A DNA stretch of 64,000 nt from Candidatus Dormiibacterota bacterium (GTDB lineage Bacteria > Chloroflexota > Dormibacteria > Aeolococcales > Aeolococcaceae), in the NCBI GenBank assembly GCA_963718525.1, contig OY970355.1, positions 1,608,025 through 1,672,024 on the forward strand, written 5' to 3'. This document shows positions 1-64,000 of this stretch, piece after piece. The position numbers were made by a program, and so were the translations under genes. The notes under the pieces were generated by a model. The model did not search any database, was not told the origin of the DNA, and was given only the letters and a program-made list of their open reading frames with translations. The number at the start of each line of letters is the position of its first letter. The first letter of the stretch is position 1.

Positions 1-585
1 GAACTCGTCCGAGTGCTGCATGTCGATGCACCGCTTGTACGCGAAAACATCCGGGTCGTCGACGTCGGTGCGCACCGTCGAGCTGTAGTCGACGTTGTCC
101 GCCCACACAGCCGGCGTGTCGATCATGTCGAGGAGGGCCTTTGCAGAGAAGTCGTAGACCTGCCGGTAACTCGGTTGCCTGAGTCGACGCAGGTTCGCAT
201 CCACGAGGTCGCTGATTTCGGTCAGCGAGCGATTGATGTCGAAGCAGTAGCGCTTGTCGGGAATGACCAGCGAAAGGATGCCGCCGGGTCGAAGAATCCG
301 AGCGACATCATCCATCCAGTCGATGGGATCGGGGATGTGTTCGATCACGTGGCACGCGATCACGTAATCAAACGGCGCGTCCGCAATGACGGCGTCGGCG
401 ATGGTCTGCTTGTCGCCGATGACGTAGTCCACGTCGACGATCTCATCGAGCCGTCCATGCATGCCCACATCCGTCGCGTACTTGCGCTTGAGCTCATCGG
501 CCGTGGCATGGTCGAGATAGCGAATTGGACCTTCGCTCTTGCGAACTCTCGGGGATGCCAGTGGACCGATCTCGAGCCCGCGCAT
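1..585 (-). CDS. class I SAM-dependent methyltransferase (3' end runs off the window start)
   Basis: Absent from the ORF track because it has no stop inside the window. My reverse translation reads MRGLEIGPLASP...APFDYVIACHVIEHIPDPIDWMDDVARILRPGGILSLVIPDKRY, which shows Rossmann methyltransferase motifs. The first ATG is at 583-585, but the frame stays open up to the clpP stop, so the start is uncertain. Confidence 0.75.
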   Translation of the reverse strand, partial: MRGLEIGPLASPRVRKSEGPIRYLDHATADELKRKYATDVGMHGRLDEIVDVDYVIGDKQTIADAVIADAPFDYVIACHVIEHIPDPIDWMDDVARILRPGGILSLVIPDKRYCFDINRSLTEISDLVDANLRRLRQPSYRQVYDFSAKALLDMIDTPAVWADNVDYSSTVRTDVDDPDVFAYKRCIDMQHSDEF

Positions 586-729
586 GCTCGAGACATCGAT
601 GCCGGCTAGCTCAGGGCGCAAGGATTGGGAAACCTCAGGGGACACCACCGGGAATTCGCGAAGCGTACCGCCTCGAGTCGCCCTGACGAATTCGGGCGCT
701 GCGAGCGGGGTCCGGCCGGCGGTTGGTGG

Positions 730-1386
730 CTACTGGTTGTGACCGCTGCCGACCGCGACGGATTCGCGCTCCGAGGCTTCCTTCGCGACGACCGACCCCG
801 CCGGACGCCGCTCGATGATCTGATCAATCATCCCGTACGCAAGCGCCTGCTCCGCCGTCATGTGGTAGTCGCGTTCGATGTCGCGGGCGATCTGCTCCGA
901 GTCCCGTCCGGTGTGCCGGTGGTAGAGCTCGACGAGCAACGCTCGCTGGCGGAGGATCTCGCGCGCGTGCACGTCGAGGTCGGTCGCCTGACCCTGCATG
1001 CCCTGCGCCCATGGTTGGTGGATGACCACCAGTGAGTTGGGCAGTGCGAGCCTGCGCCCCGGTGCGCCTGCGGAAAGCAGCAACGACGCGCCGCTTGCGG
1101 CCATCCCGAGGCACGTCGTCTCCACCTGCGGGCGCACGTACTGCATCGCGTCGTACATCGCGAGCGCTGCTGTCATGGAGCCGCCGGGGCTGTTGATGTA
1201 CAGGTGCACGTCGCGCTCGGGGTCCTCGCCCTCGAGGAAGAGGAGCTGCGCGGTGACCAGGTTGGCCAGATCGTCGTCGATGACCCCGCCGACGAAGATG
1301 ATCCGGTCGCGGAGCAGGCGCGAGTAGATGTCGTACGAGCGCTCACCGCGAGTTGTGCTCTCGACGACGGTGGGGACCAGGGTCAT
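730..1386 (-). CDS. clpP: ATP-dependent Clp protease proteolytic subunit
   Basis: 218 aa from ATG 1384-1386, with a GGAGGG SD upstream. Canonical core [17 protein letters not shown]. Triad contexts are [14 protein letters not shown] and IERDYHM. The 377-aa track ORF is an unsupported upstream extension. About 27 extra C-terminal residues are present. Confidence 0.95.
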
Positions 1387-1820
1387 CGCGAGCCCTCCGC
1401 TGTTGGTGGAACGAAGCCGATGCGGCGGCGGGTTGGCTCCGCCTGGTTCATCGCGAGGAATGCGCCGAACTGCGCCACGGTTCGGAGTGAGGCGGCGTCC
1501 AATCCCGACGCCACAACACGAAGCTGGCGCCGAGGGTCTGCCGGCCACGCGGGCTCCTCCTGAGGACCGCCTTCGAGGCGTCGCCCGAGGTCGGTGTAGA
1601 GCGCCGCGATCGGCACCGAGAGCGCATAGGTGATCGCGACCAGCAGATCGGCGGAGACATCCTTGAGCCCACGCTCGACCTCGGACAGGTACGCGGGCGA
1701 GCAGCCGGCCTCGCTCGCGAGCTCGCCGAGACGCCGTCCTTGAGCCTCGCGGTGCCCGCGAAGGATGCCGCCCAGCTCGCGGCGGATCTCGTCGGCGGTT
1801 ACGCTCAGAGCAGAACTCAC
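1383..1820 (-). CDS. XRE-family HTH transcriptional regulator (ClgR/PopR-like by context)
   Basis: 145 aa with a GTG start. HTH pattern [32 protein letters not shown]. Its stop overlaps the clpP start (ATGA at 1383-1386). Confidence 0.85.
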
Positions 1821-1835
1821 AACGCTCAGAGCATA
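1801..1835 (-). promoter_or_regulatory. putative autoregulatory operator pair plus -10 element of the XRE-clpP operon
   Basis: Perfect 11-nt direct repeat ACGCTCAGAGC at 1801-1811 and 1822-1832 (21-nt period). Each copy contains the palindrome GCTC-A-GAGC. The upstream copy overlaps a TATGCT hexamer (1830-1835, minus sense) that lies 9 nt before the GTG start. Confidence 0.45.
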
Positions 1836-1904
1836 TCACCGACGCAGAGGTCCGCCGCGACACCGGGGTGGCTCCAGCCGCTCGCGGCTATCCTTTGCCT
1901 CGTG

Positions 1905-2555
1905 ATGGCAACCCTGCTCTCTGTCAACACCGGCCGGCTGGCGGGCAGCAGGCACACCAACTCCGGGGTCACAGGGATCGACAAACGGCCCTCGCCCGAG
2001 CCCGTCATGCTCCATGACCCCGGGCCGGGAACCGGCCGCAGCGGTGCAGCCGGCGACGCCATCGGTGATCCGCGATCTCATGGCGGGACGGATCAGGCGG
2101 TGTATGCCTATGCACGAGAGGACCTCGACGTCTGGCAGGCGGACCTCGGACGTCCACTCGGCAACGGTGTGTTCGGTGAGAACCTGACCACCGCCGGGCT
2201 CGACGTCACCGGAGCCCTGGTCGGTGAGCGGTGGCAGGTCGGCCAAGTTTGCGTGCTCGAGGTCACCGCGCCACGCATCCCGTGCCGCACCTTCGCCGGC
2301 TGGCTCGAGGAACGGCTGTGGGTCAAGCGCTTCACCCAGCGTGGCGTGCCCGGCGCCTACCTCCGAGTGATCACACCGGGGTCGGTGAGCGCCGGCGACG
2401 CGATCACGGTGCTGCACCGGCCGCCGCACGAGGTGACCATCGGGTTGATGTTCCGAGCGATGACGACCGACAAGGCGCTGCTGCCTCAGCTCGCGGCGGC
2501 GGGCGACGCGCTCCACGAATCCGTTCGGCGTCTCGTCATCCCCAACGGGGGATAG
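1905..2555 (+). CDS. MOSC domain-containing protein
   Basis: 216 aa from ATG 1905. YiiM-like pattern GENLTTAGLDV...GERWQVG...LEVTAPRIPCRTF...GAYLRVITPGSVSAGD. The upstream part of the 271-aa track ORF overlaps the XRE gene and looks non-coding. Confidence 0.85.
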   Translation: MATLLSVNTGRLAGSRHTNSGVTGIDKRPSPEPVMLHDPGPGTGRSGAAGDAIGDPRSHGGTDQAVYAYAREDLDVWQADLGRPLGNGVFGENLTTAGLDVTGALVGERWQVGQVCVLEVTAPRIPCRTFAGWLEERLWVKRFTQRGVPGAYLRVITPGSVSAGDAITVLHRPPHEVTIGLMFRAMTTDKALLPQLAAAGDALHESVRRLVIPNGG

Positions 2556-2651
2556 TTCGGCCCGCGCCCAGGGTCATGCGCTCAGCGCCGCGTTGTTACT
2601 CGAGGTCCGAAAAACAGGCAGAAGTGGGGATACGATTCGGGTCGCCCCTTC

Positions 2652-3662
2652 ATGCTCAGACTGCCCCCATACGCCCGACTCGGTCTGGTCGCCCTGGTGG
2701 CCGCCGTCGCATTCGGCACGCTGGCGACAGCGTCGCATCTGCCCATCGCCACAGCCGGCGTCGCGGCGGCTGCTCGACCAGCTGCCCAGACACCCGCGGC
2801 CCCGTGGTTCGACATGCGCATCGCGAGCGCTGGGATCAACTTCTGGGCGCCTGCGAGCACGCCCGCGGGCACACCGCCGGTCAAGGGGCGCGCTGGAATC
2901 CTGGTCGACATGGACACGGGCGAGATCCTCTGGGAGAAGCAGCCGACCCTCGAGCTGGCACCCGCGAGCCTGACCAAAGTGCTGACCGCGCTCGTTGCTC
3001 TCGAGAACCTCAGTCCCGACCAGCGGGTGACCGTCACCGCCGCCGCGCTTGGTCAGTCGTCAGCGGACACGCTGATGCACATCAGGGCGGGGGAGACGCT
3101 GACTGTTGAAGAGCTGCTCGACGGCATGCTGCTTGCGAGCGGTGACGACGCCGCGAGCGCGATCGCGGTGGACACGGTCGGAATGTCGCGCTTCGTTGCC
3201 GCGATGAATGCGCAGGTCGCTGCGCTCGGCCTCGACCACTCGCACTTCACCGCCACCGCCGGGCTCGACGATCCGGGGCTCTACGCGTCCGCTTACGACC
3301 TTGCGGTCATCGCGGAGTACACCTACGAGCAGTTCCCCCTGTTCGACCAGATCGTCGGCAGCCGGACGATCAACTTGCCCGCCAGCATCGACCACCCGGC
3401 GTTTCACCTGCACAACCTCAACTCCCTGCTGCAGGCCTACCCGGCGTCGGTCGGCATCAAGCCCGGCTGGACCGGCGATGCCGGCGCCTGCCTCATCGGC
3501 ATGGCAGTCCGCAACGGCCACCACCTGCTTGCTGTGCTTCTGAGCGCCAACTACCCGGCGCGCATCGCAGGCCGGCTCTTCGACTGGGGGTTCCAGCTCG
3601 ACGGTCTGGCTCCCTTGCTGCCACCGACCCCGGCTCCGAAGGCAGTGATCAAAGCTACTTGA
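2652..3662 (+). CDS. D-alanyl-D-alanine carboxypeptidase (peptidase S11, PBP5/6 type)
   Basis: 336 aa with an N-terminal signal/TM segment. SxxK active-site motif in LAPASLTKVLTALVALE. Further S11-like blocks SGDDAA and KPGWTGDAG. Confidence 0.9.
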   Translation: MLRLPPYARLGLVALVAAVAFGTLATASHLPIATAGVAAAARPAAQTPAAPWFDMRIASAGINFWAPASTPAGTPPVKGRAGILVDMDTGEILWEKQPTLELAPASLTKVLTALVALENLSPDQRVTVTAAALGQSSADTLMHIRAGETLTVEELLDGMLLASGDDAASAIAVDTVGMSRFVAAMNAQVAALGLDHSHFTATAGLDDPGLYASAYDLAVIAEYTYEQFPLFDQIVGSRTINLPASIDHPAFHLHNLNSLLQAYPASVGIKPGWTGDAGACLIGMAVRNGHHLLAVLLSANYPARIAGRLFDWGFQLDGLAPLLPPTPAPKAVIKAT

Positions 3663-5796
3663 CGACGGCGAAGCCCGCGGCCATGGTGCCATCCCAAGGC
3701 GCCGAGGCGATCAGGCGCAGGTTGGGAAGGCGGGCGATGCAGCTCACGTTCCATGGAAACAGGGGCGAGGCGTCCCGCAGCGATCCGACGAATACCGCGT
3801 CTGCGCGGGTGACGGCTGCCTCCGCGGCTGCGGGATCGGTGCACGCATTCGCGAGCGCGGCCTCATAGGGGACGTCCAGCGCACCGAACGAATAGCCGTC
3901 GGGAACGAGGGGGGTGAGGTCGGTCAAGCCTGCCATCCACATGCCCGCATCATTGCCGCCATTGGTCAGGACGAGCGTCCCCTTGGGGAGTGTTTTGGAC
4001 ATGGATGACAGCACGCTCAGATCGGCCGGCGTCACCAGCGAACGTGTTGCCACCTCGTGCTTGTAAACGCCGACCTCGGTGGTCGCGCCAACCACGACCG
4101 CGACCAGCGCAATCATCCCCAGGACAGCGCCGGTGCCGTCAAGCTTCTGCGCCACGCCGCCGAACTTCGCTCGAATGGTGGCAGGAACGGTGACGCGACC
4201 CAACGCGCCCATCCACGCGACAACCAGCAGAATCGCGGTGACTCCCACCGCCGGAACCCACTGGCGAAAGTTGGCCATCTGATTGAACACTCCCAGCGGG
4301 TAGAGGACGACAGAGTTCGGCTCCCAGAAGTTGGTCCAGCCGGTTTCGAGCGGACGGCGGATGACGTAGACCAGCGCGGCGATCACCACTGCGCCGATCG
4401 AAACGCCGACCCAGATGCGGCGTGTCCGCGACAGCGACCGCACCACGTCGGCGAGTGCGAACAACCCAAATGCAAGCACCAGCGGTATGAGCCAGTACTG
4501 CACACCAAGAACCCGGTCCGTGTCACCCCAGGGATAGATCGCAACCCAGAGGCGATGCAGGTAGTGCAGGTAGAGGTCGTCGGCCATGATGAGAAAGAGC
4601 AGCACCTGTGCGACGAGCACCCAGAGCATCCTCCGACGGATGAGCATCGCGACAACCCCGACGCCATACAGCGCGAGAAACACAGGCCCGAGGAGGTCGG
4701 TTTGTGCGATGAGCACCAGGATGTGATGGGGCTTCAGCGGCGAATGGGCGGTCGCAACGACGTACTGCGCCGGCTGGGTGTGCGTAGCGGGTGGGAGCTT
4801 GGGAATCCGCGTCAGGACGGTCACGACCACGGCCCCCGCAAGCGCGGCGCCGAGTGCGATCGCGAGCCGGATGAAACCCGTCCGTTGCGAACCTCGAACC
4901 GCGTGGACCACAGCTATCGCAAGCAACCCGCATGCGACCACCAGAGCGGTGACCACCTCCAGCCCATGGATCACCCAGATTGACGTCGTGATCGCTCCAA
5001 GCAGGAGCGCGTTCTCCGTGGTACTTCGCCCGCGTATGACGCGCAGTGCCGCGACGATGAACGGAACGATGAGAGTCGAGTCGACGATCTCGGGAAAGCG
5101 TCCGATGATCGCCTGACCCGAGGGGAAGATCAGTCCGAGCGCGAAGAACGGAACGATCGCTGCGAGCGCCACCAACTCGGTGGCCTCCAGCGTGAGCAGG
5201 GTGAGCGACAGTGGGAGGACGACGAGGGTCGCGGTGACGATCGGCGCCATGGCACCGGCGGGCGACGGCGACCCGAGCCACGAGACAACCGCCGCCGTCG
5301 CCTCGAAGCCGGGCCGCGCTCGCACGTAATCGGACCCTTCGAGTGGGATCGGAAACAGCGGCAGCACATCATGCGTTCGCACGATGCTGTTGACGACAGC
5401 CGCGTGGGTCGGGGTATCCCAGTCGGGCGGCAGGACCTGTCCGTGCAACGCCCAGGCGAAGGTCGCGGCACCAATCACACCGACGGCGAGCGCTGGGATG
5501 GGGAGCCACCACGGGTGGGCCGGCGCGGCCTGTGGTTCGGTGCGCCGCCAGCGCCACAGAGCGGCGATGCCGAGCACCAGCAACGCCGGCAGGACGCTGA
5601 TGGCCTCGAAGGGGATGTGCACGTCGTGCAACACCAATCCGTACACGCCGATGACGCCCGCGGACAGTCCCGGGGCCATGAGCAGTCGCTGCCATGCCCG
5701 CCATGTCGGAGCAAGCAGCGTGACGAGCGCGAAGCCGGGGAGGAAAGCAACGGCCACCACCCCTGGCAGGGTTTGCGCGAAGTCCTGGAACGGCAA
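3655..5796 (-). CDS. large polytopic membrane protein, possible GT-C-fold glycosyltransferase, polymerase or oligosaccharyltransferase (family unassigned)
   Basis: 713 aa with a TTG start. By eye it has more than 12 hydrophobic helices and a soluble C-terminal domain of about 130 aa. It starts 12 nt after the stop of the initiating sugar transferase, so the two are probably co-transcribed. Confidence 0.75.
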   Translation of the reverse strand: MPFQDFAQTLPGVVAVAFLPGFALVTLLAPTWRAWQRLLMAPGLSAGVIGVYGLVLHDVHIPFEAISVLPALLVLGIAALWRWRRTEPQAAPAHPWWLPIPALAVGVIGAATFAWALHGQVLPPDWDTPTHAAVVNSIVRTHDVLPLFPIPLEGSDYVRARPGFEATAAVVSWLGSPSPAGAMAPIVTATLVVLPLSLTLLTLEATELVALAAIVPFFALGLIFPSGQAIIGRFPEIVDSTLIVPFIVAALRVIRGRSTTENALLLGAITTSIWVIHGLEVVTALVVACGLLAIAVVHAVRGSQRTGFIRLAIALGAALAGAVVVTVLTRIPKLPPATHTQPAQYVVATAHSPLKPHHILVLIAQTDLLGPVFLALYGVGVVAMLIRRRMLWVLVAQVLLFLIMADDLYLHYLHRLWVAIYPWGDTDRVLGVQYWLIPLVLAFGLFALADVVRSLSRTRRIWVGVSIGAVVIAALVYVIRRPLETGWTNFWEPNSVVLYPLGVFNQMANFRQWVPAVGVTAILLVVAWMGALGRVTVPATIRAKFGGVAQKLDGTGAVLGMIALVAVVVGATTEVGVYKHEVATRSLVTPADLSVLSSMSKTLPKGTLVLTNGGNDAGMWMAGLTDLTPLVPDGYSFGALDVPYEAALANACTDPAAAEAAVTRADAVFVGSLRDASPLFPWNVSCIARLPNLRLIASAPWDGTMAAGFAVVK

Positions 5797-5808
5797 GCTT
5801 GATCGAGC

Positions 5809-7185
5809 TCAGCGGCCCTTGAGCGTGGCCACTGCAAAGACCGTGCGCGCCATGATGAGAAGGTCGAGAGCAACCGACTGTCGCTTGATGTAGTAAAGGT
5901 CGTACGAGAGCTTGATCGTGGATCCGCCAACATCGCCGGCATAGCCGTAGTTCACCTGCGCCCACCCTGTCAGGCCGGGACGCACCGACAGCCTCGTGTT
6001 GTAGTACGGGATGCTCTCGCGCAGCGTCTCGACGTACTGAGGTTGCTCGGGACGGGGACCCACCACGCTCATGTCGCCACGAAGGATGTTCCACGCCTGT
6101 GGCATCTCATCGAGATGCAGGCGGCGGAGCACCCCGCCGACCTTGGTGATGCGCGCATCATCTGCGGCGGTCCAGTGCAACTCCTCGCGAGTAGGAACGC
6201 GCATCGTTCGCAGTTTGACGATCTCGAAATGCCTGCCGAAATGGCCGACCCGGACCTGGCGGTGAAAGACCGGCCCGCGGTCCTCCATCGTGATCGCCAG
6301 CCAGACAAACGGCAGCAGGATCCCGAGCAGCACCAATCCGATCAGACCGGCGACGATGTCCACGACCCGCTTGAAAAGTGCGTACACGCGTGAGGTTTCC
6401 CCGCGCTGCTGCAACGAGAGCAGCCATGTCTGGCGGAGTCGCTCGACGAGGAGCCGACCCGTCAACTCCTCATACACGTCCGCGACCGATCGCACCACCA
6501 TTCCCCGGTCGTAGCACTCGACGAGCCCCTTGAAGAGGTCCGTGGGGAGGTCCTCCTCGGCTCCGAGCACGATCTGATCCGCTGCGCGTCGCGCCGCCGC
6601 CGTGGCCAGCAGCGTGCCTGCGTCCGGGTCGGCCGGATGGATGGTCCCGACCACGCGGTACAGCCCGGCCATCTGCGCGTCGACATCCGCCCAGACACGA
6701 TCGAGGATGTCTGCGTCGGCGACAAGGAGGATGCGCCCGGCAAAGATTGCTCGAGCGAACACGCGCCGGTAGAAGAGCCGCCAGCAGAGGATCGTGAGGG
6801 CGGCGACCGGAACCCAGATCAGGATCGTCGGGCGGGTCACCCCATAGGGCACTGCGAAGAACACCGCGAGCAGAGCAATCGTCTCGAGCGTCACGGTGGT
6901 TGCGACGACCCGGAAGATGCCGCGTACGCTGACGGCCGCGTGCAGATCGTAGGCATCGACCATCAGGGCGGCTGCGAGCCAGATCCCCGTGACGGTCCCG
7001 ACCCCGGCCCAGGGAATGGTCAGGGCGGCGTGCTGGATCGGCCCCGAGTGGAGGTTGAAGGCGAGAATCAGCGACGCCGCGACCAAAATGGAGTCGCCCG
7101 CTGCAAGGAGCAACTTCCGTTCAGAAGCGAGGATTCCCCGCCGGCCGGCCGCAACTGTGGCGCCCGGAACGTCCTGGGCGATCAT
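5809..7185 (-). CDS. undecaprenyl-phosphate sugar phosphotransferase (WbaP/CpsE-type initiating enzyme)
   Basis: 458 aa from ATG 7183-7185. N-terminal TM helices. C-terminal bacterial sugar transferase block GPVFHRQVRVGHFGRHFEIVKLRTM...DEMPQAWNILRGDMSVVGPRPE. The track ORF 5809-8388 is an artefactual extension that overlaps the opposite-strand GT2. Confidence 0.9.
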   Translation of the reverse strand: MIAQDVPGATVAAGRRGILASERKLLLAAGDSILVAASLILAFNLHSGPIQHAALTIPWAGVGTVTGIWLAAALMVDAYDLHAAVSVRGIFRVVATTVTLETIALLAVFFAVPYGVTRPTILIWVPVAALTILCWRLFYRRVFARAIFAGRILLVADADILDRVWADVDAQMAGLYRVVGTIHPADPDAGTLLATAAARRAADQIVLGAEEDLPTDLFKGLVECYDRGMVVRSVADVYEELTGRLLVERLRQTWLLSLQQRGETSRVYALFKRVVDIVAGLIGLVLLGILLPFVWLAITMEDRGPVFHRQVRVGHFGRHFEIVKLRTMRVPTREELHWTAADDARITKVGGVLRRLHLDEMPQAWNILRGDMSVVGPRPEQPQYVETLRESIPYYNTRLSVRPGLTGWAQVNYGYAGDVGGSTIKLSYDLYYIKRQSVALDLLIMARTVFAVATLKGR

Positions 7186-7254
7186 CGAAGCTAGCCTACA
7201 CGCTGAAGCTCCGCTCAACACCGGCGGACGAGACGGTACCGTGCCGGAGACACG

Positions 7255-8316
7255 ATGACTCCCACGAGTGCGCCGCCCGTGCCCGACGCCCCCTTCGTGA
7301 GCGTGGTCCTCCCGGTTCTCAACGAGGAGCGCTTCATCGAGGCGTGTCTGACCTCGGTGCTCACCCAGGACTATCCGCCCGATCGGTACGAGGTGATCGT
7401 CGCGGATGGTGGTTCGACTGATCGAACTCGAGAGATCGTTGCCGCCATCGCTGCACGAGACGCTCGGGTGCGCCTCATCGACAATCCGGGCCGGATGCAA
7501 GCCGCGGGGTTGAACCGAGCCATCGCAGCGAGCAGCGGCGACATCATCGCGCGTCAGGACGGTCACGCCGAATGGGCCTCTGATCACCTGCGCCGATCGG
7601 TGGCACTGCTGCTCGCGACCGGCGCCGACAACGTGGGCGGGCGCCAGGAAGCGATCGGCGACGGGGCGTCCGAACGTGCAATCGCACACGCGATGGGCTC
7701 GCCATTCGGCGTCGGCGGCGCTCGCTTCCGGTACTCGGAGGAGGAGGAGGAGATGCCGACCGTCTTCCTCGGCACGTTCCGCCGCAGTGCCTTCGAGCGA
7801 GTCGGTCTCTTTGACGAGGCGTACCCGCCGCACGAGGATTACGAGCTCAACGAACGCATCCGGTCGACGGGTGGTCGGATCATCTTCAGCCCGGAGATCC
7901 GAACTCGGTACCACGTACGCAGCGGGCTCACGGCCCTGGGCCGCCAGTACTACCGGTACGGGCGCGGCAAGGTGCGGGTGGCTCGCGCAAGCCCGGGCGT
8001 CATCCGTCCGTATCACCTGGCGGCACCGGCGCTGGTCCTGGCGATCCCGGTCATGGCCGCAATGGCGGTGACCGGTCAGGGTCGCCGTCTCGCCATCACG
8101 GGGGTCGGGGTCTACGCCACCGCCTGTGTGATCGCCGGCCAGCTGGCGGCTCGAACCGAGCCCCTCGGAGTACGCGCACGCACGTCCGCTGCCTTCGCGG
8201 TGATGCACGTCGGATGGGGATCGGGGTTCTGGGCGGGCGTCCTGGAGGGTGCCGCCGGCATTGCAACCGGTGGAGGCGCGCCGCCGAGCCTCGGCAGTCG
8301 CTCGGAAACGGCATAG
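7255..8316 (+). CDS. glycosyltransferase family 2 (membrane-anchored)
   Basis: 353 aa with a GGAGA SD. GT2 N-terminal pattern VSVVLPVLNEERFIEACLTSVLTQDYP...EVIVADGGSTD. Hydrophobic C-terminal third. Confidence 0.9.
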   Translation: MTPTSAPPVPDAPFVSVVLPVLNEERFIEACLTSVLTQDYPPDRYEVIVADGGSTDRTREIVAAIAARDARVRLIDNPGRMQAAGLNRAIAASSGDIIARQDGHAEWASDHLRRSVALLLATGADNVGGRQEAIGDGASERAIAHAMGSPFGVGGARFRYSEEEEEMPTVFLGTFRRSAFERVGLFDEAYPPHEDYELNERIRSTGGRIIFSPEIRTRYHVRSGLTALGRQYYRYGRGKVRVARASPGVIRPYHLAAPALVLAIPVMAAMAVTGQGRRLAITGVGVYATACVIAGQLAARTEPLGVRARTSAAFAVMHVGWGSGFWAGVLEGAAGIATGGGAPPSLGSRSETA

Positions 8317-8348
8317 GCCGGCGCCGCGACCCCGTATTGTTGGAGGCG

Positions 8349-9746
8349 ATGGCACCCAGCACCACGGCGTGGACGACGGATCGACCAAACCCGCTCTGCA
8401 TGGTGGGTGCCGGCTACGTCGGTCTCGTCACCGCCGCATGCCTGGCCGACGCCGGCGTCGACGTCAGGCTGCTGGATATCGATGCCGCCCGGCTCGACAT
8501 GCTCCGGAAGGGGAGGGCACCGATCCACGAGCCGATGCTCGACGAACTCCTCATGGAGGTCCTCGGAAACGGCAGGTTGGAGCTCCATCAGGATGCCGCG
8601 GTTGCCATGGACGGGGCTCAGATCATCATGCTCGCGGTCGGAACCCCGCCCCTGAGTGACGGCCGCGCGGACCTGACCCAGGTGCGCGCGGCGTTGAGTC
8701 AGGCGGTGCAGCACGCCGGCCCCGAGACGGTGATCGTGATCAAGAGCACGGTCCCGCCGGGCACCACGGCCTCGCTCCGAGCCCTCTGCCGCCGCAATGG
8801 GCGGAGCGTGCCCCTGGCGGTGTGCCCTGAGTTCCTCGCCGAGGGCAGCGCAGTGCGCGACTTCCGCCAGCCTCCGCAGGTGGTGATCGGTGGTGACGAT
8901 CACGACGCCTGCGAGCGCGTGGCGCGGCTCTTCGGCCATCTTGATGCCCCCATCCGGATCACCGACTCGACGAGCGCCGAGCTCATCAAATACGGGGTCA
9001 ACGCATTCCTCGCTTTGAAGATCTCGTTCATCAACGAGATGGCGCAGCTCTGCGAGTTCACCGGCGCCGACGTCAGCTCGGTGGCGGACGGGATCGGCAC
9101 CGACGAGCGCATCGGGCGTGCCTTCCTGGGCGCCGGCCTCGGTTTTGGGGGCTCGTGCTTCCCCAAGGACGTCCGCGCCCTCGACCAGGCGGCAAGCTAT
9201 CACGGGCAGAACTTCCAGCTGCTCCGCGCCGCGGTCGAGGTCAATCAGCAGGCGCGAAGCCGCTTCGTGGCCAAGATCCAGCGCGCGCTCAACGGCAAGC
9301 TCGCCAAACGCCGGATCGCAGTGCTCGGGCTGTCCTTCAAGCCCGGAACGGACGACGTCCGCCAGGCCGCCTCGATCGACGTCATCCGCCATCTCGAGGA
9401 CCTCGGCGCGTCGGTGGTGGCGAGCGACCCGGTGGCCATGGACAACGCGCGGCCGCTGCTCCCGCGTACCGAGCTGGTCGATGACCTCTATGCCTGCGTC
9501 ACCGGGGCAGACGCGGTGGTTGTGGTGACCGAGTGGCCGGAGTACGTCGGCCTTGACTGGGGCCGGGCGGCATCCCTCGTGCGGCGCCGGCTGGTCGTCG
9601 ACGGCCGGAATTGCCTGCCTGTGGATCAGCTGGTCGACCTCGGCTTCACCTACATCGGCGTCGGCCGGCCAATCCGTAAGCCGCGGGCGGTCCGGACCTC
9701 GAAGCCGGGTGCGACGCCCGAGGCGGAGCTCGTCGCCGTTCCATGA
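8349..9746 (+). CDS. ugd: UDP-glucose 6-dehydrogenase
   Basis: 465 aa from ATG 8349. Rossmann motif [19 protein letters not shown]. Catalytic-Cys context [12 protein letters not shown]. The 510-aa track ORF start lies inside the preceding GT2 gene. Confidence 0.9.
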
Positions 9747-10696
9747 CCTGGGCCCCATCGCGTGTCGTCGTGACCGGCGGCGCGGGATTCCTCGGGTCGC
9801 ACCTCGTCGACCGGCTGCTCGCCGCCGGCGCAGAGGTGATCTGTGTCGACAACCTGATCACCGGGAGCAGGCGCAACAACAGTCATCTCGTGGGAGATCC
9901 GCGCTTCTCGTTTCACGCCGAGGACGTCTCCGGCAGCTGGAGCGTCGACGGTCCGGTCGACGCGGTCCTCCATTTCGCCTCGCTTGCATCTCCCGTCGAT
10001 TACCTGCGCCATCCCCTGGAAACGCTGGAGGTGGGCACGCTCGGGACGCTGAACGCGCTTCGCATCGCCCAGGACAAGGGAGCTCGGTTCCTGCTCGCAT
10101 CCACCAGCGAGGTGTATGGCGACCCCCTCGTCCATCCCCAGCCCGAGACGTACTGGGGCAACGTCAACCCGGTGGGTCCGCGCAGCGTCTACGACGAGTC
10201 GAAGCGCGCTGCCGAAGCGTTTGCGATGGCATTCAGCCGTGCGCGCGGCGTCGAGGTACGCATCGCGCGCATCTTCAACACCTTTGGTCCACGAATGCGG
10301 GAGCAGGACGGTCGCGCCGTCCCGCAATTCGTGACGCAGGCGCTTGCGGGCACGCCGATCACGGTGTACGGCGATGGTTCGCAGACACGAAGCCTGTGTT
10401 ACGTCGACGACCTGATGGAGGGGTTGATGCGCCTCCTCGGCTCGGACTACCCGATGCCGGTCAACCTGGGCAATCCCCACGAGGTCACCATGCTCGAGCT
10501 CGCCGAGCTGGTGCGGGAGATATGCTCGAGCAAGTCGGTCATCGAGCTGCAGCCCCTGCCTGTGGACGATCCCAAACGACGCTGCCCCGACGTGACGGTG
10601 GCTCGGCGTGAGCTTGACTGGCAGGCGGCCGTCTCGCTCGACGACGGCCTGCGTCGCACGGTGTCGTGGTGGTGCGGCGAGCGCGTCCCCGACTGA
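9743..10696 (+). CDS. uxs: UDP-glucuronate decarboxylase (UDP-xylose synthase)
   Basis: 317 aa with an ATGA overlap to ugd. [19 protein letters not shown]...[10 protein letters not shown]...YDESKRAAE..., which is typical of the UXS/ArnA-C-terminal SDR type. Confidence 0.88.
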
Positions 10697-10699
10697 AGG

Positions 10700-11362
10700 T
10701 CACGATGCTGCGGATGCCGCGTCGGGCGCAGGCTTCCGAGCGACGGTTACGGTGTCGAATGCGATGGTCAGGGGGTATCCGATCGTCGCCTTGACCCGGT
10801 TGAGCGCACGCCCCCGCGGGCCTCGCCCGGCGTCATATGACTTGCCCGGGTACCACGCGCGCGGTCGTGGTTCAAGGCTGTCGAAGAGCGACAGCTCGAC
10901 GACGAGCCCCACGTCCTCGCAGAGCGCGCGCATGCCATCCGGGTAGATGCGCCAGCAGTCGATCGGCGCCTCGTGGTACGGCCAGCTCACCGGGTTGACC
11001 GTCAACACCAGGCCGCCCGGCTTGCAAACGCGTGCCAGCTCGCGAACCCAGCGCCATGGCTTGCGGACGTGCTCGATCACCTGTCCGGAGACGACGATGT
11101 CGAAGGTCGCGTCGGCCGCCTCGATCTCGTACTCGGACGTCATCCGGTAGGTCAGCTGGTTGCCGCTCCCGGTTCCCCACAGGCGTCCGCCGTGTGCGTC
11201 GACCTCGGTTGCCAGGTCGGCGGTCGACCAGGTCACCGGCACAGTGACCTCGCGTTGATACGTCGAGGGGTCGCCATCCGGGCCAAGTTCGAGCACATGG
11301 CTGCCTGAGGTGAACAGTGGCAGCAGGTGCCGGCGGAATATGAGCACGCTGTTCAGGTGCAT
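10700..11362 (-). CDS. class I SAM-dependent methyltransferase
   Basis: 220 aa. VLELGPDG...FDIVVSGQVIEHVRKPWRWVRELARVCKPGGLVLTV. Confidence 0.85.
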   Translation of the reverse strand: MHLNSVLIFRRHLLPLFTSGSHVLELGPDGDPSTYQREVTVPVTWSTADLATEVDAHGGRLWGTGSGNQLTYRMTSEYEIEAADATFDIVVSGQVIEHVRKPWRWVRELARVCKPGGLVLTVNPVSWPYHEAPIDCWRIYPDGMRALCEDVGLVVELSLFDSLEPRPRAWYPGKSYDAGRGPRGRALNRVKATIGYPLTIAFDTVTVARKPAPDAASAAS

Positions 11363-12660
11363 GCGCGATGTGCTCCGGGACCCGGCCCTGCGTCGCGGCC
11401 ACGGACGGCACGGGATCCTCGACGACGCCGGCGCTCGAGCAGTGACGCGTACAGGCGCCGGTACGCGTCGACGAACCGTTGGGGTGTGTACGTCGCCTCA
11501 TATCGAGCGCGTCCGGCTTTGCCCATCGCGGCGCGCTCATGCGCGTCACCAAGCACATGCGCGAGCGCTTCGGCGAGAGCTGCAGAGTTGCCGGGGGGAA
11601 CCAGGCGGCCCGTCTCCCCGTCGACGACCTGCTCGGGAATGCCCGCCACGCTGCTTGCCACGACGGGACGTCCGGCGGCCATCGCATCCAGGATGACGAT
11701 GGGCATGTCCTCGTGACTGATGGAAGGAAGCACGATGACGTCAGCGGCGTCATACAGCGACCAGCGATCATCGCGTTGACCGAGAAACTGCACGCTGCCG
11801 GTGAGCCCCGTCGCCGCTCTCTGCGCTTCCAGCGCAGCCTGTTCAGGGCCGGTGCCGGCCACCAGGACGGACACGTGATCACGGATGTGTTGCGGAAGCT
11901 GCGTCACGGCATCAAGCAGGTAGGTGAGCCCCTTTCGCTTCTCGAGCCGTGCCATCACCAGCACGATCAGGCGGTCGCTCGAGAGTCCCAGGTCGTTTCG
12001 GGTGCGCTCACGAGTTGCGGTGGCCACGCCTGACTCGGTGGCGTTGGGGATCACCGTGTGCCGGCTGTCGGCGAGTTGCAGCACGGAGGCGAGGGCGCTC
12101 GACGCGACCGTCGATGCCGTTACGAACGCGTCGACCGAGCGTACCACCAGCCGGTCGACGGGGTAGTCGAGCACGCGACTCGGCCGGTTGTACGGGATCG
12201 CGATGTTGTTCACCACGTACACAACCACTGGAACGCGAGCGGCCCGAGCCGCAATTGCGGCGGCACTGCACGAGATCGCTCCGGGATATCCACCATTGTT
12301 GATGTGAACAACATCGGGCTTCTCGTTGCGAAACGCCGCGTACATGCGGCCGATGTCCCAGGCCATGCACAGCTGCCTGAGCGGCAGCAGTGACACGCCG
12401 CCGCGAAGCGCCCTGGCAACTCGGGCAGAGCGGCCGCGAGACAGCGCCTGCTTCAGGTCGGCTGGATCCGGAAGCCGAAGCCGTGTGGCTCTGATGCCGG
12501 ATATCGCCTGGGCGTGCAGGCCGGCCTCGTACTCTGACCCGGCTCGATACGTGAAGATCGGCTCAACATCGCCACCTTCGAAAGCGGCTTTGAGGTGGAC
12601 GAGCAGCGCGATCTCGCTGCCCCCGAACCAGTAGCAATCAGTGTGGTAGTGAACGCGCAT
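11353..12660 (-). CDS. glycosyltransferase family 4 (GT-B)
   Basis: 435 aa from ATG 12658-12660. C-terminal GT1/GT4 block VLPSISHEDMPIVILDAMAAGRPVVASSVAGIPEQVVDGETGRLVPPGN. Paralogous to the GT4 at 16267-17283. Confidence 0.9.
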   Translation of the reverse strand: MRVHYHTDCYWFGGSEIALLVHLKAAFEGGDVEPIFTYRAGSEYEAGLHAQAISGIRATRLRLPDPADLKQALSRGRSARVARALRGGVSLLPLRQLCMAWDIGRMYAAFRNEKPDVVHINNGGYPGAISCSAAAIAARAARVPVVVYVVNNIAIPYNRPSRVLDYPVDRLVVRSVDAFVTASTVASSALASVLQLADSRHTVIPNATESGVATATRERTRNDLGLSSDRLIVLVMARLEKRKGLTYLLDAVTQLPQHIRDHVSVLVAGTGPEQAALEAQRAATGLTGSVQFLGQRDDRWSLYDAADVIVLPSISHEDMPIVILDAMAAGRPVVASSVAGIPEQVVDGETGRLVPPGNSAALAEALAHVLGDAHERAAMGKAGRARYEATYTPQRFVDAYRRLYASLLERRRRRGSRAVRGRDAGPGPGAHRACT

Positions 12661-12682
12661 CACGCCTAGGTTGCCTCTCGGA

Positions 12683-13489
12683 TCAGCCTGCCCTGCGCAG
12701 CACAAAGTGGGTCAGGTGCGCGGGGCGGCGCGACGGCTGCTTGTAGCTGCTCAGCCCGGTCCGAATCACCCGGTATGACCAGCGCGTCTGCCTGAACGCC
12801 GATCGCCACTGGTTGAACGAGTAGACGATGTCACCGAGATACGGGTCGTAGAGAATCCCACTGCTGGAGATGGACGGGGACCAGGCAACGTAGCGACCCC
12901 GAACGGATTTGAGCGCGATGTCCATGCCGATGCGAGTCATCTTGTACAGGTATCGACCGGTCTCGAGCGGGGTTTCATTGAGCAGCACCATCGCACCCGA
13001 CGGCTTGACAACGCGGCGGCATTCGTCAAGAACGTCGGTCAGGCGCGGGGCGTGGTGGAGCGCGGAGCTTGCGACGATCAGGTCGTAGGTTCCGTCCTCG
13101 ACGAGCAATGGCGTGAACAGGGCGCGGATGGGCCGGATCTTGGATGCGACGCCGCCCATTCGCTCGACCACACCCGGAAGCATCATCTCGAGATTGCTCC
13201 GGCTCGAATCGAGCGCATCGATGCTCGCAACCTCGTCGAATCTCGACAGGTACGCTGCGAGCCAGCCCGTGCCGGCCGCGAGGTCGAGCACACGGATTCC
13301 ATGCCCGCGCATCAGAGTTCGCCACGGCACGAATTCGAGTGCGTCGAGAAAGTTCCACTCGTGCGTGACGGCATTGACCTGCTTCTCCGGGTCGCTCCAT
13401 ACTTCGGCGTGTTGCGGATAGAAGCGTGCGATGGCTGTCTCCCAGCTGCTCGCTTCACTGTCGGCCTGTTGCGCTATCCAGTCATCCAC
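12683..13489 (-). CDS. class I SAM-dependent methyltransferase
   Basis: VLDLAAGTGWLAAYL...YDLIVASSALHHAPRLTDVLDECRRVVKPSGAMVLLNE. I prefer the GTG start at 13489, which has a GGAGGA 11 nt upstream. The ORF is open to ATG 13582, but that start would overlap the divergent gene and its first 31 codons have lower GC3. Confidence 0.75.
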   Translation of the reverse strand: MDDWIAQQADSEASSWETAIARFYPQHAEVWSDPEKQVNAVTHEWNFLDALEFVPWRTLMRGHGIRVLDLAAGTGWLAAYLSRFDEVASIDALDSSRSNLEMMLPGVVERMGGVASKIRPIRALFTPLLVEDGTYDLIVASSALHHAPRLTDVLDECRRVVKPSGAMVLLNETPLETGRYLYKMTRIGMDIALKSVRGRYVAWSPSISSSGILYDPYLGDIVYSFNQWRSAFRQTRWSYRVIRTGLSSYKQPSRRPAHLTHFVLRRAG

Positions 13490-13565
13490 CGATGCGTCGG
13501 TCCTCCATCGAGATGGCGACGAGCACGCACTGCGCCCGTTCGTTTTCAGGTTAGCATTCGATGCA

Positions 13566-15347
13566 ATGGCCGTACCCGCCATCTTCGTTCACGACGCTGG
13601 CGATTCCCGGCTCACGGATCCCGGAAGTGTGGTCGCGCTCACGGCGACAGCCTTCGAGGCATGCTGCCGCGCCGGCCGGACGCCTGCGGTGCTGGCTGAT
13701 TACACGCAGCAGCCCGAGCTCTGCCGCAATCCCGACGCGTATCAGCGCTGGCAGATGGACTGGCTTGTACGTCTCGATGAGGCCTGCGGGCTCGGCGGCG
13801 TTGCTCGCTCGTGCGCGCAGCTGATCGTGCCGTCGGTCAACTCACTAGTGGTGACCGCGCGAATGCTGGCGGAAGCAGTCGACGCGCTCGCGCCGGACTC
13901 GATCACATACGTGGGCAGGGTCGGTCCGGTGGAAGCGACCGGTTACCACAATGGCCATCTGCAGTTCTGGCCGAGCCTCGGCGACGTCCCACTTGCGAGC
14001 CGCCTGCTGCCGTTGATAGCCGCAGCCCGGGGGTTGCGCTTTACGGCGTCCTCGGCGGGGGTAGTGCAGCCCGCGGCAATATCGACGGCGCCGCTGGCCG
14101 CCCGCCTCCGCCGCGCGCTGTCGCGCTCGCTTGGACCGTATCGCCGCGTCTATCGCGCGCACGGCGGCGGACAAGCCGGTCGCACCACGACACTGATGAC
14201 GTGGTACGCGGGCTACGGTGCAGAGCAATTCGCGGCCGATGAGCACACCACCGGACGCGACACCGCGTTCATCACGCGAGGTGCCACGTCGTTCCGGATC
14301 CTCGACCCCGGACTCCCGCCGCACCACGCACCGAGTCGTCGCATCGATCTGACGGTCCGGCCCGTGAGCGAGATTGCTCCCGCAGCAGCGGCGTTGCTCG
14401 CTGAGCTGGACGAATGGACGGAAGTCCCCGGTGCCGCACGCTTGCTCACGACCCGGCTGGCGGTCTACCTGCAGGGCATCTGCGTCGCGGTGTCGCGTGC
14501 CGTGCCTCGAGTACGCCGAGAGTTCGCGCGTTTCCGAGTCAGCCGGCTCGCGGCCGCGAATCCGAGCTCGCCCGAGGAGTTTGCCTGCCTGATAGCAGCG
14601 AAATCCGCCGGCATCCCTCGCGTGCTGGTGCAGCACGGTGACCATCTCCTCTCGTACGCATCGTGGTTGGTCACGCAGACGGTGGACTTCGACGAGTTTG
14701 CGGCGAGTGACCCCACCATGGAGGAGGAGTTCAACGCGGCTGCGGGCCGCCTCGGTGTTGTTGCCCCGAGGGTGACGTACTACGCACCCCGGATCGCCTC
14801 GCTTCCCAAGGGGTCGCAGCCGCGACACGCTGCGTCGGAAGCTGGGCGAGCGATCTGCTATGTGCCCTCGTTTCTCCTCGGCAACTCGAGATACGTCGGA
14901 GGGTGCAATTTCGACGATGCCTGGTACCACCGCTGGCATCTCCAGATCCTCGACCTGATGTGCTCGAGACCCGATCTCCGATTCATCTGGAAGGGGCTGC
15001 CGTCGAGCGACCAGGCCGTCGATCCCATACCCGCGCTCATCGCCGAGCGCAACGCCAGCAACATCGTTTTCGAAACGCGCCCGTTCATTGAGGTCATCGG
15101 CGAGGTGGCCCGGGTCTTCACCAACTCTCTGAGCACTGCGTTGTACGAGACGGTGCACATGGGTAAGCCGTTGCTGGCATTGACGTTCACGCGCTTCTGC
15201 GTGATTCGACCGTCGGCGGCCGGGCGCTTCGCGCCGGTGCTCCGTGCGTGTGATACGGAGCAGGAGGCGCTTGCGCGGCTCACCGAGTTTCTGGACGCGG
15301 ACCCCGACGCGTGGACGCTCCCGAAGAGCAGCCTGACTATTCCTTGA
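13566..15347 (+). CDS. hypothetical protein; C-terminal half resembles GT-B TagF/KpsS-type transferases
   Basis: 593 aa from ATG 13566. Blocks RVLVQHGDHL, AICYVPSF, RFIWKGLP and VFTNSLSTALYETVHMGKPLLAL recall the WHG / YaPT / ...S.. E...GKP pattern of TagF and capsule-synthesis GT-B enzymes. I could not place it in a confident family. Confidence 0.65.
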   Translation: MAVPAIFVHDAGDSRLTDPGSVVALTATAFEACCRAGRTPAVLADYTQQPELCRNPDAYQRWQMDWLVRLDEACGLGGVARSCAQLIVPSVNSLVVTARMLAEAVDALAPDSITYVGRVGPVEATGYHNGHLQFWPSLGDVPLASRLLPLIAAARGLRFTASSAGVVQPAAISTAPLAARLRRALSRSLGPYRRVYRAHGGGQAGRTTTLMTWYAGYGAEQFAADEHTTGRDTAFITRGATSFRILDPGLPPHHAPSRRIDLTVRPVSEIAPAAAALLAELDEWTEVPGAARLLTTRLAVYLQGICVAVSRAVPRVRREFARFRVSRLAAANPSSPEEFACLIAAKSAGIPRVLVQHGDHLLSYASWLVTQTVDFDEFAASDPTMEEEFNAAAGRLGVVAPRVTYYAPRIASLPKGSQPRHAASEAGRAICYVPSFLLGNSRYVGGCNFDDAWYHRWHLQILDLMCSRPDLRFIWKGLPSSDQAVDPIPALIAERNASNIVFETRPFIEVIGEVARVFTNSLSTALYETVHMGKPLLALTFTRFCVIRPSAAGRFAPVLRACDTEQEALARLTEFLDADPDAWTLPKSSLTIP

Positions 15348-15867
15348 TCACGCGGAGCACGAATGTCAGCTCGTCGAGCGGAAGCAGTGACGAGACGTGC
15401 TGCTCGTAGCGTTCCGGCCAGCGGTTCGCGGCACGCGCCAGCATGCCGCGCATTCCCGTGGCCGGGAAACGCTCGTTGAACGTCGCGCGCTCCACCGAGA
15501 ATCGTGCGCTCGAATAACGGTACTGATTGAAGAAGACATGGCCCGGATCGAAGTACCCAAGCGAGTCGAGCGCAAAGGCATGGCGGTGGGTGGGATCGAC
15601 CGCGGCCCAGCGCGAGCGGAAGTACGGGACGTCGATGCGCACCAGACAACCGGGTTTGCCGATCCGGTGGATCTCCTCGAGGGTAGCGACAACGTTGTCG
15701 AGGTGCTCGAGCACATTGTCGAGATAGATCTCGTCGGCTGTTGATGCCTCGAAGGGATAGGGGCGAACATCGAGGTCGTGAATCACGTCGGCGCCGGAAG
15801 CCGGATTGATGTCGACCCCGATGGCGCCGGGCCGCTTCTTCGAGCCACAGCCGAGATCGAGAATCAT
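15337..15867 (-). CDS. class I SAM-dependent methyltransferase (small, Methyltransf_11-like)
   Basis: 176 aa. MILDLGCGSKKRPGAIGVD...DNVLEHLDNVVATLEEIHRIGKPGCLVRIDVP. Confidence 0.85.
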   Translation of the reverse strand: MILDLGCGSKKRPGAIGVDINPASGADVIHDLDVRPYPFEASTADEIYLDNVLEHLDNVVATLEEIHRIGKPGCLVRIDVPYFRSRWAAVDPTHRHAFALDSLGYFDPGHVFFNQYRYSSARFSVERATFNERFPATGMRGMLARAANRWPERYEQHVSSLLPLDELTFVLRVIKE

Positions 15868-15902
15868 TCGAGACCGCCGGTCACCGGGGCGGACTTGCCA
15901 TC

Positions 15903-16266
15903 ATGGCCGCCGATGAGCACTGCGGCGTGAACGGCGCGCACCGGCGTGCTGACGGCTCGGCGAGGATCCGGATCGGCTTCTACAGCCATGCTTCTCGCAT
16001 AGGCGGCGCTGAGACCTACGTTCGCGACGTGGTGCGCGGGATCGACACCGATGTCTTTGACGTACACGTCTTCGTTCCCCCATGGCGGGAGTTCATCGAT
16101 TTCCTGGGCATTCGTGAGCGGCGAGATCTGCACTTGCACGTGGTGAGGATAGTCGAGCCTGCAACCGCGTTTCCCGTACCGAGATCGGGAGCCGCTGTCG
16201 CGCCACGTCATCCCAGCTTCGGCACCGAGTTCGACTCCGTCGAGGATCCGCAGCCTCGCGCTTGCC
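15903..16266 (+). pseudogene. out-of-frame N-terminal segment of the downstream GT4 glycosyltransferase
   Basis: Frame-0 translation RIRIGFYSHASRIGGAETYVRDVVRGIDTDVFDVHVFV parallels the N-terminus of the paralogue (RVHYHTDCYWFGGSEIALLVHLKAAFEGGDVEPIFTY). The downstream GT4 ORF is in frame +1. Span 15903-17283 is 1381 nt (3n+1). Confidence 0.5.
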
Positions 16267-17283
16267 ATGCGTCTTCCGCCCTCGGCGTTGCGGCTCGGGC
16301 ACGATGCCCTGCGCTACGCGAGCCTCCCGGTGAACCGTCCCCGGCTCGAAGGCGCGTTCAAACGGTATGACCTGGACATCCTCCATGCCATCAACGGCGG
16401 CTATCCGGGAGCAACGAGCGCTCTCGCCGCGGTGCTTGCGGGGCGGACGACCGCCAGACACCGCATCATGACCGTCTGCAGTACGGCCATGCCCCGAAGC
16501 ATCCTGGAGCCGGTGGAGCGGCGCGTTGATCGAAGCCTGGCCGCCTCCCTCGACGCCGTGGTGGTACCGGCCGAACGGCCGGCAGGCGCGATGACGGCAC
16601 GCGGCTTTCCTCGAGAGATCATGGAGATCATCCCGTGGGGAGCGCGGTCCATCCCATACGACGTCGACGCCGATGCCCGCAGACGGCTGGGACTTCCGGA
16701 GACGGCACCGGTGATCGTCTGCCTGGCGAACTTCACTCCCACCAAGGGGCAGGCAGTGATCGTCGACGCGATGGCAGTCCTTACGGAGCGATTTCCCGGG
16801 ATCCGGGCGGTCCTTGCCGGGGATGGTCCCGAGCTGGCGGCCCTGCGCAAGCGCGCTGCCGCCCACGGGGTCGCAGGCAGCGTGCTGTTCCCCGGGTCCT
16901 TCAAGGAGCCATGGGATCTCCTCCGAGCGGCGGACGTGTTCGTGCTGGCCTCGGAGATCGAAGGCCTCCCGCTGGTGGTCCTCGAAGCCATGAGCCAGGG
17001 AGTGCCGGTCGTGGCGACGGACGTCGGCGGGATGCCTGAGGCAGTCATCGACGGCGTGACCGGGTTGCTCGTGTCACCTGGCGACCCGGCAGCCCTGGCC
17101 GCTGCGATCACAAGTATCCTGAGTGACCCCGCCGTGGCGTTGCGGATGCGACACGCCGCACTGGCTCGATTCGAGCAGCGATTCACCATGGAGCGAATGC
17201 TCGAATCTCACGCCGATCTCTACCACAGGCTCACGGGGAGCAGCGCCGGACCGCGGTCGCCGCGCCTAGACTGCCCCGGATGA
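16267..17283 (+). CDS. glycosyltransferase family 4 (lacks about 90 N-terminal residues in this frame)
   Basis: 338 aa. DILHAINGGYPGATSAL... and VLASEIEGLPLVVLEAMSQGVPVVATDVGGMPEAVIDGVTGLLVSPGD. Confidence 0.85.
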   Translation: MRLPPSALRLGHDALRYASLPVNRPRLEGAFKRYDLDILHAINGGYPGATSALAAVLAGRTTARHRIMTVCSTAMPRSILEPVERRVDRSLAASLDAVVVPAERPAGAMTARGFPREIMEIIPWGARSIPYDVDADARRRLGLPETAPVIVCLANFTPTKGQAVIVDAMAVLTERFPGIRAVLAGDGPELAALRKRAAAHGVAGSVLFPGSFKEPWDLLRAADVFVLASEIEGLPLVVLEAMSQGVPVVATDVGGMPEAVIDGVTGLLVSPGDPAALAAAITSILSDPAVALRMRHAALARFEQRFTMERMLESHADLYHRLTGSSAGPRSPRLDCPG

Positions 17284-18113
17284 GCTCGATCCCCGAACCG
17301 GACGCAGCAGCGACCGTCGAGGCCGCTGCTGCCCACGAAACGCACTGGGCCGCGTATGACGCGGCGGGCATCCAACGGCTGCTCGCGGTCGAGGATCGCC
17401 ACTTCTGGTTTCGTGCACGCAATCGCATCATCGCCGCATTGGTGAGCGACCCGATCAACAGCCTGCCCGACGGATTTCGGGTTCTCGAGGTGGGGTGCGG
17501 GAGCGGCAACGTCCTCCGGGTGCTCCAGCACGCCGCTGTCGGCCGGGGCAGCGTCGAAGGCTTGGAGGTGAGCGTTCCCGCATCCGAGGCCGCGCGCAAG
17601 CGGACCGGGCTGACCGTCACCAATGGACATCTCGCGGATCTTCGAAGCCCGGAGCCGTTCGATCTCATCGCCGCCTTCGACGTCCTGGAGCACATCAGCG
17701 ACGAGGCCGGGGTGCTGGGTCAGATGCACGCCCGACTCAAGCCCGGCGGCCGTCTCGTCCTCACGGTACCCGCACATCCGAAGCTGTGGAGCGCCTTCGA
17801 TGAGGCCTCCGAGCACATGCGGCGCTATACCCGGTCGAGCCTGACGGCGGCGCTGAGATCGTCCGGTTTCGACATCGAATATCTCAGCTACTTCATGTTC
17901 CTGCTCTACGCGCCCATGCTGCTGCGCCGTCGCCTGTCACTCAGGGGCCGGAACGATTTCGCGGGTGTGTTCGACTCGGAGTTCCAGGTGATTCCAGGGA
18001 TCAACGAGGTGGCCTACCAGGTGTTGCGTCGTGAGGCTTACATGATCAAACGCAGGCGGAGGCTTCCCATCGGCACCTCGCTGGCGGTGATTGCGCGCCC
18101 CCGAAAGCGTTGA
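17280..18113 (+). CDS. class I SAM-dependent methyltransferase
   Basis: 277 aa with an ATGA overlap to the GT4. VLEVGCGSGNVLRVL...FDLIAAFDVLEHISDEAGVLGQMHARLKPGGRLVLTVPAH. Confidence 0.9.
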   Translation: MSSIPEPDAAATVEAAAAHETHWAAYDAAGIQRLLAVEDRHFWFRARNRIIAALVSDPINSLPDGFRVLEVGCGSGNVLRVLQHAAVGRGSVEGLEVSVPASEAARKRTGLTVTNGHLADLRSPEPFDLIAAFDVLEHISDEAGVLGQMHARLKPGGRLVLTVPAHPKLWSAFDEASEHMRRYTRSSLTAALRSSGFDIEYLSYFMFLLYAPMLLRRRLSLRGRNDFAGVFDSEFQVIPGINEVAYQVLRREAYMIKRRRRLPIGTSLAVIARPRKR

Positions 18114-18129
18114 TGCGCAAGCCGTGGTC

Positions 18130-19146
18130 TCAGGAGGTCAGGATCTCGCTCGGAGCGGTCGCGCGGCCACGCAGCGTCTTGGAGTATGCGTCGGCGGTGA
18201 GCGCGAGCCCGCGGGCAAAGTCGGTCGGTTCATAGGGCATGAATGACCTCAGCCGGGTGACATCGAGGATCACGCCACGCACATCGAAATCGCGCTGCGG
18301 GGCCCAGTCGATGTGCGCCGGCCTGCCGGCCGCGTCGCTGATCGCTCGCACGATCTCGAGAACGGTGAGACCACGCCCGGAGCCGAGGTTGACGACCCCG
18401 ACATCGAGTCCATCGAGGACGATTCGTGCCACGACATTCGCGACGTCGGCAACGAAGACGTAGTCGCGGAGCGCTGACCCGTCGCCGAAGATGCGAATCG
18501 GCATGTCCCGGCTGATTCGGTCGAGGAAGATCGCCACTGCCCCCTGATCCCTGTCGTGTGCCTGATTGGGGCCGTACACGTTGGCGCAGCGGACGACATG
18601 CAGGGTGGCACCCCACCTCCGCGCATACATCTGCGCGTAGCCTTCCGCAGCCAGATGTGATGCTCCGTACGGGGAGATCGGTCGCGTCGCATCCGATTCG
18701 CTCACCGGAAGACGGATGGGATCACCGTACACGGCGCCACCGGACGATATGTAGGTGAGCGAAACGTGGGGCCGGTCACGGAGCGCTTCCAGCACGGCGA
18801 GCAATGGCAGCAACATCCCCGTCGCCGCCTCGAGTGGATTCGCCTCGGCGGACGGAGGCGTGAGCCCGCCCGCGGCGAAGATGACGTGATCCACGTCGCG
18901 CATTGCGTCTGCGATGACGCCGGGTGCACGCGCATCAGCCACGACCATTCGGGCACCATCGGCGTTCCCGGCTTCCGTGCGCCACGTGCGTGAGCGGGTC
19001 AGCCCCGTGACGCTGACTCGCTCGGCGAGCAACGTGCTGCCGATGGAGGCGCCGAGGAAGCCCCAGCCGACGACCAGGACGCGCGGCGCGGCCTTCCCCG
19101 ATCCTGCCATCGGGGGAGTATAGCCTCGGCCCGTCAGGTGGTTCAC
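18130..19146 (-). CDS. NAD-dependent epimerase/dehydratase (extended SDR)
   Basis: 338 aa. The GTG start forms a GTGA overlap with the upstream GT2 stop. Rossmann motif VLVVGWGFLGASIG. The active-site region reads SPYGASHLAAE, so the usual YxxxK lysine is His here. Confidence 0.88.
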   Translation of the reverse strand: MNHLTGRGYTPPMAGSGKAAPRVLVVGWGFLGASIGSTLLAERVSVTGLTRSRTWRTEAGNADGARMVVADARAPGVIADAMRDVDHVIFAAGGLTPPSAEANPLEAATGMLLPLLAVLEALRDRPHVSLTYISSGGAVYGDPIRLPVSESDATRPISPYGASHLAAEGYAQMYARRWGATLHVVRCANVYGPNQAHDRDQGAVAIFLDRISRDMPIRIFGDGSALRDYVFVADVANVVARIVLDGLDVGVVNLGSGRGLTVLEIVRAISDAAGRPAHIDWAPQRDFDVRGVILDVTRLRSFMPYEPTDFARGLALTADAYSKTLRGRATAPSEILTS

Positions 19147-20111
19147 CGAACGGCGCCCGTTTCGGAAGAGTCCTCATCGCTATCGGTTGTCTCGGCGACG
19201 ACGTATGCCGGTCGTTCCATCAGACGGAAGTGCATGCGAGCCACGTACTCGCCCATGATGCCGAGGATCAGCAGCTGGACGCCCGAGAAGATGGCGATGA
19301 TCGATGCGAGAAACGGGAATCCCGGTACCGAGTTTCCACCGATGAAGAAACGGATCACCACGATAAGGAAGACGACGATCCCGAAGAGGGTGAACAGGAA
19401 ACCGACCATGCTGGCGACCCTGAGCGGGCGGCTGGTGAACCCCGTCATCATGTTGAGCGCGTGCTGCACGAGCCGTCCGAATGTGTAGTTCGATCGGCCT
19501 TCGGATCGAGGCTCCTGCCGCACGTCGATCGCCGCGAATCTCACGGTGGCCCAGGTCAGCAGCACGTCGACTGAGATGTCGGGGCTCTGAAACCGTTCGA
19601 ACGCCCGCCGAAGATCCGTACGGAAGACCCGAAACGAGCTCACGCTCCTCGCCGCCGGCGCTCCCATCGCCTCCTGCAGCGCGAACTTGGTCACGCGTGA
19701 GGCAGCTGATCGCCAGAGGCTGTGCCTCTCCGAGATCGGTGACCCGTACACGACATCGACGTCGTCGGTGAGCTCCTCCAAGAGCGCAGGAATCTCCTCG
19801 GGCGGATTCTGCAAATCGTCATCGAGCGTCACGATGATCTCGTAGCGCGCAGCCCGAATCCCCACCAGCAGCGCGTTGTGCTGACCGAAATTGCGCATGA
19901 GGCGCACCCCACGGACCCGGCTGTCAGCGTGCGCCGCCGAGGTGATCGCATCCCAGCTCCGGTCGGGACTGCCGTCATCGACGAGGATGATCTCGTGTGC
20001 CGGAGCGACGCTTTCGAGCACCGCGGTGAGACGCGGGATGAGCATCGGGAGCGACTTCTCGGAGCGGTGTACCGGAATCACGGCGGAGATTCCGGGAGCA
20101 AGCGGGGACAT
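19143..20111 (-). CDS. polyprenyl-phosphate glycosyltransferase, GT2 (ArnC/GtrB/DPM1-like)
   Basis: 322 aa from ATG 20109-20111. ISAVIPVHRSEKSLPMLIPRL...EIILVDDGSPD...RLMRNFGQHNALLVGIRAARYEIIVTLDDDLQNPPEEI. Two C-terminal TM helices and the GEYVARMH tail typical of this subfamily. Confidence 0.9.
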   Translation of the reverse strand: MSPLAPGISAVIPVHRSEKSLPMLIPRLTAVLESVAPAHEIILVDDGSPDRSWDAITSAAHADSRVRGVRLMRNFGQHNALLVGIRAARYEIIVTLDDDLQNPPEEIPALLEELTDDVDVVYGSPISERHSLWRSAASRVTKFALQEAMGAPAARSVSSFRVFRTDLRRAFERFQSPDISVDVLLTWATVRFAAIDVRQEPRSEGRSNYTFGRLVQHALNMMTGFTSRPLRVASMVGFLFTLFGIVVFLIVVIRFFIGGNSVPGFPFLASIIAIFSGVQLLILGIMGEYVARMHFRLMERPAYVVAETTDSDEDSSETGAVR

Positions 20112-20122
20112 CGGCACCGGTT

Positions 20123-20788
20123 CTAGCTCACCGCCACGATCGTGGCGTCCGGGTTCGTCAACACGATTCTGCCGAGGCGCAGCTGCGCTCGATCTGCATG
20201 GATGCAATCGTCGGGGTTGCACGCTTCGACGAAGACGTGCCGCTCCGAAAAAGCTGAGTAGTAGTAGTGGCGCCCGTCGGTCATGCCCGGATTGACCCAG
20301 TGGTTGCTGACAGCGAAGATCGTGTCCACCGGCGTATTGTCCTGCAACCAATTGAGCGCCACCACGAGCCCTTGGGTCAGGCCGCGCACCGCCTGAGGAT
20401 CAGGCTGGGTCACCGTGATCGGCTTGCCGGTCAAGACCCTCTCGACGGTCGAGACGAGTTGGATCGGTGAGGTCAGCAGACTTGCGGCCACAAGCGGAAT
20501 GAGTTCGAGCGCCACGACGCCCGAGAGCGGTGCGCGGCGAGCCCGCAGCGCGATCGCGCTGGCCACGATGAACAGCAGCCCGAGCAAGCCAAGCGCGGCA
20601 TATCGGACCAGCAGCCCGGCTGGATGCGCCAGCGTCGGCGCCGTCACGACGACCAGAATGATCAGGCAGATCAAGCCCGCCAAGAGCAGCAGGACGGTTC
20701 CGGCCGTCACGGAGATTGCTTTTCGGAGGCCGGTTCCGAAGCGCCGTTCGCGGAGGGCGCAGAACAGCGCTGCGCCTGGGATTAGCAC
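20123..20788 (-). CDS. hypothetical membrane protein (about 4 TM helices plus a C-terminal soluble domain)
   Basis: 221 aa if started at GTG 20786-20788. High GC3. The upstream part of the 297-aa track ORF looks non-coding and overlaps the flippase. Confidence 0.6.
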   Translation of the reverse strand: MLIPGAALFCALRERRFGTGLRKAISVTAGTVLLLLAGLICLIILVVVTAPTLAHPAGLLVRYAALGLLGLLFIVASAIALRARRAPLSGVVALELIPLVAASLLTSPIQLVSTVERVLTGKPITVTQPDPQAVRGLTQGLVVALNWLQDNTPVDTIFAVSNHWVNPGMTDGRHYYYSAFSERHVFVEACNPDDCIHADRAQLRLGRIVLTNPDATIVAVS

Positions 20789-20955
20789 AAACCGACCTCG
20801 TATCCCGTGAACCTCGCGATGTCCACGACGCCGACGCAGGACACGTCCCAGATAACGAGGACTACCAGCAGGACGAATATGAATGGCGCAAATCCGCGAC
20901 GCATCGTGGGAGTATTGCCCAAGGCTGGGCGCATCTCCTCGGAAGCGGTGCTCAT
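20782..20955 (-). CDS. small hypothetical membrane protein (57 aa, below the ORF-track cutoff)
   Basis: My translation is MSTASEEMRPALGNTPTMRRGFAPFIFVLLVVLVIWDVSCVGVVDIARFTGYEVGLC. GC3 is about 77 percent. Its ATG overlaps the flippase stop (ATGA), and its TAA overlaps the GTG of the next gene (GTGCTAA). Confidence 0.45.
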   Translation of the reverse strand: MSTASEEMRPALGNTPTMRRGFAPFIFVLLVVLVIWDVSCVGVVDIARFTGYEVGLC

Positions 20956-22472
20956 GCAACGGCGGGGACGTTAGCGCCTCGGCGCAGCAGCACGAGGGCG
21001 AGGAGTGCCCAAACAACCGCTGTGCCGGCGCATCGCAACAGGAGCGCGGCGACGTCGAGGTGGCCCGGACGCAAACCGCTCACCCCCATGTCGAGCACCA
21101 CGGTGACCGCGACGGCGACCAGCAGCACCAGCGTCATCTTCAGATACAGCGCACCGCGCTCGCGGACATGCCGATCCCAGATGTGCGGGGCGGCGGTCTC
21201 GAAGATGACCACTGCCACGAGGAACTGCACCCACACGTCATTCATCGCGACTGCCTGCGCGCCCCAACCGGTCCGCAGGGCGATCACGTTCGCGACAATG
21301 TTGACGACAAGTGCGCCGGTCCAGATGGACAGGTGCCGCTTCTGGCGATTCACCCGTTTCGAGTTGAGCACGAGCGAAGGGACGGTGGCGATGGGAAGGA
21401 GCAGGATGGTCAGCGCAAGGATGTCGAACAGGCGGATGGAGGGCGCGAAGCTCGGCGTGAACGCCATGACCAGCGGGGCAAATCCTGCCTGGCCAAGCCC
21501 GGCGATGGTCGCGGCGATGAGCGCCATCGCGATGGTGATTCGCTCGGCATGCCGAGCCCAGAGCGGTCCGCTCGCTCCGCGGCCGAGCTCGCGCCAGATG
21601 GTCGGCAGCAGGACCGCCTGGATACCGCCGATCGCGTTTGTGGCCACCGCGATGGGCGCGGCCGCGAACGTGTACAGGCCCAGCACGAACGACGACGACG
21701 CGATGGCGACCGACGAGCTGCCCACGAGGCGGTAGGCCCAGTAGACCTCCGCGAGCAGGCCGAGCGGGAATCCGACGCGCAGGAACGGGCGCGCAGCCCG
21801 CGTATCGAACGATGGTCGCAGTTGCAGGGGTGGGCGGAACACGAAGTAGATCGCGGCCGTCAGCAGGGATGCGAGCGCGGGCGCGACGAACATGCCGGGA
21901 GTTCCGATGGCTGCGACCAGCGCCACCAGCAGCACCGGCCCGAGGATCGCCTGCACCACGGCCACCTTGCCGACAACGTCGAATCGCGACCGGGCCGACC
22001 ACAGCGTGGAGAGGAAGCTGCTGCCGCTCGATGCGATCACCGCGACCGGCGCGAGGAAGAGCCCGAGCCGAAGCACCCCGGACGAAACGAAGAGCCCGAC
22101 AACCGCGAGTGCGATGCCGGGCAGCGCCGACACCACCAGCTCGAAGGAGAACCCGACGTTCTGGGCATGACGGGCCTCGCGCACCTCGCCGTGCGCGAGG
22201 TGGTCGATGACGGCGCGGATCGATCCCTCGAAGACCCCGCTGCGTATCAGCGTCGCATAGAGATAGATGAGCAGCACGAACTGGCCGTCGCCGTATCGAG
22301 ACGGTCCGAGCCAGTGCGCGGCAAGGAATCCCGCGCCGACGGCGAGCACCGAGCCGATCAGCGATGCTCCCGACAATCCCGAAGCGGAGCGCAGGATCCT
22401 CCGCAGACCGAGGCTCTCGAGCGGATCCGGCACGCCGGCCTCCACCGGGAGCTCGTCCGTGGTGGTCACCAT
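20952..22472 (-). CDS. polysaccharide flippase (Wzx/MOP family) with extra C-terminal helices
   Basis: 506 aa from ATG 22470-22472. A multi-helix protein with the usual Wzx-like layout. It overlaps the upstream GT2 stop by 7 nt. Confidence 0.85.
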   Translation of the reverse strand: MVTTTDELPVEAGVPDPLESLGLRRILRSASGLSGASLIGSVLAVGAGFLAAHWLGPSRYGDGQFVLLIYLYATLIRSGVFEGSIRAVIDHLAHGEVREARHAQNVGFSFELVVSALPGIALAVVGLFVSSGVLRLGLFLAPVAVIASSGSSFLSTLWSARSRFDVVGKVAVVQAILGPVLLVALVAAIGTPGMFVAPALASLLTAAIYFVFRPPLQLRPSFDTRAARPFLRVGFPLGLLAEVYWAYRLVGSSSVAIASSSFVLGLYTFAAAPIAVATNAIGGIQAVLLPTIWRELGRGASGPLWARHAERITIAMALIAATIAGLGQAGFAPLVMAFTPSFAPSIRLFDILALTILLLPIATVPSLVLNSKRVNRQKRHLSIWTGALVVNIVANVIALRTGWGAQAVAMNDVWVQFLVAVVIFETAAPHIWDRHVRERGALYLKMTLVLLVAVAVTVVLDMGVSGLRPGHLDVAALLLRCAGTAVVWALLALVLLRRGANVPAVA

Positions 22473-23479
22473 CGCCGCCGGCGCGTGGCATCGCCGATTC
22501 TCGCCGCCAGAGAGGGCGAGGCCAGGATGAGCGCTGCCTCGAGAACGAAGCGAGGCGATCCCGGCAGGCAAGCGAGCGCGGCGCCGCGCGCCTTCCACGG
22601 CCGGTTCGCCCGTGCATGCGCATAAGCCGCCGCCAGTGCCCTGCGGCGCCTCATCCAGCTGAGAGTCGCCGCCGCGACCTCCCGCTGCTGATCGTCACCG
22701 GCTTCCAGTACCGCGCGTTCGAGGACGCGCGAATACGTGTCGTAGATATCGGTGCGATGGCTGAGCCCTGTCGACTCCACCCGGTAGAGCAGGGTCGGCG
22801 CCGCGACCCCGTGCACTCTCAGGCCGGCCCGGATCATCCGTATCCACAGATCCCAGTCCTCCGCGCCCGAGACGCCGTCGCGAAAGCCGCCGGCGTCCTC
22901 ATATGCCGCGCGCGGAAAGAGCGCGCCGATCGAGACGAAGTTGTGCCGCAGGATGTCGAGCATCTGATGGTCAGGCGCCGGAATGGGAAAATGATCGTGC
23001 TGCGTCGCGCGACGCACGCCTTCGCCCGGATGCCATCTGAGCGCATCCGCGCACACTATTCCACCGAAGCGCGCCTGGAGTGCAGCCAGTGACGCGAGGT
23101 GATCGGGGAGCCAGACATCGTCGGCGTCGAGCAGTGCGATCAACGGCGTCTCGATGCGTGCGATCGCGGCGCGTCGCGCCGCAGCGGGGCCGGAGTTCCG
23201 CTCGAGGCGGACGACCTCGACCGGGAGCAGTCCCTGCCAGCGTCGGGCGAGCGCCGGCGTGTCGTCGTCGGAGTGATCGTCGCCGACCACAACGGCCGTG
23301 GGGGATAGCGTCTGAGCCGCGACTGATGCCAGCGCAGCGCCCAGCGTCCGCGTCGAGTTGTATGCGGGGATCACCACGGCGATGGGGCTGACGGGGCTCT
23401 GGGAGGCGATGCCGCCGGCGCGAGGCTGCCGTTGCGGCTCCGTCGTCACGGCCCCAGGGTACCCGTAGGAATCCGCCAT
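22466..23479 (-). CDS. glycosyltransferase family 2
   Basis: 337 aa. IAVVIPAYNSTRTLGAALASVAAQT...VVVGDDHSDDDT...LLDADDVWLPDHL. Confidence 0.9.
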   Translation of the reverse strand: MADSYGYPGAVTTEPQRQPRAGGIASQSPVSPIAVVIPAYNSTRTLGAALASVAAQTLSPTAVVVGDDHSDDDTPALARRWQGLLPVEVVRLERNSGPAAARRAAIARIETPLIALLDADDVWLPDHLASLAALQARFGGIVCADALRWHPGEGVRRATQHDHFPIPAPDHQMLDILRHNFVSIGALFPRAAYEDAGGFRDGVSGAEDWDLWIRMIRAGLRVHGVAAPTLLYRVESTGLSHRTDIYDTYSRVLERAVLEAGDDQQREVAAATLSWMRRRRALAAAYAHARANRPWKARGAALACLPGSPRFVLEAALILASPSLAARIGDATRRRRW

Positions 23480-24593
23480 GGGTTGCAGCCGGCGATCTCT
23501 ATCATCTCCGGTCGTGAGCGCCCATAGCTATGGAAGCCAGGAGTTCCGGATCGGCGACCGGCCGGTCGGACCGGGCCATCCGACCTATGTCATCGCCGAA
23601 GCGGGCTCGAACCACAACCGAGACCTCGACACGGCCTTCGGGCTCATCGACGCCGCGGCGAATGCCGGCGCCGATGCTGTCAAATTCCAGACCTACACCG
23701 CCGAGGGCCTGTACTCGCGCCGCACACCGGACATGTCCTACCTCAAGGACCAGGGGCTCGTGGGTGAGCGCGAATCGGTCTGGGACCTGATCAAGCGGGT
23801 CGAGATTCCCTGGGAATGGCATGGTGATCTGGCCGCCCACGCCAGGAAGGCCGGGGTCGCGTTCCTCTCGACGCCGTTCCAGGAGGAGGCCGTCGACCTC
23901 CTGGACCAGATCGGCGTTCCCGCTTTCAAGATCGCCTCGTACGAGGTCAACCATCTTCCGCTCATCGAGCGTGCGGCTCGCACCGGAAAACCTCTGCTCA
24001 TCTCCACCGGGATGGCATCGCTCGGCGACATCGAACGCGCCCTCGACACCGCGACCGCCGCCGGGGCGCGCGACCTGATGGTGCTGCACTGCGCGGTGAA
24101 CTACCCGCCGCGCTTCGAGGATCTCAACCTCCGCGCCATCCCCACGCTCCGGGCAGCCTTCCAGATACCGATCGGATGGTCCGATCACACTCGCGGGCAC
24201 ACGGCAGACGTCGTCGCGGTCGCCCTCGGCGCATGCGCGATCGAGAAGCACTTCACCCTGAGCAGGAACCAGGAGGGACCGGACCATCCTTTCGCGCTCG
24301 AGCCGGACGAGCTCACGGCCATGGTGCAGGCCATCCGCGAAACCGAGGCATCGCTCGGGTCAAGCGTGAAGCGTGTGACCAAGGCGGAGGCCGAGATGTT
24401 CCGGCTCGGACGTCGCAGCATCGTCGTGAGCCGAGACGTTGCCGCGGGCGCCGCACTGACGCGAGCGGATCTTGCGATCAAGCGTCCCGGTTTCGGCATC
24501 CCGGTCCACGACATCGATCAGGTGGTCGGCAGGCACGTCACCCGCTCCATGGAGGAGGACGAGGTGCTCCAGTGGGACGATCTCGTCCGGTAG
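23478..24593 (+). CDS. pseI: pseudaminic acid synthase (NeuB family)
   Basis: FRIGDRPVGPGHPTYVIAEAGSNHNRDLDTAFGLIDAAANAGADAVKFQTY, with a C-terminal SAF domain. The start may instead be GTG 23514, because ATG 23478 overlaps the divergent start codon within CATG. Confidence 0.88.
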   Translation: MGCSRRSLSSPVVSAHSYGSQEFRIGDRPVGPGHPTYVIAEAGSNHNRDLDTAFGLIDAAANAGADAVKFQTYTAEGLYSRRTPDMSYLKDQGLVGERESVWDLIKRVEIPWEWHGDLAAHARKAGVAFLSTPFQEEAVDLLDQIGVPAFKIASYEVNHLPLIERAARTGKPLLISTGMASLGDIERALDTATAAGARDLMVLHCAVNYPPRFEDLNLRAIPTLRAAFQIPIGWSDHTRGHTADVVAVALGACAIEKHFTLSRNQEGPDHPFALEPDELTAMVQAIRETEASLGSSVKRVTKAEAEMFRLGRRSIVVSRDVAAGAALTRADLAIKRPGFGIPVHDIDQVVGRHVTRSMEEDEVLQWDDLVR

Positions 24594-24616
24594 CGACCGG
24601 TCGTGATCGCCCCCGC

Positions 24617-25069
24617 GTGACGCTGCGCGCGGCTCGCGGGGACGATGCCAGCCTGGTCAGGGCCTGGCGCAACGACGCCGACGCGGTCCGCTTCAGTGTG
24701 AGCGCCCGCCCCGTGTCGGAGGGCGAGCACGCTCGCTGGTTCGCAACAGCGCTTGCCGATCCTCGGATACAACTCTGGGTCGCGGAGGAGAACGGGGTCC
24801 CGGTGGGTCAGGTGCGAGCCGATCTCGTCGGCGATTCGGCGGTCTTCTCGATCGCCGTTGCGGCTTCCGCGCGAGGCCGTGGGGTAGGTCAGCGGATGCT
24901 CCGGCTCGCCCTGGAGGAGATCGAGCGGCAGCACGCTGTCACCACCATGACGGCCGTGACGCACCCCGACAACCTGGCCTCGATACACGCCTTTGAGCGG
25001 GTGGGGTTCCGCCGCCGTGAGGCGTCCGAGGGGGGCTTTGTCGTCCTCGAACTGACGTTGGACTCGTAG
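24617..25069 (+). CDS. pseH: GNAT N-acetyltransferase (PseH-like)
   Basis: About 150 aa from GTG 24617. VTLRAARGDDASLVRAWRND...ARGRGVGQRMLRLALEE (acetyl-CoA motif A). The start is uncertain. The 297-aa track ORF overlaps pseI out of frame. Confidence 0.72.
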   Translation: MTLRAARGDDASLVRAWRNDADAVRFSVSARPVSEGEHARWFATALADPRIQLWVAEENGVPVGQVRADLVGDSAVFSIAVAASARGRGVGQRMLRLALEEIERQHAVTTMTAVTHPDNLASIHAFERVGFRRREASEGGFVVLELTLDS

Positions 25070-25087
25070 CGCGAGCGTCGAGCGCGC

Positions 25088-25873
25088 TCACGTGGCCGCG
25101 GCAGGGTCCTCGCCACGGCGCGCAGCGTCTCGCTGGGCGCGATACCGCTCATCTCTCGCGGGCAGTCCACTCTGATCCCACAGCGTTGGATCAAACTCGA
25201 AATACGCGACCACAGCCGCAAGATGGGGCGGTGGTGCGGCCGGAAGCGCCATGAGGATCGTCCGGATCCGCTCGAGGTCTTCCGGCACATCCACGGTCAG
25301 GCGCATGGACGAAAGATCTCGGTCGTTGACCATGTTGACGGTGCGGTACTCGCCGGAATGCTCGCGCAGCCGTGCGGTCACGTGTTCACGGTGGTAGTCG
25401 AGGACCGACTCGACGTCGAGCCGCCGCAGACATTCCGCGGTGAGCACCTCGACGTCGTAACCCTGCGGGTAGGTCGGTGGAAGCTCGTTGCTGGCGTAGT
25501 CGGCGTCGGCCGAAGTGCGCATGCGCACCAGACCGTCGACGAGCTCCGGGTCGACGAGGGGGCAGTCCGACGTGACCCGGATCACCACGTCCGCGCCGTG
25601 CTCTTCCGCGGCAAGCACGTACCGGCTCAAGACGTCGGCGACCGCACCTCGGGTGACCCTGGCTCCCAGTGCACCCGCGAGGTCCGCGACAACGTCATCC
25701 CCGGGTTCGACGGTGGTCGCAACCACGACGTCGTCGATCGTCTCCGCCATCGAGACGCGCTCGATGACGTGCGCGAGCATCGGCTTGCCGCAGAGGTCGG
25801 CGAGGACCTTGCCCGGGAACCGGGTCGATCCCACGCGAGCCTGGATCACCGCAACATTTCGGAGCGCGGACAT
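25088..25873 (-). CDS. pseF: pseudaminic acid cytidylyltransferase (SpsF/NeuA-like)
   Basis: 261 aa from ATG 25871-25873. VAVIQARVGSTRFPGKVLADLCGKPMLAHVIERV...RVTSDCPLVDPELVD. TGATG junction with pseG. Confidence 0.82.
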   Translation of the reverse strand: MSALRNVAVIQARVGSTRFPGKVLADLCGKPMLAHVIERVSMAETIDDVVVATTVEPGDDVVADLAGALGARVTRGAVADVLSRYVLAAEEHGADVVIRVTSDCPLVDPELVDGLVRMRTSADADYASNELPPTYPQGYDVEVLTAECLRRLDVESVLDYHREHVTARLREHSGEYRTVNMVNDRDLSSMRLTVDVPEDLERIRTILMALPAAPPPHLAAVVAYFEFDPTLWDQSGLPARDERYRAQRDAARRGEDPAAAT

Positions 25874-26856
25874 CAGGCGGCGTCGACGCGCGCGAGGCGC
25901 CGCACCGCCTCTGCGACCCGCCACGCGCCGCGACCGTCCACCAGCGCGCGTCCCCGTTCCGCCATCACATCGCAGCGTGCCGGGTCGTCGAGGAGCTTGA
26001 TGCACTCAGCGGCGAGATCCTCCGAATCGACCACGACTGCACAACCGGCTCGGCCAAGAGCGGCCGCTTGAGCGGATTGGTTTGGCACGGCGTCGTTGAT
26101 CACCGCGGGGATGCCGACACACGCGGCCTGCACGGCGGTGGTGCCGGCCGCACCGACATAGATGGTCGTTTCAGCGAGCGCCTCGGCCAGGCTTGGCGGC
26201 GCGACCAGCAGGTGCAGACGCGGCTGGTCGACCGGGGAGGCGCCCTGCGCGTCCGGTCCGACAACTCTGAGGACCTCGAGGGACGCGTCCTCGTTGAGCA
26301 GCCGGGTGCTGACGTTCGCTGCCATGCCGTCGATGTCGGTCGCTCCAGTCGATACCAACACGGTCCTTCGAGCTCGCCCGCGGCGCAGCACCGTCTCGCG
26401 GGCCTCCGCGAACGCTGAGCGAATCAGCGCATAAGCGGCGCCACCCAGGAAGGCGGTCGCGCCCGCGGGACGCAGGCTCTCACCGCCGGGCGATGGGTTG
26501 ATGCCGAGGTCGCAGTCGGCGGTGTGGCCAAGATCGTCAACCACAGTCAGGGGGACGCGCCGGCGCAGCCGCTCCTGCATACCGGCATCGAAGACGTACC
26601 CGTCGAGTACGAGGAGATCCGGTGCTCGACCCGCAGCGAGCACGGAGGCGACCCGATCCGGCGCTGCGCCGCGAGCCGCCACCACAGCATGGCCTCGATC
26701 CTCGACACGTCTGCGCAGCTCGACGTCGTCGTCTGGAAGCACCACGGATACCGAGGTGTCCGGTCGCAGTGCATCAGCGAGGGCGAGCATCCGCTCGAGG
26801 TGGCCAAGTCCGACGCCGGATCCGCAATCCGGAGCCAGCAGGGCTCGCAGGATCAT
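25873..26856 (-). CDS. pseG: UDP-2,4-diacetamido-2,4,6-trideoxy-beta-L-altropyranose hydrolase (PseG, GT28-like)
   Basis: 327 aa from ATG 26854-26856. DCGSGVGLGHLERMLALADAL... and C-terminal GAAGTTAVQAACVGIPAV. ATGA overlap with pseC. Confidence 0.78.
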   Translation of the reverse strand: MILRALLAPDCGSGVGLGHLERMLALADALRPDTSVSVVLPDDDVELRRRVEDRGHAVVAARGAAPDRVASVLAAGRAPDLLVLDGYVFDAGMQERLRRRVPLTVVDDLGHTADCDLGINPSPGGESLRPAGATAFLGGAAYALIRSAFAEARETVLRRGRARRTVLVSTGATDIDGMAANVSTRLLNEDASLEVLRVVGPDAQGASPVDQPRLHLLVAPPSLAEALAETTIYVGAAGTTAVQAACVGIPAVINDAVPNQSAQAAALGRAGCAVVVDSEDLAAECIKLLDDPARCDVMAERGRALVDGRGAWRVAEAVRRLARVDAA

Positions 26857-28055
26857 GGAACGATCTGATGCGTCGACGCCCATGCCTGGATCCGGCGCAG
26901 TGCAACCACGACGTCGTCCTGGTCGGATGCCGTCATCGTTGGGAAGAGCGGCAGCGTCACCAACCGTTCGCACATCGCCTCGGCTCGAGGCGCCGTGCCG
27001 GGGACGCCGCCGCGTGCCCGATAGAGCGACAGCAGGTGCACCGCCGGGTAATGCAGCGTTGCCTCGATACCCTCCGCCCGCAGCGCGTCGATGATCCAGT
27101 CGCGCTCACAACCGAACACCTCCGGGTCGATCTCGACTGGATAGATGTGCCATGCGCTTCTGCGACCCTCTGGACGCGGTGGGAGGCCGATGCCCGGAAT
27201 CTCGCTGAGCATCGCGTCGTACCGATCGGCCATCTCGCTGCGTTCAGCGACGACGTCGTCGAGGCGATGCAGCTGCGAGATGCCGAGCGCGGCTTGCAGC
27301 GTGGTCATACGGTGGTTGTCGCCGAGCATGATGACGTCGTATTTCCAGAGCGTGCCGGTCCGCTCGTCCGCGGTGCTGGTCATCCCATGGTTGCGCAGCT
27401 TGCGAATGCGGTCCGCCACTGCGCCGTCCGAAGTCAGGCAAGCGCCACCCTCTCCGGTGGTGATCTGTTTCACCGGATGAAAGCTCAGCGTGGTGATGTC
27501 CGCAAGCGATCCCACGGGCCGTCCGTTGTGGCTTGCTCCGAGCGAGTGGGCGCTGTCGGCGACCACCGGGAGCGGCCGCGGCAGCGCCGCCTTCAGCGCA
27601 CCGATATCCGACGGAAGTCCCGAATAGTCGACGGTGATCACAGCCTTGGTCCGCGGAGTCACGTTGCGCGCCACCGATTCAGGATCGAGGCATCGATCCT
27701 CACCGACATCGGCGAACACCGGAGTCCCACCGGCACGGAGCACAGCGTTGGCTGTCGCGACGAACGTCAGCGGCGTCGTGATCACCTCGTCCCCTGGTCC
27801 GATGCCGAGTGTGAGCACCGCGAGGTCGAGCGCCGCGCTGCCGTTGGTGAGCGCGATCGCGTGGTCGGCTCTGCCCCGTGCCGCGAGCGCGTGCTCGAAG
27901 TCGGCGATGGCCGCACCACCGGTGAGCGTGCCCGAGCGAAGTGCCGCGACCACGGCGTTGACGTCGGCGTCGTCGAGCGCGTGACGGCCGTAGGGGAGGG
28001 GGTGAAGCCGGATCGGCGTGCCCCCGGCGATCGCCGGGGGACTCGTGATGCTCAC
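26853..28055 (-). CDS. pseC: UDP-4-amino-4,6-dideoxy-N-acetyl-beta-L-altrosamine transaminase (DegT/DnrJ/EryC1 family)
   Basis: About 400 aa from GTG 28053-28055 (GTGA overlap with the pseB stop). LTNGSAALDLAVLTLGIGPGDEVITTPLTFVATANA... and PLP-lysine context SFHPVKQITTGEGG. Confidence 0.88.
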   Translation of the reverse strand: MSITSPPAIAGGTPIRLHPLPYGRHALDDADVNAVVAALRSGTLTGGAAIADFEHALAARGRADHAIALTNGSAALDLAVLTLGIGPGDEVITTPLTFVATANAVLRAGGTPVFADVGEDRCLDPESVARNVTPRTKAVITVDYSGLPSDIGALKAALPRPLPVVADSAHSLGASHNGRPVGSLADITTLSFHPVKQITTGEGGACLTSDGAVADRIRKLRNHGMTSTADERTGTLWKYDVIMLGDNHRMTTLQAALGISQLHRLDDVVAERSEMADRYDAMLSEIPGIGLPPRPEGRRSAWHIYPVEIDPEVFGCERDWIIDALRAEGIEATLHYPAVHLLSLYRARGGVPGTAPRAEAMCERLVTLPLFPTMTASDQDDVVVALRRIQAWASTHQIVP

Positions 28056-29053
28056 CCCGCGTCGGCCGGCGCCTCGGCCGGCCATTTGGCCAGGAGATCG
28101 CGAAGTTCGCCGACGTCGAGCCACTCCGTGTTGCTGTCGCTGCTGTAGTGGAACTCCTCGGCGACCCGCGCCCCTTCAGTGGTTGCGCGAGCGCCCCAGA
28201 AAGGATGTTCGGGAACGACGACGTAACACCAGCCCATGTCGAATGTATGCCTCGCCTCGTCCGATGTGATCAGGACCTCGTGCAACTTTTCGCCCGGCCT
28301 GATGCCGGTGTAGCGGATCGACACTCCGGGCGCGATCGCTTCCGCAAGGTCAACGACGCGCGTGCTGGGGATTTTGGGGATGAAAACCTCGCCACCCGCC
28401 ATCGTTGCGACGCAGTCGGCGACAAGTTGCACCGCCTGATCAAGCGTGATCCAGAAGCGGGTCATGCGCTCGTCGGTCACCGTCAGTTCGCCGGTGTCCG
28501 CCTGGCTGCGAAAGAGCGGCACCACGCTGCCGCGGGAACCGACCACGTTGCCGTAGCGAACGCACGAGAGGCGTACGTCATTCGGACCGGCGTACACGTT
28601 GGCCTGGACGAACAGCTTTTCAGCACAGAGTTTGGTGGCGCCGTACAGGCTCGCAGGACTCACCGCCTTGTCGGTGCTGAGCGCCACAGCGCGCGAGATA
28701 CCTGCCTCGATGCACACCTCGGCAACGTTCTGAGTCCCGAGGATGTTGGTCTGCACCGCCTCAAACGGGTTGTATTCGCAGGCGGGCACCTGCTTCATGG
28801 CGGCGGCGTGGATGACGATGTCCACGCCGTCGACGGCTCGCCGCAGCCTTTGGTGATCGCGTACGTCGCCGATCAGGAAGCGGAGCCGGTCGTCGCCGAA
28901 TGATCGCTGCATCTCCGACTGCTTGAGCTCGTCGCGGCTGAAGATGCGGATCGTCTTGGGATTCCATCGGGACAGCGCGGTGCGCGTGAAGTGATGGCCA
29001 AAGGAGCCGGTGCCCCCGGTCAGCAGGATTGTGCGCCCCTCGAAATAGTTCAA
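28052..29053 (-). CDS. pseB: UDP-N-acetylglucosamine 4,6-dehydratase (inverting)
   Basis: 333 aa, TTG start with a GAGGA SD 7 nt upstream. ILLTGGTGSFG...IFSRDELKQSEM...GDVRD...VIHAAAMKQVPACEYNPFEAVQTNILGTQNV...STDKAVSPASLYGATKLCAEK. Confidence 0.92.
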   Translation of the reverse strand: MNYFEGRTILLTGGTGSFGHHFTRTALSRWNPKTIRIFSRDELKQSEMQRSFGDDRLRFLIGDVRDHQRLRRAVDGVDIVIHAAAMKQVPACEYNPFEAVQTNILGTQNVAEVCIEAGISRAVALSTDKAVSPASLYGATKLCAEKLFVQANVYAGPNDVRLSCVRYGNVVGSRGSVVPLFRSQADTGELTVTDERMTRFWITLDQAVQLVADCVATMAGGEVFIPKIPSTRVVDLAEAIAPGVSIRYTGIRPGEKLHEVLITSDEARHTFDMGWCYVVVPEHPFWGARATTEGARVAEEFHYSSDSNTEWLDVGELRDLLAKWPAEAPADAG

Positions 29054-29234
29054 AGTCGATCCTCATTCTCAGGCAATACGGTCGCGGGTAGCCTACGGGA
29101 GCCCACTGCGGTGACGTCGCCGCGATCAGCCAGTGGTTGTGGCGTCTCCGTCTAAACTCGCTTGTTGCACCGAGTCGTCCCTGGTGCGTCACTCACGGCA
29201 CTGCGCCCGCCACACCGCTCGCAGGAGACACTCG

Positions 29235-30107
29235 ATGGAACTCGCGCTCCACTTCATGAACTTCACCCTCCCGGGTGGGAGCAAGGCGCTCGGCCCAACC
29301 CTTGCAGAGACTGCTCAGGCTGCCGAGGAGGCCGGCTGCTCCACCTTCACGATGATGGACCACTGGTTTCAGATGGAGGGGTTCGCGACCGCCCAGGATC
29401 CGATGCTCGAGGGCTATACCTCGCTCGGCTTTGTGGCCGGGAAGACCGAGCGCATCACCCTGTCGCTGATGGTCACCGGGGTCACCTATCGGTATCCGGG
29501 CCTCCTTGCAAAGATCGTGACCACGCTCGACATCGTCTCCGGCGGACGCGCCATGCTCGGCATCGGGGCCGCCTGGTACGAGCGCGAGCACCGTGCGCTC
29601 GGCGTGCCCTTCCCGCCCATTTCGGAACGCTTCGAGATGCTCGAAGAGGCGATTCAGATCTGCAACCAGATGTGGAGCGACAACGACGGTCCCTACGACG
29701 GGAAGCACTACCACCTGGCGGAAACCCTGTGTCACCCGCAGCCGGTGCAGCAGCCGCGCCCCCCGATCCTCATCGGCGGCGGCGGCGAGCGAAAGACACT
29801 CAAGCTCGTCGCTCGCTACGCGGATGCGTGCAACCTGTTCGCCCTCGGGCCCGAGGAGGTGAAGCGCAAGCTCGACATCCTCGCGCAGCACTGCGAGAAC
29901 GAGGGCCGGGACATGGCCACCATCAAGAAGACCATTCAGGGCGGCGCCGATCCCGTCAAGGACACGAACGGGTTCCTCAGGGACATGGAGGCGTACGCAA
30001 AGCTGGGCATCGCTATGGTGGGCGTGCGGAATACCTCGCCCGACCCGGTCACGACGGCAAGGGAGCTGTCCAAGATCGTGCCGCTGCTCGCTCAGATCGG
30101 CCCCTGA
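29235..30107 (+). CDS. LLM-class F420-dependent oxidoreductase
   Basis: 290 aa from ATG 29235 with an AGGAGA SD. MELALHFMNFTLPGG...FTMMDHWFQMEG...GGRAMLGIGAAWYEREH...PPILIGGGGERKTL. Confidence 0.82.
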   Translation: MELALHFMNFTLPGGSKALGPTLAETAQAAEEAGCSTFTMMDHWFQMEGFATAQDPMLEGYTSLGFVAGKTERITLSLMVTGVTYRYPGLLAKIVTTLDIVSGGRAMLGIGAAWYEREHRALGVPFPPISERFEMLEEAIQICNQMWSDNDGPYDGKHYHLAETLCHPQPVQQPRPPILIGGGGERKTLKLVARYADACNLFALGPEEVKRKLDILAQHCENEGRDMATIKKTIQGGADPVKDTNGFLRDMEAYAKLGIAMVGVRNTSPDPVTTARELSKIVPLLAQIGP

Positions 30108-30202
30108 GCCCGCAGCGACAGTCGAGGTCGGGAATCCCCGTGGCACCTGGTAGCCGAGGATAGCCAGAAGAGCCGCACGGCAGCTAAACTGAATGACGGA
30201 TT

Positions 30203-30220
30203 TACTGCTATACTGCAATC
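30203..30220 (+). promoter_or_regulatory. putative leaderless promoter/operator of the TA operon
   Basis: TATACT at 30209-30214, only 6 nt before ATG 30221, with no SD. Direct repeat TACTGC at 30203-30208 and 30211-30216. Confidence 0.4.
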
Positions 30221-30508
30221 ATGGCAGAGGATCACTCGTTCGTGACCGTGCAGGGCCGAGGCCTCATCGCCATCCCTACAGCCATCAGGCGCCGCTTCGG
30301 TTTGGACCAACCCGGAGCGCAGGTCGAGGTCATCGAGCGAGAAGGGGAGATCGTGCTGCGCCCGCACGTGGCCGTCCCGGCCGACCAGGCGTGGTTCTGG
30401 ACCGAGCGATGGCGGCAGATGGAACGCGAGGCGGACGACGCCATCGCCGCTGGGCGTATCACCAGCGTTGCCGGTGTCGAGGAGCTCCTGACCAATCTCA
30501 ACTCGTGA
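30221..30508 (+). CDS. AbrB/MazE/SpoVT-family antitoxin
   Basis: 95 aa. N-terminal swapped-hairpin pattern FVTVQGRGLIAIPTAIRRRFGLDQPGAQVEVIEREGEIVLRP. GTGA overlap with the downstream gene. Confidence 0.8.
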   Translation: MAEDHSFVTVQGRGLIAIPTAIRRRFGLDQPGAQVEVIEREGEIVLRPHVAVPADQAWFWTERWRQMEREADDAIAAGRITSVAGVEELLTNLNS

Positions 30509-30831
30509 GGTTCGAGCTGACCGAACCGTTCAAGGCTGATTACCAGCAACTCGCCGAGGACGAACGCGAGAAGTTCCGCACCGCGGCCCGCACGTTCAAC
30601 ACGGCCTGCGATCACTTCGTCGACACCAAGGACCCGTCGTCATGGCCGGGCAACCTGCGCGTGAAGGCGGTCGCCAATGCCCAAGGCATCTTTGAGATGA
30701 CCTGGAGCTTCAGCGGGCCTGACGGCCGAGCCACCTGGGAGTGGACCATGGTCATCGACGCGGATGGACGCCACTGGCCGGCGGTGCGCTGGCGCCGGCT
30801 GGGAACTCACCGAATCTTCCACGAACCGTGA
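30505..30831 (+). CDS. putative RelE/ParE-superfamily toxin
   Basis: 108 aa from GTG 30505. Size, coupling to the antitoxin, and the blocks GIFEMTWSFSGPDGRATWEW...VRWRRLGTHRIF resemble RelE/ParE/Gp49-type toxins. Family placement is tentative. Confidence 0.65.
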   Translation: MRFELTEPFKADYQQLAEDEREKFRTAARTFNTACDHFVDTKDPSSWPGNLRVKAVANAQGIFEMTWSFSGPDGRATWEWTMVIDADGRHWPAVRWRRLGTHRIFHEP

Positions 30832-30932
30832 CCGCCCCACGTCACTCGTCATTGCAGCGATTCGACCTCTGCCCTCGTAGGCAGAGTTGACTGCCGCTCC
30901 CAAGGCAGCGGTCACCCGCTGATTAGCGAATT

Positions 30933-31007
30933 TGGTGGAGCGGGGGGACTCGAACCCCCGACCTCTGCCGTGCGAGGGCAGCGCTCTCCCAGCTGAGCTA
31001 CCGCCCC
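30933..31007 (-). tRNA. tRNA-Ala (anticodon CGC)
   Basis: The reverse complement folds as a cloverleaf. Acceptor GGGGCGG/CCGCTCC carries the G3:U70 Ala identity pair. Anticodon arm CTGCC-CTCGCAC-GGCAG. T arm GGGGG-TTCGAGT-CCCCC. The 3' CCA is encoded. Confidence 0.95.
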
Positions 31008-31061
31008 GGGACCAGGGTCACGCCGAGGCGTTCTGCAGTATAGGGCGGGCGCTCGGAGCGC

Positions 31062-31439
31062 CTACGAAGCCGTCCGGGTTGCGAAGAACGTTTTCACCGC
31101 CTCGGCCAGCGCCGGCAGGTTGAACGGCTTGGGGAGCATGCCGTCTGCCCCGGCGAGCCTCGCTGCTTCAGCCTCCTCGGAAAGGGCGCTGAACATGAGG
31201 ACAGGGGTCTGCGCGGTCGCTGCGTTCGCTCTGATGCGCCGGCAGGCCTCGATGCCGTCGATGCCCGGCATCATGATATCGAGGATGATCAGGTCGGGGC
31301 GGTCGGCAGCGGCGATCGCGACAGCCGCCTCGCCGTCGGAAACCGTCGACATCTCGTAGCCCTCGAGATCGAGATAACGGGACACCACCGACAGTACGCG
31401 CGGGTCATCGTCGGCGAGCAGAACGCGCGGCCGGGACAT
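31062..31439 (-). CDS. single-domain response regulator (CheY-like receiver)
   Basis: 125 aa from ATG 31437-31439. RVLLADDDPRVL...DLIILDIMMPGIDGIE...PVLMFSA...LPKPF. Confidence 0.9.
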   Translation of the reverse strand: MSRPRVLLADDDPRVLSVVSRYLDLEGYEMSTVSDGEAAVAIAAADRPDLIILDIMMPGIDGIEACRRIRANAATAQTPVLMFSALSEEAEAARLAGADGMLPKPFNLPALAEAVKTFFATRTAS

Positions 31440-31570
31440 TGCCCCCATGGTACGGAGGCGCCGTCGAAACGGGTGGCTGGTGTCCATTCCTTTACAGCCT
31501 GGATTCCCGGCGGATGAAACGCCCGCCGGGGCGGCCCCGGCACGACCGGTGGCTATACTCGCCGGCAGGC

Positions 31571-32524
31571 ATGTCGAGCACCCCGGCGTCCCTGGTTCTC
31601 TTCGGGATAGCGGTCGCCGCGTACACACTTGCCGTGGTTGCCTTCGTGCTGCACCTCGCCTTCCGCAAGCGGATCCTCGGCGACATCGGCATGGCGCTGG
31701 TGCTGATCGGCTGGCCCCTCCATTTCGCCTCGATCTTCACTCGCGCGCTCGAGGCCGGCCACTGGCCTCTCGGCAACATGTACGAGTACTCGACCGGGAT
31801 CGCATTCGTGATCGTCACCGTCTCGGTGATCCTCATGGTCCGGGCTCGCATGCGGCTCATCGGGCTGCCGGCGATGATCGTCACGGTCGCGCTGATGGGT
31901 GTCGCATACATGCTGTACGTGCCCCCCGGGCAGCTGGTCCCGGCGCTCCACAGCTACTGGCTGACGATCCACGTGACCTCGATGGCCACGTCCTCAGCGG
32001 TCCTGAGCTTCTCGTTCTTCTTCGGGATGGCGTACCTGGCGCGGCGCTGGGCCGACAACCGGCTGCTCGCCGTTGCGCCCGCGGCCGTACCGGCGAGCGT
32101 CAGCAGCGGCGGCGTGGCGACGATGACCATGGGGGGCGGCGGCTCAGGCGGCGGGTTCAGCACCGGGGGCGGCAGGCACCCGATGGCATCCTGGGTGCAG
32201 CGGGCGCTGCCGAATGCGGGAATGCTGGACGGCTGGAGCTACCGCTTCGTGATGATCGGATTTCCCATCTGGACGTTCGGGGTCATCTGCGGAGCCATCT
32301 GGGGCGAGCATGCCTGGGGCCGCTACTGGGGATGGGATCCAAAGGAGACGTTTGCGTTCATCACGTGGGTCGTGTTCGCGATCTACCTCCACGCGCGCGT
32401 GACCTACGGGTGGAAGGAGAAGCGGGCGGCGATCATCACGGCGTTCGGGTTCGCCGCCATCCTCTTCACGCTGTACGCCGTCAACCTCTGGATCGCGGGG
32501 CTGCACTCGTACGCTCGCGCCTGA
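31571..32524 (+). CDS. ccsA: c-type cytochrome biogenesis protein CcsA/ResC
   Basis: 317 aa from ATG 31571. Heme-handling W-rich motif WGEHAWGRYWGWDPKETFAFITW. Multiple TM helices. Confidence 0.88.
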   Translation: MSSTPASLVLFGIAVAAYTLAVVAFVLHLAFRKRILGDIGMALVLIGWPLHFASIFTRALEAGHWPLGNMYEYSTGIAFVIVTVSVILMVRARMRLIGLPAMIVTVALMGVAYMLYVPPGQLVPALHSYWLTIHVTSMATSSAVLSFSFFFGMAYLARRWADNRLLAVAPAAVPASVSSGGVATMTMGGGGSGGGFSTGGGRHPMASWVQRALPNAGMLDGWSYRFVMIGFPIWTFGVICGAIWGEHAWGRYWGWDPKETFAFITWVVFAIYLHARVTYGWKEKRAAIITAFGFAAILFTLYAVNLWIAGLHSYARA

Positions 32525-32692
32525 CACGGCGTCACGGCCGGTCGGGTCCCAGGGTTCTCCGCCGTTGGTCTGGGGTCGAAACGTAAGGGAGCGCCGCATC
32601 AGCGCCGGACGATCCCGTCGAGTTGCAGGCGTGACGCCACGTTGTAGCGTGAGTGCCCAGCGCGCAGCGAAGAGGAAAAGACAGCGACGCGG

Positions 32693-32785
32693 CTAACCGC
32701 GGCGCGCCCACCTCGTCTTCTTCAGCATCTTCTTATGCTTGTGCTTGCGCATCTTCTTGCGCCGCTTCTTGATTACCGAACCCAT
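32693..32785 (-). CDS. 30S ribosomal protein bS22 (AURKAIP1/COX24-domain mini-protein)
   Basis: 30 aa, MGSVIKKRRKKMRKHKHKKMLKKTRWARRG. This closely matches the mycobacterial bS22 pattern MGSVIKKRRKRM..KKHRKLL..TR as I recall it. It appears only as the tail of a spurious 79-aa track ORF. Confidence 0.8.
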   Translation of the reverse strand: MGSVIKKRRKKMRKHKHKKMLKKTRWARRG

Positions 32786-32795
32786 CTGCCAACGA

Positions 32796-33290
32796 CTATA
32801 GCGGTCCGAGCCGCGCAAAGGCCTCCCGCAGATGCGCGGCGGTGGTCTCGAGGGCCTGGGGCAGCACCTTGACGTCGCCCAGCACAGGCATGAAGTTGGT
32901 GTCTCCGGACCAGCGCGGCACGACGTGGACATGGACGTGCTCGGCGCTCGCGCCCGCGGCGCTCCCCTGATTGACGCCGATATTGAAGCCGTCCGGGTGC
33001 ATCACCCCGGTCAGCGCGCGGACGGCGCGTTGCGTTGCCGCAAACATCGCCCCTCCCTCCTCGGGCGTCAGCGTGAGCACTCCCGCCGCATGCCGTATCG
33101 GCACGACCATCAGATGTCCGCTCGTGTACGGATAGCGGTTCATCAGGATGAAGGCGAGATCGCCGCGGTCGACCACCAGCGATGCATCGCCGGTGCCACT
33201 CGCTGCCGCACACAGGAAGCATCCTTCGCCGCTCTCCTGTGGGGTGCTCGACACGTAGGCCATTCGCCAGGGCGCCCAGAGATGCTTCAC
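32796..33290 (-). CDS. HIT-family nucleotide hydrolase/transferase
   Basis: 164 aa with histidine triad HVHVHVVPR and an N-terminal CxxC-like FLCAA context. Confidence 0.9.
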   Translation of the reverse strand: MKHLWAPWRMAYVSSTPQESGEGCFLCAAASGTGDASLVVDRGDLAFILMNRYPYTSGHLMVVPIRHAAGVLTLTPEEGGAMFAATQRAVRALTGVMHPDGFNIGVNQGSAAGASAEHVHVHVVPRWSGDTNFMPVLGDVKVLPQALETTAAHLREAFARLGPL

Positions 33291-33312
33291 GCCACGACGT
33301 TCGCCGACCGTC

Positions 33313-33759
33313 TCACGGTGAGAGCAGGGTCAGGGTCACGACGACATTGCCGCGAACGGCGTTCGAATACGGGCAGCGCTGTTCCGCCTCTTCGATCAGC
33401 GCCAGCGCCTGCTCCCGGTCGGCGAGCGAGGGAAGCGTGATCAGCAACTCGACCGCCAGGCCGAGACGCCCCGCCTCGATCCGTCCGATGCCGACGCGAG
33501 CAGTCACCGTCGCATCCTCGACCTCCAGGCCCTTGCGACGCGCGATCCCGAGCATCGCGTTCTCCCAGCACGCCGCAAAGCCGAGCGCGAAGAGCTGCTC
33601 CGGGTTCGTCCCGCGAGCTCCGTCGCCACCCATCTCCTTCGGCGACGTGAAGTCGACCTCGACGACGCCGTCGGAGGTGACTCCGTGGCCGCGACGCCCG
33701 CCTTTGACGGTTGCCTCGGCGGTGTAGAGGATTCGTGGACTGTGCTCGCTGTCGCTCAT
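33313..33759 (-). CDS. ohr: organic hydroperoxide resistance protein (Ohr/OsmC family)
   Basis: 148 aa. GTNPEQLFALGFAACWENA... and the second Cys context QRCPYSNAVRGN. Confidence 0.88.
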   Translation of the reverse strand: MSDSEHSPRILYTAEATVKGGRRGHGVTSDGVVEVDFTSPKEMGGDGARGTNPEQLFALGFAACWENAMLGIARRKGLEVEDATVTARVGIGRIEAGRLGLAVELLITLPSLADREQALALIEEAEQRCPYSNAVRGNVVVTLTLLSP

Positions 33760-33848
33760 GATTTCTCCGAATCACCGCGGACGTGATCAATCCATCTTAT
33801 GGATGGCGGTCCCCACGATGATCGCTCGGTCCCACCGGACCCAGATGG

Positions 33849-34892
33849 TCAGACGGTGACCGCGATCTTGGTGCGCACCTGGTCCGAGAAATGACAGGCG
33901 GCGAGATGCCCGGCGGCTTTGAGCTCGAGCGGCGGTTCGACGTCGGCGCACACGCCCGGAACCTGCGCGATGGGACAGCGGGTGTGAAAACGACATCCCG
34001 ACGGCGGGTTCAGCGGCGACGGGATCTCGCCCGAGAGCTCGACCAGCCTGCGCTTCGATTCAATGCGCGGATCGGGGACGGGAATCGAGGAGAGCAGTGC
34101 TCGCGTGTACGGATGTTCCTGCGAGGTGTACAGATCCTCGCTCGGCGCCACCTCGACGATCTTGCCGAGGTACATCACCATGACTCGATTGCTGATGTGC
34201 CGGACCACGGAAAGGTCATGCGCGATGAAGAGATACGTGAGTTGGAACTCGCGCTGGAGATCCTCGAGCAGGTTGATGATCTGCGCCTGGATGGAGACGT
34301 CGAGCGCTGACACCGGCTCGTCGCAGATGATCAACTTTGGGTTCAGCGCCAATGCGCGGGCGATCCCGATGCGCTGTCGCTGACCACCACTGAACTCATG
34401 CGGATAGCGGTTGTTGAAGTAGGGGTTCAGCCCAACGGTGCGGAGCAGCTCCTGCACTCGCGCGTCCTTCGCTCGCCCGCTGATCATCTTGAAGTTGACC
34501 AGGGGCTCGGCGATGATGTCGCCAACCGTCATGCGCGGGTCGAGTGATGCATACGGATCCTGGAAGATCATCTGCAGCTGCTTGCGCTGCTGGCGCAATT
34601 TCTCGCTGCGCAGCTTGGTGATGTCGACGCCGTCGAGGTAGACCTCGCCTGAGGTCACCGGGAGGAGTTGAGTGATCAGTCTGCCGAGCGTCGACTTGCC
34701 ACATCCGGACTCGCCGACGAGGCCGACCGTCTCGCCCGGGAGGATGTCGAAGCTCACTCCGTCGACGGCTTTCACCGACGAACCAACTCCTGCGCCGAAA
34801 TACTTCACCACGTTGACCACACGGAGCAGCGGTTCGACAGCGGGCACGACGCGCGCCGCCGGGGCGGCGACCGTGTCAGTCATTGACAACAT
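33849..34892 (-). CDS. peptide ABC transporter ATP-binding protein (OppF/DppF type)
   Basis: 347 aa. Walker A GESGCGKST, signature FSGGQRQRIGIARAL, Walker B LIICDEPVSALD, and the C-terminal oligopeptide TOBE-like CRFHTRCP. Confidence 0.92.
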   Translation of the reverse strand: MLSMTDTVAAPAARVVPAVEPLLRVVNVVKYFGAGVGSSVKAVDGVSFDILPGETVGLVGESGCGKSTLGRLITQLLPVTSGEVYLDGVDITKLRSEKLRQQRKQLQMIFQDPYASLDPRMTVGDIIAEPLVNFKMISGRAKDARVQELLRTVGLNPYFNNRYPHEFSGGQRQRIGIARALALNPKLIICDEPVSALDVSIQAQIINLLEDLQREFQLTYLFIAHDLSVVRHISNRVMVMYLGKIVEVAPSEDLYTSQEHPYTRALLSSIPVPDPRIESKRRLVELSGEIPSPLNPPSGCRFHTRCPIAQVPGVCADVEPPLELKAAGHLAACHFSDQVRTKIAVTV

Positions 34893-35979
34893 CGCCTATC
34901 GCCGCGGGCACCTCGGCGGCGGGGAGGGTGCGCCTACCCGGATGCACACCGCTTGCAGCGCCGGGGCTCGTGTCCGTGATGGTGCCGGCGCCCATCTCCG
35001 CGTACGCGCGCTCCATGGTCACCCAGCAGGCTGCGTGCTGCGCGGGGGCGACCTGTTCGATCGGCGGCGATTCGCTGAAGCAGCGCTCGACGCGGAACGG
35101 GCAGCGCGGGTTGAACTTGCAGCCTTGAGGCAGGTCGATGAGATCCGGTGGAAGTCCCTCGATGGAGAGTAGACGATGCCCACGACTTGCATCGATGCGC
35201 GGTACCGAGCGCAGCAGCGACCACGTGTAGGGATGCTGCGGCCGCTCGAAGATCTGCTCGGCTGTTCCTTCCTCGACGATCTCGCCGGCGTACATGACGA
35301 GCACGCGCTTGCACAGACCGGCCACAACGCCGAGGTTGTGCGTGATGAGGATGATCGCGGCGCCGGTCTGCTCGTTGAGGTCGCGGAGTAACTCGAGGAT
35401 CTGTGCCTGCACGGTCACGTCGAGCGCGGTGGTCGGCTCATCAGCGATCAACAGGTCGGGCTTGTTGGAGAGCCCCATGGCGATCATGGCGCGCTGGCGC
35501 ATCCCGCCACTGAACTGGTGGGGGAAGTCGTTGATACGGCGCTCGGCATCCGAAACGCGCACCTGTCTGAGCAGATCGATGCCGCGCCGCCGGACATCAT
35601 CTTTGGGGATCTTGTCGTGGGCGTACATCGCCTCGTCGATCTGGTAGCCGACGCGCAGCACCGGGTTCATCGAGCTGAGCGGATCCTGAAAGATCATCGC
35701 GATGTCACGCCCACGGATGTTGCGCAACTCTTCCTTGGTGAACTTCAGCAGATCGCGTCCCTTGAACATGATCTCGCCGCCGACCACCTTGCCCGGTCGC
35801 TGGACGAGACCGAGGACCGACATGGCCGTGACGCTCTTGCCGCAGCCGGACTCACCGACGATGCCGAGGGTTTCGCCCGGCGACACACTGAAGCTGACGC
35901 CTCGAACGGCCTTGACCTCCCCGTCATCGGTGAAGAAGTGCGTGCTGAGGTTGCGAACCTCGAGGATCGGATCCGTCAC
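34876..35979 (-). CDS. peptide ABC transporter ATP-binding protein (OppD/DppD type)
   Basis: 367 aa. GESGCGKSVT, FSGGMRQRAMIAMGL, LLIADEPTTALD, CKFNPRCPF. Confidence 0.92.
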   Translation of the reverse strand: MTDPILEVRNLSTHFFTDDGEVKAVRGVSFSVSPGETLGIVGESGCGKSVTAMSVLGLVQRPGKVVGGEIMFKGRDLLKFTKEELRNIRGRDIAMIFQDPLSSMNPVLRVGYQIDEAMYAHDKIPKDDVRRRGIDLLRQVRVSDAERRINDFPHQFSGGMRQRAMIAMGLSNKPDLLIADEPTTALDVTVQAQILELLRDLNEQTGAAIILITHNLGVVAGLCKRVLVMYAGEIVEEGTAEQIFERPQHPYTWSLLRSVPRIDASRGHRLLSIEGLPPDLIDLPQGCKFNPRCPFRVERCFSESPPIEQVAPAQHAACWVTMERAYAEMGAGTITDTSPGAASGVHPGRRTLPAAEVPAAIGDVVND

Positions 35980-36881
35980 CGACGCTGTCGCGGGTCGAAG
36001 GCGTCTCGCAGGCCGTCGCCGAGGAAGTTGAACGCAAGCAGAGTGATCGAAAGCGCAATCGCCGGCCAGAGCATCATGTATGGCTCCAAGGGGAGTGCAG
36101 CATACCCCTCAGAGGCGATCGATCCCCAGGAGGCAAGCGGGCTCGGGATACCCAGGCCGAGATAGCTGAGGAAGGCCTCGGTCAGGATCGCGATCGGGAT
36201 GACGAAGGTCGCCTGCACGATGATCGGCCCGAGGGCGTTCGGGAGGATGTGCCCGAACAGGATCTTGCCCGATCTGGCGCCGCTCGCCCGTGCCGCCTCG
36301 ATGTATTCCCGTTCGCGGATGCTGAACGCCTGCCCGCGCACCAACCGGGCCATGTCCATCCAGGCGGTGGCGGAGATGGCGATCATGATGTTGAGCAGGC
36401 CGCGTCCAAGGACGAGGTACAGGATGATGGCGACGAGAATGCCGGGGATCCCGTAGAAGATGTTGATGAAGACGCTGATCACGTTGTCGATCCATCCCCG
36501 AAAATAGCCGGCAACGAGGCCGACGACGACCCCGACCGTGAGCACGATCAACGACGTCCCGACGCCGACGATCAGGGAGATCTGTGCTCCCTGCATCATG
36601 CAACTCAATAGGTCGCGTCCCAGGTCATCGGTGCCGAGCAGGTGCGCCGCCGAAGGGGCCTGGAAAGTGAGCGTATCGGGAAGGATGGTCGCAGGGTTGT
36701 ACGGCGTCCAGAAGATCGCGACCACTGCGAATAGCAAGAGGGCCGTCAGATAGACGAGGGCCACGAGGGCGAGCCGGTTGCGGCGGAGGCGCCGGAAGCC
36801 GTCGCGCCAGAGACCCACCTGTTCCCGGGCGATGGTGCCGCCAGCATATTCCTGGAGGATCGGAGCCTCGATCGTGGCCAT
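35976..36881 (-). CDS. peptide ABC transporter permease (OppC/DppC type)
   Basis: 301 aa. EAA-loop context EREYIEAARASGARSGKILFGHILPN. ATGA overlap with the ATPase gene. Confidence 0.9.
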   Translation of the reverse strand: MATIEAPILQEYAGGTIAREQVGLWRDGFRRLRRNRLALVALVYLTALLLFAVVAIFWTPYNPATILPDTLTFQAPSAAHLLGTDDLGRDLLSCMMQGAQISLIVGVGTSLIVLTVGVVVGLVAGYFRGWIDNVISVFINIFYGIPGILVAIILYLVLGRGLLNIMIAISATAWMDMARLVRGQAFSIREREYIEAARASGARSGKILFGHILPNALGPIIVQATFVIPIAILTEAFLSYLGLGIPSPLASWGSIASEGYAALPLEPYMMLWPAIALSITLLAFNFLGDGLRDAFDPRQRR

Positions 36882-37838
36882 CAGTATCGAATCCTTGGAT
36901 CAACGACTGTATAGAGCAGATCGACAACGAGGTTGGCGATGCCGATCAGGAGCGCATAGACCGTGAACACCGCCACCGTGATGTTGTAGTCGGCCTGAAG
37001 GATGCTCTCCACGAACTCCTTGCCCAGCCCGGGAATGCCGAAGATGTTCTCGATGATGACGCTGCCGGTGATGATGCTGATGACCAGCGGTCCGAGGATG
37101 CTGATCACCGGGATCAGCGCGTTGCGCAACGCATGCCGGACGGTGACGACGCGGCTCTTCAGACCCTTCGCCCTCGCAGTGCGGATGTAGTCCTGCTGGA
37201 GCACCTCGAGCATGGCCGCCCGGGTGATCCTCGTGACCTGGCCCGAGGTGTAGAAGCCAAGGATGATCGCGGGCAACGACAGCTCGAGGATCGTCCCATA
37301 CGTTCCTGACCATTCGGCGGGGTACGAGATCACACCGTTCGTGACCGTCGGCAGCCAGTAGCTGAAGATGAGAACACCCAGCCCGGCAAGTACGAAGCTC
37401 GGCACACTGTAGCCCACGACCGCAATCGAGGTGAGCGTGTAGTCAACCCAGCTGTTCTGGCGGATTGCGGCGAGAACCCCAAAGGTCGTTCCCAGGCCGA
37501 TCGTGATCAGAAGCGCCGTCCCGCCGAGCTCGGCGCTGACACTGAGCTCGCGCATGACGACGGGCGTGATGGGCAATCCGCGAATCTGAAATGAGAACTC
37601 CGAGATTGCCGTGGATGGCGTTGGTGAAGAAGCTCCAGTACTGCACCAGGATCGGTCTGTCAAGACCGTACTCATGCAGCACCAGTTGCAGCGCCTTGCC
37701 GTGGACCTTCTCACTCTCGAACGCGCTGCCGGGAAGGCTGTGGACGGTGATGAAGACCAGAAACGACACGACGATCAGCGTGAACAGGATCAACGCCAAT
37801 CGCTGCGCGATGTAGATCAGAGTTCCCCGGGTCAGCAT
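36881..37838 (-). pseudogene. peptide ABC transporter permease (OppB/DppB type) interrupted by a +1 frameshift
   Basis: The N-terminal 80 aa (ORF 37443-37838: ...QYWSFFTNAIHGNLG) and the rest (ORF 36881-37714: ...FSFQIRGLPITPVVMRELSVSAELGG...) are contiguous family sequence in two frames. The switch is near 37598. The span is 958 nt (3n+1). Confidence 0.75.
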
Positions 37839-37867
37839 CTGCTGCTCCTCCGTCCGAGGGAAAGGCG

Positions 37868-37898
37868 TAAGGCGCCCGGCTCGGTGCCGGGCGCCTTA
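37868..37898 (-). terminator. intra-operon stem-loop after the binding-protein gene (attenuator/mRNA stabiliser)
   Basis: Perfect 13-bp stem TAAGGCGCCCGGC / GCCGGGCGCCTTA with a 5-nt loop. It sits between the SBP stop (37923) and the permease start (37838). There is no clear U-tract. Confidence 0.55.
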
Positions 37899-37922
37899 TA
37901 TTCAGGTTGTGTCGGGAACCTC

Positions 37923-39713
37923 TCAGTGAGAGAGGATCTTGATCCCGTCCCAGTAGTGGTCGAATGCGGCGTTCGAACCGGCTCCGCTGACATACGGCTG
38001 AATCAGGAAGTTGCTTACCGAGTAGTACAGCGGGATGTAGACGACGTTGCTCTGAAGGATTTGCCCGAGCTGCATGTACAGCGGCAGCGCGGTGGTGACC
38101 GACTCGGCGTCCGCCGTCTTCAGGGTGCTGTCGTATGTGGCGTTGTCCCATCCGGTGGCGTTGAGACCATCTGCTGTCGAAATGGATCCCCAGAGGTTGT
38201 CGTACCAGTCCTGCGGATGGTTGTAGTCGAATTGCCACCCTTCGCGTGACATCATGTACTTGCCGGCCAAGTAGCTGCTGATGAAGATCGACGCGTCCGA
38301 GACAGAGTTCAGCGTGACGTTGACGCCCAGGTTGGTCTTCCACTCGTTCTGCAGATATTCGGCTGCGCTCTCGTTGAGGCTACCGGCGTTGTACGAGTAG
38401 ATGATGTGCGCCGTGAGCGATCCGGTGGGATCGTACTGCTTCAGCAGTGACTTCGCCTGGACCGGGTCGAATTTCGCCAGCGGGTCGCTGTTCGCCCCGC
38501 CGTTGCCGATCAGGCCGGCGGTGATCAGGCCGCCGGTTGCCGCCGAGCAGATCAGGTTGTGGCACACGGTGGTTGCCAACCCCTGCTTATCGACCGCGAG
38601 GTCGAAGGCCATGCGCAGACCTGTTGCCGCAGCCCCCGTGCCGAGGAACGGCCCACCCGTCGCCGGATAGCCGATGTTGAAACCCACCCATGTGGTGCGC
38701 CCCTTGGCCTTGGTGAGCAGGTCCGGCGCTTCCCTCGAGTTCGCTTTGACCGCAAGGATATTGGCGAGCGGTATGAGTGCGCTGTCGCCGCCGTATCCGA
38801 TGATGTCGTAGCCCTTCTGGAAGAAAGCGTCCACGGTCGTCGGAGCCGTCGACGGATCCTTGATATCGATATTGATCGTCTGCAGCGTCGGCTTCGGAGA
38901 ACCCCACCAGTTCGGCACCACGGAGAACGTCATCGATTGCTTGGGGACGTAGGAGGAGAGCTTGTAGGCACCGGTGCCGACGAGATTCGCGGGCGTCTGC
39001 CACCAGTTCACGGGGTCGACGCCAGGCGCCTCGATGGCCTTCTGATCAACGATAGCGCCGGACGTGCTCTCGAGTGTCCACGCGGTGAGGCACCAGCCGC
39101 ACGCTCCGCTGAGCTTGATCTGCACGGTCTCAGGGTCGATGGCGGTCAAGCCGCTCATCATGAAAGCGGGGTTACCCGCCTTGAGTTGCGTCTCAATGTT
39201 GCCCTGGAACGTCGTCGGCGTACCCGATGTTGGTGCGGCGCCTGCGGCCTTCTGCACCGCCGAGTAGCCCTGAACCTTGGCCAGGTTTGATGCGTATCCG
39301 CCTTGAAGCGCTGCGGCACGGTTCCAGGAGTACAGCACGTCCTTGGACGTGACCGCATCTCCGTTTGAGAACTTCGCCGCCGGGTTCAGATGGACGGTAT
39401 ATGTCAGACCATCGGCTGAGATCCCGCCGTTGGCCTGCGTCGGCACCGCAGTCGAGATGTCGGGAACGATGTTCAGGTTGTTGTCGAAACGCCAGAGATT
39501 ATCGAACACGTTTTGCATGAGCTCGGAGTCGACCTCGGCAGTGATCTCACCGGGATCGAATGTTCCAGGGTCCTGGAACACGGGGAAATGCAAGACCTGT
39601 GCACTCGCTAGAGTGCTCGTGGAGGGAGTGCTCGTGCTCCCGCACGCGGCGGCGGTGAGCAGGCCCAGCACGCCCAACCCAATGCCACCGATGGTGAATT
39701 TGTTGACTCGCAA
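37923..39713 (-). CDS. ABC transporter substrate-binding lipoprotein, family 5 (peptide/nickel)
   Basis: 596 aa, TTG start with a GGGAGGA SD. Lipobox LLTAAAC-GS. SBP_bac_5-like length and composition. Confidence 0.9.
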   Translation of the reverse strand: MRVNKFTIGGIGLGVLGLLTAAACGSTSTPSTSTLASAQVLHFPVFQDPGTFDPGEITAEVDSELMQNVFDNLWRFDNNLNIVPDISTAVPTQANGGISADGLTYTVHLNPAAKFSNGDAVTSKDVLYSWNRAAALQGGYASNLAKVQGYSAVQKAAGAAPTSGTPTTFQGNIETQLKAGNPAFMMSGLTAIDPETVQIKLSGACGWCLTAWTLESTSGAIVDQKAIEAPGVDPVNWWQTPANLVGTGAYKLSSYVPKQSMTFSVVPNWWGSPKPTLQTINIDIKDPSTAPTTVDAFFQKGYDIIGYGGDSALIPLANILAVKANSREAPDLLTKAKGRTTWVGFNIGYPATGGPFLGTGAAATGLRMAFDLAVDKQGLATTVCHNLICSAATGGLITAGLIGNGGANSDPLAKFDPVQAKSLLKQYDPTGSLTAHIIYSYNAGSLNESAAEYLQNEWKTNLGVNVTLNSVSDASIFISSYLAGKYMMSREGWQFDYNHPQDWYDNLWGSISTADGLNATGWDNATYDSTLKTADAESVTTALPLYMQLGQILQSNVVYIPLYYSVSNFLIQPYVSGAGSNAAFDHYWDGIKILSH

Positions 39714-39946
39714 GACGCGATCCTCCCGTTATGGCTGACGCCGCCCTGGTTCAGGTTTAGCCTTTTCTTCTGAACCAGCCCCACATCGCGTGAGGCGACC
39801 GGATCATAACAACTCGCAGGAGCCGATGCCGCCGAAGCGACCGTTTTTCATCCCGTTGGGGGACGCCTTTCAGCGAAACTCGTCCCGCTGGGGGATGCCG
39901 CGCCGGCTCGCGATCGCCGCGGGCGGTTCGCCCGGGACGCTCCCGG

Positions 39947-40019
39947 TGGAGCCAGGGGGGCTCGAACCCCCGACCTCTTGCATGCCATGCAAGCGCTCTT
40001 CCAGCTGAGCTATGGCCCC
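39947..40019 (-). tRNA. tRNA-Ala (anticodon GGC)
   Basis: The reverse complement is GGGGCCATAGCTCAGCTGGAAGAGCGCTTGCATGGCATGCAAGAGGTCGGGGGTTCGAGCCCCCCTGGCTCCA. G3:U70 pair present. Anticodon loop ATGGCAT. The downstream sequence is CCG, so CCA is not fully encoded. Confidence 0.93.
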
Positions 40020-40191
40020 GCGCCATGGTACCGGGCACACGCTGCTCGCTGCGAGTGACACGACTGTGGGATTGCAGTCCGTGAATGGGTCGATTGCGGC
40101 TGCGAGCTTGAGTATCGGACAATGACTGCGCCAGGATGGCGCTGCGATTTTGGTCGCAGTGACTGCCGCAGCCTTATCTCCAGGAGACCTC

Positions 40192-40695
40192 ATGCCCGAC
40201 GCAGCGGCCGCACTCGACAGAGACCCGGCGTCGGGCCCCAATTCGCCAATCGTCCAGGCGGCCCAGCGGCTCGTGACCAGGATCGAGGCGCTCGTGACCC
40301 AGGTCGCGGAACTGAAGGCGGACAACGCCGCGCTCCGGCGCGAGGTGCGCGAGGCGCTTGTCCTGATCGATCGAGCCGGCGACGCCGCCGCCCCGCCGAG
40401 AGTGCCGCGGCGAGCGGCTGCTCCCGCTGCAAGGCACGCCAAGGGGCGGCGCCGGGGACGGGGGCCGAAGGGCCGGGCCACGCCCGCTTCGGTGACTCCC
40501 GACATCGTGCTGGCCACCATCGGCAAGCTCGGGTCGGCGTCGGCTTCGGAGATCGCCAAGGAGTTGAGCGGTCTCGGTGACCAGGTGTCCGGCCGCGCAG
40601 TCCGCTGGCTTGCGGAGCGGGCGGGTGCGGCGACGGTTGTCGGCGACGACGGACAGCTGAGGTACCGGCTGCCGAACACGCCGCGTCCTCGCTGA
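40192..40695 (+). CDS. hypothetical protein (coiled-coil, Arg/Lys-rich linker, C-terminal winged-helix-like domain)
   Basis: 167 aa from ATG 40192 with an AGGAGA SD 5 nt upstream. High GC3. No family recognised. Confidence 0.7.
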   Translation: MPDAAAALDRDPASGPNSPIVQAAQRLVTRIEALVTQVAELKADNAALRREVREALVLIDRAGDAAAPPRVPRRAAAPAARHAKGRRRGRGPKGRATPASVTPDIVLATIGKLGSASASEIAKELSGLGDQVSGRAVRWLAERAGAATVVGDDGQLRYRLPNTPRPR

Positions 40696-40741
40696 CGCCT
40701 CGCCGACATAGGCGCGATCCGCGAAATGACTTCGAAGTGGC

Positions 40742-40770
40742 TTGCTTTAGTGACCTGCTGGAGCTACACT
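40742..40770 (+). promoter_or_regulatory. sigma-70-like promoter driving a probably leaderless comEA mRNA
   Basis: TTGCTT (40742-40747), a 17-nt spacer, then TACACT (40765-40770). ATG at 40778 is only 7 nt downstream, with no SD. Confidence 0.5.
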
Positions 40771-40777
40771 TCCGTGA

Positions 40778-41353
40778 ATGTTTGCAAGAGATAACATACA
40801 GTTCGGAATTACTCCTCGAAGGCTTCTGGTTGCGGTGGCGGGCACGCTCGTCCTCGCCGGGGTGGCTGGTTGGTCGGTCCTCCACCAGGCATCAGCTGCG
40901 GCGCCCGTGCCGGTGGGTGAAACCGTCGACCCACCCGCGCCACCTACGGTCCTTATCTTTGTCAGTGGCGCGGTCGCGCACCCCGGTCTGTATGAGCTGA
41001 GCCCCGGGGCGCGGGTCGCGGATGCAATCGCAGCGGCCGGCGGGATCACGTCACTGGCCGATCCGAGCCATCTTCCGAACATGGCGCAGCGGGTGAATGA
41101 CGGTCGCCAGGTCAACGTCCCCTATATGAAGAGTGGGACCACCTCCGCCAAGCTCGACATCAACACCGCCGCGGAAACGGACCTTGATGCGGTGTCCGGC
41201 ATGCCTCCCGGTCTCGGTGGCGAGATCGTCCAGTACCGCAACGAGTGGGGGCCGTTCACCTCGATGAGCCAGCTCCACGCTGACCTGGGCGTTGATTCGG
41301 CGACGGTCACCGGCCTGGAGCACTACCTGAGGGTTGTGCTTCCCCAGCAATGA
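40778..41353 (+). CDS. comEA: competence protein ComEA (SLBB + helix-hairpin-helix)
   Basis: 191 aa. N-terminal TM helix. SLBB block VSGAVAHPGLYELSPGARVADAIAAAGG. HhH block DINTAAETDLDAVSGMPPGLGGEIVQYRNEWGPFTS. Confidence 0.9.
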   Translation: MFARDNIQFGITPRRLLVAVAGTLVLAGVAGWSVLHQASAAAPVPVGETVDPPAPPTVLIFVSGAVAHPGLYELSPGARVADAIAAAGGITSLADPSHLPNMAQRVNDGRQVNVPYMKSGTTSAKLDINTAAETDLDAVSGMPPGLGGEIVQYRNEWGPFTSMSQLHADLGVDSATVTGLEHYLRVVLPQQ

Positions 41354-42846
41354 GCCGTCTCGCCGGCTCTCGGGCCGGGCGCTGGGCGTCCTGCACGTGG
41401 GGCGGCTTTGCCGGGGGCTGCGGCGTCGGATTTGCCGCATCGCTGTCCGGCGCAGCGTTCCTCCCACTGATCTGCGCGCTTGCCGGCTCGTCTCTGCTCT
41501 GCGCGACACTGGCACCCCGTCGATTGCTTCCTGCTGCTCTGGTCGGCGCCGCCGTCGTGCTGGGGGTGCTCCGGGGAACGGCGGCGGTCGCACCGCCCGG
41601 CCCCGGGACCGTCGATGGCCACCTCGGTTCGCGCCCGATCGTGATCATCGGCACGGTACGGAGCGCCGATCCGGGCGCCGGATCCACCGCGATCATCGAT
41701 GCGAGTCACCTGTCGGATGCGGACACCGACGGGCACGTCTCCGGCGGGGTGCTCGTCAGCGGCCCGCTCATCCCGGCGCTGTCCCCCGGCGACCAGGTCG
41801 AGGTCGACGCCTCAGGTCTGCGTCCGTTGAATCGGCGCCCCGGTCCCGATTCGGCCGCAACCCTCGAACGCGAGGACGTCAGAGCGATAGCGACGTCTCC
41901 GCAGGTCTTCGTTCTCGCTGCCGGCAGGCCATCGCTTGCCCGCGTCATCGCGTGGGCTCAGGGACGACTGCGGAGCGCCGTTGACAGCGCGCTCTCGGAA
42001 CCGGCCGCCGCTCTTGCCCTGGGCATTGCCTTCGGGATCCATGAGCCGCTGACCGCAGGGGTCCGGTCACCGCTCCAGGACGCCGAACTCATTCACGTGG
42101 TGGTCGTGAGCGGTTTGAAGGTCGTGCTGATCGTCGGCCTCGTCTGCGCGGTTGCCCGAGTGTTCGAGTGGTCGCACCGGCGAACCCTGTTGGTGGCCCT
42201 GCCCGCGGTTGCGTCCTATGTGCTCATCAGCGGGGCGGGGCCTGCGGCCATCCGAAGTGCGTTCATGGCCGGTGCAGCGATGCTCGCCGCCACCGGCGCT
42301 CGGCGCACCGATCCGATCCCAATGCTCGCGCTGGCCGCGGCGATCCTGCTCGCACTCAGCCCCCAGCTCATCGAGGACCCTGGTTTCCAGCTCTCGTTCC
42401 TCGGTACGGCAGGAATCCTCCTGCTCGCGGCGCCGATCGCCGCGTGGCTTCCGGGACCCCGGCTCATCGCCGAACCCTTTGCCGTCACCATCGCTGCGCA
42501 GGTGGCGACGGTGCCGATCATGGCGGGGACATTCGGCGTGATCTCACTCGGTGGCCCGATTGCCAACGCGCTCGTGCTCCCGATCCTCCCGGTCATGATC
42601 GTCACCGGTGGCGCGGGCGCGATCCTGAGCACCCTGAACCCGGCCTTCGGCTGGGTGCTTCTCCAGCTCACGGGTCTCGGGACATCGGCGGTCACGACTG
42701 TGGCGCAGGTCACGGCCGCGATTCCCGGCGCGACGGTTCAGGTGGGGAACTGGCCGGTCGCGTGGACCATCACCGAGGCGGCGGGGATCGTCACGGGGTT
42801 GGTGACTTTAGCTGTGGTGACTCATCGAACGACACCACTGCGGTGA
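41350..42846 (+). CDS. comEC: ComEC/Rec2 membrane channel (DUF4131 + competence domains; truncated before the MBL domain)
   Basis: 498 aa with an ATGA overlap to comEA. Polytopic. Competence-domain blocks ALALGIAFGIHEPL...LIHVVVVSGLKV...GAGPAAIRSAFMAG. Confidence 0.88.
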   Translation: MSRLAGSRAGRWASCTWGGFAGGCGVGFAASLSGAAFLPLICALAGSSLLCATLAPRRLLPAALVGAAVVLGVLRGTAAVAPPGPGTVDGHLGSRPIVIIGTVRSADPGAGSTAIIDASHLSDADTDGHVSGGVLVSGPLIPALSPGDQVEVDASGLRPLNRRPGPDSAATLEREDVRAIATSPQVFVLAAGRPSLARVIAWAQGRLRSAVDSALSEPAAALALGIAFGIHEPLTAGVRSPLQDAELIHVVVVSGLKVVLIVGLVCAVARVFEWSHRRTLLVALPAVASYVLISGAGPAAIRSAFMAGAAMLAATGARRTDPIPMLALAAAILLALSPQLIEDPGFQLSFLGTAGILLLAAPIAAWLPGPRLIAEPFAVTIAAQVATVPIMAGTFGVISLGGPIANALVLPILPVMIVTGGAGAILSTLNPAFGWVLLQLTGLGTSAVTTVAQVTAAIPGATVQVGNWPVAWTITEAAGIVTGLVTLAVVTHRTTPLR

Positions 42847-43632
42847 ACATTCGAGCGCTGTTTGCCGCAGGGCTTGCCGCTCTGCTCGCTGCCGGCGTCG
42901 CCTGGGCAATCGGATCGCGCCCCGATGGCCGGCTCCGGGTGACCGTATTGAACATCGGATCGTCACCCGCGGTGCTGGTACGCACTGGGGATGGGCACAC
43001 GGTCCTCGTGGACGGCGGCTCATCGCCGGCCGAACTTGACGCGGCGCTGGGACGAGTTCCTCCCACCAGCCACCGCCCACCTGGACATGGTCGTGGTCAC
43101 GGGGGGTGAGCGCGCGGCGGTCAACGGGCTCGGTGGTCTCCCGGGCCACTACAGCGTCGGGACGGTGGTGACGTCCGGCGGACTCAACCCCGGCGGCAAC
43201 ACCATTGTCGCCGCACTCGAGAGTGGGGGTGCCAACGTCCTCGAGGCCGCCGGCGGCGCCTGGTCGTTCGGTGGAGCGACGTGGCGCTGTCTCGGCTTCA
43301 TCGCCCTCGCCACCGGACGCACCATGTGCGCGCTGACCGTCGACGATCCGAGCGGCCGTGTGCTCCTGCTCGGTGATACCGGAACCGCGGATCAGGAGAA
43401 CCTGTGCGCCGTCTACGGCAGCGCCCTTGACGCGGACCTCATTGTCACACCGCCCGGTGGAGCCATCTCTCCTGTGCTGCTCGCCACCGCTCATCCGCTC
43501 CAAATCGCCGTCCCGATCGCACAAGGCGTAGCGGCGGTTCCAGCACCGCAGGGTTATCTCACCGATCGCACCAGTGCTGACGGCGATCTCGTGTACACGG
43601 GTGGCAGCGCCGGTCTGCGGGAGGGCACGTGA
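42843..43632 (+). pseudogene. comEC: ComEC C-terminal TM helix plus metallo-beta-lactamase-like domain, split over two frames
   Basis: Frame 0 (GTG 42843) reads VNIRALFAAGLAALLAAGVAWAIG...LRVTVLNIGSSPAVLVRTGDGHTVLVDGGSSPAELDAALGRV. The domain continues in frame +1 from about 43060 (LPPATAHLDMVVVTGGERAAVNGLGGL...) to the stop at 43632. The span 41350-43632 is 2283 nt (3n). Confidence 0.65.
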
Positions 43633-43654
43633 CGACGCTTGCCATACTGCACCG

Positions 43655-44665
43655 GTGGCTTCGATTCAGCCCTTGAACCAGCTGACTCTCATCCATGGTG
43701 AGGATCGCTTCCTAGTCGATCGATCGGTCAAGCAGTGGCGCGACCGCGCGCGACCGCCCGAGGTCGATGTCGAGGTGTTCGAGGCCCCCGGCAGGCTCAA
43801 CGAGTTCCGCAACGCCGTCGCTGAGATGCCATTGTTCGACCCCGAGCGCGCGCTGCTGCTTCGCGACCCGCCGCAGCTGACCGGTTCCGCGAAACGGGGC
43901 GGCGCCGACCCGCCGGAACGGCTGGTCGCGATTCTCAGCGAGCTGGCACCCACCACAATCCTCTGTCTGGTCGCGCACGCGAAGGTGCCCGACCGCAACC
44001 CTGTCCTCAACGCGGTGAAGTCGAAGGGCGGGTCGATCATCTTCCACCCCGCAGTCAAGGGTCGTGAGCTTCGATCGTGGATCGAGCGCGAGATCGGCGC
44101 CCGGGGATTGCGGCTCGGCGCCGGTTCGGTCGATCACCTGATTCGGGTGGCCGGGCCCGATCTCGGCAGTATCGCCTCGGAGCTCGACAAGCTGGTCGCC
44201 TTCGCATCCGGCCGGCCGCTCTCGATCGGCGAGGTTCGGATGGCCGTCGCCGGCGACGAGTTCACCGGCCTCTACGACACGCTCGGTGAGCTGCTCGGCC
44301 CGAACCCCGCCAAGGGGGCCGAGTCAGTCGACCGGCTCCTCTCCGAGGGGCGGGCGGGCCAGTACCTGCTGGCGATCCTCGCCGGTCAGATCCGCGACCT
44401 GGTGATGACCCAGGGGTATGTCAAAACTCACGGCTCGTCGTCCGGGCTCGCAGCCGCGCTTGGAAAACCCGACTGGCAGGTCGATCGCCTGGCACGCCAG
44501 GCGAGGAGCGTGTCCCCCGCGGTCGTGGCCGGCTGGCTCGCAGCGCTGCATGATGTCGACCGGAAGCTCAAGACGGGCGAGATCGCAGAGACGGACGGGC
44601 TCCGGCTCGCTGTGCTGAGAGCCGCCGCGGAAGTGACCGCCGAGCGCGGTCAGCGTCACCCCTAG
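43655..44665 (+). CDS. holA: DNA polymerase III subunit delta
   Basis: About 336 aa from GTG 43655 (start uncertain). LTLIHGEDRFLVDRSV...MPLFDPERALLLRDP. It follows comEC as in the conserved comEC-holA synteny. Confidence 0.82.
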   Translation: MASIQPLNQLTLIHGEDRFLVDRSVKQWRDRARPPEVDVEVFEAPGRLNEFRNAVAEMPLFDPERALLLRDPPQLTGSAKRGGADPPERLVAILSELAPTTILCLVAHAKVPDRNPVLNAVKSKGGSIIFHPAVKGRELRSWIEREIGARGLRLGAGSVDHLIRVAGPDLGSIASELDKLVAFASGRPLSIGEVRMAVAGDEFTGLYDTLGELLGPNPAKGAESVDRLLSEGRAGQYLLAILAGQIRDLVMTQGYVKTHGSSSGLAAALGKPDWQVDRLARQARSVSPAVVAGWLAALHDVDRKLKTGEIAETDGLRLAVLRAAAEVTAERGQRHP

Positions 44666-44681
44666 GTCGGGGGCTCGCTCG

Positions 44682-45158
44682 CTATTTGGTCTTGGCGGTC
44701 CTGGCGGGTGACTTCGCGGTCGTGGTCGCCTTGGGGGCGGTGGCAGTGGCCGCGGCCGTCTTCGCTGCGGGCGCCTTGGCACTGGATTTGGTGGTCTTCG
44801 CCGCAGCGGCACGCGCGGGCTGCTTGGCGCTGCGTCCCTTGGCACCGCCGGCTGCAGCGGACCGCACCGCCGCGCCCTCTGTTCCCTCGGCAACGTTCGT
44901 CAGGCGTGCGGCCATCGAGGCCAGCCGCGATTTGCGACGGCGGACATTGTTCCGGTGGAGCACGCCCTTCTCGGCAGCGCGGTCGAGCGCGCGGATGGCG
45001 GCGTGCAACTCGGCGTCGCCGGTGGCAGCGCCCTCTTCGAGAAGCGCGTGGCGCGCTTTGATCACCTTGGTACGCACGGCCGACTTCACCGCGCGGTTGC
45101 GGATGTGCTTCCGCTCGCTGGACCTGATGCGCTTGCGCGCGGATCGGGAGTTGGCCAT
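44682..45158 (-). CDS. rpsT: 30S ribosomal protein S20 with a long Ala/Lys/Thr-rich C-terminal extension
   Basis: 158 aa. The N-terminal 90 aa are canonical (MANSRSARKRIRSSERKHIRNRAVKSAVRT...KGVLHRNNVRRRKSRLA). They are followed by about 70 aa of AAKTTKSSAKAPAAKTAAATATAPKATTTAKSPARTAKTK-type low complexity. Confidence 0.9.
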   Translation of the reverse strand: MANSRSARKRIRSSERKHIRNRAVKSAVRTKVIKARHALLEEGAATGDAELHAAIRALDRAAEKGVLHRNNVRRRKSRLASMAARLTNVAEGTEGAAVRSAAAGGAKGRSAKQPARAAAAKTTKSSAKAPAAKTAAATATAPKATTTAKSPARTAKTK

Positions 45159-45248
45159 GCTCGCTCTTCTAGATCACTCGATAACTGGGCGCGCCCCCCG
45201 GGCAGGTACGAGCCAGGGACGCACGAAGCCAGCAGTATATCAGCGACT

Positions 45249-46133
45249 GTGTCTCGCCTCTCCACTCGGGTTGTTCCCGCATACGCAAAGCTGAACCTGT
45301 CGCTGGCCGTGGTGGCTCGCCGCGTAGACGGCTGGCATGACATCGACAGCGTCCTCGTCCCGGTCGACTGGCACGACCTGGTCGGGCTGAGCCTGGAATT
45401 CGCCGACACTGACAGCCTTGCGCTCACAGTTGGCGGACCGGCCGCGGATGGCGTCCCGACCGGCGACAGCAACCTGACGGCGCGCGCCGCCAAGGCGCTT
45501 CGCAGCCTGGCGGGCCGGCCGCTGGCCATGCGGGTGTGGCTTTCCAAGGTTGTCCCGCACGGCGCCGGGCTCGGCGGCGGTTCGGCCGATGCCGCGGCCG
45601 TCCTCCGCGCCGGGACGAGCCGGCTCGCTGACCTGGGCGTGACGACTGATCCTGAGCAGGTCGCCGCAGCCGCGCTGGAAATCGGCAGCGATGTGCCGGC
45701 GCTGCTCCCGGTATCCACCCAGCGCGTGCGCGGTCGGGGCGATCGGCTCGAGGCACTCGCCACCCCGGCACTCTGTCTTGTGGTCGCATCCACCACGCCG
45801 AGCTCCACGGCGGACACGTATGCGGCCGTGGCCCCGGACGAGATCCGCGACGACGGCCGCTCTGAGCGTCTGGCGCAGCTCATCAACGCAGGCCACGCGC
45901 CCGACCCGAGCCTGATGGGGAGCGCCCTTGAAGCAGCCGCGTGCCGGGCCAACCCGGCGCTGGCAGACGCTCTGCATCGAGCGCGTCGAGCGGGGGTCGG
46001 CGCCGACTGGTATCTGACCGGCAGTGGCGGTGCGGTTTTCACGATCACCCATGGACATCCTCAAGCGGAGCAGCTTGCCGGCGTGATGCGCGCTGCCGGC
46101 TTCAATGCCCGCGCATGCCGGACCGTCGGCTGA
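45249..46133 (+). CDS. ispE: 4-diphosphocytidyl-2-C-methyl-D-erythritol kinase
   Basis: About 294 aa from GTG 45249. PAYAKLNLSLAVVARRVDGWHDIDSV... and GHMP kinase motif PHGAGLGGGSADAAA. Confidence 0.85.
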   Translation: MSRLSTRVVPAYAKLNLSLAVVARRVDGWHDIDSVLVPVDWHDLVGLSLEFADTDSLALTVGGPAADGVPTGDSNLTARAAKALRSLAGRPLAMRVWLSKVVPHGAGLGGGSADAAAVLRAGTSRLADLGVTTDPEQVAAAALEIGSDVPALLPVSTQRVRGRGDRLEALATPALCLVVASTTPSSTADTYAAVAPDEIRDDGRSERLAQLINAGHAPDPSLMGSALEAAACRANPALADALHRARRAGVGADWYLTGSGGAVFTITHGHPQAEQLAGVMRAAGFNARACRTVG

Positions 46134-46161
46134 GGCTCACAGCACTACAATCCGATCCCCA

Positions 46162-47040
46162 GTGACTGTGGCTGATGCACCTTCTGTCACGCCGCCGACG
46201 CCGGAGACCTGTGACCATCCCGCGCCGGTCACCGGGATCCTCGCGCATGAGTTCGCCCACTACGAGGGCGCAATCGGCCCCGAGGGGCTTCGCCGCACCG
46301 TCACGTACTACGGGCCGATCGTCGGTGGACTGCCGATTCGCGCGTGGCACTGCGAGAAGTGCGGGCTGCTCCGCCTGACCTACCCAGACGGTCGCACCGA
46401 GGAACGGCGGCTCTATCCGGGTCCGCAGCCGGGACTGCTCGCCGAGGCATCGCCGGTCGCCACCGAACGCGTTCACTACGGCATGCAGGCGCGCGTTTCC
46501 GGGCTCAGCGCGCAGCCCGCGTTCATCGATCAGCTCACCGGTGGCGCGTCGATCGTCCGGCCCATCCAGTTCCCGACCGTGACGCTGCCCGCCTGGGACG
46601 CGATCACCTGGCTGACCGTGCTCGGCATGATCTCGGTGCTTGTGGGGCTGCTCTTCGCGGGGTTGTTCGCGGCGCTGTCGTACAGCACGCCGAGCGTCGA
46701 ATTGCCCCTCGTGCTGACCATCGTGTTCATCTTTGTCGGGGTGATCGCCCTGCGCCTGATCGTCCTGGTGATCCAGCATTTCGCACCTGCCGACAAGCTC
46801 AGTCCCAGCGTCGCCGAGACGATGCGGGGGACGCCCGAGCTGGACGTGGCAACACGCGCCGTGGTGGTGCTGCTCGCGGTCTGCGTGATGGGTCTCTTCG
46901 CGAGCGCCGTGCTCGCGACATACACCTACTCGACCCCGGGCGCCGAGCTGCCGGTGGTGGTCCTCACCCTGTCGAGCGCGATCATCGCGGCGGTGATCAA
47001 GGTTGTTTCCGTCATCGTGCGTCACTTCTCCGGCCGGTAG
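46162..47040 (+). CDS. hypothetical membrane protein (N-terminal Cys/His zinc-ribbon-like domain + 4 TM helices)
   Basis: About 292 aa from GTG 46162 (start uncertain). CDHP...WHCEKCG. The C-terminal half is an internal duplication (...LSYSTPSVELPLVLT...QHF / ...YTYSTPGAELPVVVLT...RHF). Confidence 0.68.
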   Translation: MTVADAPSVTPPTPETCDHPAPVTGILAHEFAHYEGAIGPEGLRRTVTYYGPIVGGLPIRAWHCEKCGLLRLTYPDGRTEERRLYPGPQPGLLAEASPVATERVHYGMQARVSGLSAQPAFIDQLTGGASIVRPIQFPTVTLPAWDAITWLTVLGMISVLVGLLFAGLFAALSYSTPSVELPLVLTIVFIFVGVIALRLIVLVIQHFAPADKLSPSVAETMRGTPELDVATRAVVVLLAVCVMGLFASAVLATYTYSTPGAELPVVVLTLSSAIIAAVIKVVSVIVRHFSGR

Positions 47041-47060
47041 CGGGCCTGCTCCCGGAGTCG

Positions 47061-48491
47061 ATGCCGCTCCACGCGCCGCCCGACCAGGACATCGTCATCG
47101 TCGGCGCCACCGGTGACCTCGCACAGCGCAAGCTCATCCCCGCCCTCTACAACCTCCACCGTCAGAAGTTGTTGCCAGCCAAGGGCGAGATCATCGGGGC
47201 CGCGCCGTTCGACTGGGACGATCGGCGTTTCCGCGACCTCGCCGAATCATCGGTCAAACAGTTCTCGAGAACGCCGTTGCGGGCGTCGATCTTCGCATCA
47301 TTCGCCAAGCGGCTTCGTTTCGTCCCGCTTCCTCCCAACGACGATCTCTCACCCATACGCGCTGTCTCGAAGCTCGATCACCGCATCGCGTACCTGGCCG
47401 TTCCACCGTCGGCGTTCACATCCCTCATCGAGGGGGTCAAGACGGCGGGCCTTGTCGAGGGAACGTCGATCATCATCGAGAAGCCGTTCGGTCACGACCT
47501 GAGCTCCGCGATGGAGCTGAACAAAACCCTCCACGATGTGGTGCCCGAACAGCGAATCTTCCGCATCGACCATTACATGGGCAAGGAGACCGTCCAGAAC
47601 CTCCTCGTGTTTCGTTTCGGAAACTCGCTGTTCGAGCGGATCTGGAATCGCGAGGCGATCTCACGTGTTGAGATCACCGTCGCCGAGTCGATCGGTGTCG
47701 AGGGCCGCGGCAAGCTCTACGAGGAGATTGGGGCCATTCGTGACATCGTCCAGAACCACATGTTCCAGGTCCTCTCGCTGATTGCGATGGACCCGCCGCT
47801 CTCGTTCGATGCGGAGGCCATCCGCAACGAGAAGGTGAAGGTCCTCGAATCGATTCAGCCGATCCGCCCGCACGACGTGGTCCGCGGACAGTACACGGGC
47901 GGAACCATCGATGGTGAGAAGGTGGTCGGATATCGGGAGGAGCCAGGCGTCTCGCCCGCGTCCACCACGGAGACCTACGCGGCGCTGCGCCTCCACCTGG
48001 AGTCGTGGCGCTGGTCGGGCGTGCCCTTTCTGCTGCGCACCGGCAAGCGGCTGCCGACGCGAGATACTCGCGTGGTCATCACGTTTCACGATGTCCCGCT
48101 CCACCTGTTCAAGACAGCCGGCGTGCACGCCCTGAACCGCAACCGTTTGGTCGTGCGCATTCAGCCGGATGAGGGCATCGCGCTTTCATTCGTCGCCAAG
48201 CAACCGGGACCGGAGGTCACCGCGCAGTCGGTCGACATGAATTTCAAATACGGCGACTTATTCAAGACCTCGCCCCCCGAGGCATACGAGCGGCTGCTGC
48301 ACGACGCGCTCAATGGCGACCACACCCTGTTCATCCGTGAGGACGAGGTCGAGAGCGGATGGCGGGCGGTCGAGCCGGTCATCGAGGCGCCCCCGCCGAT
48401 CACCTTCTACCAGGCGGGAGCGTGGGGACCGTCCGACGCCGAGCGGATCGCGAGTCCAGGACATTGGGACGAATCGGTCGGCGCCGTATGA
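47061..48491 (+). CDS. zwf: glucose-6-phosphate dehydrogenase
   Basis: 476 aa from ATG 47061. IVIVGATGDLAQRKLIPALYNL, EKPFGHDL, RIDHYMGKETVQNLLVFRFGN. The 715-aa track ORF is an upstream extension across the previous gene. Confidence 0.93.
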   Translation: MPLHAPPDQDIVIVGATGDLAQRKLIPALYNLHRQKLLPAKGEIIGAAPFDWDDRRFRDLAESSVKQFSRTPLRASIFASFAKRLRFVPLPPNDDLSPIRAVSKLDHRIAYLAVPPSAFTSLIEGVKTAGLVEGTSIIIEKPFGHDLSSAMELNKTLHDVVPEQRIFRIDHYMGKETVQNLLVFRFGNSLFERIWNREAISRVEITVAESIGVEGRGKLYEEIGAIRDIVQNHMFQVLSLIAMDPPLSFDAEAIRNEKVKVLESIQPIRPHDVVRGQYTGGTIDGEKVVGYREEPGVSPASTTETYAALRLHLESWRWSGVPFLLRTGKRLPTRDTRVVITFHDVPLHLFKTAGVHALNRNRLVVRIQPDEGIALSFVAKQPGPEVTAQSVDMNFKYGDLFKTSPPEAYERLLHDALNGDHTLFIREDEVESGWRAVEPVIEAPPPITFYQAGAWGPSDAERIASPGHWDESVGAV

Positions 48492-49456
48492 CCGCTTCCC
48501 CCGTTCTCATCGGGGTCGACCTGGGCGGGACGAGCATCCGCGCCGCGGTGGCGATCGGCGACGTGACGCACGGCGAGCCGGTGGTACGCGATACCCCGTC
48601 ACGGGAGGGGCCTGCCGCCGTGCTCGATGCCGTCGCGGAGTGCGCTCGCGAGGCCGCCGACTCCGCGCACATTCGCGGGCTCGCGATCGGCATTCCGGGT
48701 CCACTCGATCCCGGTTCGGGTGTGGTCCACAATGCGCCGAACATGACCGGCTGGAACGAGGTTCCGGCTGCCGCGATGCTCTCGGAGCGAGTTGGGTGTC
48801 CCGTGGTCATCTGTCATGACGCGGCTGCGGCCGGATACGCGGAGCTCAAGGCGGGCGCGGGGCGCGGTGCCCAGTACCTGCTGTTCATCACCGTGAGCAC
48901 CGGTATCGGCGGGGCGCTGTTCACCGGCGGTGATCTGTACGCCGGCGCAACCGGGTCGGCCGGCGAGGTCGGCCACACACCCATCAGCGATGACGGCCCG
49001 CGCTGCGGCGAGGGTCATCCGGGATGCCTCGAGGGGACATCGTCCGGCACCGCGATCGCGGCTCGGGCTCGCGCCGAGCTCGCCGCCGGCCGCGTCTCGT
49101 CGCTCATGGGTGTCGACCCCGCCTCGATCGACGCACGGGCGATCGCCACCGCCGCGAACGGGGGTGACGAGCTCGCGCTCCAGGTCTTCAACGACGCCGG
49201 CCATGCGCTCGGCCGCGCGATTGGTGGGTTCATCAATGTGCTCGCCCCCGACGTACTCGTCATCGGAGGCGGGCTGATTCGAGCGGGCGACCTGCTGCTC
49301 AAACCGGCGCGTCTCGCAGCCACGGAAATTGCGTTCGAGATCCCGTACCGGCGCTGCAAGATCGTCACCGCGGCGCTGGGGACCGACGCCGGCCTGATCG
49401 GCGCCGTGGCATGGGCGGTGCGCAGCTTTGGCGGCGTTCCCGCGGGGATGCGTTAG
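48488..49456 (+). CDS. glk: ROK-family glucokinase
   Basis: 322 aa with an ATGA overlap to zwf. LIGVDLGGTSIRAAV...GIPGPLD...GEVGHTPI...CGEGHPGCLEG (ROK zinc motif). Confidence 0.88.
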   Translation: MTASPVLIGVDLGGTSIRAAVAIGDVTHGEPVVRDTPSREGPAAVLDAVAECAREAADSAHIRGLAIGIPGPLDPGSGVVHNAPNMTGWNEVPAAAMLSERVGCPVVICHDAAAAGYAELKAGAGRGAQYLLFITVSTGIGGALFTGGDLYAGATGSAGEVGHTPISDDGPRCGEGHPGCLEGTSSGTAIAARARAELAAGRVSSLMGVDPASIDARAIATAANGGDELALQVFNDAGHALGRAIGGFINVLAPDVLVIGGGLIRAGDLLLKPARLAATEIAFEIPYRRCKIVTAALGTDAGLIGAVAWAVRSFGGVPAGMR

Positions 49457-49477
49457 GCGCGAAGGGCGGCGGAGACG

Positions 49478-50152
49478 CTACGACCAGGTCTGGGCGTCGC
49501 CGTCGCGCTTGCGTCTCGCCATGAATGCGGCCACCTCGGCGCGCCGCGAAAGGTCGAGCTTCATGAGGATGTTGCTCACGTAGTTCTTCACGGTCTTCTC
49601 GGCGAGATGGACCTGTTCCCCGATCTGGCGATTGGTCATCCCTTCGGCGACCAGGCCGACGATGCGCCGCTCTTGCGGTGTCAACTGCTCGGCGCCGGCG
49701 TCAGTGCTTCCGCCGAGGACGTCGCCGCGAATCCGCGCAAGCACCTGGCCGGTGACCGAGGGGTCGAGAAGTGATTCGCCCTTGGCGACCCGATGGATCG
49801 CGTCGAGCAGTTCGTTGCCGTGGATCTGCTTCAGGACGTATCCGGACGCACCGGCCATGATGGCGCTGAAGAGCGCTTCGTCATCCGCGAAGGAGGTGAG
49901 GATGAGCACTCGAGTCTCCTCGCGATGCGCGCGGATATCCCTGCATGCCTCGACGCCGGAGCGCCCCGGCATCCGCACATCCATGACCACCACGTCCGGC
50001 GTGGATTCGGCCGCAGCGCTCACCGCCTCATCGGCAGAGCCCGCCTCGCCGATGACGTCGATGGTCAGATCGGACTCCAGCAGCGAGCGGAGCCCGCGAC
50101 GCACCAGCTCATGATCGTCGCAGAGCAACACGCGAATGCGGGTGGCAGGCAT
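49478..50152 (-). CDS. NarL/LuxR-family response regulator (DosR/DevR-like)
   Basis: 224 aa from ATG 50150-50152. RVLLCDDHELVRRGL...DVVVMDVRMPG...LILTSF... plus the LuxR HTH LTPQERRIVGLVAEGMTNRQIGEQVHLAEKTVKNYVSNILMKL. Confidence 0.92.
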   Translation of the reverse strand: MPATRIRVLLCDDHELVRRGLRSLLESDLTIDVIGEAGSADEAVSAAAESTPDVVVMDVRMPGRSGVEACRDIRAHREETRVLILTSFADDEALFSAIMAGASGYVLKQIHGNELLDAIHRVAKGESLLDPSVTGQVLARIRGDVLGGSTDAGAEQLTPQERRIVGLVAEGMTNRQIGEQVHLAEKTVKNYVSNILMKLDLSRRAEVAAFMARRKRDGDAQTWS

Positions 50153-50226
50153 TGCTCCAGTGTAGGGGGCCATTGGTCACATGGATCCAAGCCCAGAGGC
50201 TCTGTTCAGCGTCGAGAGATCACCCG

Positions 50227-50721
50227 ATGCTCGTTGGTGAGATGCTGATCCAGGATTTCGTGCAGATCGACCGCAACTACGACGCGGTGAAGGCGCGCGT
50301 GCGCGCCGATCCACGTGGTTTGATCGCGGACAGCGCCGGCGCAGCGTACCGGCAGGGGGAGCACCTGTCCCTCCGCCTCGCACCGCTCAAGGGCATGCCG
50401 CGTCTCGTCAAGACGATCGACGTGGATCTCGCGGAACCCTACGAGCGTGAGGACCGTCTGGTGGTTCCGATGCACTGGTGGGCACCCGGTGCGACCCGAT
50501 TCTTCCCGCACCTCGACGGCGACCTCGAATTCGCGCCACTGGGGTCGACAACCTGTCAGATCACCCTCATGGGAAGCTACGACCCGCCGCTTGGCTTCGT
50601 CGGCCGGCACGCAGACACCCTGCTGCTCCACCGCGTCGCCGTCGCGAGCATCCGCTCCTTCCTCGTCAACGTGTCGCGCAACGTCGAGCGGCCCGCTCGG
50701 GCTGCTCAGAGCGTTCGCTGA
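50227..50721 (+). CDS. hypothetical protein (possibly SRPBCC/START-like; weak)
   Basis: 164 aa from ATG 50227. Good GC3. It lies between the kinase and regulator genes on the opposite strand. No firm motif. Confidence 0.6.
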   Translation: MLVGEMLIQDFVQIDRNYDAVKARVRADPRGLIADSAGAAYRQGEHLSLRLAPLKGMPRLVKTIDVDLAEPYEREDRLVVPMHWWAPGATRFFPHLDGDLEFAPLGSTTCQITLMGSYDPPLGFVGRHADTLLLHRVAVASIRSFLVNVSRNVERPARAAQSVR

Positions 50722-50726
50722 GGGGC

Positions 50727-51857
50727 TCAGCGCCTTCGGTGTCTCTCTCGGGGCACGGACCACACCGCACGAACGCCGCGCGATCCAACGGTTTCGAGCG
50801 TGAATGAGCCGCCAAGTTTCCGAGCCCGTTCTGACAGGTTGGCACGGCCAAGCCCCGCGCTGCGATCGTCGCTCAACCCGACGCCGTTGTCCTCCACGGT
50901 CAGTGTCACCTCGATGCCGGCGCGGACGCGGACCTCGACGCCGGTGGCGTGCGCGTGGCGTACGACGTTGCTGAGGAGCTCCCGGAGTGCGGCGAGCAGG
51001 TGCTCCGCGAGGTCCGCACCGACGATGGTGTCGACTGGGCCGTCAAATCGCACACGCGGCTCGAATCCCAGCGCAGGGGTCATCTCGGCGGCAACCGCGA
51101 GGATGCGAACGCGGCAGCCGGACGGTCCCCGCTCGTTCGCCTGCAACTCGAAGATCACGCCGCGGATCTCGCGTATCGTCGCGTCAAGATCGTCGACCGC
51201 CGCCTGGATCCTGTCGGCGACCGTGCTGTCGCCGACCACGCGCGAGAGTCCCTGCAGGCCGAGGCCGGTCGCGAAGAGTCGCTGGATCACCGTGTCGTGC
51301 AGGTCGCGGGCGATGCGTTCGCGATCGTGGAGCAGCGCGAGCTCCTGGACCCGCTCATGGAGTTGCGCGTTCTCGATGGCGACACCGGCCGCGCTGGCAA
51401 GCGCGACCGCGAGGGTCTCGTCGTTGGTGGTGAACGGGCCGCCACCCGCCTTCTCGGTCACGTAGAGGTTGCCGAAGACCTCATTGCGAATCCGGATCGG
51501 CACACCGAGAAACGTGCGCATGGCCGGGTGGCCGGCGGGAAACCCCACCGAGTCCGGGTGGGCACCGAGGTCGTCCAGGCGCAGGGGGCGTGGCTCATGG
51601 ATGACCAGGCCGAGGATGCCGAGTCCCCGCGGCAGATGCCCGATGTGGCGCCTGACGGCGTCGTCGATGCCCTCGGTGATGAACTCATCCAGCAGCATCT
51701 CGCCCTGAGCCGATTCGGCCCCGAGGACTCCGAGCGCGCCGTACTGCGCGCCCGTCTGATCGCAGGCGACCTGGACGATTCGCTGGAGCACTGCGGGCAG
51801 CTCCAGATCGGACGAGATCGCAAAGATCGCATCGAGAATCCGCTGCACGTTGCTCAT
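50727..51857 (-). CDS. cytoplasmic GAF-domain sensor histidine kinase (HisKA_3/NarX-DevS type)
   Basis: 376 aa from ATG 51855-51857. GAF block ...YGALGVLG...NLYVTEK. H-box DRERIARDLHDTVIQRLFA. ATPase blocks ELLSNVVRHA, DNGVGL, GLGRANLSERARKLGG. Confidence 0.9.
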   Translation of the reverse strand: MSNVQRILDAIFAISSDLELPAVLQRIVQVACDQTGAQYGALGVLGAESAQGEMLLDEFITEGIDDAVRRHIGHLPRGLGILGLVIHEPRPLRLDDLGAHPDSVGFPAGHPAMRTFLGVPIRIRNEVFGNLYVTEKAGGGPFTTNDETLAVALASAAGVAIENAQLHERVQELALLHDRERIARDLHDTVIQRLFATGLGLQGLSRVVGDSTVADRIQAAVDDLDATIREIRGVIFELQANERGPSGCRVRILAVAAEMTPALGFEPRVRFDGPVDTIVGADLAEHLLAALRELLSNVVRHAHATGVEVRVRAGIEVTLTVEDNGVGLSDDRSAGLGRANLSERARKLGGSFTLETVGSRGVRAVWSVPRERHRRR

Positions 51858-51910
51858 ACCACCAAGCGTAGCCTGCTCGAGCGACCGATGCGGTCTTCGC
51901 TGCGGTCGTG

Positions 51911-51932
51911 ATATTCTGAATTTACTGAATAT
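51911..51932. promoter_or_regulatory. AT-rich inverted/direct repeat in the divergent kinase / GbsR-regulator promoter region
   Basis: ATATTCTGAATTTACTGAATAT. Arms ATATTC (51911-16) and GAATAT (51927-32) are inverted repeats. CTGAAT occurs twice (51916-21, 51925-30). This is the only strongly AT-rich patch in this stretch. Confidence 0.45.
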
Positions 51933-51945
51933 AGGCAGGCGATCC

Positions 51946-52392
51946 ATGAACCAGGCGCAGATGACCTTCATCGACGACATGGGCCAGCTCATGGCCGGCT
52001 GGGGGATCCCTCGGACCACCGGCCGGATCTACGCATACCTGCTGCTCCAGCGCGAGCCCGCGACCCTCGACGACATCGCAGCCGATCTCAGCATCGCCAA
52101 GAGTGGCGCAAGCGTCGCATCGCGGCAGCTCGCACAGCTCGGATTGGCACGGGCTGTGGGCCAGCCAGGCAGCAGGCGGGTGCTGTACGAGGCGCTGTAC
52201 AACATCGAATCGATCATCGCCGCGCGCACCGGGCAGATGAATGACCTGATCGTCCGGTTGCGCCAGGGTGCGCGCGTCGCACCCGGCGGCCAGGGGCGCC
52301 GGCGGCTGCAGAACATGGCGGAGTGGTGCGAGGCGTGGGTCCAGCAGTTCCCCATCGTGATGCGGCGCCTGGAGAAGCAGAGGAAGAGATGA
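51946..52392 (+). CDS. GbsR/MarR-family transcriptional regulator
   Basis: 148 aa from ATG 51946. GWGIPRTTGRIYAYLLLQREPATLDDIAADLSIAKSGASVASRQLAQLGLAR. Confidence 0.8.
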   Translation: MNQAQMTFIDDMGQLMAGWGIPRTTGRIYAYLLLQREPATLDDIAADLSIAKSGASVASRQLAQLGLARAVGQPGSRRVLYEALYNIESIIAARTGQMNDLIVRLRQGARVAPGGQGRRRLQNMAEWCEAWVQQFPIVMRRLEKQRKR

Positions 52393-53273
52393 CGAGCGCC
52401 ATCGCGACTCACGCGCTCACCAAGGACTACGGTTCAGGACACGGACTCTTCGAACTGGATCTGGAGATCGCGGAAGGCGAGGTCTTCGGATTCCTTGGGC
52501 CCAACGGTGCGGGCAAGACCACCACCATCCGGCTGCTCATGGGCCTCATCCACGCGACTGCCGGAACGGCCACGGTCTTCGGTCTCGACTGCGATCGCGA
52601 TTCGGTTGCGGTGAAACGCGAAGTCGGCTACCTCCCGGGTGACCTGCCCCAGTTCGGCGGGATGCGCGGGAGCGAGGTGGTGGCATATCTCGGAGGCATG
52701 CGCGGTGGCATCGACAGGGAGCGAGTGAAGGATCTCGCGGAGCGGTTCGAGCTCGACCTGGGGCGCCGCTTTCGAGAATATTCGCGCGGCAACAAGCAGA
52801 AGCTCGGCCTGGTGCTTGCGTTCATGCATCGCCCGCGCCTGCTCATCCTCGATGAGCCGACGGGCGGTCTCGACCCGCTCAACCAGCAGACGTTCCATCG
52901 GCTCGTCGGCGAGGTGAGCGCATCCGGCGCGACGGTCTTCCTCTCATCGCACGTGCTGTCCGAGGTCGAGGAAACGTGCTCCAGAGTCGGGATCATTCGC
53001 GACGGCGGTCTCGTGTCCGACATGACCATGGACAGAGTTCACGAGCTGCGTTTTCACGAGGTGGTCATCGAATTCAATGGTGAGGTGCCGGAAGCCGCTG
53101 TGCGCGCTGCCGCGGGGGTCGAGGACGTCAAGGTTGACGGTGCGAAGCTCACCTGCAGGGTGCACGGGGGATTCGACGCACTCCTGGCAGCCATCAGCGG
53201 CCACTCAGTGGTCGACATGGTCAGCAGGGAGCCGAGCCTCGAGTTGATCTTCCTCAGCTACTACACCAGCTGA
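52389..53273 (+). CDS. ABC transporter ATP-binding protein (ABC-2/DrrA-like exporter)
   Basis: 294 aa with an ATGA overlap to the regulator. GPNGAGKTTT, YSRGNKQKLGLVLAF, LLILDEPTGGLD. Confidence 0.92.
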   Translation: MTSAIATHALTKDYGSGHGLFELDLEIAEGEVFGFLGPNGAGKTTTIRLLMGLIHATAGTATVFGLDCDRDSVAVKREVGYLPGDLPQFGGMRGSEVVAYLGGMRGGIDRERVKDLAERFELDLGRRFREYSRGNKQKLGLVLAFMHRPRLLILDEPTGGLDPLNQQTFHRLVGEVSASGATVFLSSHVLSEVEETCSRVGIIRDGGLVSDMTMDRVHELRFHEVVIEFNGEVPEAAVRAAAGVEDVKVDGAKLTCRVHGGFDALLAAISGHSVVDMVSREPSLELIFLSYYTS

Positions 53274-54892
53274 TGTCTCCCCGGCTGCTGCTGCGGCTGC
53301 ATCGCATCGGGCTGATCGCGATGGCGTACTTCGGAATCTTCTACGCGCTGGTCAACAGTGCTGCGTTTCCGATCTTTGCCGGCAGAACGCACGCCACGCA
53401 GGCTGCGTTCGGACACTCCGTCAGCGTGCTCGGCGCTCAGCTCACCTGGCTGTTGCCGGCGCCCGTGCGACCCGACACCGCCGCGGGGTACCTGCAGTGG
53501 CGCGGCTATGGTTTCTTCGCGATCGTCTTCGCCGCGTGGGGCCTGATGAGCGCGTGCGGTGCAGTGCGCCGTGATGAGGATCGCGGCCTGGTCGAGGTGT
53601 GGCTCGCAGCGGGGAGCTCGCGCCTCCGTCTGCTGGTCACCAGGAGCGCATTTTTCGCGGTGCTGAGCGTGGAGATCGTGACGCTGGCCGGAGCCGCCGG
53701 GTGGTTGGGTTGCCTGATCGCGGGGAGCTCTGTTGACGTTGCCGGTCTGGTGGGGGAAAGCGCGGCGCTCTGGGGGCTCACCCTCGCGTGCTTCGGGATC
53801 GGGCTGCTGATCTCGCAACTGGCGGCCGACTTCCGCGCGGCCGCTTCGGCCGGGAGTGCATTGCTGGTGCTGATGTTCCTGCTCGACGGCATCGGGCGGT
53901 CAAGCCTCCATCCCGCGCCGTTCACGCGCATCTCGGTGTTCCATCTGTTCAACCAATCCAACGCAATCGCTCCGGGCGGAAGCTTCGACCTCAGCGCGAC
54001 GCTGCTCCTGCTCGCCGTCGCCGCGGCCGCGACGGTCATTGCCTCGGTCGCTTTCGTCCGGCGCGACGTCGGTACCGGGCTCATCGGGTCGCGCCGTCGG
54101 GGTGCCCACGAAACCCACGAGGTATCGGCGAACCCGTTGCTGCGCATCCCGGTCGTGCGCGGGCTCTGGATCCGGAGGGTCACAGCCCTCGCCTGGACCG
54201 GCGGCATCGCGGTTGCCGCTGCCGCCGTGGTGCTGCTGGTGAATGTCACCGCGACATTCTTCGCATCGACACCGTCGCTGGCCCCCTACCTGCGCGGCCT
54301 CGCGGGCGATGTGCACACCGTGCTCCTCGCCTTGATCTGGCTGAGCTTCGCGCAGGCGCTCGTCGCCATCTTCGCGATTGCGTCGGTGTCGCGCTGGGCG
54401 TCAGAGGACTCGTCCGGCGTCCTGGAGATGGAGCTCGCCGAGCCATGGTCGAGGTGGGCAGTGCTGAGGGAGCGGGCGGCCGAGCTCACGGTGACACTCG
54501 CTGTCATGGCGTTCGCCGCCATGGCGGTGATCCTTGCGCTTGCTCCCGCGGAGTCGATCCCCCTCGATGTGGGAAAGCTGCTCAACGCGACCGCGCTGCT
54601 GATCCCCTTCGCGCTCACCTTCGCGGCGGTCGGAGCACTGCTCGCAGGCTGGCGGCCGCGGGTCGCCGTGGTTGTCCTCTCGACCATCACGGCGATCTCA
54701 TATTTCGTCTTCGAGCTCGCACCGCTGTTCAAATGGCCGGCGTGGGCGGGGAACCTGTCAGTGTTTCAGCTGTATGGGACGCCCCTGATCACGCCCGTAT
54801 TCGTCGGCGGGCTGATCGCCATGCTCGCCATCGCGGTCGTGGGGTTTGGATCCGCCGGCTTCGCGCTGACGCGGCGGGACGTCGCTGCATAG
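53273..54892 (+). CDS. ABC-2 type transporter permease
   Basis: 539 aa with a TGATG junction to the ATPase gene. About 12 hydrophobic helices arranged as two similar halves. Confidence 0.82.
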   Translation: MSPRLLLRLHRIGLIAMAYFGIFYALVNSAAFPIFAGRTHATQAAFGHSVSVLGAQLTWLLPAPVRPDTAAGYLQWRGYGFFAIVFAAWGLMSACGAVRRDEDRGLVEVWLAAGSSRLRLLVTRSAFFAVLSVEIVTLAGAAGWLGCLIAGSSVDVAGLVGESAALWGLTLACFGIGLLISQLAADFRAAASAGSALLVLMFLLDGIGRSSLHPAPFTRISVFHLFNQSNAIAPGGSFDLSATLLLLAVAAAATVIASVAFVRRDVGTGLIGSRRRGAHETHEVSANPLLRIPVVRGLWIRRVTALAWTGGIAVAAAAVVLLVNVTATFFASTPSLAPYLRGLAGDVHTVLLALIWLSFAQALVAIFAIASVSRWASEDSSGVLEMELAEPWSRWAVLRERAAELTVTLAVMAFAAMAVILALAPAESIPLDVGKLLNATALLIPFALTFAAVGALLAGWRPRVAVVVLSTITAISYFVFELAPLFKWPAWAGNLSVFQLYGTPLITPVFVGGLIAMLAIAVVGFGSAGFALTRRDVAA

Positions 54893-54902
54893 GAGGTATC
54901 TG

Positions 54903-55709
54903 GTGGCCAACAACTCGGAGACGAAGGATGCGATCCGCTGGATGTGGTCGCTCGGAGACTATGGCGCGATCGCCACGCACCTCGAGCCCCACGCGATCGA
55001 ACTGGCCCAGCGGAGCCGCCTCCAGGCCGGCTCGGAAGTCCTCGATGTCGCCGCCGGCAACGGGAACTTCGCGATAGCGGCGGCTCGTCTCGGGGCGACC
55101 GTCGTGGCCACCGACCTGACCCCGGCCATGGTCGAGCTGGGCCGTGCACGAAGCGCCCCGCTTGGCCTCGCCATCGAGTGGCGCGAGGCGGACGCGGAGC
55201 AGCTTCCCTTTCCCGATGACCGCTTCGACGTCGTGGCGTCGGTGTTCGGTGCGATGTTCGCTCCTGACCCGGAGCGCGTCGCGGCCGAGCTGTTCAGAGT
55301 CGCCAAACCAGGCGGCCTGGTGGCGATGGCCAACTACGGGCCGAAGGGATTTCTCGGACGCTTCACGGCGATGCTGGCCGAGCGTGGACCCGCGCCACCT
55401 CCGGGCATGCACTCCCCATTCGAATGGGGCGTCACCGACGAGGTGCACCGGCGCTTCAAGGGCCTCACCTCATCGATCGAGATCTATCCGCAGGCGCTGA
55501 CCTTCGAGTTCGAGTCGCTCGATGCCGGATCCGACTTCTGGGAGCACACCAACCCGCCGATGATGGCGATGCTCAGCATGCTCGACGAACAGCAGACTGC
55601 GGCGCTGCATCAGGACCTGAGAAAGCTCATGACCGAGCTCAACCAGGTCTCCGGTGGGGGTCTGACGCTCGAGTCAGACTACCTCCAGGTGCTCGCCCGC
55701 AAGGCGTAG
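54903..55709 (+). CDS. class I SAM-dependent methyltransferase
   Basis: 268 aa, GTG start with a GGAGG SD. VLDVAAGNGNFAIAAARLGATVVATDL...FDVVASVFGAMF...KPGGLVAMANY. Confidence 0.86.
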   Translation: MANNSETKDAIRWMWSLGDYGAIATHLEPHAIELAQRSRLQAGSEVLDVAAGNGNFAIAAARLGATVVATDLTPAMVELGRARSAPLGLAIEWREADAEQLPFPDDRFDVVASVFGAMFAPDPERVAAELFRVAKPGGLVAMANYGPKGFLGRFTAMLAERGPAPPPGMHSPFEWGVTDEVHRRFKGLTSSIEIYPQALTFEFESLDAGSDFWEHTNPPMMAMLSMLDEQQTAALHQDLRKLMTELNQVSGGGLTLESDYLQVLARKA

Positions 55710-57287
55710 CTTGTTCAGCTCGCCTGACTGCTCCCGGCTCGCGATGATCGCGAACTCGAAGGCATCAGCGAGCGCGCTCCACGACGCCTCGATGATGTTG
55801 GTGCTGCACCCCACCGTGCTCCAGCGCCGGTGGTGGTCGCCGCTCTCGACGAGCACCCGGACCCCGGCGGCGGTGCCGTCACGCCCGTCGAGCACGCGCA
55901 CCTTGTAATCGAAGAGCTGGGTGGCGCCGATCTCGGGATAGCTCGGCGTCAACGCCTTGCGCAGCGCGGCGTCGAGGGCGTTGACAGGTCCGTTGCCCTC
56001 GGCCGCGGTGTGCACGACCTCGTCACCGACCTGCACCTTGATGGTCGCCTCGCACACCAGTTGACGCCCCTCCCGCTGCTCGACAAGCGCGATGTAGTCG
56101 ATGAGCGTGAACGGCGCGGGATTGCCGCGCGCGCGATGGACGAGCAGTTCGAAGGACGCCTCAGCCCCTTCGAACGAGTGACCGCTGAACTCGAGCTCCT
56201 TGACCTGATCGGCAACTCTTCGCGCCAGAGCCCTGTCCTGGGTGAGATCGACGCCGAACGCCGCGGCCTTCTCGAGGACGGTGCCCCGCCCCGACTGCTG
56301 CGTGATCACCGAGTGGCGCTCATTGCCAACCCGAGCGGGGTCGATGTGCTGATACGCATACGAGGCTTTGCTCATCGCGTCGATGTGCTGACCGCCCTTG
56401 TGCGTGAACGCGGCCTGCCCGATGTACGGCGCGGAAAGGGGAGGGGCGATGTTGGCGATCTCCGCGACGTCACGCGCGACCTCGGTGAGGCGCGCCAGCT
56501 GCGCGTCCTCGATGACCTGCACGCCCATCTTCAGCTGCAGGTTGGGAATCAGCGTGCAGAGGTTCGCGTTGCCGGTGCGCTCGCCGTAGCCGTTGATGCA
56601 TCCCTGCACCTGCACGGCGCCCGCCCGCACCGCGGCGAGCGTGGCAGCGACCGCACATCCGGAGTCGTCGTGGCAGTGGATCCCGGCGATGCTGCCGAAT
56701 CGTGACGTGACCTCGCGGACCACAGATTCCACGCGATCGGGCAGCGTTCCGCCGTTGGTATCGCAGAGCGTGATCCGCTCCGCTCCCGCGCTGACGGCAG
56801 CCTCGAGGCAGCGCAGCGCGTAGTCCGGATCGCTGGCGTGTCCATCGAAGAAGTGCTCGGCGTCGTAGACGACGCGGCGGCCATGGTCGACGAACCAGCG
56901 CACCGATTCGGCGATCATCGCGACGTTCTCGTCGGTGGTGGTCCGGAGCACGTCGACGACCTGCCGGTCCCACGCCTTGCCGACAAGCGTGATGATCGGC
57001 GCCATCGAGTCGAGCAGCGTGCGCAGCTGCAGGTCGTCCTGCGCTCTAAGTCCCGGCCGGCGGGTTGCACCGAACGCCGCGAGAGTCGCGTTGCGGAGCG
57101 GGCGTCCCTGCATCGCTGCGAAGAATTCCGTATCCGTGGGGTTCGCGCCGGGCCAGCCCCCTTCGATGACGGTGACGCCGAGCGTGTCGAGATGCTCGGC
57201 GATGCGAAGCTTGTCGGACACCGAGAAGTTGATGCCGACTCCCTGCGCACCGTCACGCAGAGTCGTGTCGTAGATCTCGACCGTCAT
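55674..57287 (-). CDS. cimA: (R)-citramalate synthase
   Basis: 537 aa from ATG 57285-57287. IYDTTLRDGAQGVGINFSVSDKLRIAEHLDTLGVTVIEGGWPGANPTD is the long-form CimA pattern, distinct from the LeuA paralogue upstream. A LeuA-dimer-like C-terminal domain is present. Confidence 0.85.
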   Translation of the reverse strand: MTVEIYDTTLRDGAQGVGINFSVSDKLRIAEHLDTLGVTVIEGGWPGANPTDTEFFAAMQGRPLRNATLAAFGATRRPGLRAQDDLQLRTLLDSMAPIITLVGKAWDRQVVDVLRTTTDENVAMIAESVRWFVDHGRRVVYDAEHFFDGHASDPDYALRCLEAAVSAGAERITLCDTNGGTLPDRVESVVREVTSRFGSIAGIHCHDDSGCAVAATLAAVRAGAVQVQGCINGYGERTGNANLCTLIPNLQLKMGVQVIEDAQLARLTEVARDVAEIANIAPPLSAPYIGQAAFTHKGGQHIDAMSKASYAYQHIDPARVGNERHSVITQQSGRGTVLEKAAAFGVDLTQDRALARRVADQVKELEFSGHSFEGAEASFELLVHRARGNPAPFTLIDYIALVEQREGRQLVCEATIKVQVGDEVVHTAAEGNGPVNALDAALRKALTPSYPEIGATQLFDYKVRVLDGRDGTAAGVRVLVESGDHHRRWSTVGCSTNIIEASWSALADAFEFAIIASREQSGELNKLRLAGEHLEVV

Positions 57288-58378
57288 CGCGCGGCTCCAC
57301 TGCGCGCGCCGAGATGTCGCAACGCCTCGCGTGCCACCGCATCGGCGACGGCGTCGGTTCCCGATCCGCCGCCAAGGTCGTGGGTGAGGATGTCTTCGGC
57401 GATGCACACGTCGACCGCGGATTCGATGGCAGCCGCAAGGTCCTCGCGGTGGAGCGAATGACGAAGGAGCATCGCGACCGAGAGGATGGTGCCGTAGGGA
57501 TTGGCGATGCCACGTCCCGCGAGGGTGGGCGCGCTGCCGTGCACCGGTTCGTACAACCCCTGGTCGGTCGCGTTGAGGCTGGCCGACGGGAGCAGGCCCA
57601 GCGAGCCGGCGAGCACGGCTGCCTCATCGCTCAGGATGTCGCCGAAGAGATTCTCCGCGACCACGACGTCGATGGACGCGGGCTCGCGCACCAACCGCAT
57701 CGCGAACGAGTCGACGAGCTCGTGGCTCAACGTGACGTCGGGATACTCGGGACCCAGCGCGGTGACGACCTCTCTCCAGAGCTGGCTCGTGATGAGCACG
57801 TTCGCCTTGTCGATCGAGATGAGCTCGCCGCGTCGCAACTCGGCGAGCCTGAAGGCGACACGAGCGACCCGTTCGATCTCGGCCGCGCTGTACACGATGC
57901 TGTCGCGGGCGATCTCGTCCGGCCCCGACCCTGTGCGTCCGCGCGGCTGTCCAAAGTAGGCGCCCCCAGTCAGCTCGCGCACGATCACCAGGTCAGTCCC
58001 ACTGATGACCTCGGGACGCAGCGTGGTGCGATCGACGAGGTGCGGATGCACCTTGACGGGACGGACATTGGCGAAGACGTCGAGCTCCCGTCGCAGTCGC
58101 AACAGGCCCGCTTCGCAGCGCTGCTCGCCGCGCAGGTGATCCCATGCCGGGCCGCCGACCGCCCCGAGCAGCACCGCATCAGCGGCCTTGCACGCGTCGA
58201 GCGTCTCGTCGGGAAGCGGCATGCCGAACTCGTCGATCGCCCGACCGCCGATGGGACGGACATCGATGCTCACCTGCGTGTCAGCGGCATCACAGACGGT
58301 CGCGAGCACGCTCAGGGCCGCGTTCACAACCTCCGGGCCGACGCCGTCTCCCGGGAGCACGACGATGTTTGCTTTCAC
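57284..58378 (-). CDS. leuB: 3-isopropylmalate dehydrogenase
   Basis: About 364 aa from GTG 58376-58378 (GTGA overlap with leuD). IVVLPGDGVGPEV...NLFGDILSDEAAVLAGSLGLLPSASL...YEPVHGSAP. Confidence 0.92.
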   Translation of the reverse strand: MKANIVVLPGDGVGPEVVNAALSVLATVCDAADTQVSIDVRPIGGRAIDEFGMPLPDETLDACKAADAVLLGAVGGPAWDHLRGEQRCEAGLLRLRRELDVFANVRPVKVHPHLVDRTTLRPEVISGTDLVIVRELTGGAYFGQPRGRTGSGPDEIARDSIVYSAAEIERVARVAFRLAELRRGELISIDKANVLITSQLWREVVTALGPEYPDVTLSHELVDSFAMRLVREPASIDVVVAENLFGDILSDEAAVLAGSLGLLPSASLNATDQGLYEPVHGSAPTLAGRGIANPYGTILSVAMLLRHSLHREDLAAAIESAVDVCIAEDILTHDLGGGSGTDAVADAVAREALRHLGARSGAAR

Positions 58379-58998
58379 GGGCCGGCCCGGACGCGCTGCA
58401 GATCCGGCATCCACGCCGGGCGGCCCTGTTCGAATGCGGTGATCTCGGGTTCGTGCGCGAGGGTCAGGCCGATGTCGTCGAGACCCTCCAGCAGGCGGCG
58501 CCGCTCGAACGGGTCGATGCTGAACGTGAAACGCAGATCACCGCATGTCACCGTCTGCGCCTCGAGGTCGACGGCGACGGCGATCCCCGGTTGCTCTGCG
58601 GCGAGGTCGAGGAGTTCGCGAACCTCGTGCTCGGGAAGGATCACCGGAAGGACTCCGCTGCCGAGCGCGTTGGCTCTGAAGATATCCGCAAACAACTCCG
58701 CGATGATTGCGCGAATGCCGTAGTCGGCAAGCGCCCACACCGCGTGCTCGCGCGAAGAACCACAGCCGAAGTTGCGTCCCGTGACCATCACGGTCCCGGG
58801 CGCGTACGCCTCCTGGTTGAACACGAACTCCGGCCGCGGCGTGCCGGACGGCTCACGGCGCCAGTCGTAGAAGAGGAACTCGCCGTAGCCGGTTCGCTCG
58901 ATACGTTTGAGGAACTGCTTGGGGATGATCTGATCGGTGTCGACGTCCGAGCGGTCGAGCGGGATGAGCACGCCGTCCTCGCGGCGAAACGGTTTCAT
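58375..58998 (-). CDS. leuD: 3-isopropylmalate dehydratase small subunit
   Basis: 207 aa from ATG 58996-58998. [21 protein letters not shown]...[17 protein letters not shown]. Confidence 0.93.
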
Positions 58999-60416
58999 GC
59001 CCGGCCCACCGGTACGGCGAGGCGGCGGACATCGACAAACCGGCCCTCGACGGCGGCGGCTGCTGCCATCGCCGGCGAGACGAGGTGGGTGCGCCCGCCG
59101 CGTCCCTGGCGGCCTTCGAAATTGCGGTTGCTCGTGCTGGCACAGCGCTCGCCGGGTTGGAGGATGTCGGGGTTCATGCCGAGGCACATCGAGCAGCCCG
59201 GATTGCGCCACTCAGCTCCGGCGCTGATGAAGACCGTGTCGAGTCCCTCGGATTCGGCCTGCACCTTCACCTGGGCCGAGCCGGGCACCACCAGGACGCG
59301 GACACCCTCGTGGACTCGGCGCCCGTCGAGCATCGCGGCCGCCGCGCGCAGGTCCTCGATGCGGCCATTGGTGCATGACCCGATGAACACGGTGTCGAGC
59401 CTGATGTCCTCGATGGCCATGCCCGGCTCGAGACCCATGTACGCGAGGGCGCGCACCGCGGATTCACGCTCCGCGGCGTCCTGGAACATCTCCGGGTCGG
59501 GGACGCGTCCGGTCACCGGCACCGATTGTGCTGGCGTGGTCCCCCAGGTCACCGTCGGCTCCAGCGTTGTCGCGTCGACGCTCACCACGCGGTCGTATGC
59601 CGCGCCCGGATCGCTCTGCAGCTCGCTCCACGCAGCAACCGCGCCGTCCCAATCGGCGGCGGCAGGCGCATACGGGCGGCGCCTGATGTAAGCAAAGGTG
59701 GTGGCATCGGGCGCGATCATCCCGGCGCGGCCACCGCCTTCGATGGTGAGGTTGCAGAGCGTCATGCGCTGCTCCATCGTGAAGCCACGGACCACCGAGC
59801 CCGTGTACTCGACCACGTGACCCGCGGCGCCCGCTGTGCCGATGGCGTTGAGGACTCCCAGGGCCGCGTCCTTGGCGGTGACTCCGACGGGCAGCGTGCC
59901 TTCGATCCGCACCTCCATGGTCTTCGGGCGGGACTGACGGAGACACTGCGTCGCCAGGACGTGCTCGACCTCGGACGTCCCGATTCCCAGAGCGAATGCC
60001 CCGAAGGCACCGTGCGTGGCCGTGTGCGAATCACCGCAGACGACGATCGTCCCGGGGACGGTGAGGCCGAGCTCCGGCCCGATCACGTGGACGATGCCCT
60101 GCCAGCGATGCCCGGCGCCGAAGCACGAGATTCCGTGCTCCTCGCAGTTCCGGCGCAGCGCATCCATCTGCGCCGCACTCATCTCGTCGGCGCCGCTGAC
60201 CCCGTCGCCGTCGGTCGGGACGTTGTGGTCCATCGTGGCAACAACCAGACCGGGTCTGCGCACGCTTCGGCCTTCCATGCGGAGGCCTTCGAACGCCTGT
60301 GGGGAGGTGACCTCATGGACGAGGTGAAGATCCACGTAGAGCAGCGACGGCTCACCGGGCTCCTCGGCGACGGTGTGTGCCTCCCAGATCTTGTCGAAGA
60401 GGGTGCGCGGAGTCAT
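58995..60416 (-). CDS. leuC: 3-isopropylmalate dehydratase large subunit
   Basis: 473 aa from ATG 60414-60416. [14 protein letters not shown]...[16 protein letters not shown]...[15 protein letters not shown]...[11 protein letters not shown]...MCLGMNPD. Confidence 0.94.
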
Positions 60417-62011
60417 TTGACCCCCGAGGTGGCCGCGGCTGGAGCTGCGGCGGTCGAAGTGGCCATCGCCGCCATCCGCTCCGGAGGCACGCGCGGCCCC
60501 GCCGCGAGCCGCGTGGTCAGGCGGTTCAGGGCATGGACGTACGCTTTCGCGGCCGCCACCAGGATGTCGGTGTCGGCGCCGTGACCCGAGCTCAGGGTGC
60601 CGTCCTGGCGCAGGCGCACGCTCACCTCGCCGACGGCGTCCATGCCCTCCGTGATCGCCTGAATGGCGAACTCCTCGAGCTCGGCCTCCACGTGCACCAG
60701 CGAATCGATGGCGCGATAGGTCGCGTCGACCGGGCCGTCTCCCATTGAGACAGCCTCGTGGCTCGCGCCGTCGTCCAGAAGCATGCGCACGGTGGCCGTG
60801 GCGCGCAGGTTGGTGCCGCAACTCACCTGGAGGTGCTCGAGACGGAACGTCTCCTCAGCACCCTGGCGCTCGTCGGCGACGATCGCCTCGAGATCGCGGT
60901 CGGTGACGTCCCGCTTGCGGTCGGCGAGTTCCTTGAAACGCACAAAGGCGCGCTGCAATTCCTCGCCGTCAAGACGGTAGCCCAATTGCTCGAGGCGGTC
61001 GCGCAGCGCGTGGCGCCCGCTGAGCTTGCCGAGCACGAGCGTTGAGCCGGCTCCCACCTGACCCGGCTCCATGATCTCGAAGGTCCGGCGGTCCTTGAGC
61101 ATGCCATCCTGGTGGATGCCGGAATGGTGCGCGAACGCATTGGCTCCGACCACGGCCTTGTTCGGCTGGACGAGCATGCCGGTGAGCTGGGACACGAGCC
61201 GTGAGGTGCGATACAGCTGCGAATGATCGAGCTGGGTGGTCACGCCGTACACCGTCTCGTGCAGACGGACGGCCATCGCGACCTCCTCGAGCGCGGCATT
61301 GCCCGCACGCTCGCCGATACCGTTGACACATGTCTCGATCTGTCGCGCCCCGCCGAGCACGCTGACGAGCGAGTTGGCAGTTGCGAGGCCGAGATCGTTG
61401 TGACAGTGGACCGAAAGCACGACAGTTCGAAGCGCCGGTACCTGCTCATACATCCAGGCGATGAGCGAGCGCCACTCGTCGGGTGTCGCGTATCCGACGG
61501 TGTCGGGCAGATTGATGGTGGTCGCCCCAGCCTCGATACAGCTGTTGACCACCTCGGCCAGGTACTCGCGCTCGGTACGGCTCGCATCCATGGGTGAGAA
61601 CTCGACGTCTTCGCGGAATGTCTTCGCGAGCCCGGTCATCGCGACAGCGCGCTCGTGAACCTCGCGCTGGGTCATGCGCAGCTGTCCTTCACGATGGATC
61701 GGTGAGGTGCCGATGAACACATGAATGCGCGCGCGGGCCGCAGGCTCGAGCGCCGCGGCGCACGCGCGGACGTCAGCCTCGAAACAGCGCGAGAGACCCG
61801 CGATCACCGAGCCGTCGACCTGTTCGGCGATGGCCTTGACCGCGGCAAAGTCACCCGGCGAGCTGTGTGGGAACCCGGCTTCGATGACATCCACCTTCAG
61901 TCGAGCGAGCTGATGGGCGATCTGGAGCTTGTCCTCCGCGTTGAGCGCCACCCCGGGGGACTGCTCACCGTCGCGAAGCGTGGTGTCAAGAATCGTCAGC
62001 GACTCGGTCAT
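60413..62011 (-). CDS. leuA: 2-isopropylmalate synthase
   Basis: 532 aa. [42 protein letters not shown]...[14 protein letters not shown]...[13 protein letters not shown]. Confidence 0.94.
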
Positions 62012-63063
62012 ACCGTCGCCTCCTCGCGGTCGGGCTCAGCCAGCACCTTCTCCATCCCGGGCGCCGTCTTGCTGTCGAGCCAGCCCATCTTTGACCGCAG
62101 CTCGGCGCCGACGCGCTCGATGGGCAGACGCTGCTCCTCGTCGCGATATTCGACGAAGTTCGGCCGTCCGGCTTCGTTCTCCTCGATCCAGCGCTTGGCG
62201 AAGCTGCCGTCCTGGATGTCGCTCAGCAATTTGCGCATGGTGGCGCGGGTGCGCTCGTCCACCACCTTGGGGCCGCTGACGTAGTCGCCATACTCGGCGG
62301 TCTCGCTCACGGAGTAGCGCATCCACGACAGACCGCCCTGATACATGAGATCAACGATGAGCTTGAGCTCGTGCATGACCTCGAAGTACGCGAGCTCGGG
62401 CTGATAGCCGGCATCGGTGAGCGTGTCGAACCCGGCCTTGACCAGCGACGTGATGCCGCCGCACAGCACCGCCTGCTCCCCGAAGAGATCGGTCTCGGTC
62501 TCCTCGGCGAACGTCGTCTCGAGGACGCCGGCGCGGGTGCCGCCGATGCCTCGCGCGTACGCAAGGGTGCGTTCGCGGGCGAGACCGGTCGCGTTCTGAT
62601 GCACGGCGAACAGGCACGGGACGCCCTGTCCCGCGACGAAGGTGCTGCGCACCAGGTGGCCCGGGCCTTTGGGAGCCACCATGCTGACGTCGACGCCGAC
62701 TGGCGGGTCGATGAGCTCGTAGCGGATGTTGAATCCGTGGGCGAACATCAGCATCTTGTCCGCATGCAGGTGCGGTGCGATCGCCTCGTCATACAGCGCG
62801 CGCTGGCCGGTGTCAGGTGTCAGCACCATGATCACATCGGCCTCCGCGCATGCCTCCGCAGGGGTCAGCACGCGGAGTCCCTCGGCCTGCGCCGCGGCAC
62901 GGCTGCGGCTGGATTCGGGAAGGCCAACGCGCACGTCATGACCCGAGTCGCGCAGGTTGAGCGCGTGAGCGTGGCCCTGCGAGCCGTACCCCAGAATGGC
63001 GATGGGGAGATTTGACAGAGCCTCTGGATCGGCGTCTGCGTCGTAGTACATCCGAGCGGTCAT
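62008..63063 (-). CDS. ilvC: ketol-acid reductoisomerase
   Basis: 351 aa. [21 protein letters not shown]...FAHGFNI...[13 protein letters not shown]...[11 protein letters not shown]. Confidence 0.95.
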
Positions 63064-63088
63064 TGATCGCTGCCTCCTCTGCGCTTGC

Positions 63089-63673
63089 TCACACGGTGCC
63101 GGTGGTGTCGCCGGCCACGCCCTGCAGGCGCGACGGCTCTGTCTGCGGCTCGTCGCCGTCGGTCGCGAAGTCCATGAGCCGGAAGCGGGCCTGGTCGCCT
63201 CGAACGAGCGCCACGACGCCGCTTCGTGCCAGCTCCTTGATGCCGTACGGCCGCATCAGGTCGATGAAGTTGTCGATCTTCTCCGCACTGCCCGTCACCT
63301 CGATGATCACCGAGTTGGCGGCGACGTCGACGACCCGTCCCCTGAAGATGTCGACGAGGTTCAGCACCTCGGTTCGCTCGCCAGGTGGCGCGTGCATGCG
63401 GACGAGCACCAGCTCATGCGCAACATTGCGCAATCCCGTGATGTCGTCGATGGTGATGACGTCGATGAGCTTGGCCAGCTGCTTGGTGGCCTGCTCGGCC
63501 TGCTGCCGCCCGACGTGCACGGTGATCGTCATCCGCGAGATCGTGTCGTCCTCGGTGGGCCCCACCGAGAGCGAATCGATGTTGAAGCCTCGCCGCCGGA
63601 TCATCGACGCGACGCGCTGCAGGACCCCCGGTTTGTTGTCGACCAGTACTGACAACAGCCGGCTCGCGGTCAT
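63089..63673 (-). CDS. ilvN: acetolactate synthase small (regulatory) subunit
   Basis: 194 aa. ACT domain [44 protein letters not shown]. Confidence 0.92.
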
Positions 63674-64000
63674 CAGCTCGCCTCGACGAAGTCGAGCATG
63701 CCCATACCGAGCGGCACGATGGGATACACGTTCGCGTCGGGATCGATGTTGAAGTTGAGCAGCACCGGCCCCTTGTGCGCCATCGCCTCGTCGAGCATCC
63801 GCCCGACATCCTCGAGACGATCGGTGGACATCGCCTTCATGCCGAAGGCGTCGCCGAGCTTGACGATGTCGGGCGTGAATGTCAGGTCGACCGCCGAGCG
63901 CACGCCGTCGTAGAAGTCGTCCTGGAACTGCCGGACCATGCCGAGTGACGAGTTGTTGAGGATGATCACATTGACGTCGATGTTGTTCTCGACCATCGTC
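63673..64000 (-). CDS. ilvB: acetolactate synthase large subunit, C-terminal part (5' end beyond the window)
   Basis: The frame is open to the window edge. The ThDP-binding C-terminal block IILNNSSLGMVRQFQDDFY... ends at a TGA that overlaps the ilvN ATG (TGATG). Confidence 0.9.
   Translation of the reverse strand, partial: TMVENNIDVNVIILNNSSLGMVRQFQDDFYDGVRSAVDLTFTPDIVKLGDAFGMKAMSTDRLEDVGRMLDEAMAHKGPVLLNFNIDPDANVYPIVPLGMGMLDFVEAS

Follow-up and report, generated by a model that had tools for sequence, protein, structure and literature searches.

A conserved, probable cell-envelope heteroglycan locus with a nonulosonic-acid module in Candidatus Dormibacterota

In a window of 64,000 nucleotides, the whole stretch of DNA analyzed here, we found an envelope-glycan locus of about 25 kb (positions 3655-29053). 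Judging from its sequence, we propose with a probability of roughly 0.6 that it is a conserved cell-envelope heteroglycan locus of a Candidatus Dormibacterota bacterium, operating as the single pathway laid out below, and that its product is most likely an acidic, methylated surface sugar chain with a sialic-acid-like sugar. It represents a further member of an already familiar class of loci and does not define a new one. Gene identities were assigned by HMM (Pfam and NCBIfam), PDB, and Foldseek fold searches, with NCBIfam scores read against curated cut-offs.

Extent and conservation of the locus

Pfam, NCBIfam, and gene calls on MAG contigs 99.96% identical to the window showed that the genes listed in the original prediction exist at or near their predicted positions. 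The initiating phosphoglycosyl transferase (PGT), the Wzx flippase, two GT4 and three GT2 enzymes, the ugd-uxs pair, and five methyltransferases were all recovered by HMM, PDB, or fold searches, and the genes excepted as unrelated to glycans were indeed clpP, an XRE regulator, a MOSC gene, and a dacB-type (S11) carboxypeptidase. The predicted extent of about 29 kb from the window start was too generous: the glycan genes are present, but the conserved locus begins at 3655 rather than at position 1. It does not include the first methyltransferase, which is separated from it by the clpP, XRE, MOSC, and S11 carboxypeptidase genes and whose link to the glycan is putative:

1..621, minus strand, SAM methyltransferase, 3' part of 324 aa, cut by the window start (Methyltransf_23, E 1.2e-10)

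Dormibacterota are a sister lineage of Chloroflexota from soil. They are uncultured and predicted to be monoderm (bioRxiv 10.1101/2021.08.23.457424), which, together with a host GC content of 66%, agrees with the high-GC monoderm host that had been expected, but not with an actinobacterium-like one. All 12 genomes matching the locus were Dormibacterota MAGs, one of them probably misbinned. The gene order was kept in about 10 species-level MAGs of this one phylum, with 59-92% protein identity outside a variable central cassette, and the left arm (3655-17283) and right arm (20952-29053) were linked in most loci reaching far enough. More than 20 consecutive glycan genes in the same order in other genomes is far beyond chance.

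This conservation bears on the earlier description of the locus as an island. A horizontally acquired, strain-specific genomic island would fit the middle of the locus, which differs between close strains by a deletion, a methyltransferase insertion, and the presence or absence of an ArnC-like GT2. For the locus as a whole, such an origin is highly improbable and holds only for the central cassette, given the synteny across Dormibacterota MAGs, a GC content (0.666) equal to that of the window downstream (0.664), and no integrase, tRNA, or repeat boundary among the annotated genes.

Predicted genes for initiation, chain assembly, and export

Outside the cassette and the nonulosonic-acid (NulO) module, the locus comprises the following genes:

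3655..5796, minus strand, DUF6541 polytopic membrane protein, 713 aa, about 16 TM segments and a C-terminal domain (Pfam DUF6541, E 4e-25)
5809..7185, minus strand, initiating polyprenyl-phosphate hexose-1-phosphate transferase (PGT), WbaP/WcaJ type, 458 aa (Bac_transf, E 2.8e-58)
7279..8316, plus strand, GT2, 345 aa, two C-terminal hydrophobic segments (Glycos_transf_2, E 8.6e-31)
8349..9746, plus strand, UDP-glucose 6-dehydrogenase (Ugd), 465 aa (three UDPG_MGDP_dh domains)
9743..10696, plus strand, UDP-glucuronate decarboxylase, i.e., UDP-xylose synthase (Uxs), 317 aa (human UXS1, 2b69 and 4gll, E 7e-101, full length)
10700..11362, minus strand, class I SAM methyltransferase, 220 aa (Methyltransf_11, E 2.5e-10)
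11353..12660, minus strand, GT4, 435 aa (Glycos_transf_1, E 7e-41)
12683..13489, minus strand, class I SAM methyltransferase, 268 aa (Methyltransf_11/25, E about 1e-12)
13566..15347, plus strand, soluble GT-B-fold protein, 593 aa, "LIC12162" family, PF27859 (AF2 and Foldseek)
15337..15867, minus strand, small SAM methyltransferase, 176 aa (Methyltransf_11, 28 bits, passing the cut-off of 21)
15904..17283, plus strand, second GT4, 459 aa when intact (Glycos_transf_1, E 7e-43)
20952..22472, minus strand, Wzx-like flippase, 506 aa (Polysacc_synt_3, 24 bits against a cut-off of 23, marginal)
22466..23449, minus strand, GT2, 327 aa, soluble, overlapping the Wzx start (Glycos_transf_2, E 5e-26)

Alongside six glycosyltransferase-type proteins, the locus has only one PGT, which passed TIGR03025 (327 bits; cut-off 296) and is 80-92% identical in relatives, and only one Wzx. 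The latter, with at least nine hydrophobic segments, was assigned on the basis of its marginal Pfam score and its homology to better-scoring flippases: it is 41-49% identical to flippases beside NulO modules in L030, L032, L033, and L035, two of which carry Polysacc_synt matches. Ugd passed TIGR03026 (421 bits; cut-off 190) and is TuaD-like (405 bits), and the match of Uxs to human UXS1 exceeded that to the next family by more than 200 bits. Among the methyltransferases, the one at 10700-11362 showed 71-87% identity in 8 related loci and the one at 15337-15867 showed 74-94% in 10 relatives. Best NCBIfam matches made the GT2 at 7279-8316 MftF/EpsD-like, not ArnC-like, and that at 22466-23449 TuaG/EpsD-like. 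The second GT4 is split in the window by an extra T at 16230, a 1-base insertion compared with L004. Short-read MAGs and Logan contigs carry the intact gene, and only long ENA contigs show it split; the frameshift is probably a long-read assembly error.

Two of the proteins originally taken for orphans acquired a fold. The 713-aa DUF6541 protein, encoded directly downstream of the PGT and 59-81% identical in 9 related loci, is on its AF2 model (pLDDT 68, pTM 0.74, moderate confidence) a GT-C-fold glycosyltransferase: the best 20 PDB matches in Foldseek were all GT-C (ArnT 5ezm, E 9.5e-5; AftA; STT3; PglB; DPY19), with TM-scores of 0.3-0.43 that identify the class of fold, though not the reaction catalyzed. 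The 593-aa protein had no match in the local Pfam or NCBIfam copies and no transmembrane segment. Its confident AF2 model (pLDDT 88.7, pTM 0.90) showed a GT-B fold with Foldseek matches to BshA (E 1e-8), MurG, and GT4s, and its family counts 912 representative clusters at E<=1e-3.

In each of five distant loci, a homologue of this protein (25-42% identity) adjoins either NeuB or a complete NulO module, one of these loci being on a contig of 34% GC. Because of this, we consider the 593-aa protein to be the best candidate for the NulO transferase, the basis being gene neighborhood only. All six NulO steps are filled in the window and in L035, and it would therefore be an extra GT-fold protein rather than a missing step. 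Of the same five loci, four have homologues of the 506-aa Wzx (41-49%) and three (L032, L033, and L035) have 41-49% identical homologues of the second GT4 beside the LIC12162 homologue, which in L032 and L033 is likewise followed by a methyltransferase, as by that at 15337-15867 here.

The nonulosonic-acid module

The right arm contains a NulO module (23514-29053) with a complete, six-step enzyme set for a 5,7-diamino-NulO:

23514..24593, plus strand, NeuB-family nonulosonic acid synthase, 359 aa (NeuB, E 1.8e-92, plus SAF)
24617..25069, plus strand, GNAT N-acetyltransferase, PseH-like, 150 aa (best NCBIfam TIGR03585 PseH, 50.6 bits, below the cut-off of 93; acetyltransferase Pfam matches on the identical MAG gene)
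25088..25873, minus strand, CTP_transf_3 cytidylyltransferase, 261 aa, probable CMP-NulO synthetase of the SpsF/6oew type (CTP_transf_3, E 3.8e-32)
25873..26856, minus strand, PseG-like UDP-sugar hydrolase, 327 aa (TIGR03590 PseG, E 4e-32, model positions 5-279 of 280; 112 bits, below the cut-off of 154; no sequence match in the PDB)
26853..28055, minus strand, DegT-family aminotransferase, PseC-like, 400 aa (DegT_DnrJ_EryC1, E 4e-106)
28052..29053, minus strand, PseB, inverting UDP-GlcNAc 4,6-dehydratase, 333 aa (TIGR03589, 477 bits, passing the cut-off of 408)

The full pseudaminic-acid (Pse) pathway that had been predicted is borne out in that all six steps are present and PseB is canonical. 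However, curated cut-offs are passed by PseB and PseI alone; for PseC, PseG, and PseH the best-scoring models stay below theirs, and the supposed PseF, with 38 bits against a cut-off of 206, failed to match the PseF model. PseB is unambiguously of the Pse type, scoring 357 bits with H. pylori PseB (2gn4), about 235 with CapE/FnlA types, and 132 with PglF, and its STDK...YGATK motifs conserve the catalytic Tyr and Lys. The PseC-like protein matched TIGR03588 PseC best (368 bits; cut-off 424), ahead of ArnB (275 bits) and LegC (193 bits), although among PDB entries ArnB (232 bits) scored above H. pylori PseC (177 bits). The synthase passed the PseI model TIGR03586 (344 bits; cut-off 340) and scored higher on the NeuB model TIGR03569, below its cut-off (374 bits; cut-off 400); its nearest solved structure was SpsE (1vli, 247 bits), followed by PseI (8h2c, 201 bits) and NeuB (180 bits). 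In these respects the synthase speaks in part against the original Pse assignment. The cytidylyltransferase matched 6oew (E 1e-35), with KdsB entries being weaker.

Since PseB is canonical, the NulO is most probably pseudaminic acid. Another stereochemistry is possible, as the synthase and cytidylyltransferase resemble SpsE and SpsF of the legionaminic-acid (Leg) pathway of B. subtilis, whose sps genes comprise the same six enzyme types and yield Leg (PMC7439481). Leg or another 5,7-diamino isomer, made through a UDP-linked, sps-like pathway (SpsM, C, D, G, E, F), would also account for a cytidylyltransferase of the CTP_transf_3 family used by sps-type loci. We nevertheless regard this as unlikely, because the two pathways part at the configuration-setting step: SpsM has a Met in its catalytic triad and acts as a retaining dehydratase (PMC7439481), whereas the window enzyme is a canonical, inverting PseB that keeps the catalytic Tyr. 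Moreover, C. jejuni pseB in place of SpsM did not restore Leg production, or did so only partly (PMC7439481). For the enzymes that follow, PseC and PseG were also the top-scoring models, and a NeuC/LegG-type 2-epimerase is absent.

Proposed pathway and the variable cassette

In the pathway that we propose, the WbaP/WcaJ-type transferase would start the chain on polyprenyl phosphate at the inner membrane face, and soluble GT4, GT2, and GT-B enzymes would extend it from UDP-GlcA and/or UDP-Xyl (Ugd, Uxs) and a CMP-activated 5,7-diacetamido nonulosonic acid. The latter would be made from UDP-GlcNAc by PseB, PseC, PseH, PseG, the NeuB-family synthase, and the cytidylyltransferase, and added by the candidate LIC12162-family protein. 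Four SAM methyltransferases would have a putative role in O-methylating the sugars, and the Wzx-type flippase would move the lipid-linked unit outward. At the outer face, the DUF6541 GT-C protein may perform the last membrane step, either by transferring the completed unit to its ultimate acceptor, which may be peptidoglycan, protein, or lipid, or by adding a side sugar drawn from the polyprenyl-phosphate sugar made by the ArnC/GtrB-type GT2.

A single pathway is favored over several by the presence of just one PGT and one Wzx and by the two arms staying linked, with gene order retained, in Dormibacterota MAGs. The many short transcription units of alternating orientation, and the separation of the arms by a variable cassette, could instead suggest two unrelated adjacent products, i.e., a methylated GlcA/Xyl glycan (3655-20111) and a separate NulO modification (20952-29053). 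This seems quite improbable, since the left arm contains the candidate NulO transferase with its partner GT4, both of which, in other phyla, lie beside NulO genes and Wzx, and since the NulO synthase gene of L018 adjoins left-arm genes.

The original prediction did not recognize the product as a described type. However, the S-layer O-glycan of Tannerella forsythia combines Pse, Xyl, and GlcA with two O-methyl sugars, and its 27-kb cluster encodes wzx, pseBCFHGI, five Gtfs, and three methyltransferases (PMC6120980), making it the closest locus by composition. As its product is a protein O-glycan, the Dormibacterota locus might serve general protein glycosylation, a lipid-linked oligosaccharide being transferred en bloc to S-layer or envelope proteins by DUF6541 as oligosaccharyltransferase, with no polymer formed. 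As predicted, genes for flagellin, Maf, Wzz, Wzy_C, and an ABC exporter are all missing from the locus. Its lack of a polymerase, chain-length regulator, and LCP ligase would fit protein glycosylation, and the conserved GT-C gene directly after the PGT and the PglB and STT3 fold matches point the same way. On the other hand, ArnT and AftA score equal to or above PglB and STT3, the conserved columns of DUF6541 show no evident WWDXG-type motif, no acceptor protein is known, and a second large polytopic membrane protein in relatives could be a polymerase. We therefore consider protein glycosylation possible but doubtful.

The variable cassette lies between the second GT4 and Wzx and would diversify the glycan structure between strains. 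Here it comprises:

17280..18113, plus strand, class I SAM methyltransferase, 277 aa (Methyltransf_23, E 7e-24)
18130..19110, minus strand, GalE-like SDR nucleotide-sugar 4-epimerase, 326 aa (Epimerase, E 1.6e-35)
19143..20111, minus strand, ArnC/GtrB-type polyprenyl-phosphate glycosyltransferase (GT2), 322 aa, two C-terminal TM segments (NF007986 ArnC, 190 bits, full length)
20123..20955, minus strand, remnant of a polytopic membrane protein of ~750 aa, in two ORFs of 221 and 57 aa (match to the intact L014 protein)

The methyltransferase has orthologues (81-94% identity) in 4 of 12 related loci (L011, L012, L014, and L015), and the ArnC/GtrB-type GT2 only in L011, L014, and L015 (90-98%). 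The GT2 matched ArnC 9bhc (E 1e-49, full length), GtrB 5ekp (E 7.5e-38), and, in NCBIfam, PgfS (153 bits), and the best PDB matches of the epimerase were UDP-glucose 4-epimerases (4zrm and 2p5u). The last segment, also counted among the orphans, is a gene remnant: aligned with the intact L014 protein, its ORFs cover residues 6-83 and 532-755, and compared with L011 it lacks about 1.3 kb and 147 bp. None of the 181 homologues of this protein has a Pfam or NCBIfam match, and it is intact in L011, L013-L016, L019, L020, and L024.

Gene content and conservation of the locus

The locus at 3655-29053 is a Wzx-dependent surface-glycan locus with a nonulosonic acid (NulO) module, from Candidatus Dormibacterota. 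We chose genes by their third-position GC, because plain ORF lists at 66% GC (66.5% for the window) are full of false ORFs, and corrected gene starts against the annotation of public contigs (MAG GCA_049584575.1 and others) that match the window at 99.96% identity. An 859-aa ORF at 5809-8388, spanning the gene of the initiating phosphoglycosyl transferase (PGT) and a GT2 gene on the opposite strand, was discarded as an artifact. The resulting 23 genes and their neighbors are ordered as follows.

Genes of the locus and its flanks, in window order (MT, SAM methyltransferase)
Left of the locus: an MT truncated by the window start, ClpP, XRE regulator, MOSC, and S11 carboxypeptidase
3655-5796, same strand as PGT: DUF6541, 713-aa membrane protein
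Next: PGT
7279-8316, strand opposite to PGT: GT2
Next: Ugd, Uxs, MT, GT4, MT
13566-15347: 593-aa protein of the LIC12162 family
Next: MT
15904-17283: second GT4
Next: MT, SDR epimerase
19143-20111: GT2
20123-20955: two-ORF remnant of a gene
20952-22472: Wzx-like flippase
Next: GT2, NeuB-family synthase, GNAT, cytidylyltransferase, PseG-like, PseC-like
28052-29053: PseB
29133-30107, divergent from PseB: F420-dependent LLM-class oxidoreductase
Right of these: housekeeping genes, namely ccsB, HIT, OsmC, an opp-type ABC system, comEA/comEC, holA, G6PD, glucokinase, and leu and ilv genes

Every element named in the original prediction is present in the window, and its interpretation was supported in part. 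Both the PGT and the Wzx expected of a Wzx/Wzy-type locus are present, the former above its cut-off (TIGR03025, 327 bits) and the latter with a marginal Pfam score (24 bits; cut-off, 23), although homologues of Wzx at 41 to 46% identity bear Polysacc_synt matches. Ugd matched TIGR03026 with 421 bits, and Uxs matched human UXS1 over its full length (E 7e-101), more than 200 bits ahead of the next family (E 4e-37).

The second GT4 gene is split in the window by one extra T at 16230 relative to a 99.96% identical MAG. A pseudogene or a phase switch was set aside in favor of a long-read assembly indel, the most likely explanation of this insertion: two short-read MAGs and one Logan contig have the whole gene (459 aa), and only long ENA contigs, in which further genes are split or fused, have it in pieces. 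Between 7425 and 21365, the window differs from the near-identical MAG L004 by eight substitutions, and at every one it has A or T where the MAG has G or C.

A scan with the 593-aa protein, using one genome per GTDB species, yielded 12 loci, all from MAGs of Candidatus Dormibacterota/Dormibacteraeota if one labeled Candidatus Saccharimonadales (L012, DATLRB010000040.1) is counted. This last contig is probably misbinned, since it is syntenic with the Dormibacterota loci at 72 to 91% protein identity. Close homologues of DUF6541 likewise carry Dormibacteria names. The order of the left arm, from DUF6541 to the second GT4, is kept in about 10 of the 12 related loci, the MT before the 593-aa protein being variable, and PGT and Ugd are 80 to 92% identical. 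Wherever the 10-kb flank extends far enough, a large membrane protein, Wzx, a GT2, and the NulO synthase follow further to the right. The interval from the second GT4 to Wzx is a variable cassette: the 277-aa MT and the ArnC-like GT2 have orthologues in only some of the 12 loci (4 and 3, respectively), and elsewhere the cassette holds SDR, aldo-keto reductase, methyltransferase, or metallo-beta-lactamase-fold genes.

This is thus an envelope locus of the whole lineage that diversifies at its center, a pattern typical of surface-glycan loci. The proposal that it forms an island did not hold: its GC content (0.666) is that of the window downstream of it (0.664), no integrase or transposase was seen among the annotated genes, and the gene order is syntenic in related MAGs. 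The impression that the surroundings resemble a high-GC monoderm was right in spirit, as the phylum, which has no cultured members, is predicted to be monoderm (bioRxiv 10.1101/2021.08.23.457424). An actinobacterial origin was considered and rejected, since the genome scan pointed to Dormibacterota. It is placed either as a sister lineage of Chloroflexota or as a class inside it (PMC10608941).

The most divergent Dormibacterota locus, L018 (DAINSI010000019.1), is compact and rearranged, with the order NulO synthase, MT, 593-aa homologue, MT, two SDRs, GT4, GT2, Wzx, GT2, and PGT; the Ugd/Uxs pair and DUF6541 are absent from the stretch examined. In the right flank of the window, the oxidoreductase at 29133-30107 (TIGR03560, 308 bits; cut-off, 231) is followed by a small MazE/AbrB-like gene, a second small gene with no family match, and a response regulator. 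The opp-type peptide ABC transporter operon at 33849-39713 (SBP_bac_5, two permeases, two ATPases) has a GC content of 0.61 to 0.63, against about 0.66 to 0.69 elsewhere in the window. An ABC-2-type exporter (ATPase and 539-aa permease) followed by another SAM methyltransferase lies at 52323-55709, adjoining a pair of a GAF histidine kinase and a LuxR response regulator; it is distant from the glycan locus.

The nonulosonic acid and its candidate transferase

The original prediction held that the locus encodes a full pseudaminic acid (Pse) pathway. Its first enzyme fits this: PseB exceeds the cut-off of TIGR03589 (477 versus 408 bits) and aligns with H. pylori PseB (2gn4) at 357 bits, with the catalytic Tyr and Lys conserved in STDK...YGATK, whereas other dehydratases score lower (CapE/FnlA types, about 235 bits; PglF, 132 bits; LegB, 56 bits). 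The remaining steps fit less closely. PseC, PseH, and PseG were the top NCBIfam models for their proteins yet stayed below their cut-offs, at 368 (424), 50.6 (93), and 112 (154) bits, respectively; the best PDB match of the PseC-like protein was ArnB, and the PseG-like protein had no PDB sequence match. The synthase passes the PseI model narrowly (344 bits; cut-off, 340), scores 374 bits with the NeuB model, and has B. subtilis SpsE as its closest solved relative. The cytidylyltransferase is a CTP_transf_3 protein nearest PDB 6oew, not a PseF-type synthetase (TIGR03584, 38 bits; cut-off, 206), and the CMP-Pse synthetase step is probably filled by this non-orthologous enzyme.

Taken on protein families, the NulO would be Pse, with a probability of about 0.7. 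That it is legionaminic acid (Leg) or another isomer seems fairly unlikely to us, and a point in favor of Leg is that the window synthase and cytidylyltransferase are of the type found in the B. subtilis sps pathway, which consists of the same six enzyme types and produces Leg (Dubois et al. 2020, PMC7439481). The enzyme that sets the configuration differs, however. SpsM, whose catalytic triad contains a Met, acts as a retaining dehydratase, and replacing it by PglF restored Leg production, while C. jejuni pseB did not, or only in part (PMC7439481); the window PseB is of the canonical Tyr type. Neither a LegB/PglF-type retaining dehydratase nor, in Pfam searches, any Epimerase_2 protein that could represent a NeuC/LegG-type hydrolyzing 2-epimerase was found in the locus.

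The 593-aa protein has no transmembrane segment, and its structural model (pLDDT, 88.7; pTM, 0.90) matched GT-B folds in Foldseek, including BshA, MurG, GT4 enzymes, and UDP-GlcNAc 2-epimerases, at 9 to 14% identity. A word-indexed search returned 78 relatives, all "hypothetical", and a profile search of 1.84 billion representatives gave 912 clusters with E<=1e-3, 218 of them with E<=1e-30, mostly of 600 to 640 aa, some relatives being labeled PF27859 "LIC12162" in precomputed Pfam annotation. Our own Pfam and NCBIfam scans were empty for this protein and for the ~750-aa family discussed below, the sole trace being a weak match of one homologue to DUF6716, "putative glycosyltransferase".

Five distant homologues on metagenome contigs (L030, L032, L033, L034, and L035; 25 to 42% identity) were examined, and in each a NeuB-family gene adjoins the homologue. 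In four of them, the homologue lies divergently beside a flippase of about 500 aa, after which come genes for a PseB-like dehydratase, a DegT aminotransferase, and a synthase, with a cytidylyltransferase also in three of these four; an MT and then a GT4 follow the homologue in two of the five, as in the window. One of the five contigs has 34% GC, and the association of LIC12162 with NulO genes therefore spans phyla. Since the window and L035 already have a protein for each of the six NulO biosynthetic steps, this additional GT-fold protein is best explained as a candidate NulO transferase, an assignment drawn from gene neighborhood only.

Membrane proteins with a possible role in glycan transfer

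The 713-aa polytopic protein of the original prediction, DUF6541, is indeed a membrane protein, but it can no longer be called a functionless orphan. In a Foldseek search of the PDB with its AlphaFold model, which is of moderate confidence (pLDDT, 68; pTM, 0.74), the top 20 matches were all GT-C enzymes (ArnT, AftA, STT3, PglB, and DPY19; probability, 0.96 to 1.00; TM, 0.3 to 0.43), and the model thus points to a GT-C transmembrane fold. No STT3 or Wzy_C match was given by Pfam, and WWDXG is not among the conserved columns. A near-invariant D58 (at least 90% of sequences) and an invariant E64 and D127 fall in predicted loops of the inferred topology. The gene follows that of PGT on the same strand after a gap of 12 bp, is present in 9 of the 10 related loci whose left flank extends to that position, and is conserved at 59 to 81%. 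In the window strain, no other intact protein of the locus has a GT-C fold.

A 221-aa ORF was considered as an orphan membrane protein and rejected as such, as it is the remnant of a deletion. The ORFs at 20123-20955 match residues 6 to 83 and 532 to 755 of a ~750-aa protein with approximately 15 to 18 hydrophobic segments and a C-terminal domain, which is intact in the related loci L011, L013 to L016, L019, L020, and L024; some 1.3 kb plus 147 bp of the gene are missing from the window. This deletion is real because it is shared by independent short-read MAGs and because a 98% identical strain (L002/L026) carries at the same site a 1.47-kb insertion with a methyltransferase and a metallo-beta-lactamase-fold fragment. 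The ~750-aa family is decaying in the window strain. A different deletion was seen in L023, and a second paralogue of about 800 aa lies between PGT and the first GT2 in some relatives (L013, 1379-3790; L019, 4126-6537).

The family has at least 181 homologues and no Pfam or NCBIfam match, and a relationship to DUF6541 was rejected (hhalign probability, 0.5%). Its gene adjoins the SDR epimerase and, if present, the ArnC-like GT2. The protein may be a second polyprenyl-sugar-dependent transferase or a polymerase. This GT2 (19143-20111) is classified by its matches to ArnC (9bhc, E 1e-49 over residues 7 to 308) and GtrB (5ekp, E 7.5e-38) and by two C-terminal transmembrane segments as a polyprenyl-phosphate glycosyltransferase of the ArnC/GtrB type. 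Its sugar probably differs from that of ArnC, since it scores 190 bits with NF007986, below the ArnC equivalog cut-off of 529. Enzymes of this type supply GT-C transferases at the outer face of the membrane. For the first GT2 (7279-8316), which has two C-terminal hydrophobic segments, a GtrB type was considered and rejected, as HMM and PDB searches gave it no support.

Proposed assembly and comparison with known systems

We propose that the locus would direct the Wzx-dependent assembly of a polyprenyl-linked heteroglycan, an acidic and methylated product that would carry GlcA and/or Xyl together with a 5,7-diacetamido NulO and would be completed outside the membrane by a GT-C enzyme. The enzyme families, the conserved order, and the co-occurrence of NulO modules with the GT-B family, Wzx, and GT4 are observed and underlie this model; from them we infer the order of the steps, the sugar of each glycosyltransferase, the role of DUF6541, the acceptor, and the O-methylation of sugars by the four methyltransferases of the locus. 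HMM scans of 1-29053 gave no match to Wzy_C, Wzz, or GNVR on any protein and agree with the original prediction that a Wzz, Wzy_C, ABC exporter, flagellin, or Maf context is lacking; no Wzy, Wzz, LCP, or ABC exporter was found in the locus. The product may be polymeric, attached to protein as an oligosaccharide, or a glycan linked to lipid.

Candidatus Dormibacterota abounds in cold, nutrient-poor soils, and to our knowledge nothing is known of its cell surface because it has no cultured member. The locus is kept across the lineage and makes a testable, concrete prediction: a major envelope glycan that is acidic and methylated and bears a Pse-type NulO. Such a product could guide lectin- or antibody-based cell sorting, metabolic labeling with azido-Pse precursors, and phage-receptor studies. 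Three leads go beyond the ordinary: a GT-C protein coupled to a PGT in a locus without a polymerase or ligase, LIC12162 as a candidate NulO transferase, and the decaying ~750-aa family. We know of few NulO transferases, and a practical starting point for enzymology and glycoengineering is a GT-B family found alongside NulO modules in several phyla. In its boldest and quite doubtful form, the proposal would be that the main envelope glycan of Dormibacterota is completed with no need of Wzy, WaaL, or LCP, that DUF6541, possibly with the ~750-aa family, is a new type of ligase or oligosaccharyltransferase acting on a methylated lipid-linked glycan capped by NulO, and that LIC12162/PF27859 (about 900 representative clusters across phyla) is a NulO-transferase family not recognized before.

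We found no characterized homologous locus and no paper naming Dormibacter* together with pseudaminic acid. The view that a glycan with Pse, pentose, and methylated sugars is not of a described type had to be given up, since the S-layer O-glycan of T. forsythia contains Pse, Xyl, GlcA, and two O-methyl sugars (PMC6120980). Its general protein O-glycosylation cluster of 27 kb encodes wzx, pseBCFHGI, five glycosyltransferases, three SAM methyltransferases, and nucleotide-sugar enzymes, with no oligosaccharyltransferase or polymerase identified (Tomek et al. 2018, PMC6120980). The two loci are alike in size and gene inventory, a likeness that is one of analogy. T. forsythia, however, is a diderm of the Bacteroidota whose xylose-containing core is encoded elsewhere in the genome; its cluster lacks the PGT, GT-C, Ugd/Uxs, and ArnC-type GT2 that are all present in the window locus, and its Pse carries acetamidino and glyceroyl groups, for which the window has no genes.

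Wzx/Wzy O-antigen and capsule loci share with the window a WbaP/WcaJ-type PGT, cytoplasmic glycosyltransferases, Wzx, nucleotide-sugar genes, and a variable center, but the window has no recognizable Wzy, Wzz/PCP, tyrosine kinase, WaaL, or LCP and instead has a conserved GT-C protein, to which its relatives add the ~750-aa membrane protein. Arn/Gtr three-component systems share Ugd, a UDP-GlcA decarboxylase, an ArnC/GtrB-type GT2, and a GT-C protein, that of the window having ArnT as its best fold match. We did not adopt an Arn-like aminoarabinose pathway as the principal interpretation, since the aminotransferase belongs to the NulO operon and the decarboxylase, unlike ArnA, is a genuine UXS. 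A formyltransferase and a deformylase are both absent, and the ArnC-like orthologue occurs in only 3 of 12 related loci.

Teichulosonic acids are NulO-containing, sometimes methylated cell wall glycopolymers of actinomycetes, which are high-GC monoderms, and Pse-containing wall polymers of Kribbella and Actinoplanes have reportedly been described by Shashkov, Tul'skaya, and colleagues. These polymers belong to a different phylum and are known chemically, with gene clusters largely undefined; the Kdn teichulosonic acid of Streptomyces coelicolor is cited in PMC7831098.

The CMP-Pse pathway of Helicobacter and Campylobacter has the same six reaction types in one module, and the window PseB is clearly orthologous to its counterpart there, whereas the synthase is of the SpsE type, not the PseI type, and the cytidylyltransferase of the SpsF/6oew type, not the PseF type. 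The locus also lacks a flagellin or Maf context, and its NulO sugar probably enters a lipid-linked glycan. The sps system of B. subtilis, like the window locus, belongs to a monoderm, follows a UDP-linked route, and draws on the same enzyme families, with SpsE as the closest solved relative of the window synthase, but its product decorates the spore crust and, unlike the window locus, it operates without a PGT, Wzx, or GT-C protein.

Follow-up and report, generated by a model that had tools for sequence, protein, structure and literature searches.

A candidate CMP-pseudaminic acid transferase in Dormibacteria, remotely related to LIC12162-like proteins

Which enzyme attaches pseudaminic acid (Pse) to glycans in Dormibacteria? 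Many nonulosonate gene clusters are missing a transferase. To our knowledge, the enzymes that link pseudaminic or legionaminic acid to glycans are few: Maf, PseE, FlmG, KpsS1, and the TagB-like proteins of Tannerella. The question is raised by a glycan island from a Candidatus Dormiibacterota bacterium, which lies in the 64,000 nucleotides of DNA that we analysed (contig OY970355.1 of assembly GCA_963718525.1; hereafter, the window). A first-pass annotation of the window, made from the sequence alone, described the CMP-Pse pathway as complete, and our searches agree. PseB (inverting 4,6-dehydratase; 28052–29053, - strand) and PseI (pseudaminic acid synthase of the NeuB family; 23478–24593, + strand; PF03102, E = 1.8e-92) score above the NCBIfam cut-offs, with 477.3 bits for TIGR03589 (cut-off 407.75) and 343.9 bits for TIGR03586 (cut-off 340.25), respectively. 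For PseC, PseG, and PseH, the corresponding Pse model is the best NCBIfam match and falls below its cut-off. These are an aminotransferase (26853–28124, - strand; PF01041, E = 4.1e-106; TIGR03588, 368 bits), a UDP-sugar hydrolase (25873–26973, - strand; TIGR03590 is the sole NCBIfam match, E = 4.1e-32), and a GNAT N-acetyltransferase with GNAT domains (24590–25069, + strand, with an approximate start; TIGR03585). PseF is a CMP-sugar synthetase of the CTP_transf_3 type (25088–26005, - strand; PF02348, E = 3.8e-32) that the PseF model matches weakly.

The same island encodes a Wzx-type flippase (20952–22598, - strand; PF13440) and a Bac_transf protein, which is an initiating polyprenyl-phosphate sugar-phosphate transferase (5809–8388, - strand; PF02397, E = 2.8e-58) and is syntenic across the Dormibacteria loci. 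A GT2 gene (22466–23479) adjoins pseI. The first-pass annotation saw no Maf and no known motif of a pseudaminyl or sialyl transferase in the island, and a profile search with five families extended this result to the whole 3.34-Mb genome: there were no matches to PF01973 (Maf), PF05159 (KpsC/S), PF07922 (GT52), PF04464 (TagF), or TIGR04331.

The candidate that had been put forward for the missing enzyme is an open reading frame at 13566–15347 (+ strand), adjacent to a GT4 gene that is split over two frames near 16213–16235. The open reading frame is real: it translates to 593 residues and a stop, and its GC content at the three codon positions (0.67/0.54/0.78) follows the same pattern as the other genes in the window. 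The frame is open already from 13431 (638 amino acids). The start at 13566 is supported by the homologues, most of which begin with MA[VA]PAIFVHD. All four of the sequence blocks that were quoted for the protein (VLVQHGDHL, ICYVPSF, FIWKGLP, and FTNSLSTALYETVHMGKPLLAL) are in the translation. The protein has no transmembrane segment (maximum KD19 of 1.33) and is predicted to be soluble.

The protein had been called an orphan. This is correct for direct searches: we found no match at E ≤ 10 in Pfam, in NCBIfam, or (with phmmer) among PDB sequences. But it has full-length homologues in 78 clusters, and 367 representative clusters match it at E ≤ 1e-3. The family is conserved in Dormibacteria and Actinomycetota. 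Furthermore, when an alignment of 39 family members (A1) was compared by hhalign to an alignment of 29 relatives of the LIC12162-like protein P0122 (A3, of which the majority are PF27859-positive), the match had a probability of 100 and E = 7.8e-61 across 560 aligned columns. With the target as the query, phmmer reached PF27859-positive relatives at E values of 1e-26 to 1e-13. The HMM built from A3 has a single match in the source genome, which is the target itself (150 bits, E = 7.1e-44). By these comparisons, the target is related to LIC12162-like proteins (TIGR04331 / PF27859) remotely but over its full length, and its family forms a divergent branch of their superfamily. TIGR04331 (cut-off 225 bits) does not match the target at E ≤ 10; it matches 5 of the 39 members of A1 weakly, with a best E of 0.0016 against that 225-bit cut-off. 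PF27859 matches just 2 of the 78 clusters, and faintly. Searching PDB with the family profile A1 gave nothing meaningful (best E = 0.44), and the A3 profile gave nothing useful.

We also asked what kind of fold the protein has. An AlphaFold (AF2) model of the whole protein (pLDDT 87.1, pTM 0.90) has a GT-B-type fold. Foldseek found 102 matches to this model in PDB at E ≤ 1e-3; the best 50 of these are all GT-B-fold proteins (BshA, MurG, GT4 enzymes, UGTs, LpxB, and 2-epimerases). The top matches are GT4 enzymes. Among the matches listed, TM scores normalised to the target are 0.21–0.57, and about 0.5 for the best. In a separate AF2 model (pLDDT 85.2, pTM 0.82), residues 286–593 (14421–15347, + strand) form a compact two-lobed GT-B core by themselves. 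This core is the best-conserved portion in distant relatives. On its own it has 210 Foldseek matches at E ≤ 1e-3, with about 310 columns aligned to whole UDP-GlcNAc 2-epimerases (3beo, E = 2.7e-9, TMq 0.56) and to GT4 enzymes. The first-pass annotation raised the prospect that structure would place the protein in a non-transferase family. The predicted fold is of the glycosyltransferase type, but the top matches of the core alone are 2-epimerases, to which we return below.

The N-terminal 300 amino acids had been reported to match nothing recognisable, and this we would revise. Residues 1–285 (13566–14420, + strand) are confidently modelled as an alpha/beta region with helical insertions, and they align with the N-termini of LIC12162-like proteins. 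Four of the 29 proteins in A3 have weak matches to Glyco_transf_4. Invariant residues of this region in A1 are D45, W62, W66, P110, P136, G139, and P142. This region is probably the acceptor side of the enzyme.

Three motifs stand out in the core. The QHGDH motif (residues 356–360; 14631–14645, + strand) follows a beta-strand and does not vary among the 39 family members; at the equivalent position in the 29 LIC12162-like proteins, H-G is invariant and is followed by a consensus D. We propose that QHGDH is a catalytic or substrate-binding loop. The WKGLP motif (residues 475–479; 14988–15002, + strand) has W475, K476, and P479 invariant in A1, and FVWKGLP is common to the target family and the LIC12162-like proteins. 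In hhalign comparisons, WKGLP falls opposite RIHP of a KpsS-like protein and KCHP of a TagF-like protein from sister genomes (see below). Across the 39 sequences of A1 there is no invariant His-Pro: the His of the HP position is replaced by Leu or Phe, which precedes the conserved Pro479. A conserved D/E-D/E-G is also absent from A1, where QHGDH and FDDAW come closest as conserved acidic motifs.

The third motif, in a donor-lobe helix, reads N-S-L-S-T-A-L-Y-E in the target (residues 520–528; 15123–15149, + strand) and D-F-P-S-T-A-L-Y-E in the family consensus. So, the target has N520 (codon AAC at 15123–15125) and L522 instead of the consensus Asp and a conserved Pro. Asp520 is present in at least 90% of the 39 family sequences, and its counterpart is invariant in A3. 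Within the target's 90% cluster, three members have N520 and two have D520, which implies a polymorphism and not an error.

A further clue to function is the location of these genes. In a phylum-level sample of 401 genomes, the source genome was the only positive because the sampling was too sparse, so we used a class-level sample of 301 genomes instead. The family is present in 10 of these 301 genomes. In 9 of the 10, a true NeuB is encoded on the same contig, 1–12 kb away; in the tenth, the contig stops 2.4 kb past the family gene. (A Fisher test of the family against neuB at this level gives p = 1.7e-8, with phylogeny not corrected for.) Family members lie 0–12 kb from pseI and other pse genes. 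Two or more pse genes are found within 10 kb in each of 13 divergent loci, with family members at 35–50% identity, and the gene order takes about 10 different forms. In loci L003 and L023, we detected the family gene and pse genes and no other glycosyltransferase. A flippase gene is 0–0.3 kb from the family gene in loci L003, L005, L006, L007, and L026. In the wider superfamily, P0146 is encoded directly downstream of a pseB-C-F-G-I-H operon, and an archaeal member lies between neuB and a flippase gene. Another superfamily member, P0229 (locus L035), has no neuB within 10 kb, and its neighbours encode Epimerase_2 and a UDP-sugar dehydrogenase. A distribution independent of nonulosonic acid genes would have counted against the first-pass proposal; instead, the family is closely linked to them physically, as the nearby NeuB in 9 of 10 genomes illustrates.

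Within the genus, the presence or absence of the family is not associated with neuB (Fisher p = 1.0), and the signal is in physical linkage and in the exclusivity of cassettes, not in presence or absence. Among 29 genomes sampled from the genus, the family is present in 9, and a KpsS-like gene (PF05159) together with a TagF-like gene (PF04464) in 19. Just one genome (G593) has both the family and the KpsS-like/TagF-like genes, and its pse genes form two separate loci. Neither the family nor the pair is present in the two genomes that lack neuB. In both of the sister genomes that we inspected, the KpsS-like and TagF-like genes are inside the pse locus. Thus the family and the KpsS-like/TagF-like genes have a complementary distribution within the genus, and sister genomes use the latter in its place. 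(Because of its length, we also considered a 593-amino-acid open reading frame beside pseH in sister genome G400, at L028:2710–4491, as a paralogue of the target. It shows no similarity and contains no domains, so the frame is probably spurious.)

We propose that the target transfers pseudaminic acid from CMP-Pse and does so without the HP motif of sialyltransferases. We consider this reading probable. The GT-B fold, the linkage to pse genes, and the swap with KpsS-like and TagF-like genes in sister genomes all support the first-pass suggestion that this is the missing transferase, and gene context points to the donor. Because it is a conserved enzyme with a glycosyltransferase fold and is encoded beside the pse genes, the target is the best candidate for the Pse transferase. 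Our inferences concern the identity of the donor (CMP-Pse) and of the acceptor, the stereochemistry, and what individual residues do. In our proposal, the target would be a soluble, cytoplasmic GT-B glycosyltransferase from the divergent branch of the LIC12162-like superfamily. Its donor would be CMP-pseudaminic acid made by pseB-C-H-G-I-F, 8–15 kb downstream. The acceptor would be a lipid-linked oligosaccharide that Bac_transf starts and that the GT4 and GT2 enzymes encoded nearby lengthen. The target would add a Pse residue, and Wzx would then flip the product. Within the active site, H357 and D359 of QHGDH may form the catalytic loop; K476 and R548 may bind the phosphate or the carboxylate in place of the HP histidine; and S523, T524, and E528 may bind the nucleotide.

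Could the target act in the same glycan pathway on something else? It might be a glycosyltransferase or group transferase that uses another donor (a UDP- or GDP-sugar or a phospho-substituent) or that acts on a Pse-containing intermediate, with the Pse transferase elsewhere in the island, most plausibly the GT2 protein at 22466–23479. The fold matches are to generic GT-B enzymes that act on UDP-sugars, the HP motif is absent from the target family, and P0229 is encoded with Epimerase_2 and a UDP-sugar dehydrogenase instead of near neuB. The GT2 homologue adjoins pseI in all of the Dormibacteria-type loci that reach this far, as well as in L006, L007, L018, and L026. However, we detected neither the GT2 nor the GT4 homologue in L003, L023, L050, or L052–L054, nor the GT2 homologue in L005, L024, or L048, and the family gene and the pse genes are still together in all of these loci. 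We know of no GT2 or GT4 enzyme that uses a CMP-nonulosonate. These considerations make this alternative unlikely in our view. Furthermore, the KpsS-like and TagF-like proteins that replace the family in sister genomes are of types with experimental precedents as Pse, Kdo, or Leg transferases (PMC12887879, PMC5420450).

The structural matches also led us to consider that the target is not a transferase at all, but a nucleotide-sugar 2-epimerase or a hydrolase-type enzyme (with a fold like NeuC, LegG, or WecB) that modifies a precursor. UDP-GlcNAc 2-epimerases take the top 37 places among the Foldseek matches of the core (E = 2.7e-9 to 2.4e-7, TMq 0.46–0.58), and nonulosonate pathways do contain enzymes of this fold. 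But GT4 enzymes are just about 100-fold worse for the core and are the top matches for the full-length model, and the target has no match to Pfam's Epimerase_2 at E ≤ 10. This role also seems inconsistent with the gene context: the window already has genes for all six Pse steps, PseG among them, and so does L033, beside a superfamily member; a genuine Epimerase_2 gene adjoins the superfamily member in L035; and the family gene is paired with a flippase gene in many loci. We regard an epimerase or hydrolase as highly improbable. For the same reason, namely the presence of PseG in the window and in L033, we rejected the idea that the family replaces PseG. A different concern is that the family transfers Pse but that this copy is impaired, or that the island is decaying in the source genome. 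N520 replaces an Asp that hardly varies in the family and does not vary in the LIC12162-like proteins, L522 replaces a conserved Pro, the neighbouring GT4 gene is frameshifted, and degraded copies of the family gene occur together with neuB in G593:C2 and in G535. Still, the target is intact and full-length and keeps every other invariant residue, and the frameshift in the GT4 gene could be an assembly error in a metagenome-assembled genome. Three independent assemblies carry N520 while others carry D520, so the N520 allele persists in populations. We think that impairment or decay is quite unlikely.

If the target is a CMP-Pse transferase, its relatives may be as well. We see about an even chance that the LIC12162-like superfamily, including the branch from Dormibacteria and Actinomycetota, is an unrecognised family of glycosyltransferases for CMP-nonulosonates (Pse and related sugars) in which an HGD loop and a Lys/Arg pair take the place of HP and D/E-D/E-G. 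Such a family would be spread over Chloroflexota, Actinomycetota, and archaea, and it would found a new CAZy family. If the target family and the "LIC12162 family transferase" group are the missing enzyme, this would explain many orphan pse and leg clusters in soil bacteria and archaea. It would also define a motif-divergent class of catalysts for CMP-sugars and provide new enzymes for the synthesis of Pse glycoconjugates. Between closely related Dormibacteria, one pse-linked transferase cassette is exchanged for another, which resembles the variation of O-antigen and capsule loci, and this swapping is a natural experiment for assigning function.

How does the target compare to known systems? 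Maf, PseE, and FlmG, which modify flagellin with nonulosonates, are other proposed users of CMP-Pse. They belong to a different fold family (MptE-like in the case of Maf), and PF01973 matches neither the target nor its genome; the target lies in a Wzx-dependent glycan island and not among flagellar genes. UDP-GlcNAc 2-epimerases (the WecB/MnaA/NeuC fold) are the closest solved structures to the 286–593 core, at 10–19% identity. They differ from the target in that it lacks an Epimerase_2 (PF02350) match at E ≤ 10 and has an extra N-terminal domain of 285 residues. The bacterial GT-B sialyltransferases (GT38, GT52, GT80, and GT100) have the GT-B fold in common with the target, and the use of a CMP-nonulosonate donor as well, if our proposal is correct. 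But the target family lacks their HP and D/E-D/E-G motifs, the target has no Pfam match to GT52, and no sialyltransferase is among the best 50 Foldseek matches of either the full-length model or the core. K476-x-x-P479 of the target, with its Lys three residues ahead of the conserved Pro, may parallel the K-x-H-P of PmST1.

KpsS1 (GT118, KpsS-related) and the TagB-like protein Tanf_01245 are experimentally supported as glycan Pse transferases (PMC12887879; PMC5420450). KpsS1 of Acinetobacter baumannii, a retaining Pse5Ac7Ac transferase, and the Kdo transferases KpsS, KpsC, and WbbB are of the GT-B type and build surface polysaccharides from a CMP-activated ulosonic acid (PMC12887879), and a KpsS-like gene fills the equivalent spot in the pse loci of the sister genomes inspected. 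Tanf_01245 and TFUB4_00887 of Tannerella forsythia, which transfer Pse or Leg derivatives, are soluble GT-B proteins encoded beside CMP-nonulosonate genes; knockout and complementation showed that they cap a lipid-assembled glycan with its terminal nonulosonate (PMC5420450). A TagF-like gene lies in the pse loci of the sister genomes inspected. The resemblance to TagF and KpsC/S that the first-pass annotation saw in the target is valid as a generic similarity of the donor lobe, and it does not go beyond that. PF05159 (KpsC/KpsS/KpsS1; GT107/GT118) and PF04464 (TagF/TagB) match neither the target nor its genome. By hhalign, the target family's similarity to the sister-genome KpsS-like protein (E = 0.067) and TagF-like protein (E = 0.0015, over just 69 columns) is non-significant, and the HP histidine is Leu in the target. 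The Tannerella enzymes also differ in having about 445 amino acids and DXD, D/E-D/E-G, and HP motifs, which the target family lacks.

The closest relatives of the target family are in the LIC12162 family (TIGR04331, PF27859). Within the literature on LIC12162, TIGR04331, and pseudaminyltransferases, we found one annotation mention and no biochemical or genetic study of a member of the target family or of the LIC12162 superfamily, and the Leptospira papers had no gene-level information on LIC12162. Although LIC12162 proteins are only about 19% identical to the target, the two families share a length class (about 590–640 amino acids) and the motifs HGD, YxP, DxWY, FVWKGLPxSD..PIP, and DxPSTxxYE. 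And like the target family, LIC12162 proteins are usually encoded beside neuB, CMP-sugar synthetase genes, and a flippase gene (PMC6679464).

The glycan island of this window contains six genes for pseudaminic acid (Pse) synthesis at 23478-29053: pseI and pseH on the forward strand, followed by pseF, pseG, pseC and pseB on the reverse strand. PseB and PseI score above the NCBIfam equivalog cut-offs, while PseC, PseG and PseH are best NCBIfam matches, yet under the cut-offs. The genome has only one true neuB (NeuB-family synthase gene, including pseI). Domain searches also placed in the island a Bac_transf gene (5809-8388, -), a UDP-sugar dehydrogenase and an epimerase, two GT4 genes, four methyltransferases, Wzx (20952-22598, -), and a second GT2 besides an ArnC-like GT2 (ArnC/PgfS-like, polyprenyl-phosphate; 19143-20351, -). 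(The ArnC/PgfS-like GT2 and a 713-aa DUF6541 membrane protein at 3655-5796 (-) suggest a second, extracytoplasmic glycosylation step in the same island.) The first-pass annotation saw no Maf (DUF115) or known pseudaminyl/sialyl transferase motif in the island, and this extends to the whole 3.34-Mb single-contig genome, which has no match to Maf (PF01973), Capsule_synth (PF05159), GT52 (PF07922), Glyphos_transf (PF04464), or TIGR04331.

The candidate for the missing transferase lies at 13566-15347 (+) and translates in frame +1 to 593 residues and a stop. All four sequence blocks quoted in the first-pass annotation are found in this translation, and its observation as a whole is confirmed. The gene's GC content by codon position (0.67/0.54/0.78) is like that of other genes in the window, which is about 66% G+C. 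The frame is open already from 13431; the start is likely 13566, because most homologues begin at MA[VA]PAIFVHD. The protein has a pI of about 8 and no segment hydrophobic enough to span a membrane (KD19 peaks at 1.33). The longest reading frame of the divergent methyltransferase (12683-13582, -) overlaps the start by 17 nt. Its annotated orthologues lack about 30 of these residues (268 aa in locus L001), so the two genes are probably separated by about 80 nt, a gap that would hold a divergent promoter.

The protein had no match at E ≤ 10 in Pfam, NCBIfam, or PDB sequences, and a profile of its family found nothing meaningful in PDB (best E of 0.44). The protein was described as an orphan, which was not borne out: its homologues form 78 clusters, nearly all of about 590-620 aa and none of them named, and it has a full-length relationship to LIC12162-like proteins. 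(The nearest named source among the homologues is a Candidatus Dormibacteria MAG.) An exhaustive search found 367 representative clusters at E ≤ 1e-3, and distant homologues of about 600-640 aa have weak matches to TIGR04331 or PF27859 (LIC12162). In a profile-profile comparison, the 39-sequence family alignment matched an alignment of 29 mostly PF27859-positive, LIC12162-like proteins with a probability of 100 (E 7.8e-61, 560 columns, 19% identity), and both share the motifs HGD, FVWKGLPxSD..PIP, and DxPSTxxYE. Within the family alignment, Q356-H-G-D-H360, W475, K476, P479, D486, S523 and R548 are invariant, and T524-x-x-Y-E528 is nearly so. The LIC12162-like model's sole match in this genome is our protein (E 7.1e-44), so it is the genome's single member of that superfamily. 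It falls far under the curated thresholds of the named LIC12162 families. Judging from these alignments, it represents a motif-divergent and so far unrecognised branch among the LIC12162-like putative transferases; we did not find experimental work on any member of this superfamily in the literature.

The copy in this window has its own peculiarities. Codon 520 (15123-15125) is AAC and encodes Asn, at a position where the family almost always has Asp and the LIC12162-like proteins always do; Leu522 replaces the family's Pro. N520 is a polymorphism, since the 90% cluster, whose members come from different assemblies, has N520 in three of these as well as D520 alleles. The next gene, a GT4 (15900-17283, +), does not run in a single frame: 15900-16235 matches residues 1-112 of the orthologue, and 16213-17244, in the other frame, matches residues 105-448. 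Either a frameshift or an assembly indel near 16213-16235 accounts for the split.

An AlphaFold2 model built from the family alignment (pLDDT 87.1, pTM 0.90) matched GT-B enzymes of many families in a Foldseek search of PDB; a Foldseek comparison, with TagF, KpsC/KpsS and sialyltransferase families, was among the checks that the first-pass annotation had proposed. The matches include BshA (9.7e-9), UDP-GlcNAc 2-epimerase, MurG, GT4, plant UGTs, LpxB, and a capsule multienzyme. Residues 286-593, modelled separately (pLDDT 85.2), align with whole UDP-GlcNAc 2-epimerases (about 310 columns, 2.7e-9, TMq 0.56), with GT4 enzymes next; the C-terminal 308 residues are thus a compact GT-B core with two lobes. 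In the model, an extra alpha/beta domain spans residues 1-285; the model of the GT4 N-terminal domain gives weak matches to some relatives. The predicted fold is thus GT-B, which does not specify the donor.

Gene neighborhoods suggest what the donor may be. A neuB lies within 10 kb of each of the five homologues that we looked up (36-69% identity), four of which also have other pse-type genes nearby (CMP-sugar synthetase, DegT, or PseB-like dehydratase). We then tabulated linkage with tblastn for 18 genome and 22 metagenome loci. Dormibacteria-type loci are arranged as in the window and have pseI 7-12 kb downstream. Divergent loci (L003, L005, L006, L007, L018, L023, L024, L026, L048, L050, L052, L053 and L054) have about ten different gene orders, and each has two or more pse genes no further than 10 kb away; in L003, L023, L050, and L052-L054, no other glycosyltransferase was detected in the tblastn table. 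(L010, DATLRB010000040.1, is from a MAG labelled Candidatus Saccharimonadales, with a contig syntenic to the Dormibacteria island and proteins 72-89% identical. By coordinates it appears to be G549, which is placed in the window's genus, and the NCBI label or binning is probably wrong.) Co-occurrence with pse genes, also proposed earlier as a check, was found in a class sample of 301 genomes, where the family is in 10 and true neuB in about 36 (Fisher p = 1.7e-8, ignoring kinship). Nine of the 10 carry both genes on a single contig at a distance of 1-12 kb; the contig of the tenth stops 2.4 kb past the family gene. In the wider superfamily, P0146 comes directly after a pseB-C-F-G-I-H operon, P0122 comes after a PseG-like gene, and an archaeal member has neuB on one side and a flippase on the other. 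An exception is P0229 (L035), which has no neuB in the surrounding 10 kb but is accompanied by Epimerase_2, a UDP-sugar dehydrogenase, and a flippase. Superfamily members with another donor or acceptor may exist.

The family is absent from 19 of 29 sampled genomes of the genus, and all 19 have true neuB. In the pse loci of two of these (G400 and G497), a KpsS-like protein (PF05159, 21.7 bits vs. a cut-off of 20) adjoins pseI and a TagF-like protein (PF04464, 30 bits vs. a cut-off of 22.1) adjoins the flippase. We searched for both proteins in 38 genomes. Both are present in all 19 family-less genomes of the genus and missing from the nine family-bearing genomes, except for G593, where each type occupies a pse locus of its own. 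The two genomes that lack neuB also lack both proteins. The two enzyme types that are backed by experiments as glycan Pse/Leg transferases are precisely KpsS relatives (PMC12887879, citing Walklett 2024) and TagB-like proteins (PMC5420450). Such an exclusive distribution would be predicted if the family performed the KpsS/TagB-type role in an alternative cassette. The pse locus within this one genus comes as two alternative cassettes (L027/L028 of G400, L029/L030 of G497, and G593): one with the LIC12162-like gene, GT4, and methyltransferase genes, and the other with KpsS-like and TagF-like genes (in G400, FkbM methyltransferase, ATP-grasp, and amidohydrolase are nearby). On its contig C2, G593 also carries the family gene and neuB for a third time, in fragments.

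Fold, context, and cassette exclusivity support the original reading of this protein as a candidate CMP-Pse transferase, which we consider reasonably probable. We propose that it is a cytoplasmic, peripheral GT-B enzyme that would move Pse from CMP-Pse onto a lipid-linked repeat unit, ahead of export by Wzx. Two caveats are that the closest known structures to its core, by Foldseek, are UDP-GlcNAc 2-epimerases, and that a GT2 gene adjoins pseI in Dormibacteria loci. The family alignment lacks the HP and D/E-D/E-G motifs of bacterial sialyltransferases, and its conserved WKGLP aligns opposite the HP of the sister KpsS-like and TagF-like proteins. This suggests that K476 and R548 may bind the phosphate and carboxylate instead, with the invariant HGD loop perhaps providing the catalytic residue.

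Follow-up and report, generated by a model that had tools for sequence, protein, structure and literature searches.

A probable lipid-sugar glycosylation module whose membrane transferase has been removed by deletions in the surface-glycan island of a Candidatus Dormibacterota genome

We found that a probable lipid-sugar glycosylation module encoded by a Candidatus Dormibacterota genome belongs to a familiar class of systems but is degraded, having lost its membrane transferase to deletions. The window that we analyzed (64,000 nt of contig OY970355.1) belongs to an uncultured soil bacterium. The module sits in a surface-glycan island of ~30 kb, which also holds an initiating phosphoglycosyl transferase, Ugd/Uxs, GT4s, methyltransferases, Wzx and pseudaminic-acid genes; a literature search found no published work on the envelope glycans of Dormibacterota. 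In intact congeners, wzx is followed by a gene for a ~765-aa GT-C-fold membrane glycosyltransferase, an ArnC/GtrB-type GT2 gene and then, in many genomes, a gene for a GalE-like SDR. In the genome studied here, the GT-C gene has been destroyed by a -1 frameshift and by microhomology-flanked deletions of 1308 and 153 nt; the GT2 and SDR genes are intact. It seems reasonably probable that the three genes represent a module acting on a lipid-linked sugar, which lost its GT-C enzyme in this genome and probably the glycan decoration along with it.

The destroyed gene had been taken for two small membrane proteins of 57 and 221 aa. Their frames are indeed open, yet the two are what is left of the N- and C-terminal ends of one and the same GT-C gene (~765 aa). 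The 57-aa frame (20782..20955, minus strand) corresponds to residues 1-57 according to both tblastn and a DNA alignment to a relative; the overlap of its ATG with the stop codon of wzx is also seen in intact relatives. The 221-aa frame (20123..20788, minus strand) covers residues 56-75 and ~496-765 of the full-length GT-C, less 51 aa, and its similarity to longer proteins is confined to their C-terminal part. Alignment to relatives places the -1 frameshift that splits the two frames at 20789..20791 (minus strand), where TTT is found instead of TTTT. The junction of the 1308-nt deletion lies at 20717..20737 (minus strand); in the intact relative, the deleted stretch is flanked on either side by GGAAC microhomology. 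The deletion corresponds to positions 8069-9391 of the relative L023, against which the gaps were placed by BLAST and local alignments, and the gap reads as 1323/1308 nt in the DNA alignment. The 153-nt deletion is in frame (junction at 20202..20210, minus strand; CGATT microhomology) and falls in the C-terminal extracytoplasmic domain of the GT-C protein. The flanks of the deletions are 95% identical to L023 in the DNA alignment, which displays both gaps and the missing T.

Together, the three lesions take out residues ~76-495 and 51 more. With the deleted stretch, 56 of the 87 invariant columns of the GT-C family are lost, and in the surviving remnant the invariant residues P632 and Y683 are mutated. 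The copy in the window therefore lacks the intact frame and conserved core of a GT-C enzyme, whereas its homologue in congeners is an open frame of 750-860 aa in an unchanged position, between wzx and the GT2 gene. Whole-genome tblastn with the intact GT-C protein retrieved residues 1-57, 56-75 and 496-765 only, and no second copy of the family elsewhere in the genome. Neither of the two ORFs matched Pfam or NCBIfam. At the assembly level, three independent assemblies share this allele without gaps, namely GCA_049584575.1 and two Logan contigs; the short form is carried only by near-identical assemblies of the same population. Small subunits of the ArnE/F or GtrA type were considered for the two ORFs and rejected, both being fragments of a single deleted gene.

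The intact 765-aa protein likewise has no match in Pfam or NCBIfam. When its AF2 model (pLDDT 82, pTM 0.86) was searched against the PDB with Foldseek, the top 21 matches were all GT-C enzymes (DPY19, STT3/AglB/PglB, AftA, Pmt), 20 of them with E-values of 3e-6 to 4e-4 and the Pmt match with E 0.04. The protein, with a polytopic N-terminal core and an extracytoplasmic C-terminal domain, thus models as a GT-C glycosyltransferase without assignment to a subclass, the TM-scores being modest (0.25-0.41 by query; AftA 0.41/0.50). The best fold matches include oligosaccharyltransferases, enzymes that use PP-linked glycans and not P-linked monosaccharides. By hhalign, the family has no relationship with either the DUF6541 protein of the island or a 638-aa orphan ORF. 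This newly defined and previously unannotated family of ~750 aa, seen in this analysis only in Candidatus Dormibacterota, is genomically coupled to ArnC/GtrB-type synthases. It offers an initial entry point for studying how surface glycans are decorated in this uncultured soil phylum, and how rapidly such decorations are gained and lost there.

The adjoining GT2 gene (19143..20111, minus strand) encodes an intact ArnC/GtrB-type polyprenyl-phosphate glycosyltransferase of 322 aa, recognized by its GT2 domain (PF00535, E 2.5e-26), with two C-terminal TM helices after it, and by alignments with solved structures. Residues 7-308 are collinear with residues 9-313 of ArnC 9bhc (E 1.3e-49), both C-terminal TM helices included, and align with residues 28-328 of Synechocystis GtrB 5ekp (E 7.5e-38); the C-terminal two-helix anchor described in the original prediction is thereby confirmed. 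The stretch TLDDDLQNPPEEIP aligns with ITLDADLQNPPEEIP of ArnC and contains the acidic DxD-type motif of GT-A/GT2 enzymes. Against the NCBIfam ArnC model (NF007986), the protein scored 190 bits, well under the equivalog cut-off of 529. It is the only full-length member of its type in the genome and is 98% identical to its G021 orthologue, with a dN/dS of 0.20.

As predicted, the ORF at 18130..19146 (minus strand) encodes an extended, GalE-like SDR (PF01370, E 1.6e-35). It measures 338 aa when read from the GTG at 19146 and 326 aa from the ATG at 19110, a start conserved in orthologues, chosen by gene callers and situated 32 nt past the GT2 stop. The proposed GTGA translational coupling of the two genes requires the non-conserved GTG and was not confirmed. 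Among solved structures, T. maritima GalE 4zrm comes closest (134 bits), followed by T. thermophilus 2p5u (121 bits) and 6wjb (113 bits). In sequence, the protein is nearest to GalE-type epimerases: its score against UXS (65 bits) is below that against GalE-type hexose/HexNAc 4-epimerases (134 bits). Against the GalE model TIGR01179 it reached 76.8 bits, with a cut-off of 262.3.

The SDR carries S134/S135, Y160 and H164 (YxxxH), as well as G-L-T-R-S at the end of beta-2. Hence, the Ser and Tyr of the YxxxK catalytic triad are kept, but the Lys is replaced by His164. All 8 orthologues compared carry the YxxxH motif; across the wider subfamily, the Lys position is taken by K (117), R (20) and H (4), with S, N or C in occasional members. 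In GalE and extended SDR epimerases, an acidic residue at the end of beta-2 binds the NAD+ ribose. This Asp is missing here, as G-L-T-R-S aligns to L-D-N of T. thermophilus GalE, and Arg51 is present in 113/138 representatives of the subfamily; going by established knowledge of SDRs, the T-R-S motif would be NADP-like. The dN/dS of the gene is 0.22 in comparison with L023. With its conserved YxxxH and T-R-S motifs, the SDR is a minor enzymological oddity. A second SDR paralogue is located 155 kb past the end of the window, and no second module was found there.

Among 24 congeners, the GT-C and ArnC-like GT2 genes are both present in 20 and both absent from two; in two others, whose assemblies are fragmentary, the GT-C was found alone, and in no congener was the GT2 found alone (raw counts, not corrected for phylogeny). 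The distance between the two genes is within ~15 kb in 17 of the 20 congeners and within ~1 kb in 12. In three congeners, the GT-C gene lies beside the SDR gene, and the sole ArnC-like GT2 is a 27-30% paralogue, encoded 12 kb off or on another contig. The SDR was detected in 13/30 congeners and, where positions are known, always adjoins the GT2 and/or the GT-C; it is an optional third member of the module. Because the GT-C co-occurs with the GT2 and the SDR is optional, the architecture matches that of Gtr-, Pgf- and PpgS/Rv3779-type systems and not that of Arn.

In the mechanism that we propose, for which the Gtr, Pgf and PpgS/Rv3779 systems serve as models, the SDR would tailor a nucleotide sugar and the GT2 would load the tailored sugar onto polyprenyl phosphate on the cytoplasmic side of the membrane. 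After flipping of the lipid-linked sugar, the GT-C would add it to an extracytoplasmic acceptor, most likely the Wzx-exported glycan, in which the sugar would form a side-branch. As the GT-C gene is destroyed and no other copy exists, the decoration has most likely been lost in this lineage, most likely giving rise to a natural glycan variant. Alternatively, the lipid-linked sugar may now be taken by another of the many GT-C enzymes of this genome, which holds 12 PMT_2 GT-C genes plus the DUF6541 GT-C; the GT2 and SDR genes are without decay (dN/dS ~0.2) and thus might go on supplying a different acceptor enzyme.

The rest of the island bears on these readings. The Wzx-like flippase of the MOP family (20952..22598, minus strand) is 506 aa long according to gene callers and 548 aa as the longest ORF, and is 95% identical to its L023 counterpart; its assignment in this gene string was upheld, albeit by a weak pass of PF13440 (24 bits, cut-off 23). 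The ugd and uxs genes (8214..10696, plus strand) had been proposed as the source of UDP-xylose, and their products hold up as such. Ugd, whose longest ORF starts at 8214 and whose homology begins near residue 61, scored 421 bits against the nucleotide-sugar dehydrogenase model TIGR03026. Uxs (9743-10696) is a genuine UDP-glucuronate decarboxylase, with 341 bits to human UXS1 (recognized through UXS1 structures) vs. ~85 bits to ArnA, and 55-63% identity to annotated UXS genes in a search through rhizobial plasmids, all of whose matches were UXS genes. The two enzymes jointly supply UDP-GlcA and UDP-Xyl. In turn, the GT-C-like protein at 3655..5796 (minus strand), a polytopic DUF6541 protein of 713 aa (PF20176), does model as a GT-C enzyme: Foldseek matched its AF2 model (pLDDT 68) to ArnT 5f15 (E 1.7e-4, the best match), AftA and PglB. 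As the cognate transferase of the GT2, a role that falls to the deleted GT-C gene, it does not stand, since it is present in 30/31 congeners, including those without any ArnC-like GT2. Its gene adjoins that of the initiating phosphoglycosyl transferase and belongs to the core of the island, with no tie to the GT2.

It is conceivable, albeit unlikely, that the ~765-aa GT-C acted independently of the GT2, as an oligosaccharyltransferase, ligase or polymerase for the Wzx-flipped PP-linked glycan, and that the GT2 and SDR feed another GT-C (PMT_2 or DUF6541) and are still functional. The overlap of the GT-C start codon with the wzx stop in relatives agrees with such a role, as do the appearance of STT3, AglB and PglB among the top fold matches and the presence of the C-terminal extracytoplasmic domain. 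The preserved GT2 and SDR genes and the many further GT-C genes also fit. However, the tight phyletic and positional linkage of the GT-C family with ArnC-like GT2 genes argues against this reading, and the universally conserved DUF6541 GT-C by the initiating transferase is a better candidate for the core ligase or polymerase. Moreover, loss of a core enzyme should bring decay of the island, whereas those other island genes that were compared with L023 are intact and under purifying selection (dN/dS 0.10-0.30).

A more speculative reading, which we regard as improbable, starts from the YxxxH/T-R-S SDR subfamily and the Dormibacterota-restricted GT-C as parts of a lipid-sugar pathway of unusual chemistry. 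The SDR would possibly be an NADPH-dependent 4-ketoreductase, converting UDP-4-keto-pentose derived from UDP-GlcA to UDP-L-arabinose, from which polyprenyl-P-pentose would be made; in that case, the genome would represent a naturally occurring GT-C knock-out with its orphan lipid-sugar rerouted to another GT-C.

The Arn-like pathway of the original prediction is, if anything, more doubtful still. It supposed that UDP-Xyl, or UDP-L-Ara formed by the SDR as a UDP-Xyl 4-epimerase, is loaded by the GT2, flipped by the 57-aa and 221-aa proteins and transferred by the GT-C at 3655-5796. The genuine Ugd and Uxs of the same island speak in its favor, and so do ArnC as the best solved match of the GT2 and ArnT as the best fold match of the DUF6541 protein. 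Yet, its flippase part is refuted by the nature of the two small ORFs, and its transferase also occurs in congeners without an ArnC-like GT2. The SDR resembles GalE-type enzymes more closely than it does any pentose enzyme compared and is missing the canonical catalytic Lys, the GT2 is under the ArnC equivalog cut-off, and equivalents of ArnA, ArnB and ArnD were not found at the locus. No evidence favors a pentose over a hexose, HexNAc or uronic acid as the lipid-linked sugar. What survives of the Arn-like logic, in intact relatives, is the loading of polyprenyl phosphate by a GT2 and the use of the sugar outside by a GT-C; the small subunits and the choice of GT-C do not, and in this genome the module is broken.

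We attach hardly any weight to the idea that the two short ORFs (57 and 221 aa) still encode working membrane proteins of reduced size, a neo-functionalized remnant acting with the GT2: both frames are still open with high GC3 and the middle remnant piece has a dN/dS of 0.29 vs. L023, but such pairwise values mainly record the time before the deletion, the N-terminal piece reaches 0.73, the catalytic core has been lost, mutations have hit invariant residues, and all other genomes except near-identical assemblies of the same population lack the short form. The attractive picture of two "micro-membrane subunits" is thereby corrected to gene wreckage, and the case shows that rows of short, overlapping ORFs within glycan islands call for comparison with close relatives before subunits are named.

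Returning to the GT-C/GT2/SDR module that we favor, its likeness to the Arn system (ArnA-ArnT, lipid A aminoarabinose) consists of the route from UDP-sugar through Und-P-sugar to GT-C transfer, and of ArnC being the best structure match of the GT2. In contrast to Arn, no ArnA formyltransferase/decarboxylase, ArnB, ArnD or ArnE/F was found at the locus, and the GT-C of the module is outside the PMT_2/ArnT family. Mycobacterial PpgS (Rv3631)/Rv3632/Rv3779, responsible for galactosamine decoration of arabinogalactan, likewise combines a GT2 polyprenyl-P-HexNAc synthase with a GT-C that moves the sugar onto a cell-wall polysaccharide (PMC3485146). It differs in phylum and GT-C family; the GT2 matches the PpgS model weakly (28 bits), and no Rv3632-like small partner is encoded here. 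In the Pgf operon of Streptococcus mutans, the GT-A PgfS, the 4-epimerase PgfE and the GT-C proteins PgfM1/PgfM2 act in protein glycosylation, so that, as in our module, one operon brings together a GtrB/ArnC-type GT2, a gene of the SDR epimerase family and a large GT-C membrane transferase that acts on the outer side (PMC12041528). PgfM1/PgfM2, however, are of the YfhO family, while the GT-C family described here is without a Pfam or NCBIfam match and deleted in this genome, the GT2 is under the NCBIfam PgfS cut-off (153 vs. 500 bits), and the SDR has YxxxH and T-R-S. From the Gtr systems of O-antigen glucosylation (GtrA, GtrB, GtrC), the module differs by the attached SDR gene and by a GT-C family unrelated in sequence; the sole whole-genome match to the GtrA family (PF04138), at C1:203890-204219, is fused to another GT2 1.4 Mb away, with none at the locus. 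Nevertheless, the GT2 matches GtrB over its full length, and, similar to Gtr, a serotype-specific GT-C is encoded beside the GT2, in a module that is gained, lost and pseudogenized among close relatives.

We found that the 57-aa (20782-20955) and 221-aa (20123-20788) ORFs, which the original prediction took for ArnE/F-like small membrane proteins, are fragments of one deleted GT-C gene. Database searches with the 221-aa ORF found just four relatives; each is longer or truncated by a contig end, and the four share a ~50-aa block that is absent from the ORF. On metagenome contig L008 the frame homologous to it stays open up to the contig start. Of 24 congeneric genomes, 22 encode the homologue as one open frame of 750-860 aa, and the intact gene is located exactly between the Wzx-like flippase gene (wzx; 20952-22598, minus strand) and the GT2 gene (19143-20111, minus strand) in an otherwise collinear island. 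Alignment to the nearest relative, L023 (= G021; flanks ~95% identical at the nucleotide level), mapped three lesions: a TTTT run short of one T at 20789-20791, which puts the 57-aa and 221-aa ORFs in separate frames, a net deletion of 1308 nt at ~20717-20737, and an in-frame deletion of 153 nt at 20202-20210. Both deletions are flanked in the intact relative by 5-nt microhomologies (GGAAC and CGATT). A whole-genome tblastn search with the intact protein matched only residues 1-57, 56-75 (in another frame) and 496-765, and detected no second copy. The family has 87 invariant columns, 56 of them in the deleted stretch, and the invariant P632 and Y683 are mutated in the surviving remnant. Because the same allele is present in GCA_049584575.1 (99.95% identity over 20.7 kb, without a gap at the lesion sites) and in two Logan assemblies from separate sequencing runs, it is real and not an assembly artefact.

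The family pools ~177 detected members, all labelled "hypothetical" and without a match in Pfam or NCBIfam searches. Almost all come from Dormibacterota-named MAGs, with a few under other labels (e.g., Saccharimonadales); the family is unannotated and apparently restricted to the phylum. AlphaFold2, given 36 sequences, modelled the intact protein with confidence (pLDDT 82, pTM 0.86) as a polytopic helical core and, C-terminal to it, a mixed alpha/beta domain. Foldseek against the PDB placed only GT-C glycosyltransferases (DPY19, STT3/AglB/PglB, AftA, Pmt) in the model's top 21 matches, 20 of them at E-values of 3e-6 to 4e-4 and Pmt at 0.04. We accept the GT-C fold class for the model, leaving off a subclass because the TM-scores are modest (0.41/0.50 for AftA).

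The GT2, encoded next upstream of the SDR gene, is 322 aa long and aligns over its whole length, both C-terminal transmembrane helices included, with the solved structures of ArnC (9bhc, E 1.3e-49) and Synechocystis GtrB (5ekp, E 7.5e-38), as predicted for a polyprenyl-phosphate GT2 with a two-helix anchor. Among NCBIfam models it is nearest to ArnC (190 bits), then PgfS (153 bits), and neither score comes near the respective equivalog cut-off. It is thus an ArnC/GtrB-class polyprenyl-phosphate glycosyltransferase orthologous to neither named enzyme. It is the only full-length protein of this type in the genome. When ArnC-like GT2s were counted as orthologues at 74-98% identity or full-length paralogues at 27-37%, 20 of 24 congeners were found to encode both GT2 and GT-C, two neither, and two, both fragmentary assemblies, GT-C only. 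No congener has the GT2 without GT-C, the sole such case being the source genome. Of these 20, 17 have the GT2 and a GT-C copy on one contig no more than ~15 kb apart; the distance is ~1 kb or less in 12.

The window spans positions 1,608,025-1,672,024 of a 3.34-Mb single-contig genome with 67% GC, and its first ~30 kb are a surface-glycan island comprising an initiating phosphoglycosyl transferase (5809-8388), a DUF6541 polytopic protein (3655-5796), Ugd and Uxs, two GT4s, several methyltransferases, the flippase, a second GT2 and a NeuB/GNAT/aminotransferase/cytidylyltransferase set typical of pseudaminic-acid synthesis. Nearly all homologues of the window proteins belong to MAGs from palsa, peat and soil that bear the name Candidatus Dormibacterota, Dormibacteraeota or Dormibacteria. 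Uxs, proposed as a UDP-xylose-pathway enzyme, scores 341 bits against human UXS1 and is indeed a UDP-glucuronate decarboxylase. The DUF6541 protein, when modelled, adopts a GT-C fold (pLDDT 68; best match ArnT 5f15, E 1.7e-4), in agreement with its earlier description. It is not, as had been supposed, the specific partner of the GT2: it occurs in 30 of 31 congeners, including those without an ArnC-like GT2, sometimes as two to four copies or fragments, and profile comparison with the deleted family revealed no similarity. We regard it as a core island component and a candidate polymerase, ligase or oligosaccharyltransferase. A 638-aa ORF (13431-15347) without a match in Pfam or NCBIfam occupies the same island position in congeners at 59-86% identity. 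One GT4 gene (15864-17283) is split by a 1-nt insertion at 16230 relative to GCA_049584575.1, leaving an ORF of 338 aa, compared with 459 aa there and 454 aa in L023; either the strains differ at this site or the window's assembly has a homopolymer error.

The ORF at 18130-19146 (minus strand) matches PF01370 and is an extended SDR, as predicted. The proposed GTGA coupling to the GT2 depends on a GTG at 19146 that is not a conserved start: the conserved N-terminus of orthologues starts with the Met whose codon is the ATG at 19110, in three orthologues an extension of the frame upstream of that Met is impossible, and gene callers agree (326 aa). The tight linkage stands (32 nt); the translational coupling stays putative. 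Among solved structures the SDR is closest to GalE-type 4-epimerases (134 bits to T. maritima 4zrm, 121 to T. thermophilus 2p5u, 113 to 6wjb); UXS reaches 65 bits and dTDP-glucose dehydratases ~70 bits. Its SSGGAVYG block, read against known SDR motifs, has neither the Asp/Glu pair typical of 4,6-dehydratases nor the decarboxylase Glu. His164 stands in place of the catalytic Lys of YxxxK (YxxxH, 18655-18669) and is invariant in eight Dormibacterota orthologues, down to 60% identity; among 150 representatives of the wider subfamily this position is K in 117, R in 20, H in 4 and, in occasional cases, S, N or C. Beta-2 closes with G-L-T-R-S (18991-19005) where NAD+-retaining epimerases have an Asp, and the Arg is conserved in 113 of 138 representatives. 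An Arg here is usually a sign of NADP(H) in SDRs, and the motif suggests this cofactor. Since both the catalytic Lys and the beta-2 Asp are missing, the automatic label "UDP-glucose 4-epimerase" is unsafe; a reductase instead of an epimerase is possible from these motifs, and no result favours UDP-xylose 4-epimerase activity. The SDR occurs in 13 of 30 congeners, adjoining GT2 and/or GT-C wherever neighbour positions are known, and behaves as an optional accessory, as expected of an enzyme supplying a particular nucleotide sugar. A second copy of the subfamily (62% identity; only 226 aa by one gene caller) lies 155 kb past the window end (G000:C1:1826954-1827865; listed counterpart, L034 8870-9901), next to a Wzz/tyrosine-kinase-like gene and a DUF4012 gene, and neither GT-C nor ArnC-like GT2 was found near it.

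Of the surviving genes, the SDR has a dN/dS of 0.22 against L023 and the GT2 one of 0.20, both inside the 0.10-0.30 range of neighbouring genes; the GT-C remnants give 0.29 and 0.73. GT2 and SDR show no sign of decay by this pairwise measure, which is blind to recent relaxation. As the genome also encodes 12 PMT_2-type GT-C genes elsewhere, some adjoining their own GT2 genes, the lipid-linked sugar may be re-used by another enzyme. The neighbourhood of the locus encodes no GtrA-family protein; the genome's only such domain (PF04138) is fused to a GT2 C-terminus in a 525-aa frame near PMT_2 genes (G000:C1:203170-204219), a separate lipid-sugar system. Surface-glycan decorations usually turn over fast. 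In the congener G012, GT-C copies are frameshifted or fragmentary and the ArnC-like GT2 is split (C9:13102-14173; C2:893895-894226; C14:2703-3634); these sequences show quick turnover of the module and repeated decay within the genus.

The original observation holds in part, and its Arn-like interpretation in general logic only. Identity with the Arn pathway was rejected because the ArnE/F claim fails, the GT2 stays below the ArnC cut-off and, with Uxs of UXS1 type, the locus itself shows no ArnA-type enzyme. What remains curious is the SDR with its YxxxH and T-R-S motifs, and the nature of the lipid-linked sugar. The locus is a system of an already known kind, built around an unannotated GT-C family and broken in the source genome. 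Its GT2/SDR/GT-C architecture corresponds to that of the S. mutans Pgf operon, in which an ArnC/GtrB-type GT2 and an SDR accompany a large GT-C (PMC12041528). Further matches to this architecture are Gtr-type O-antigen glucosylation and the galactosamine pathway of mycobacterial PpgS/Rv3779 (PMC3485146).
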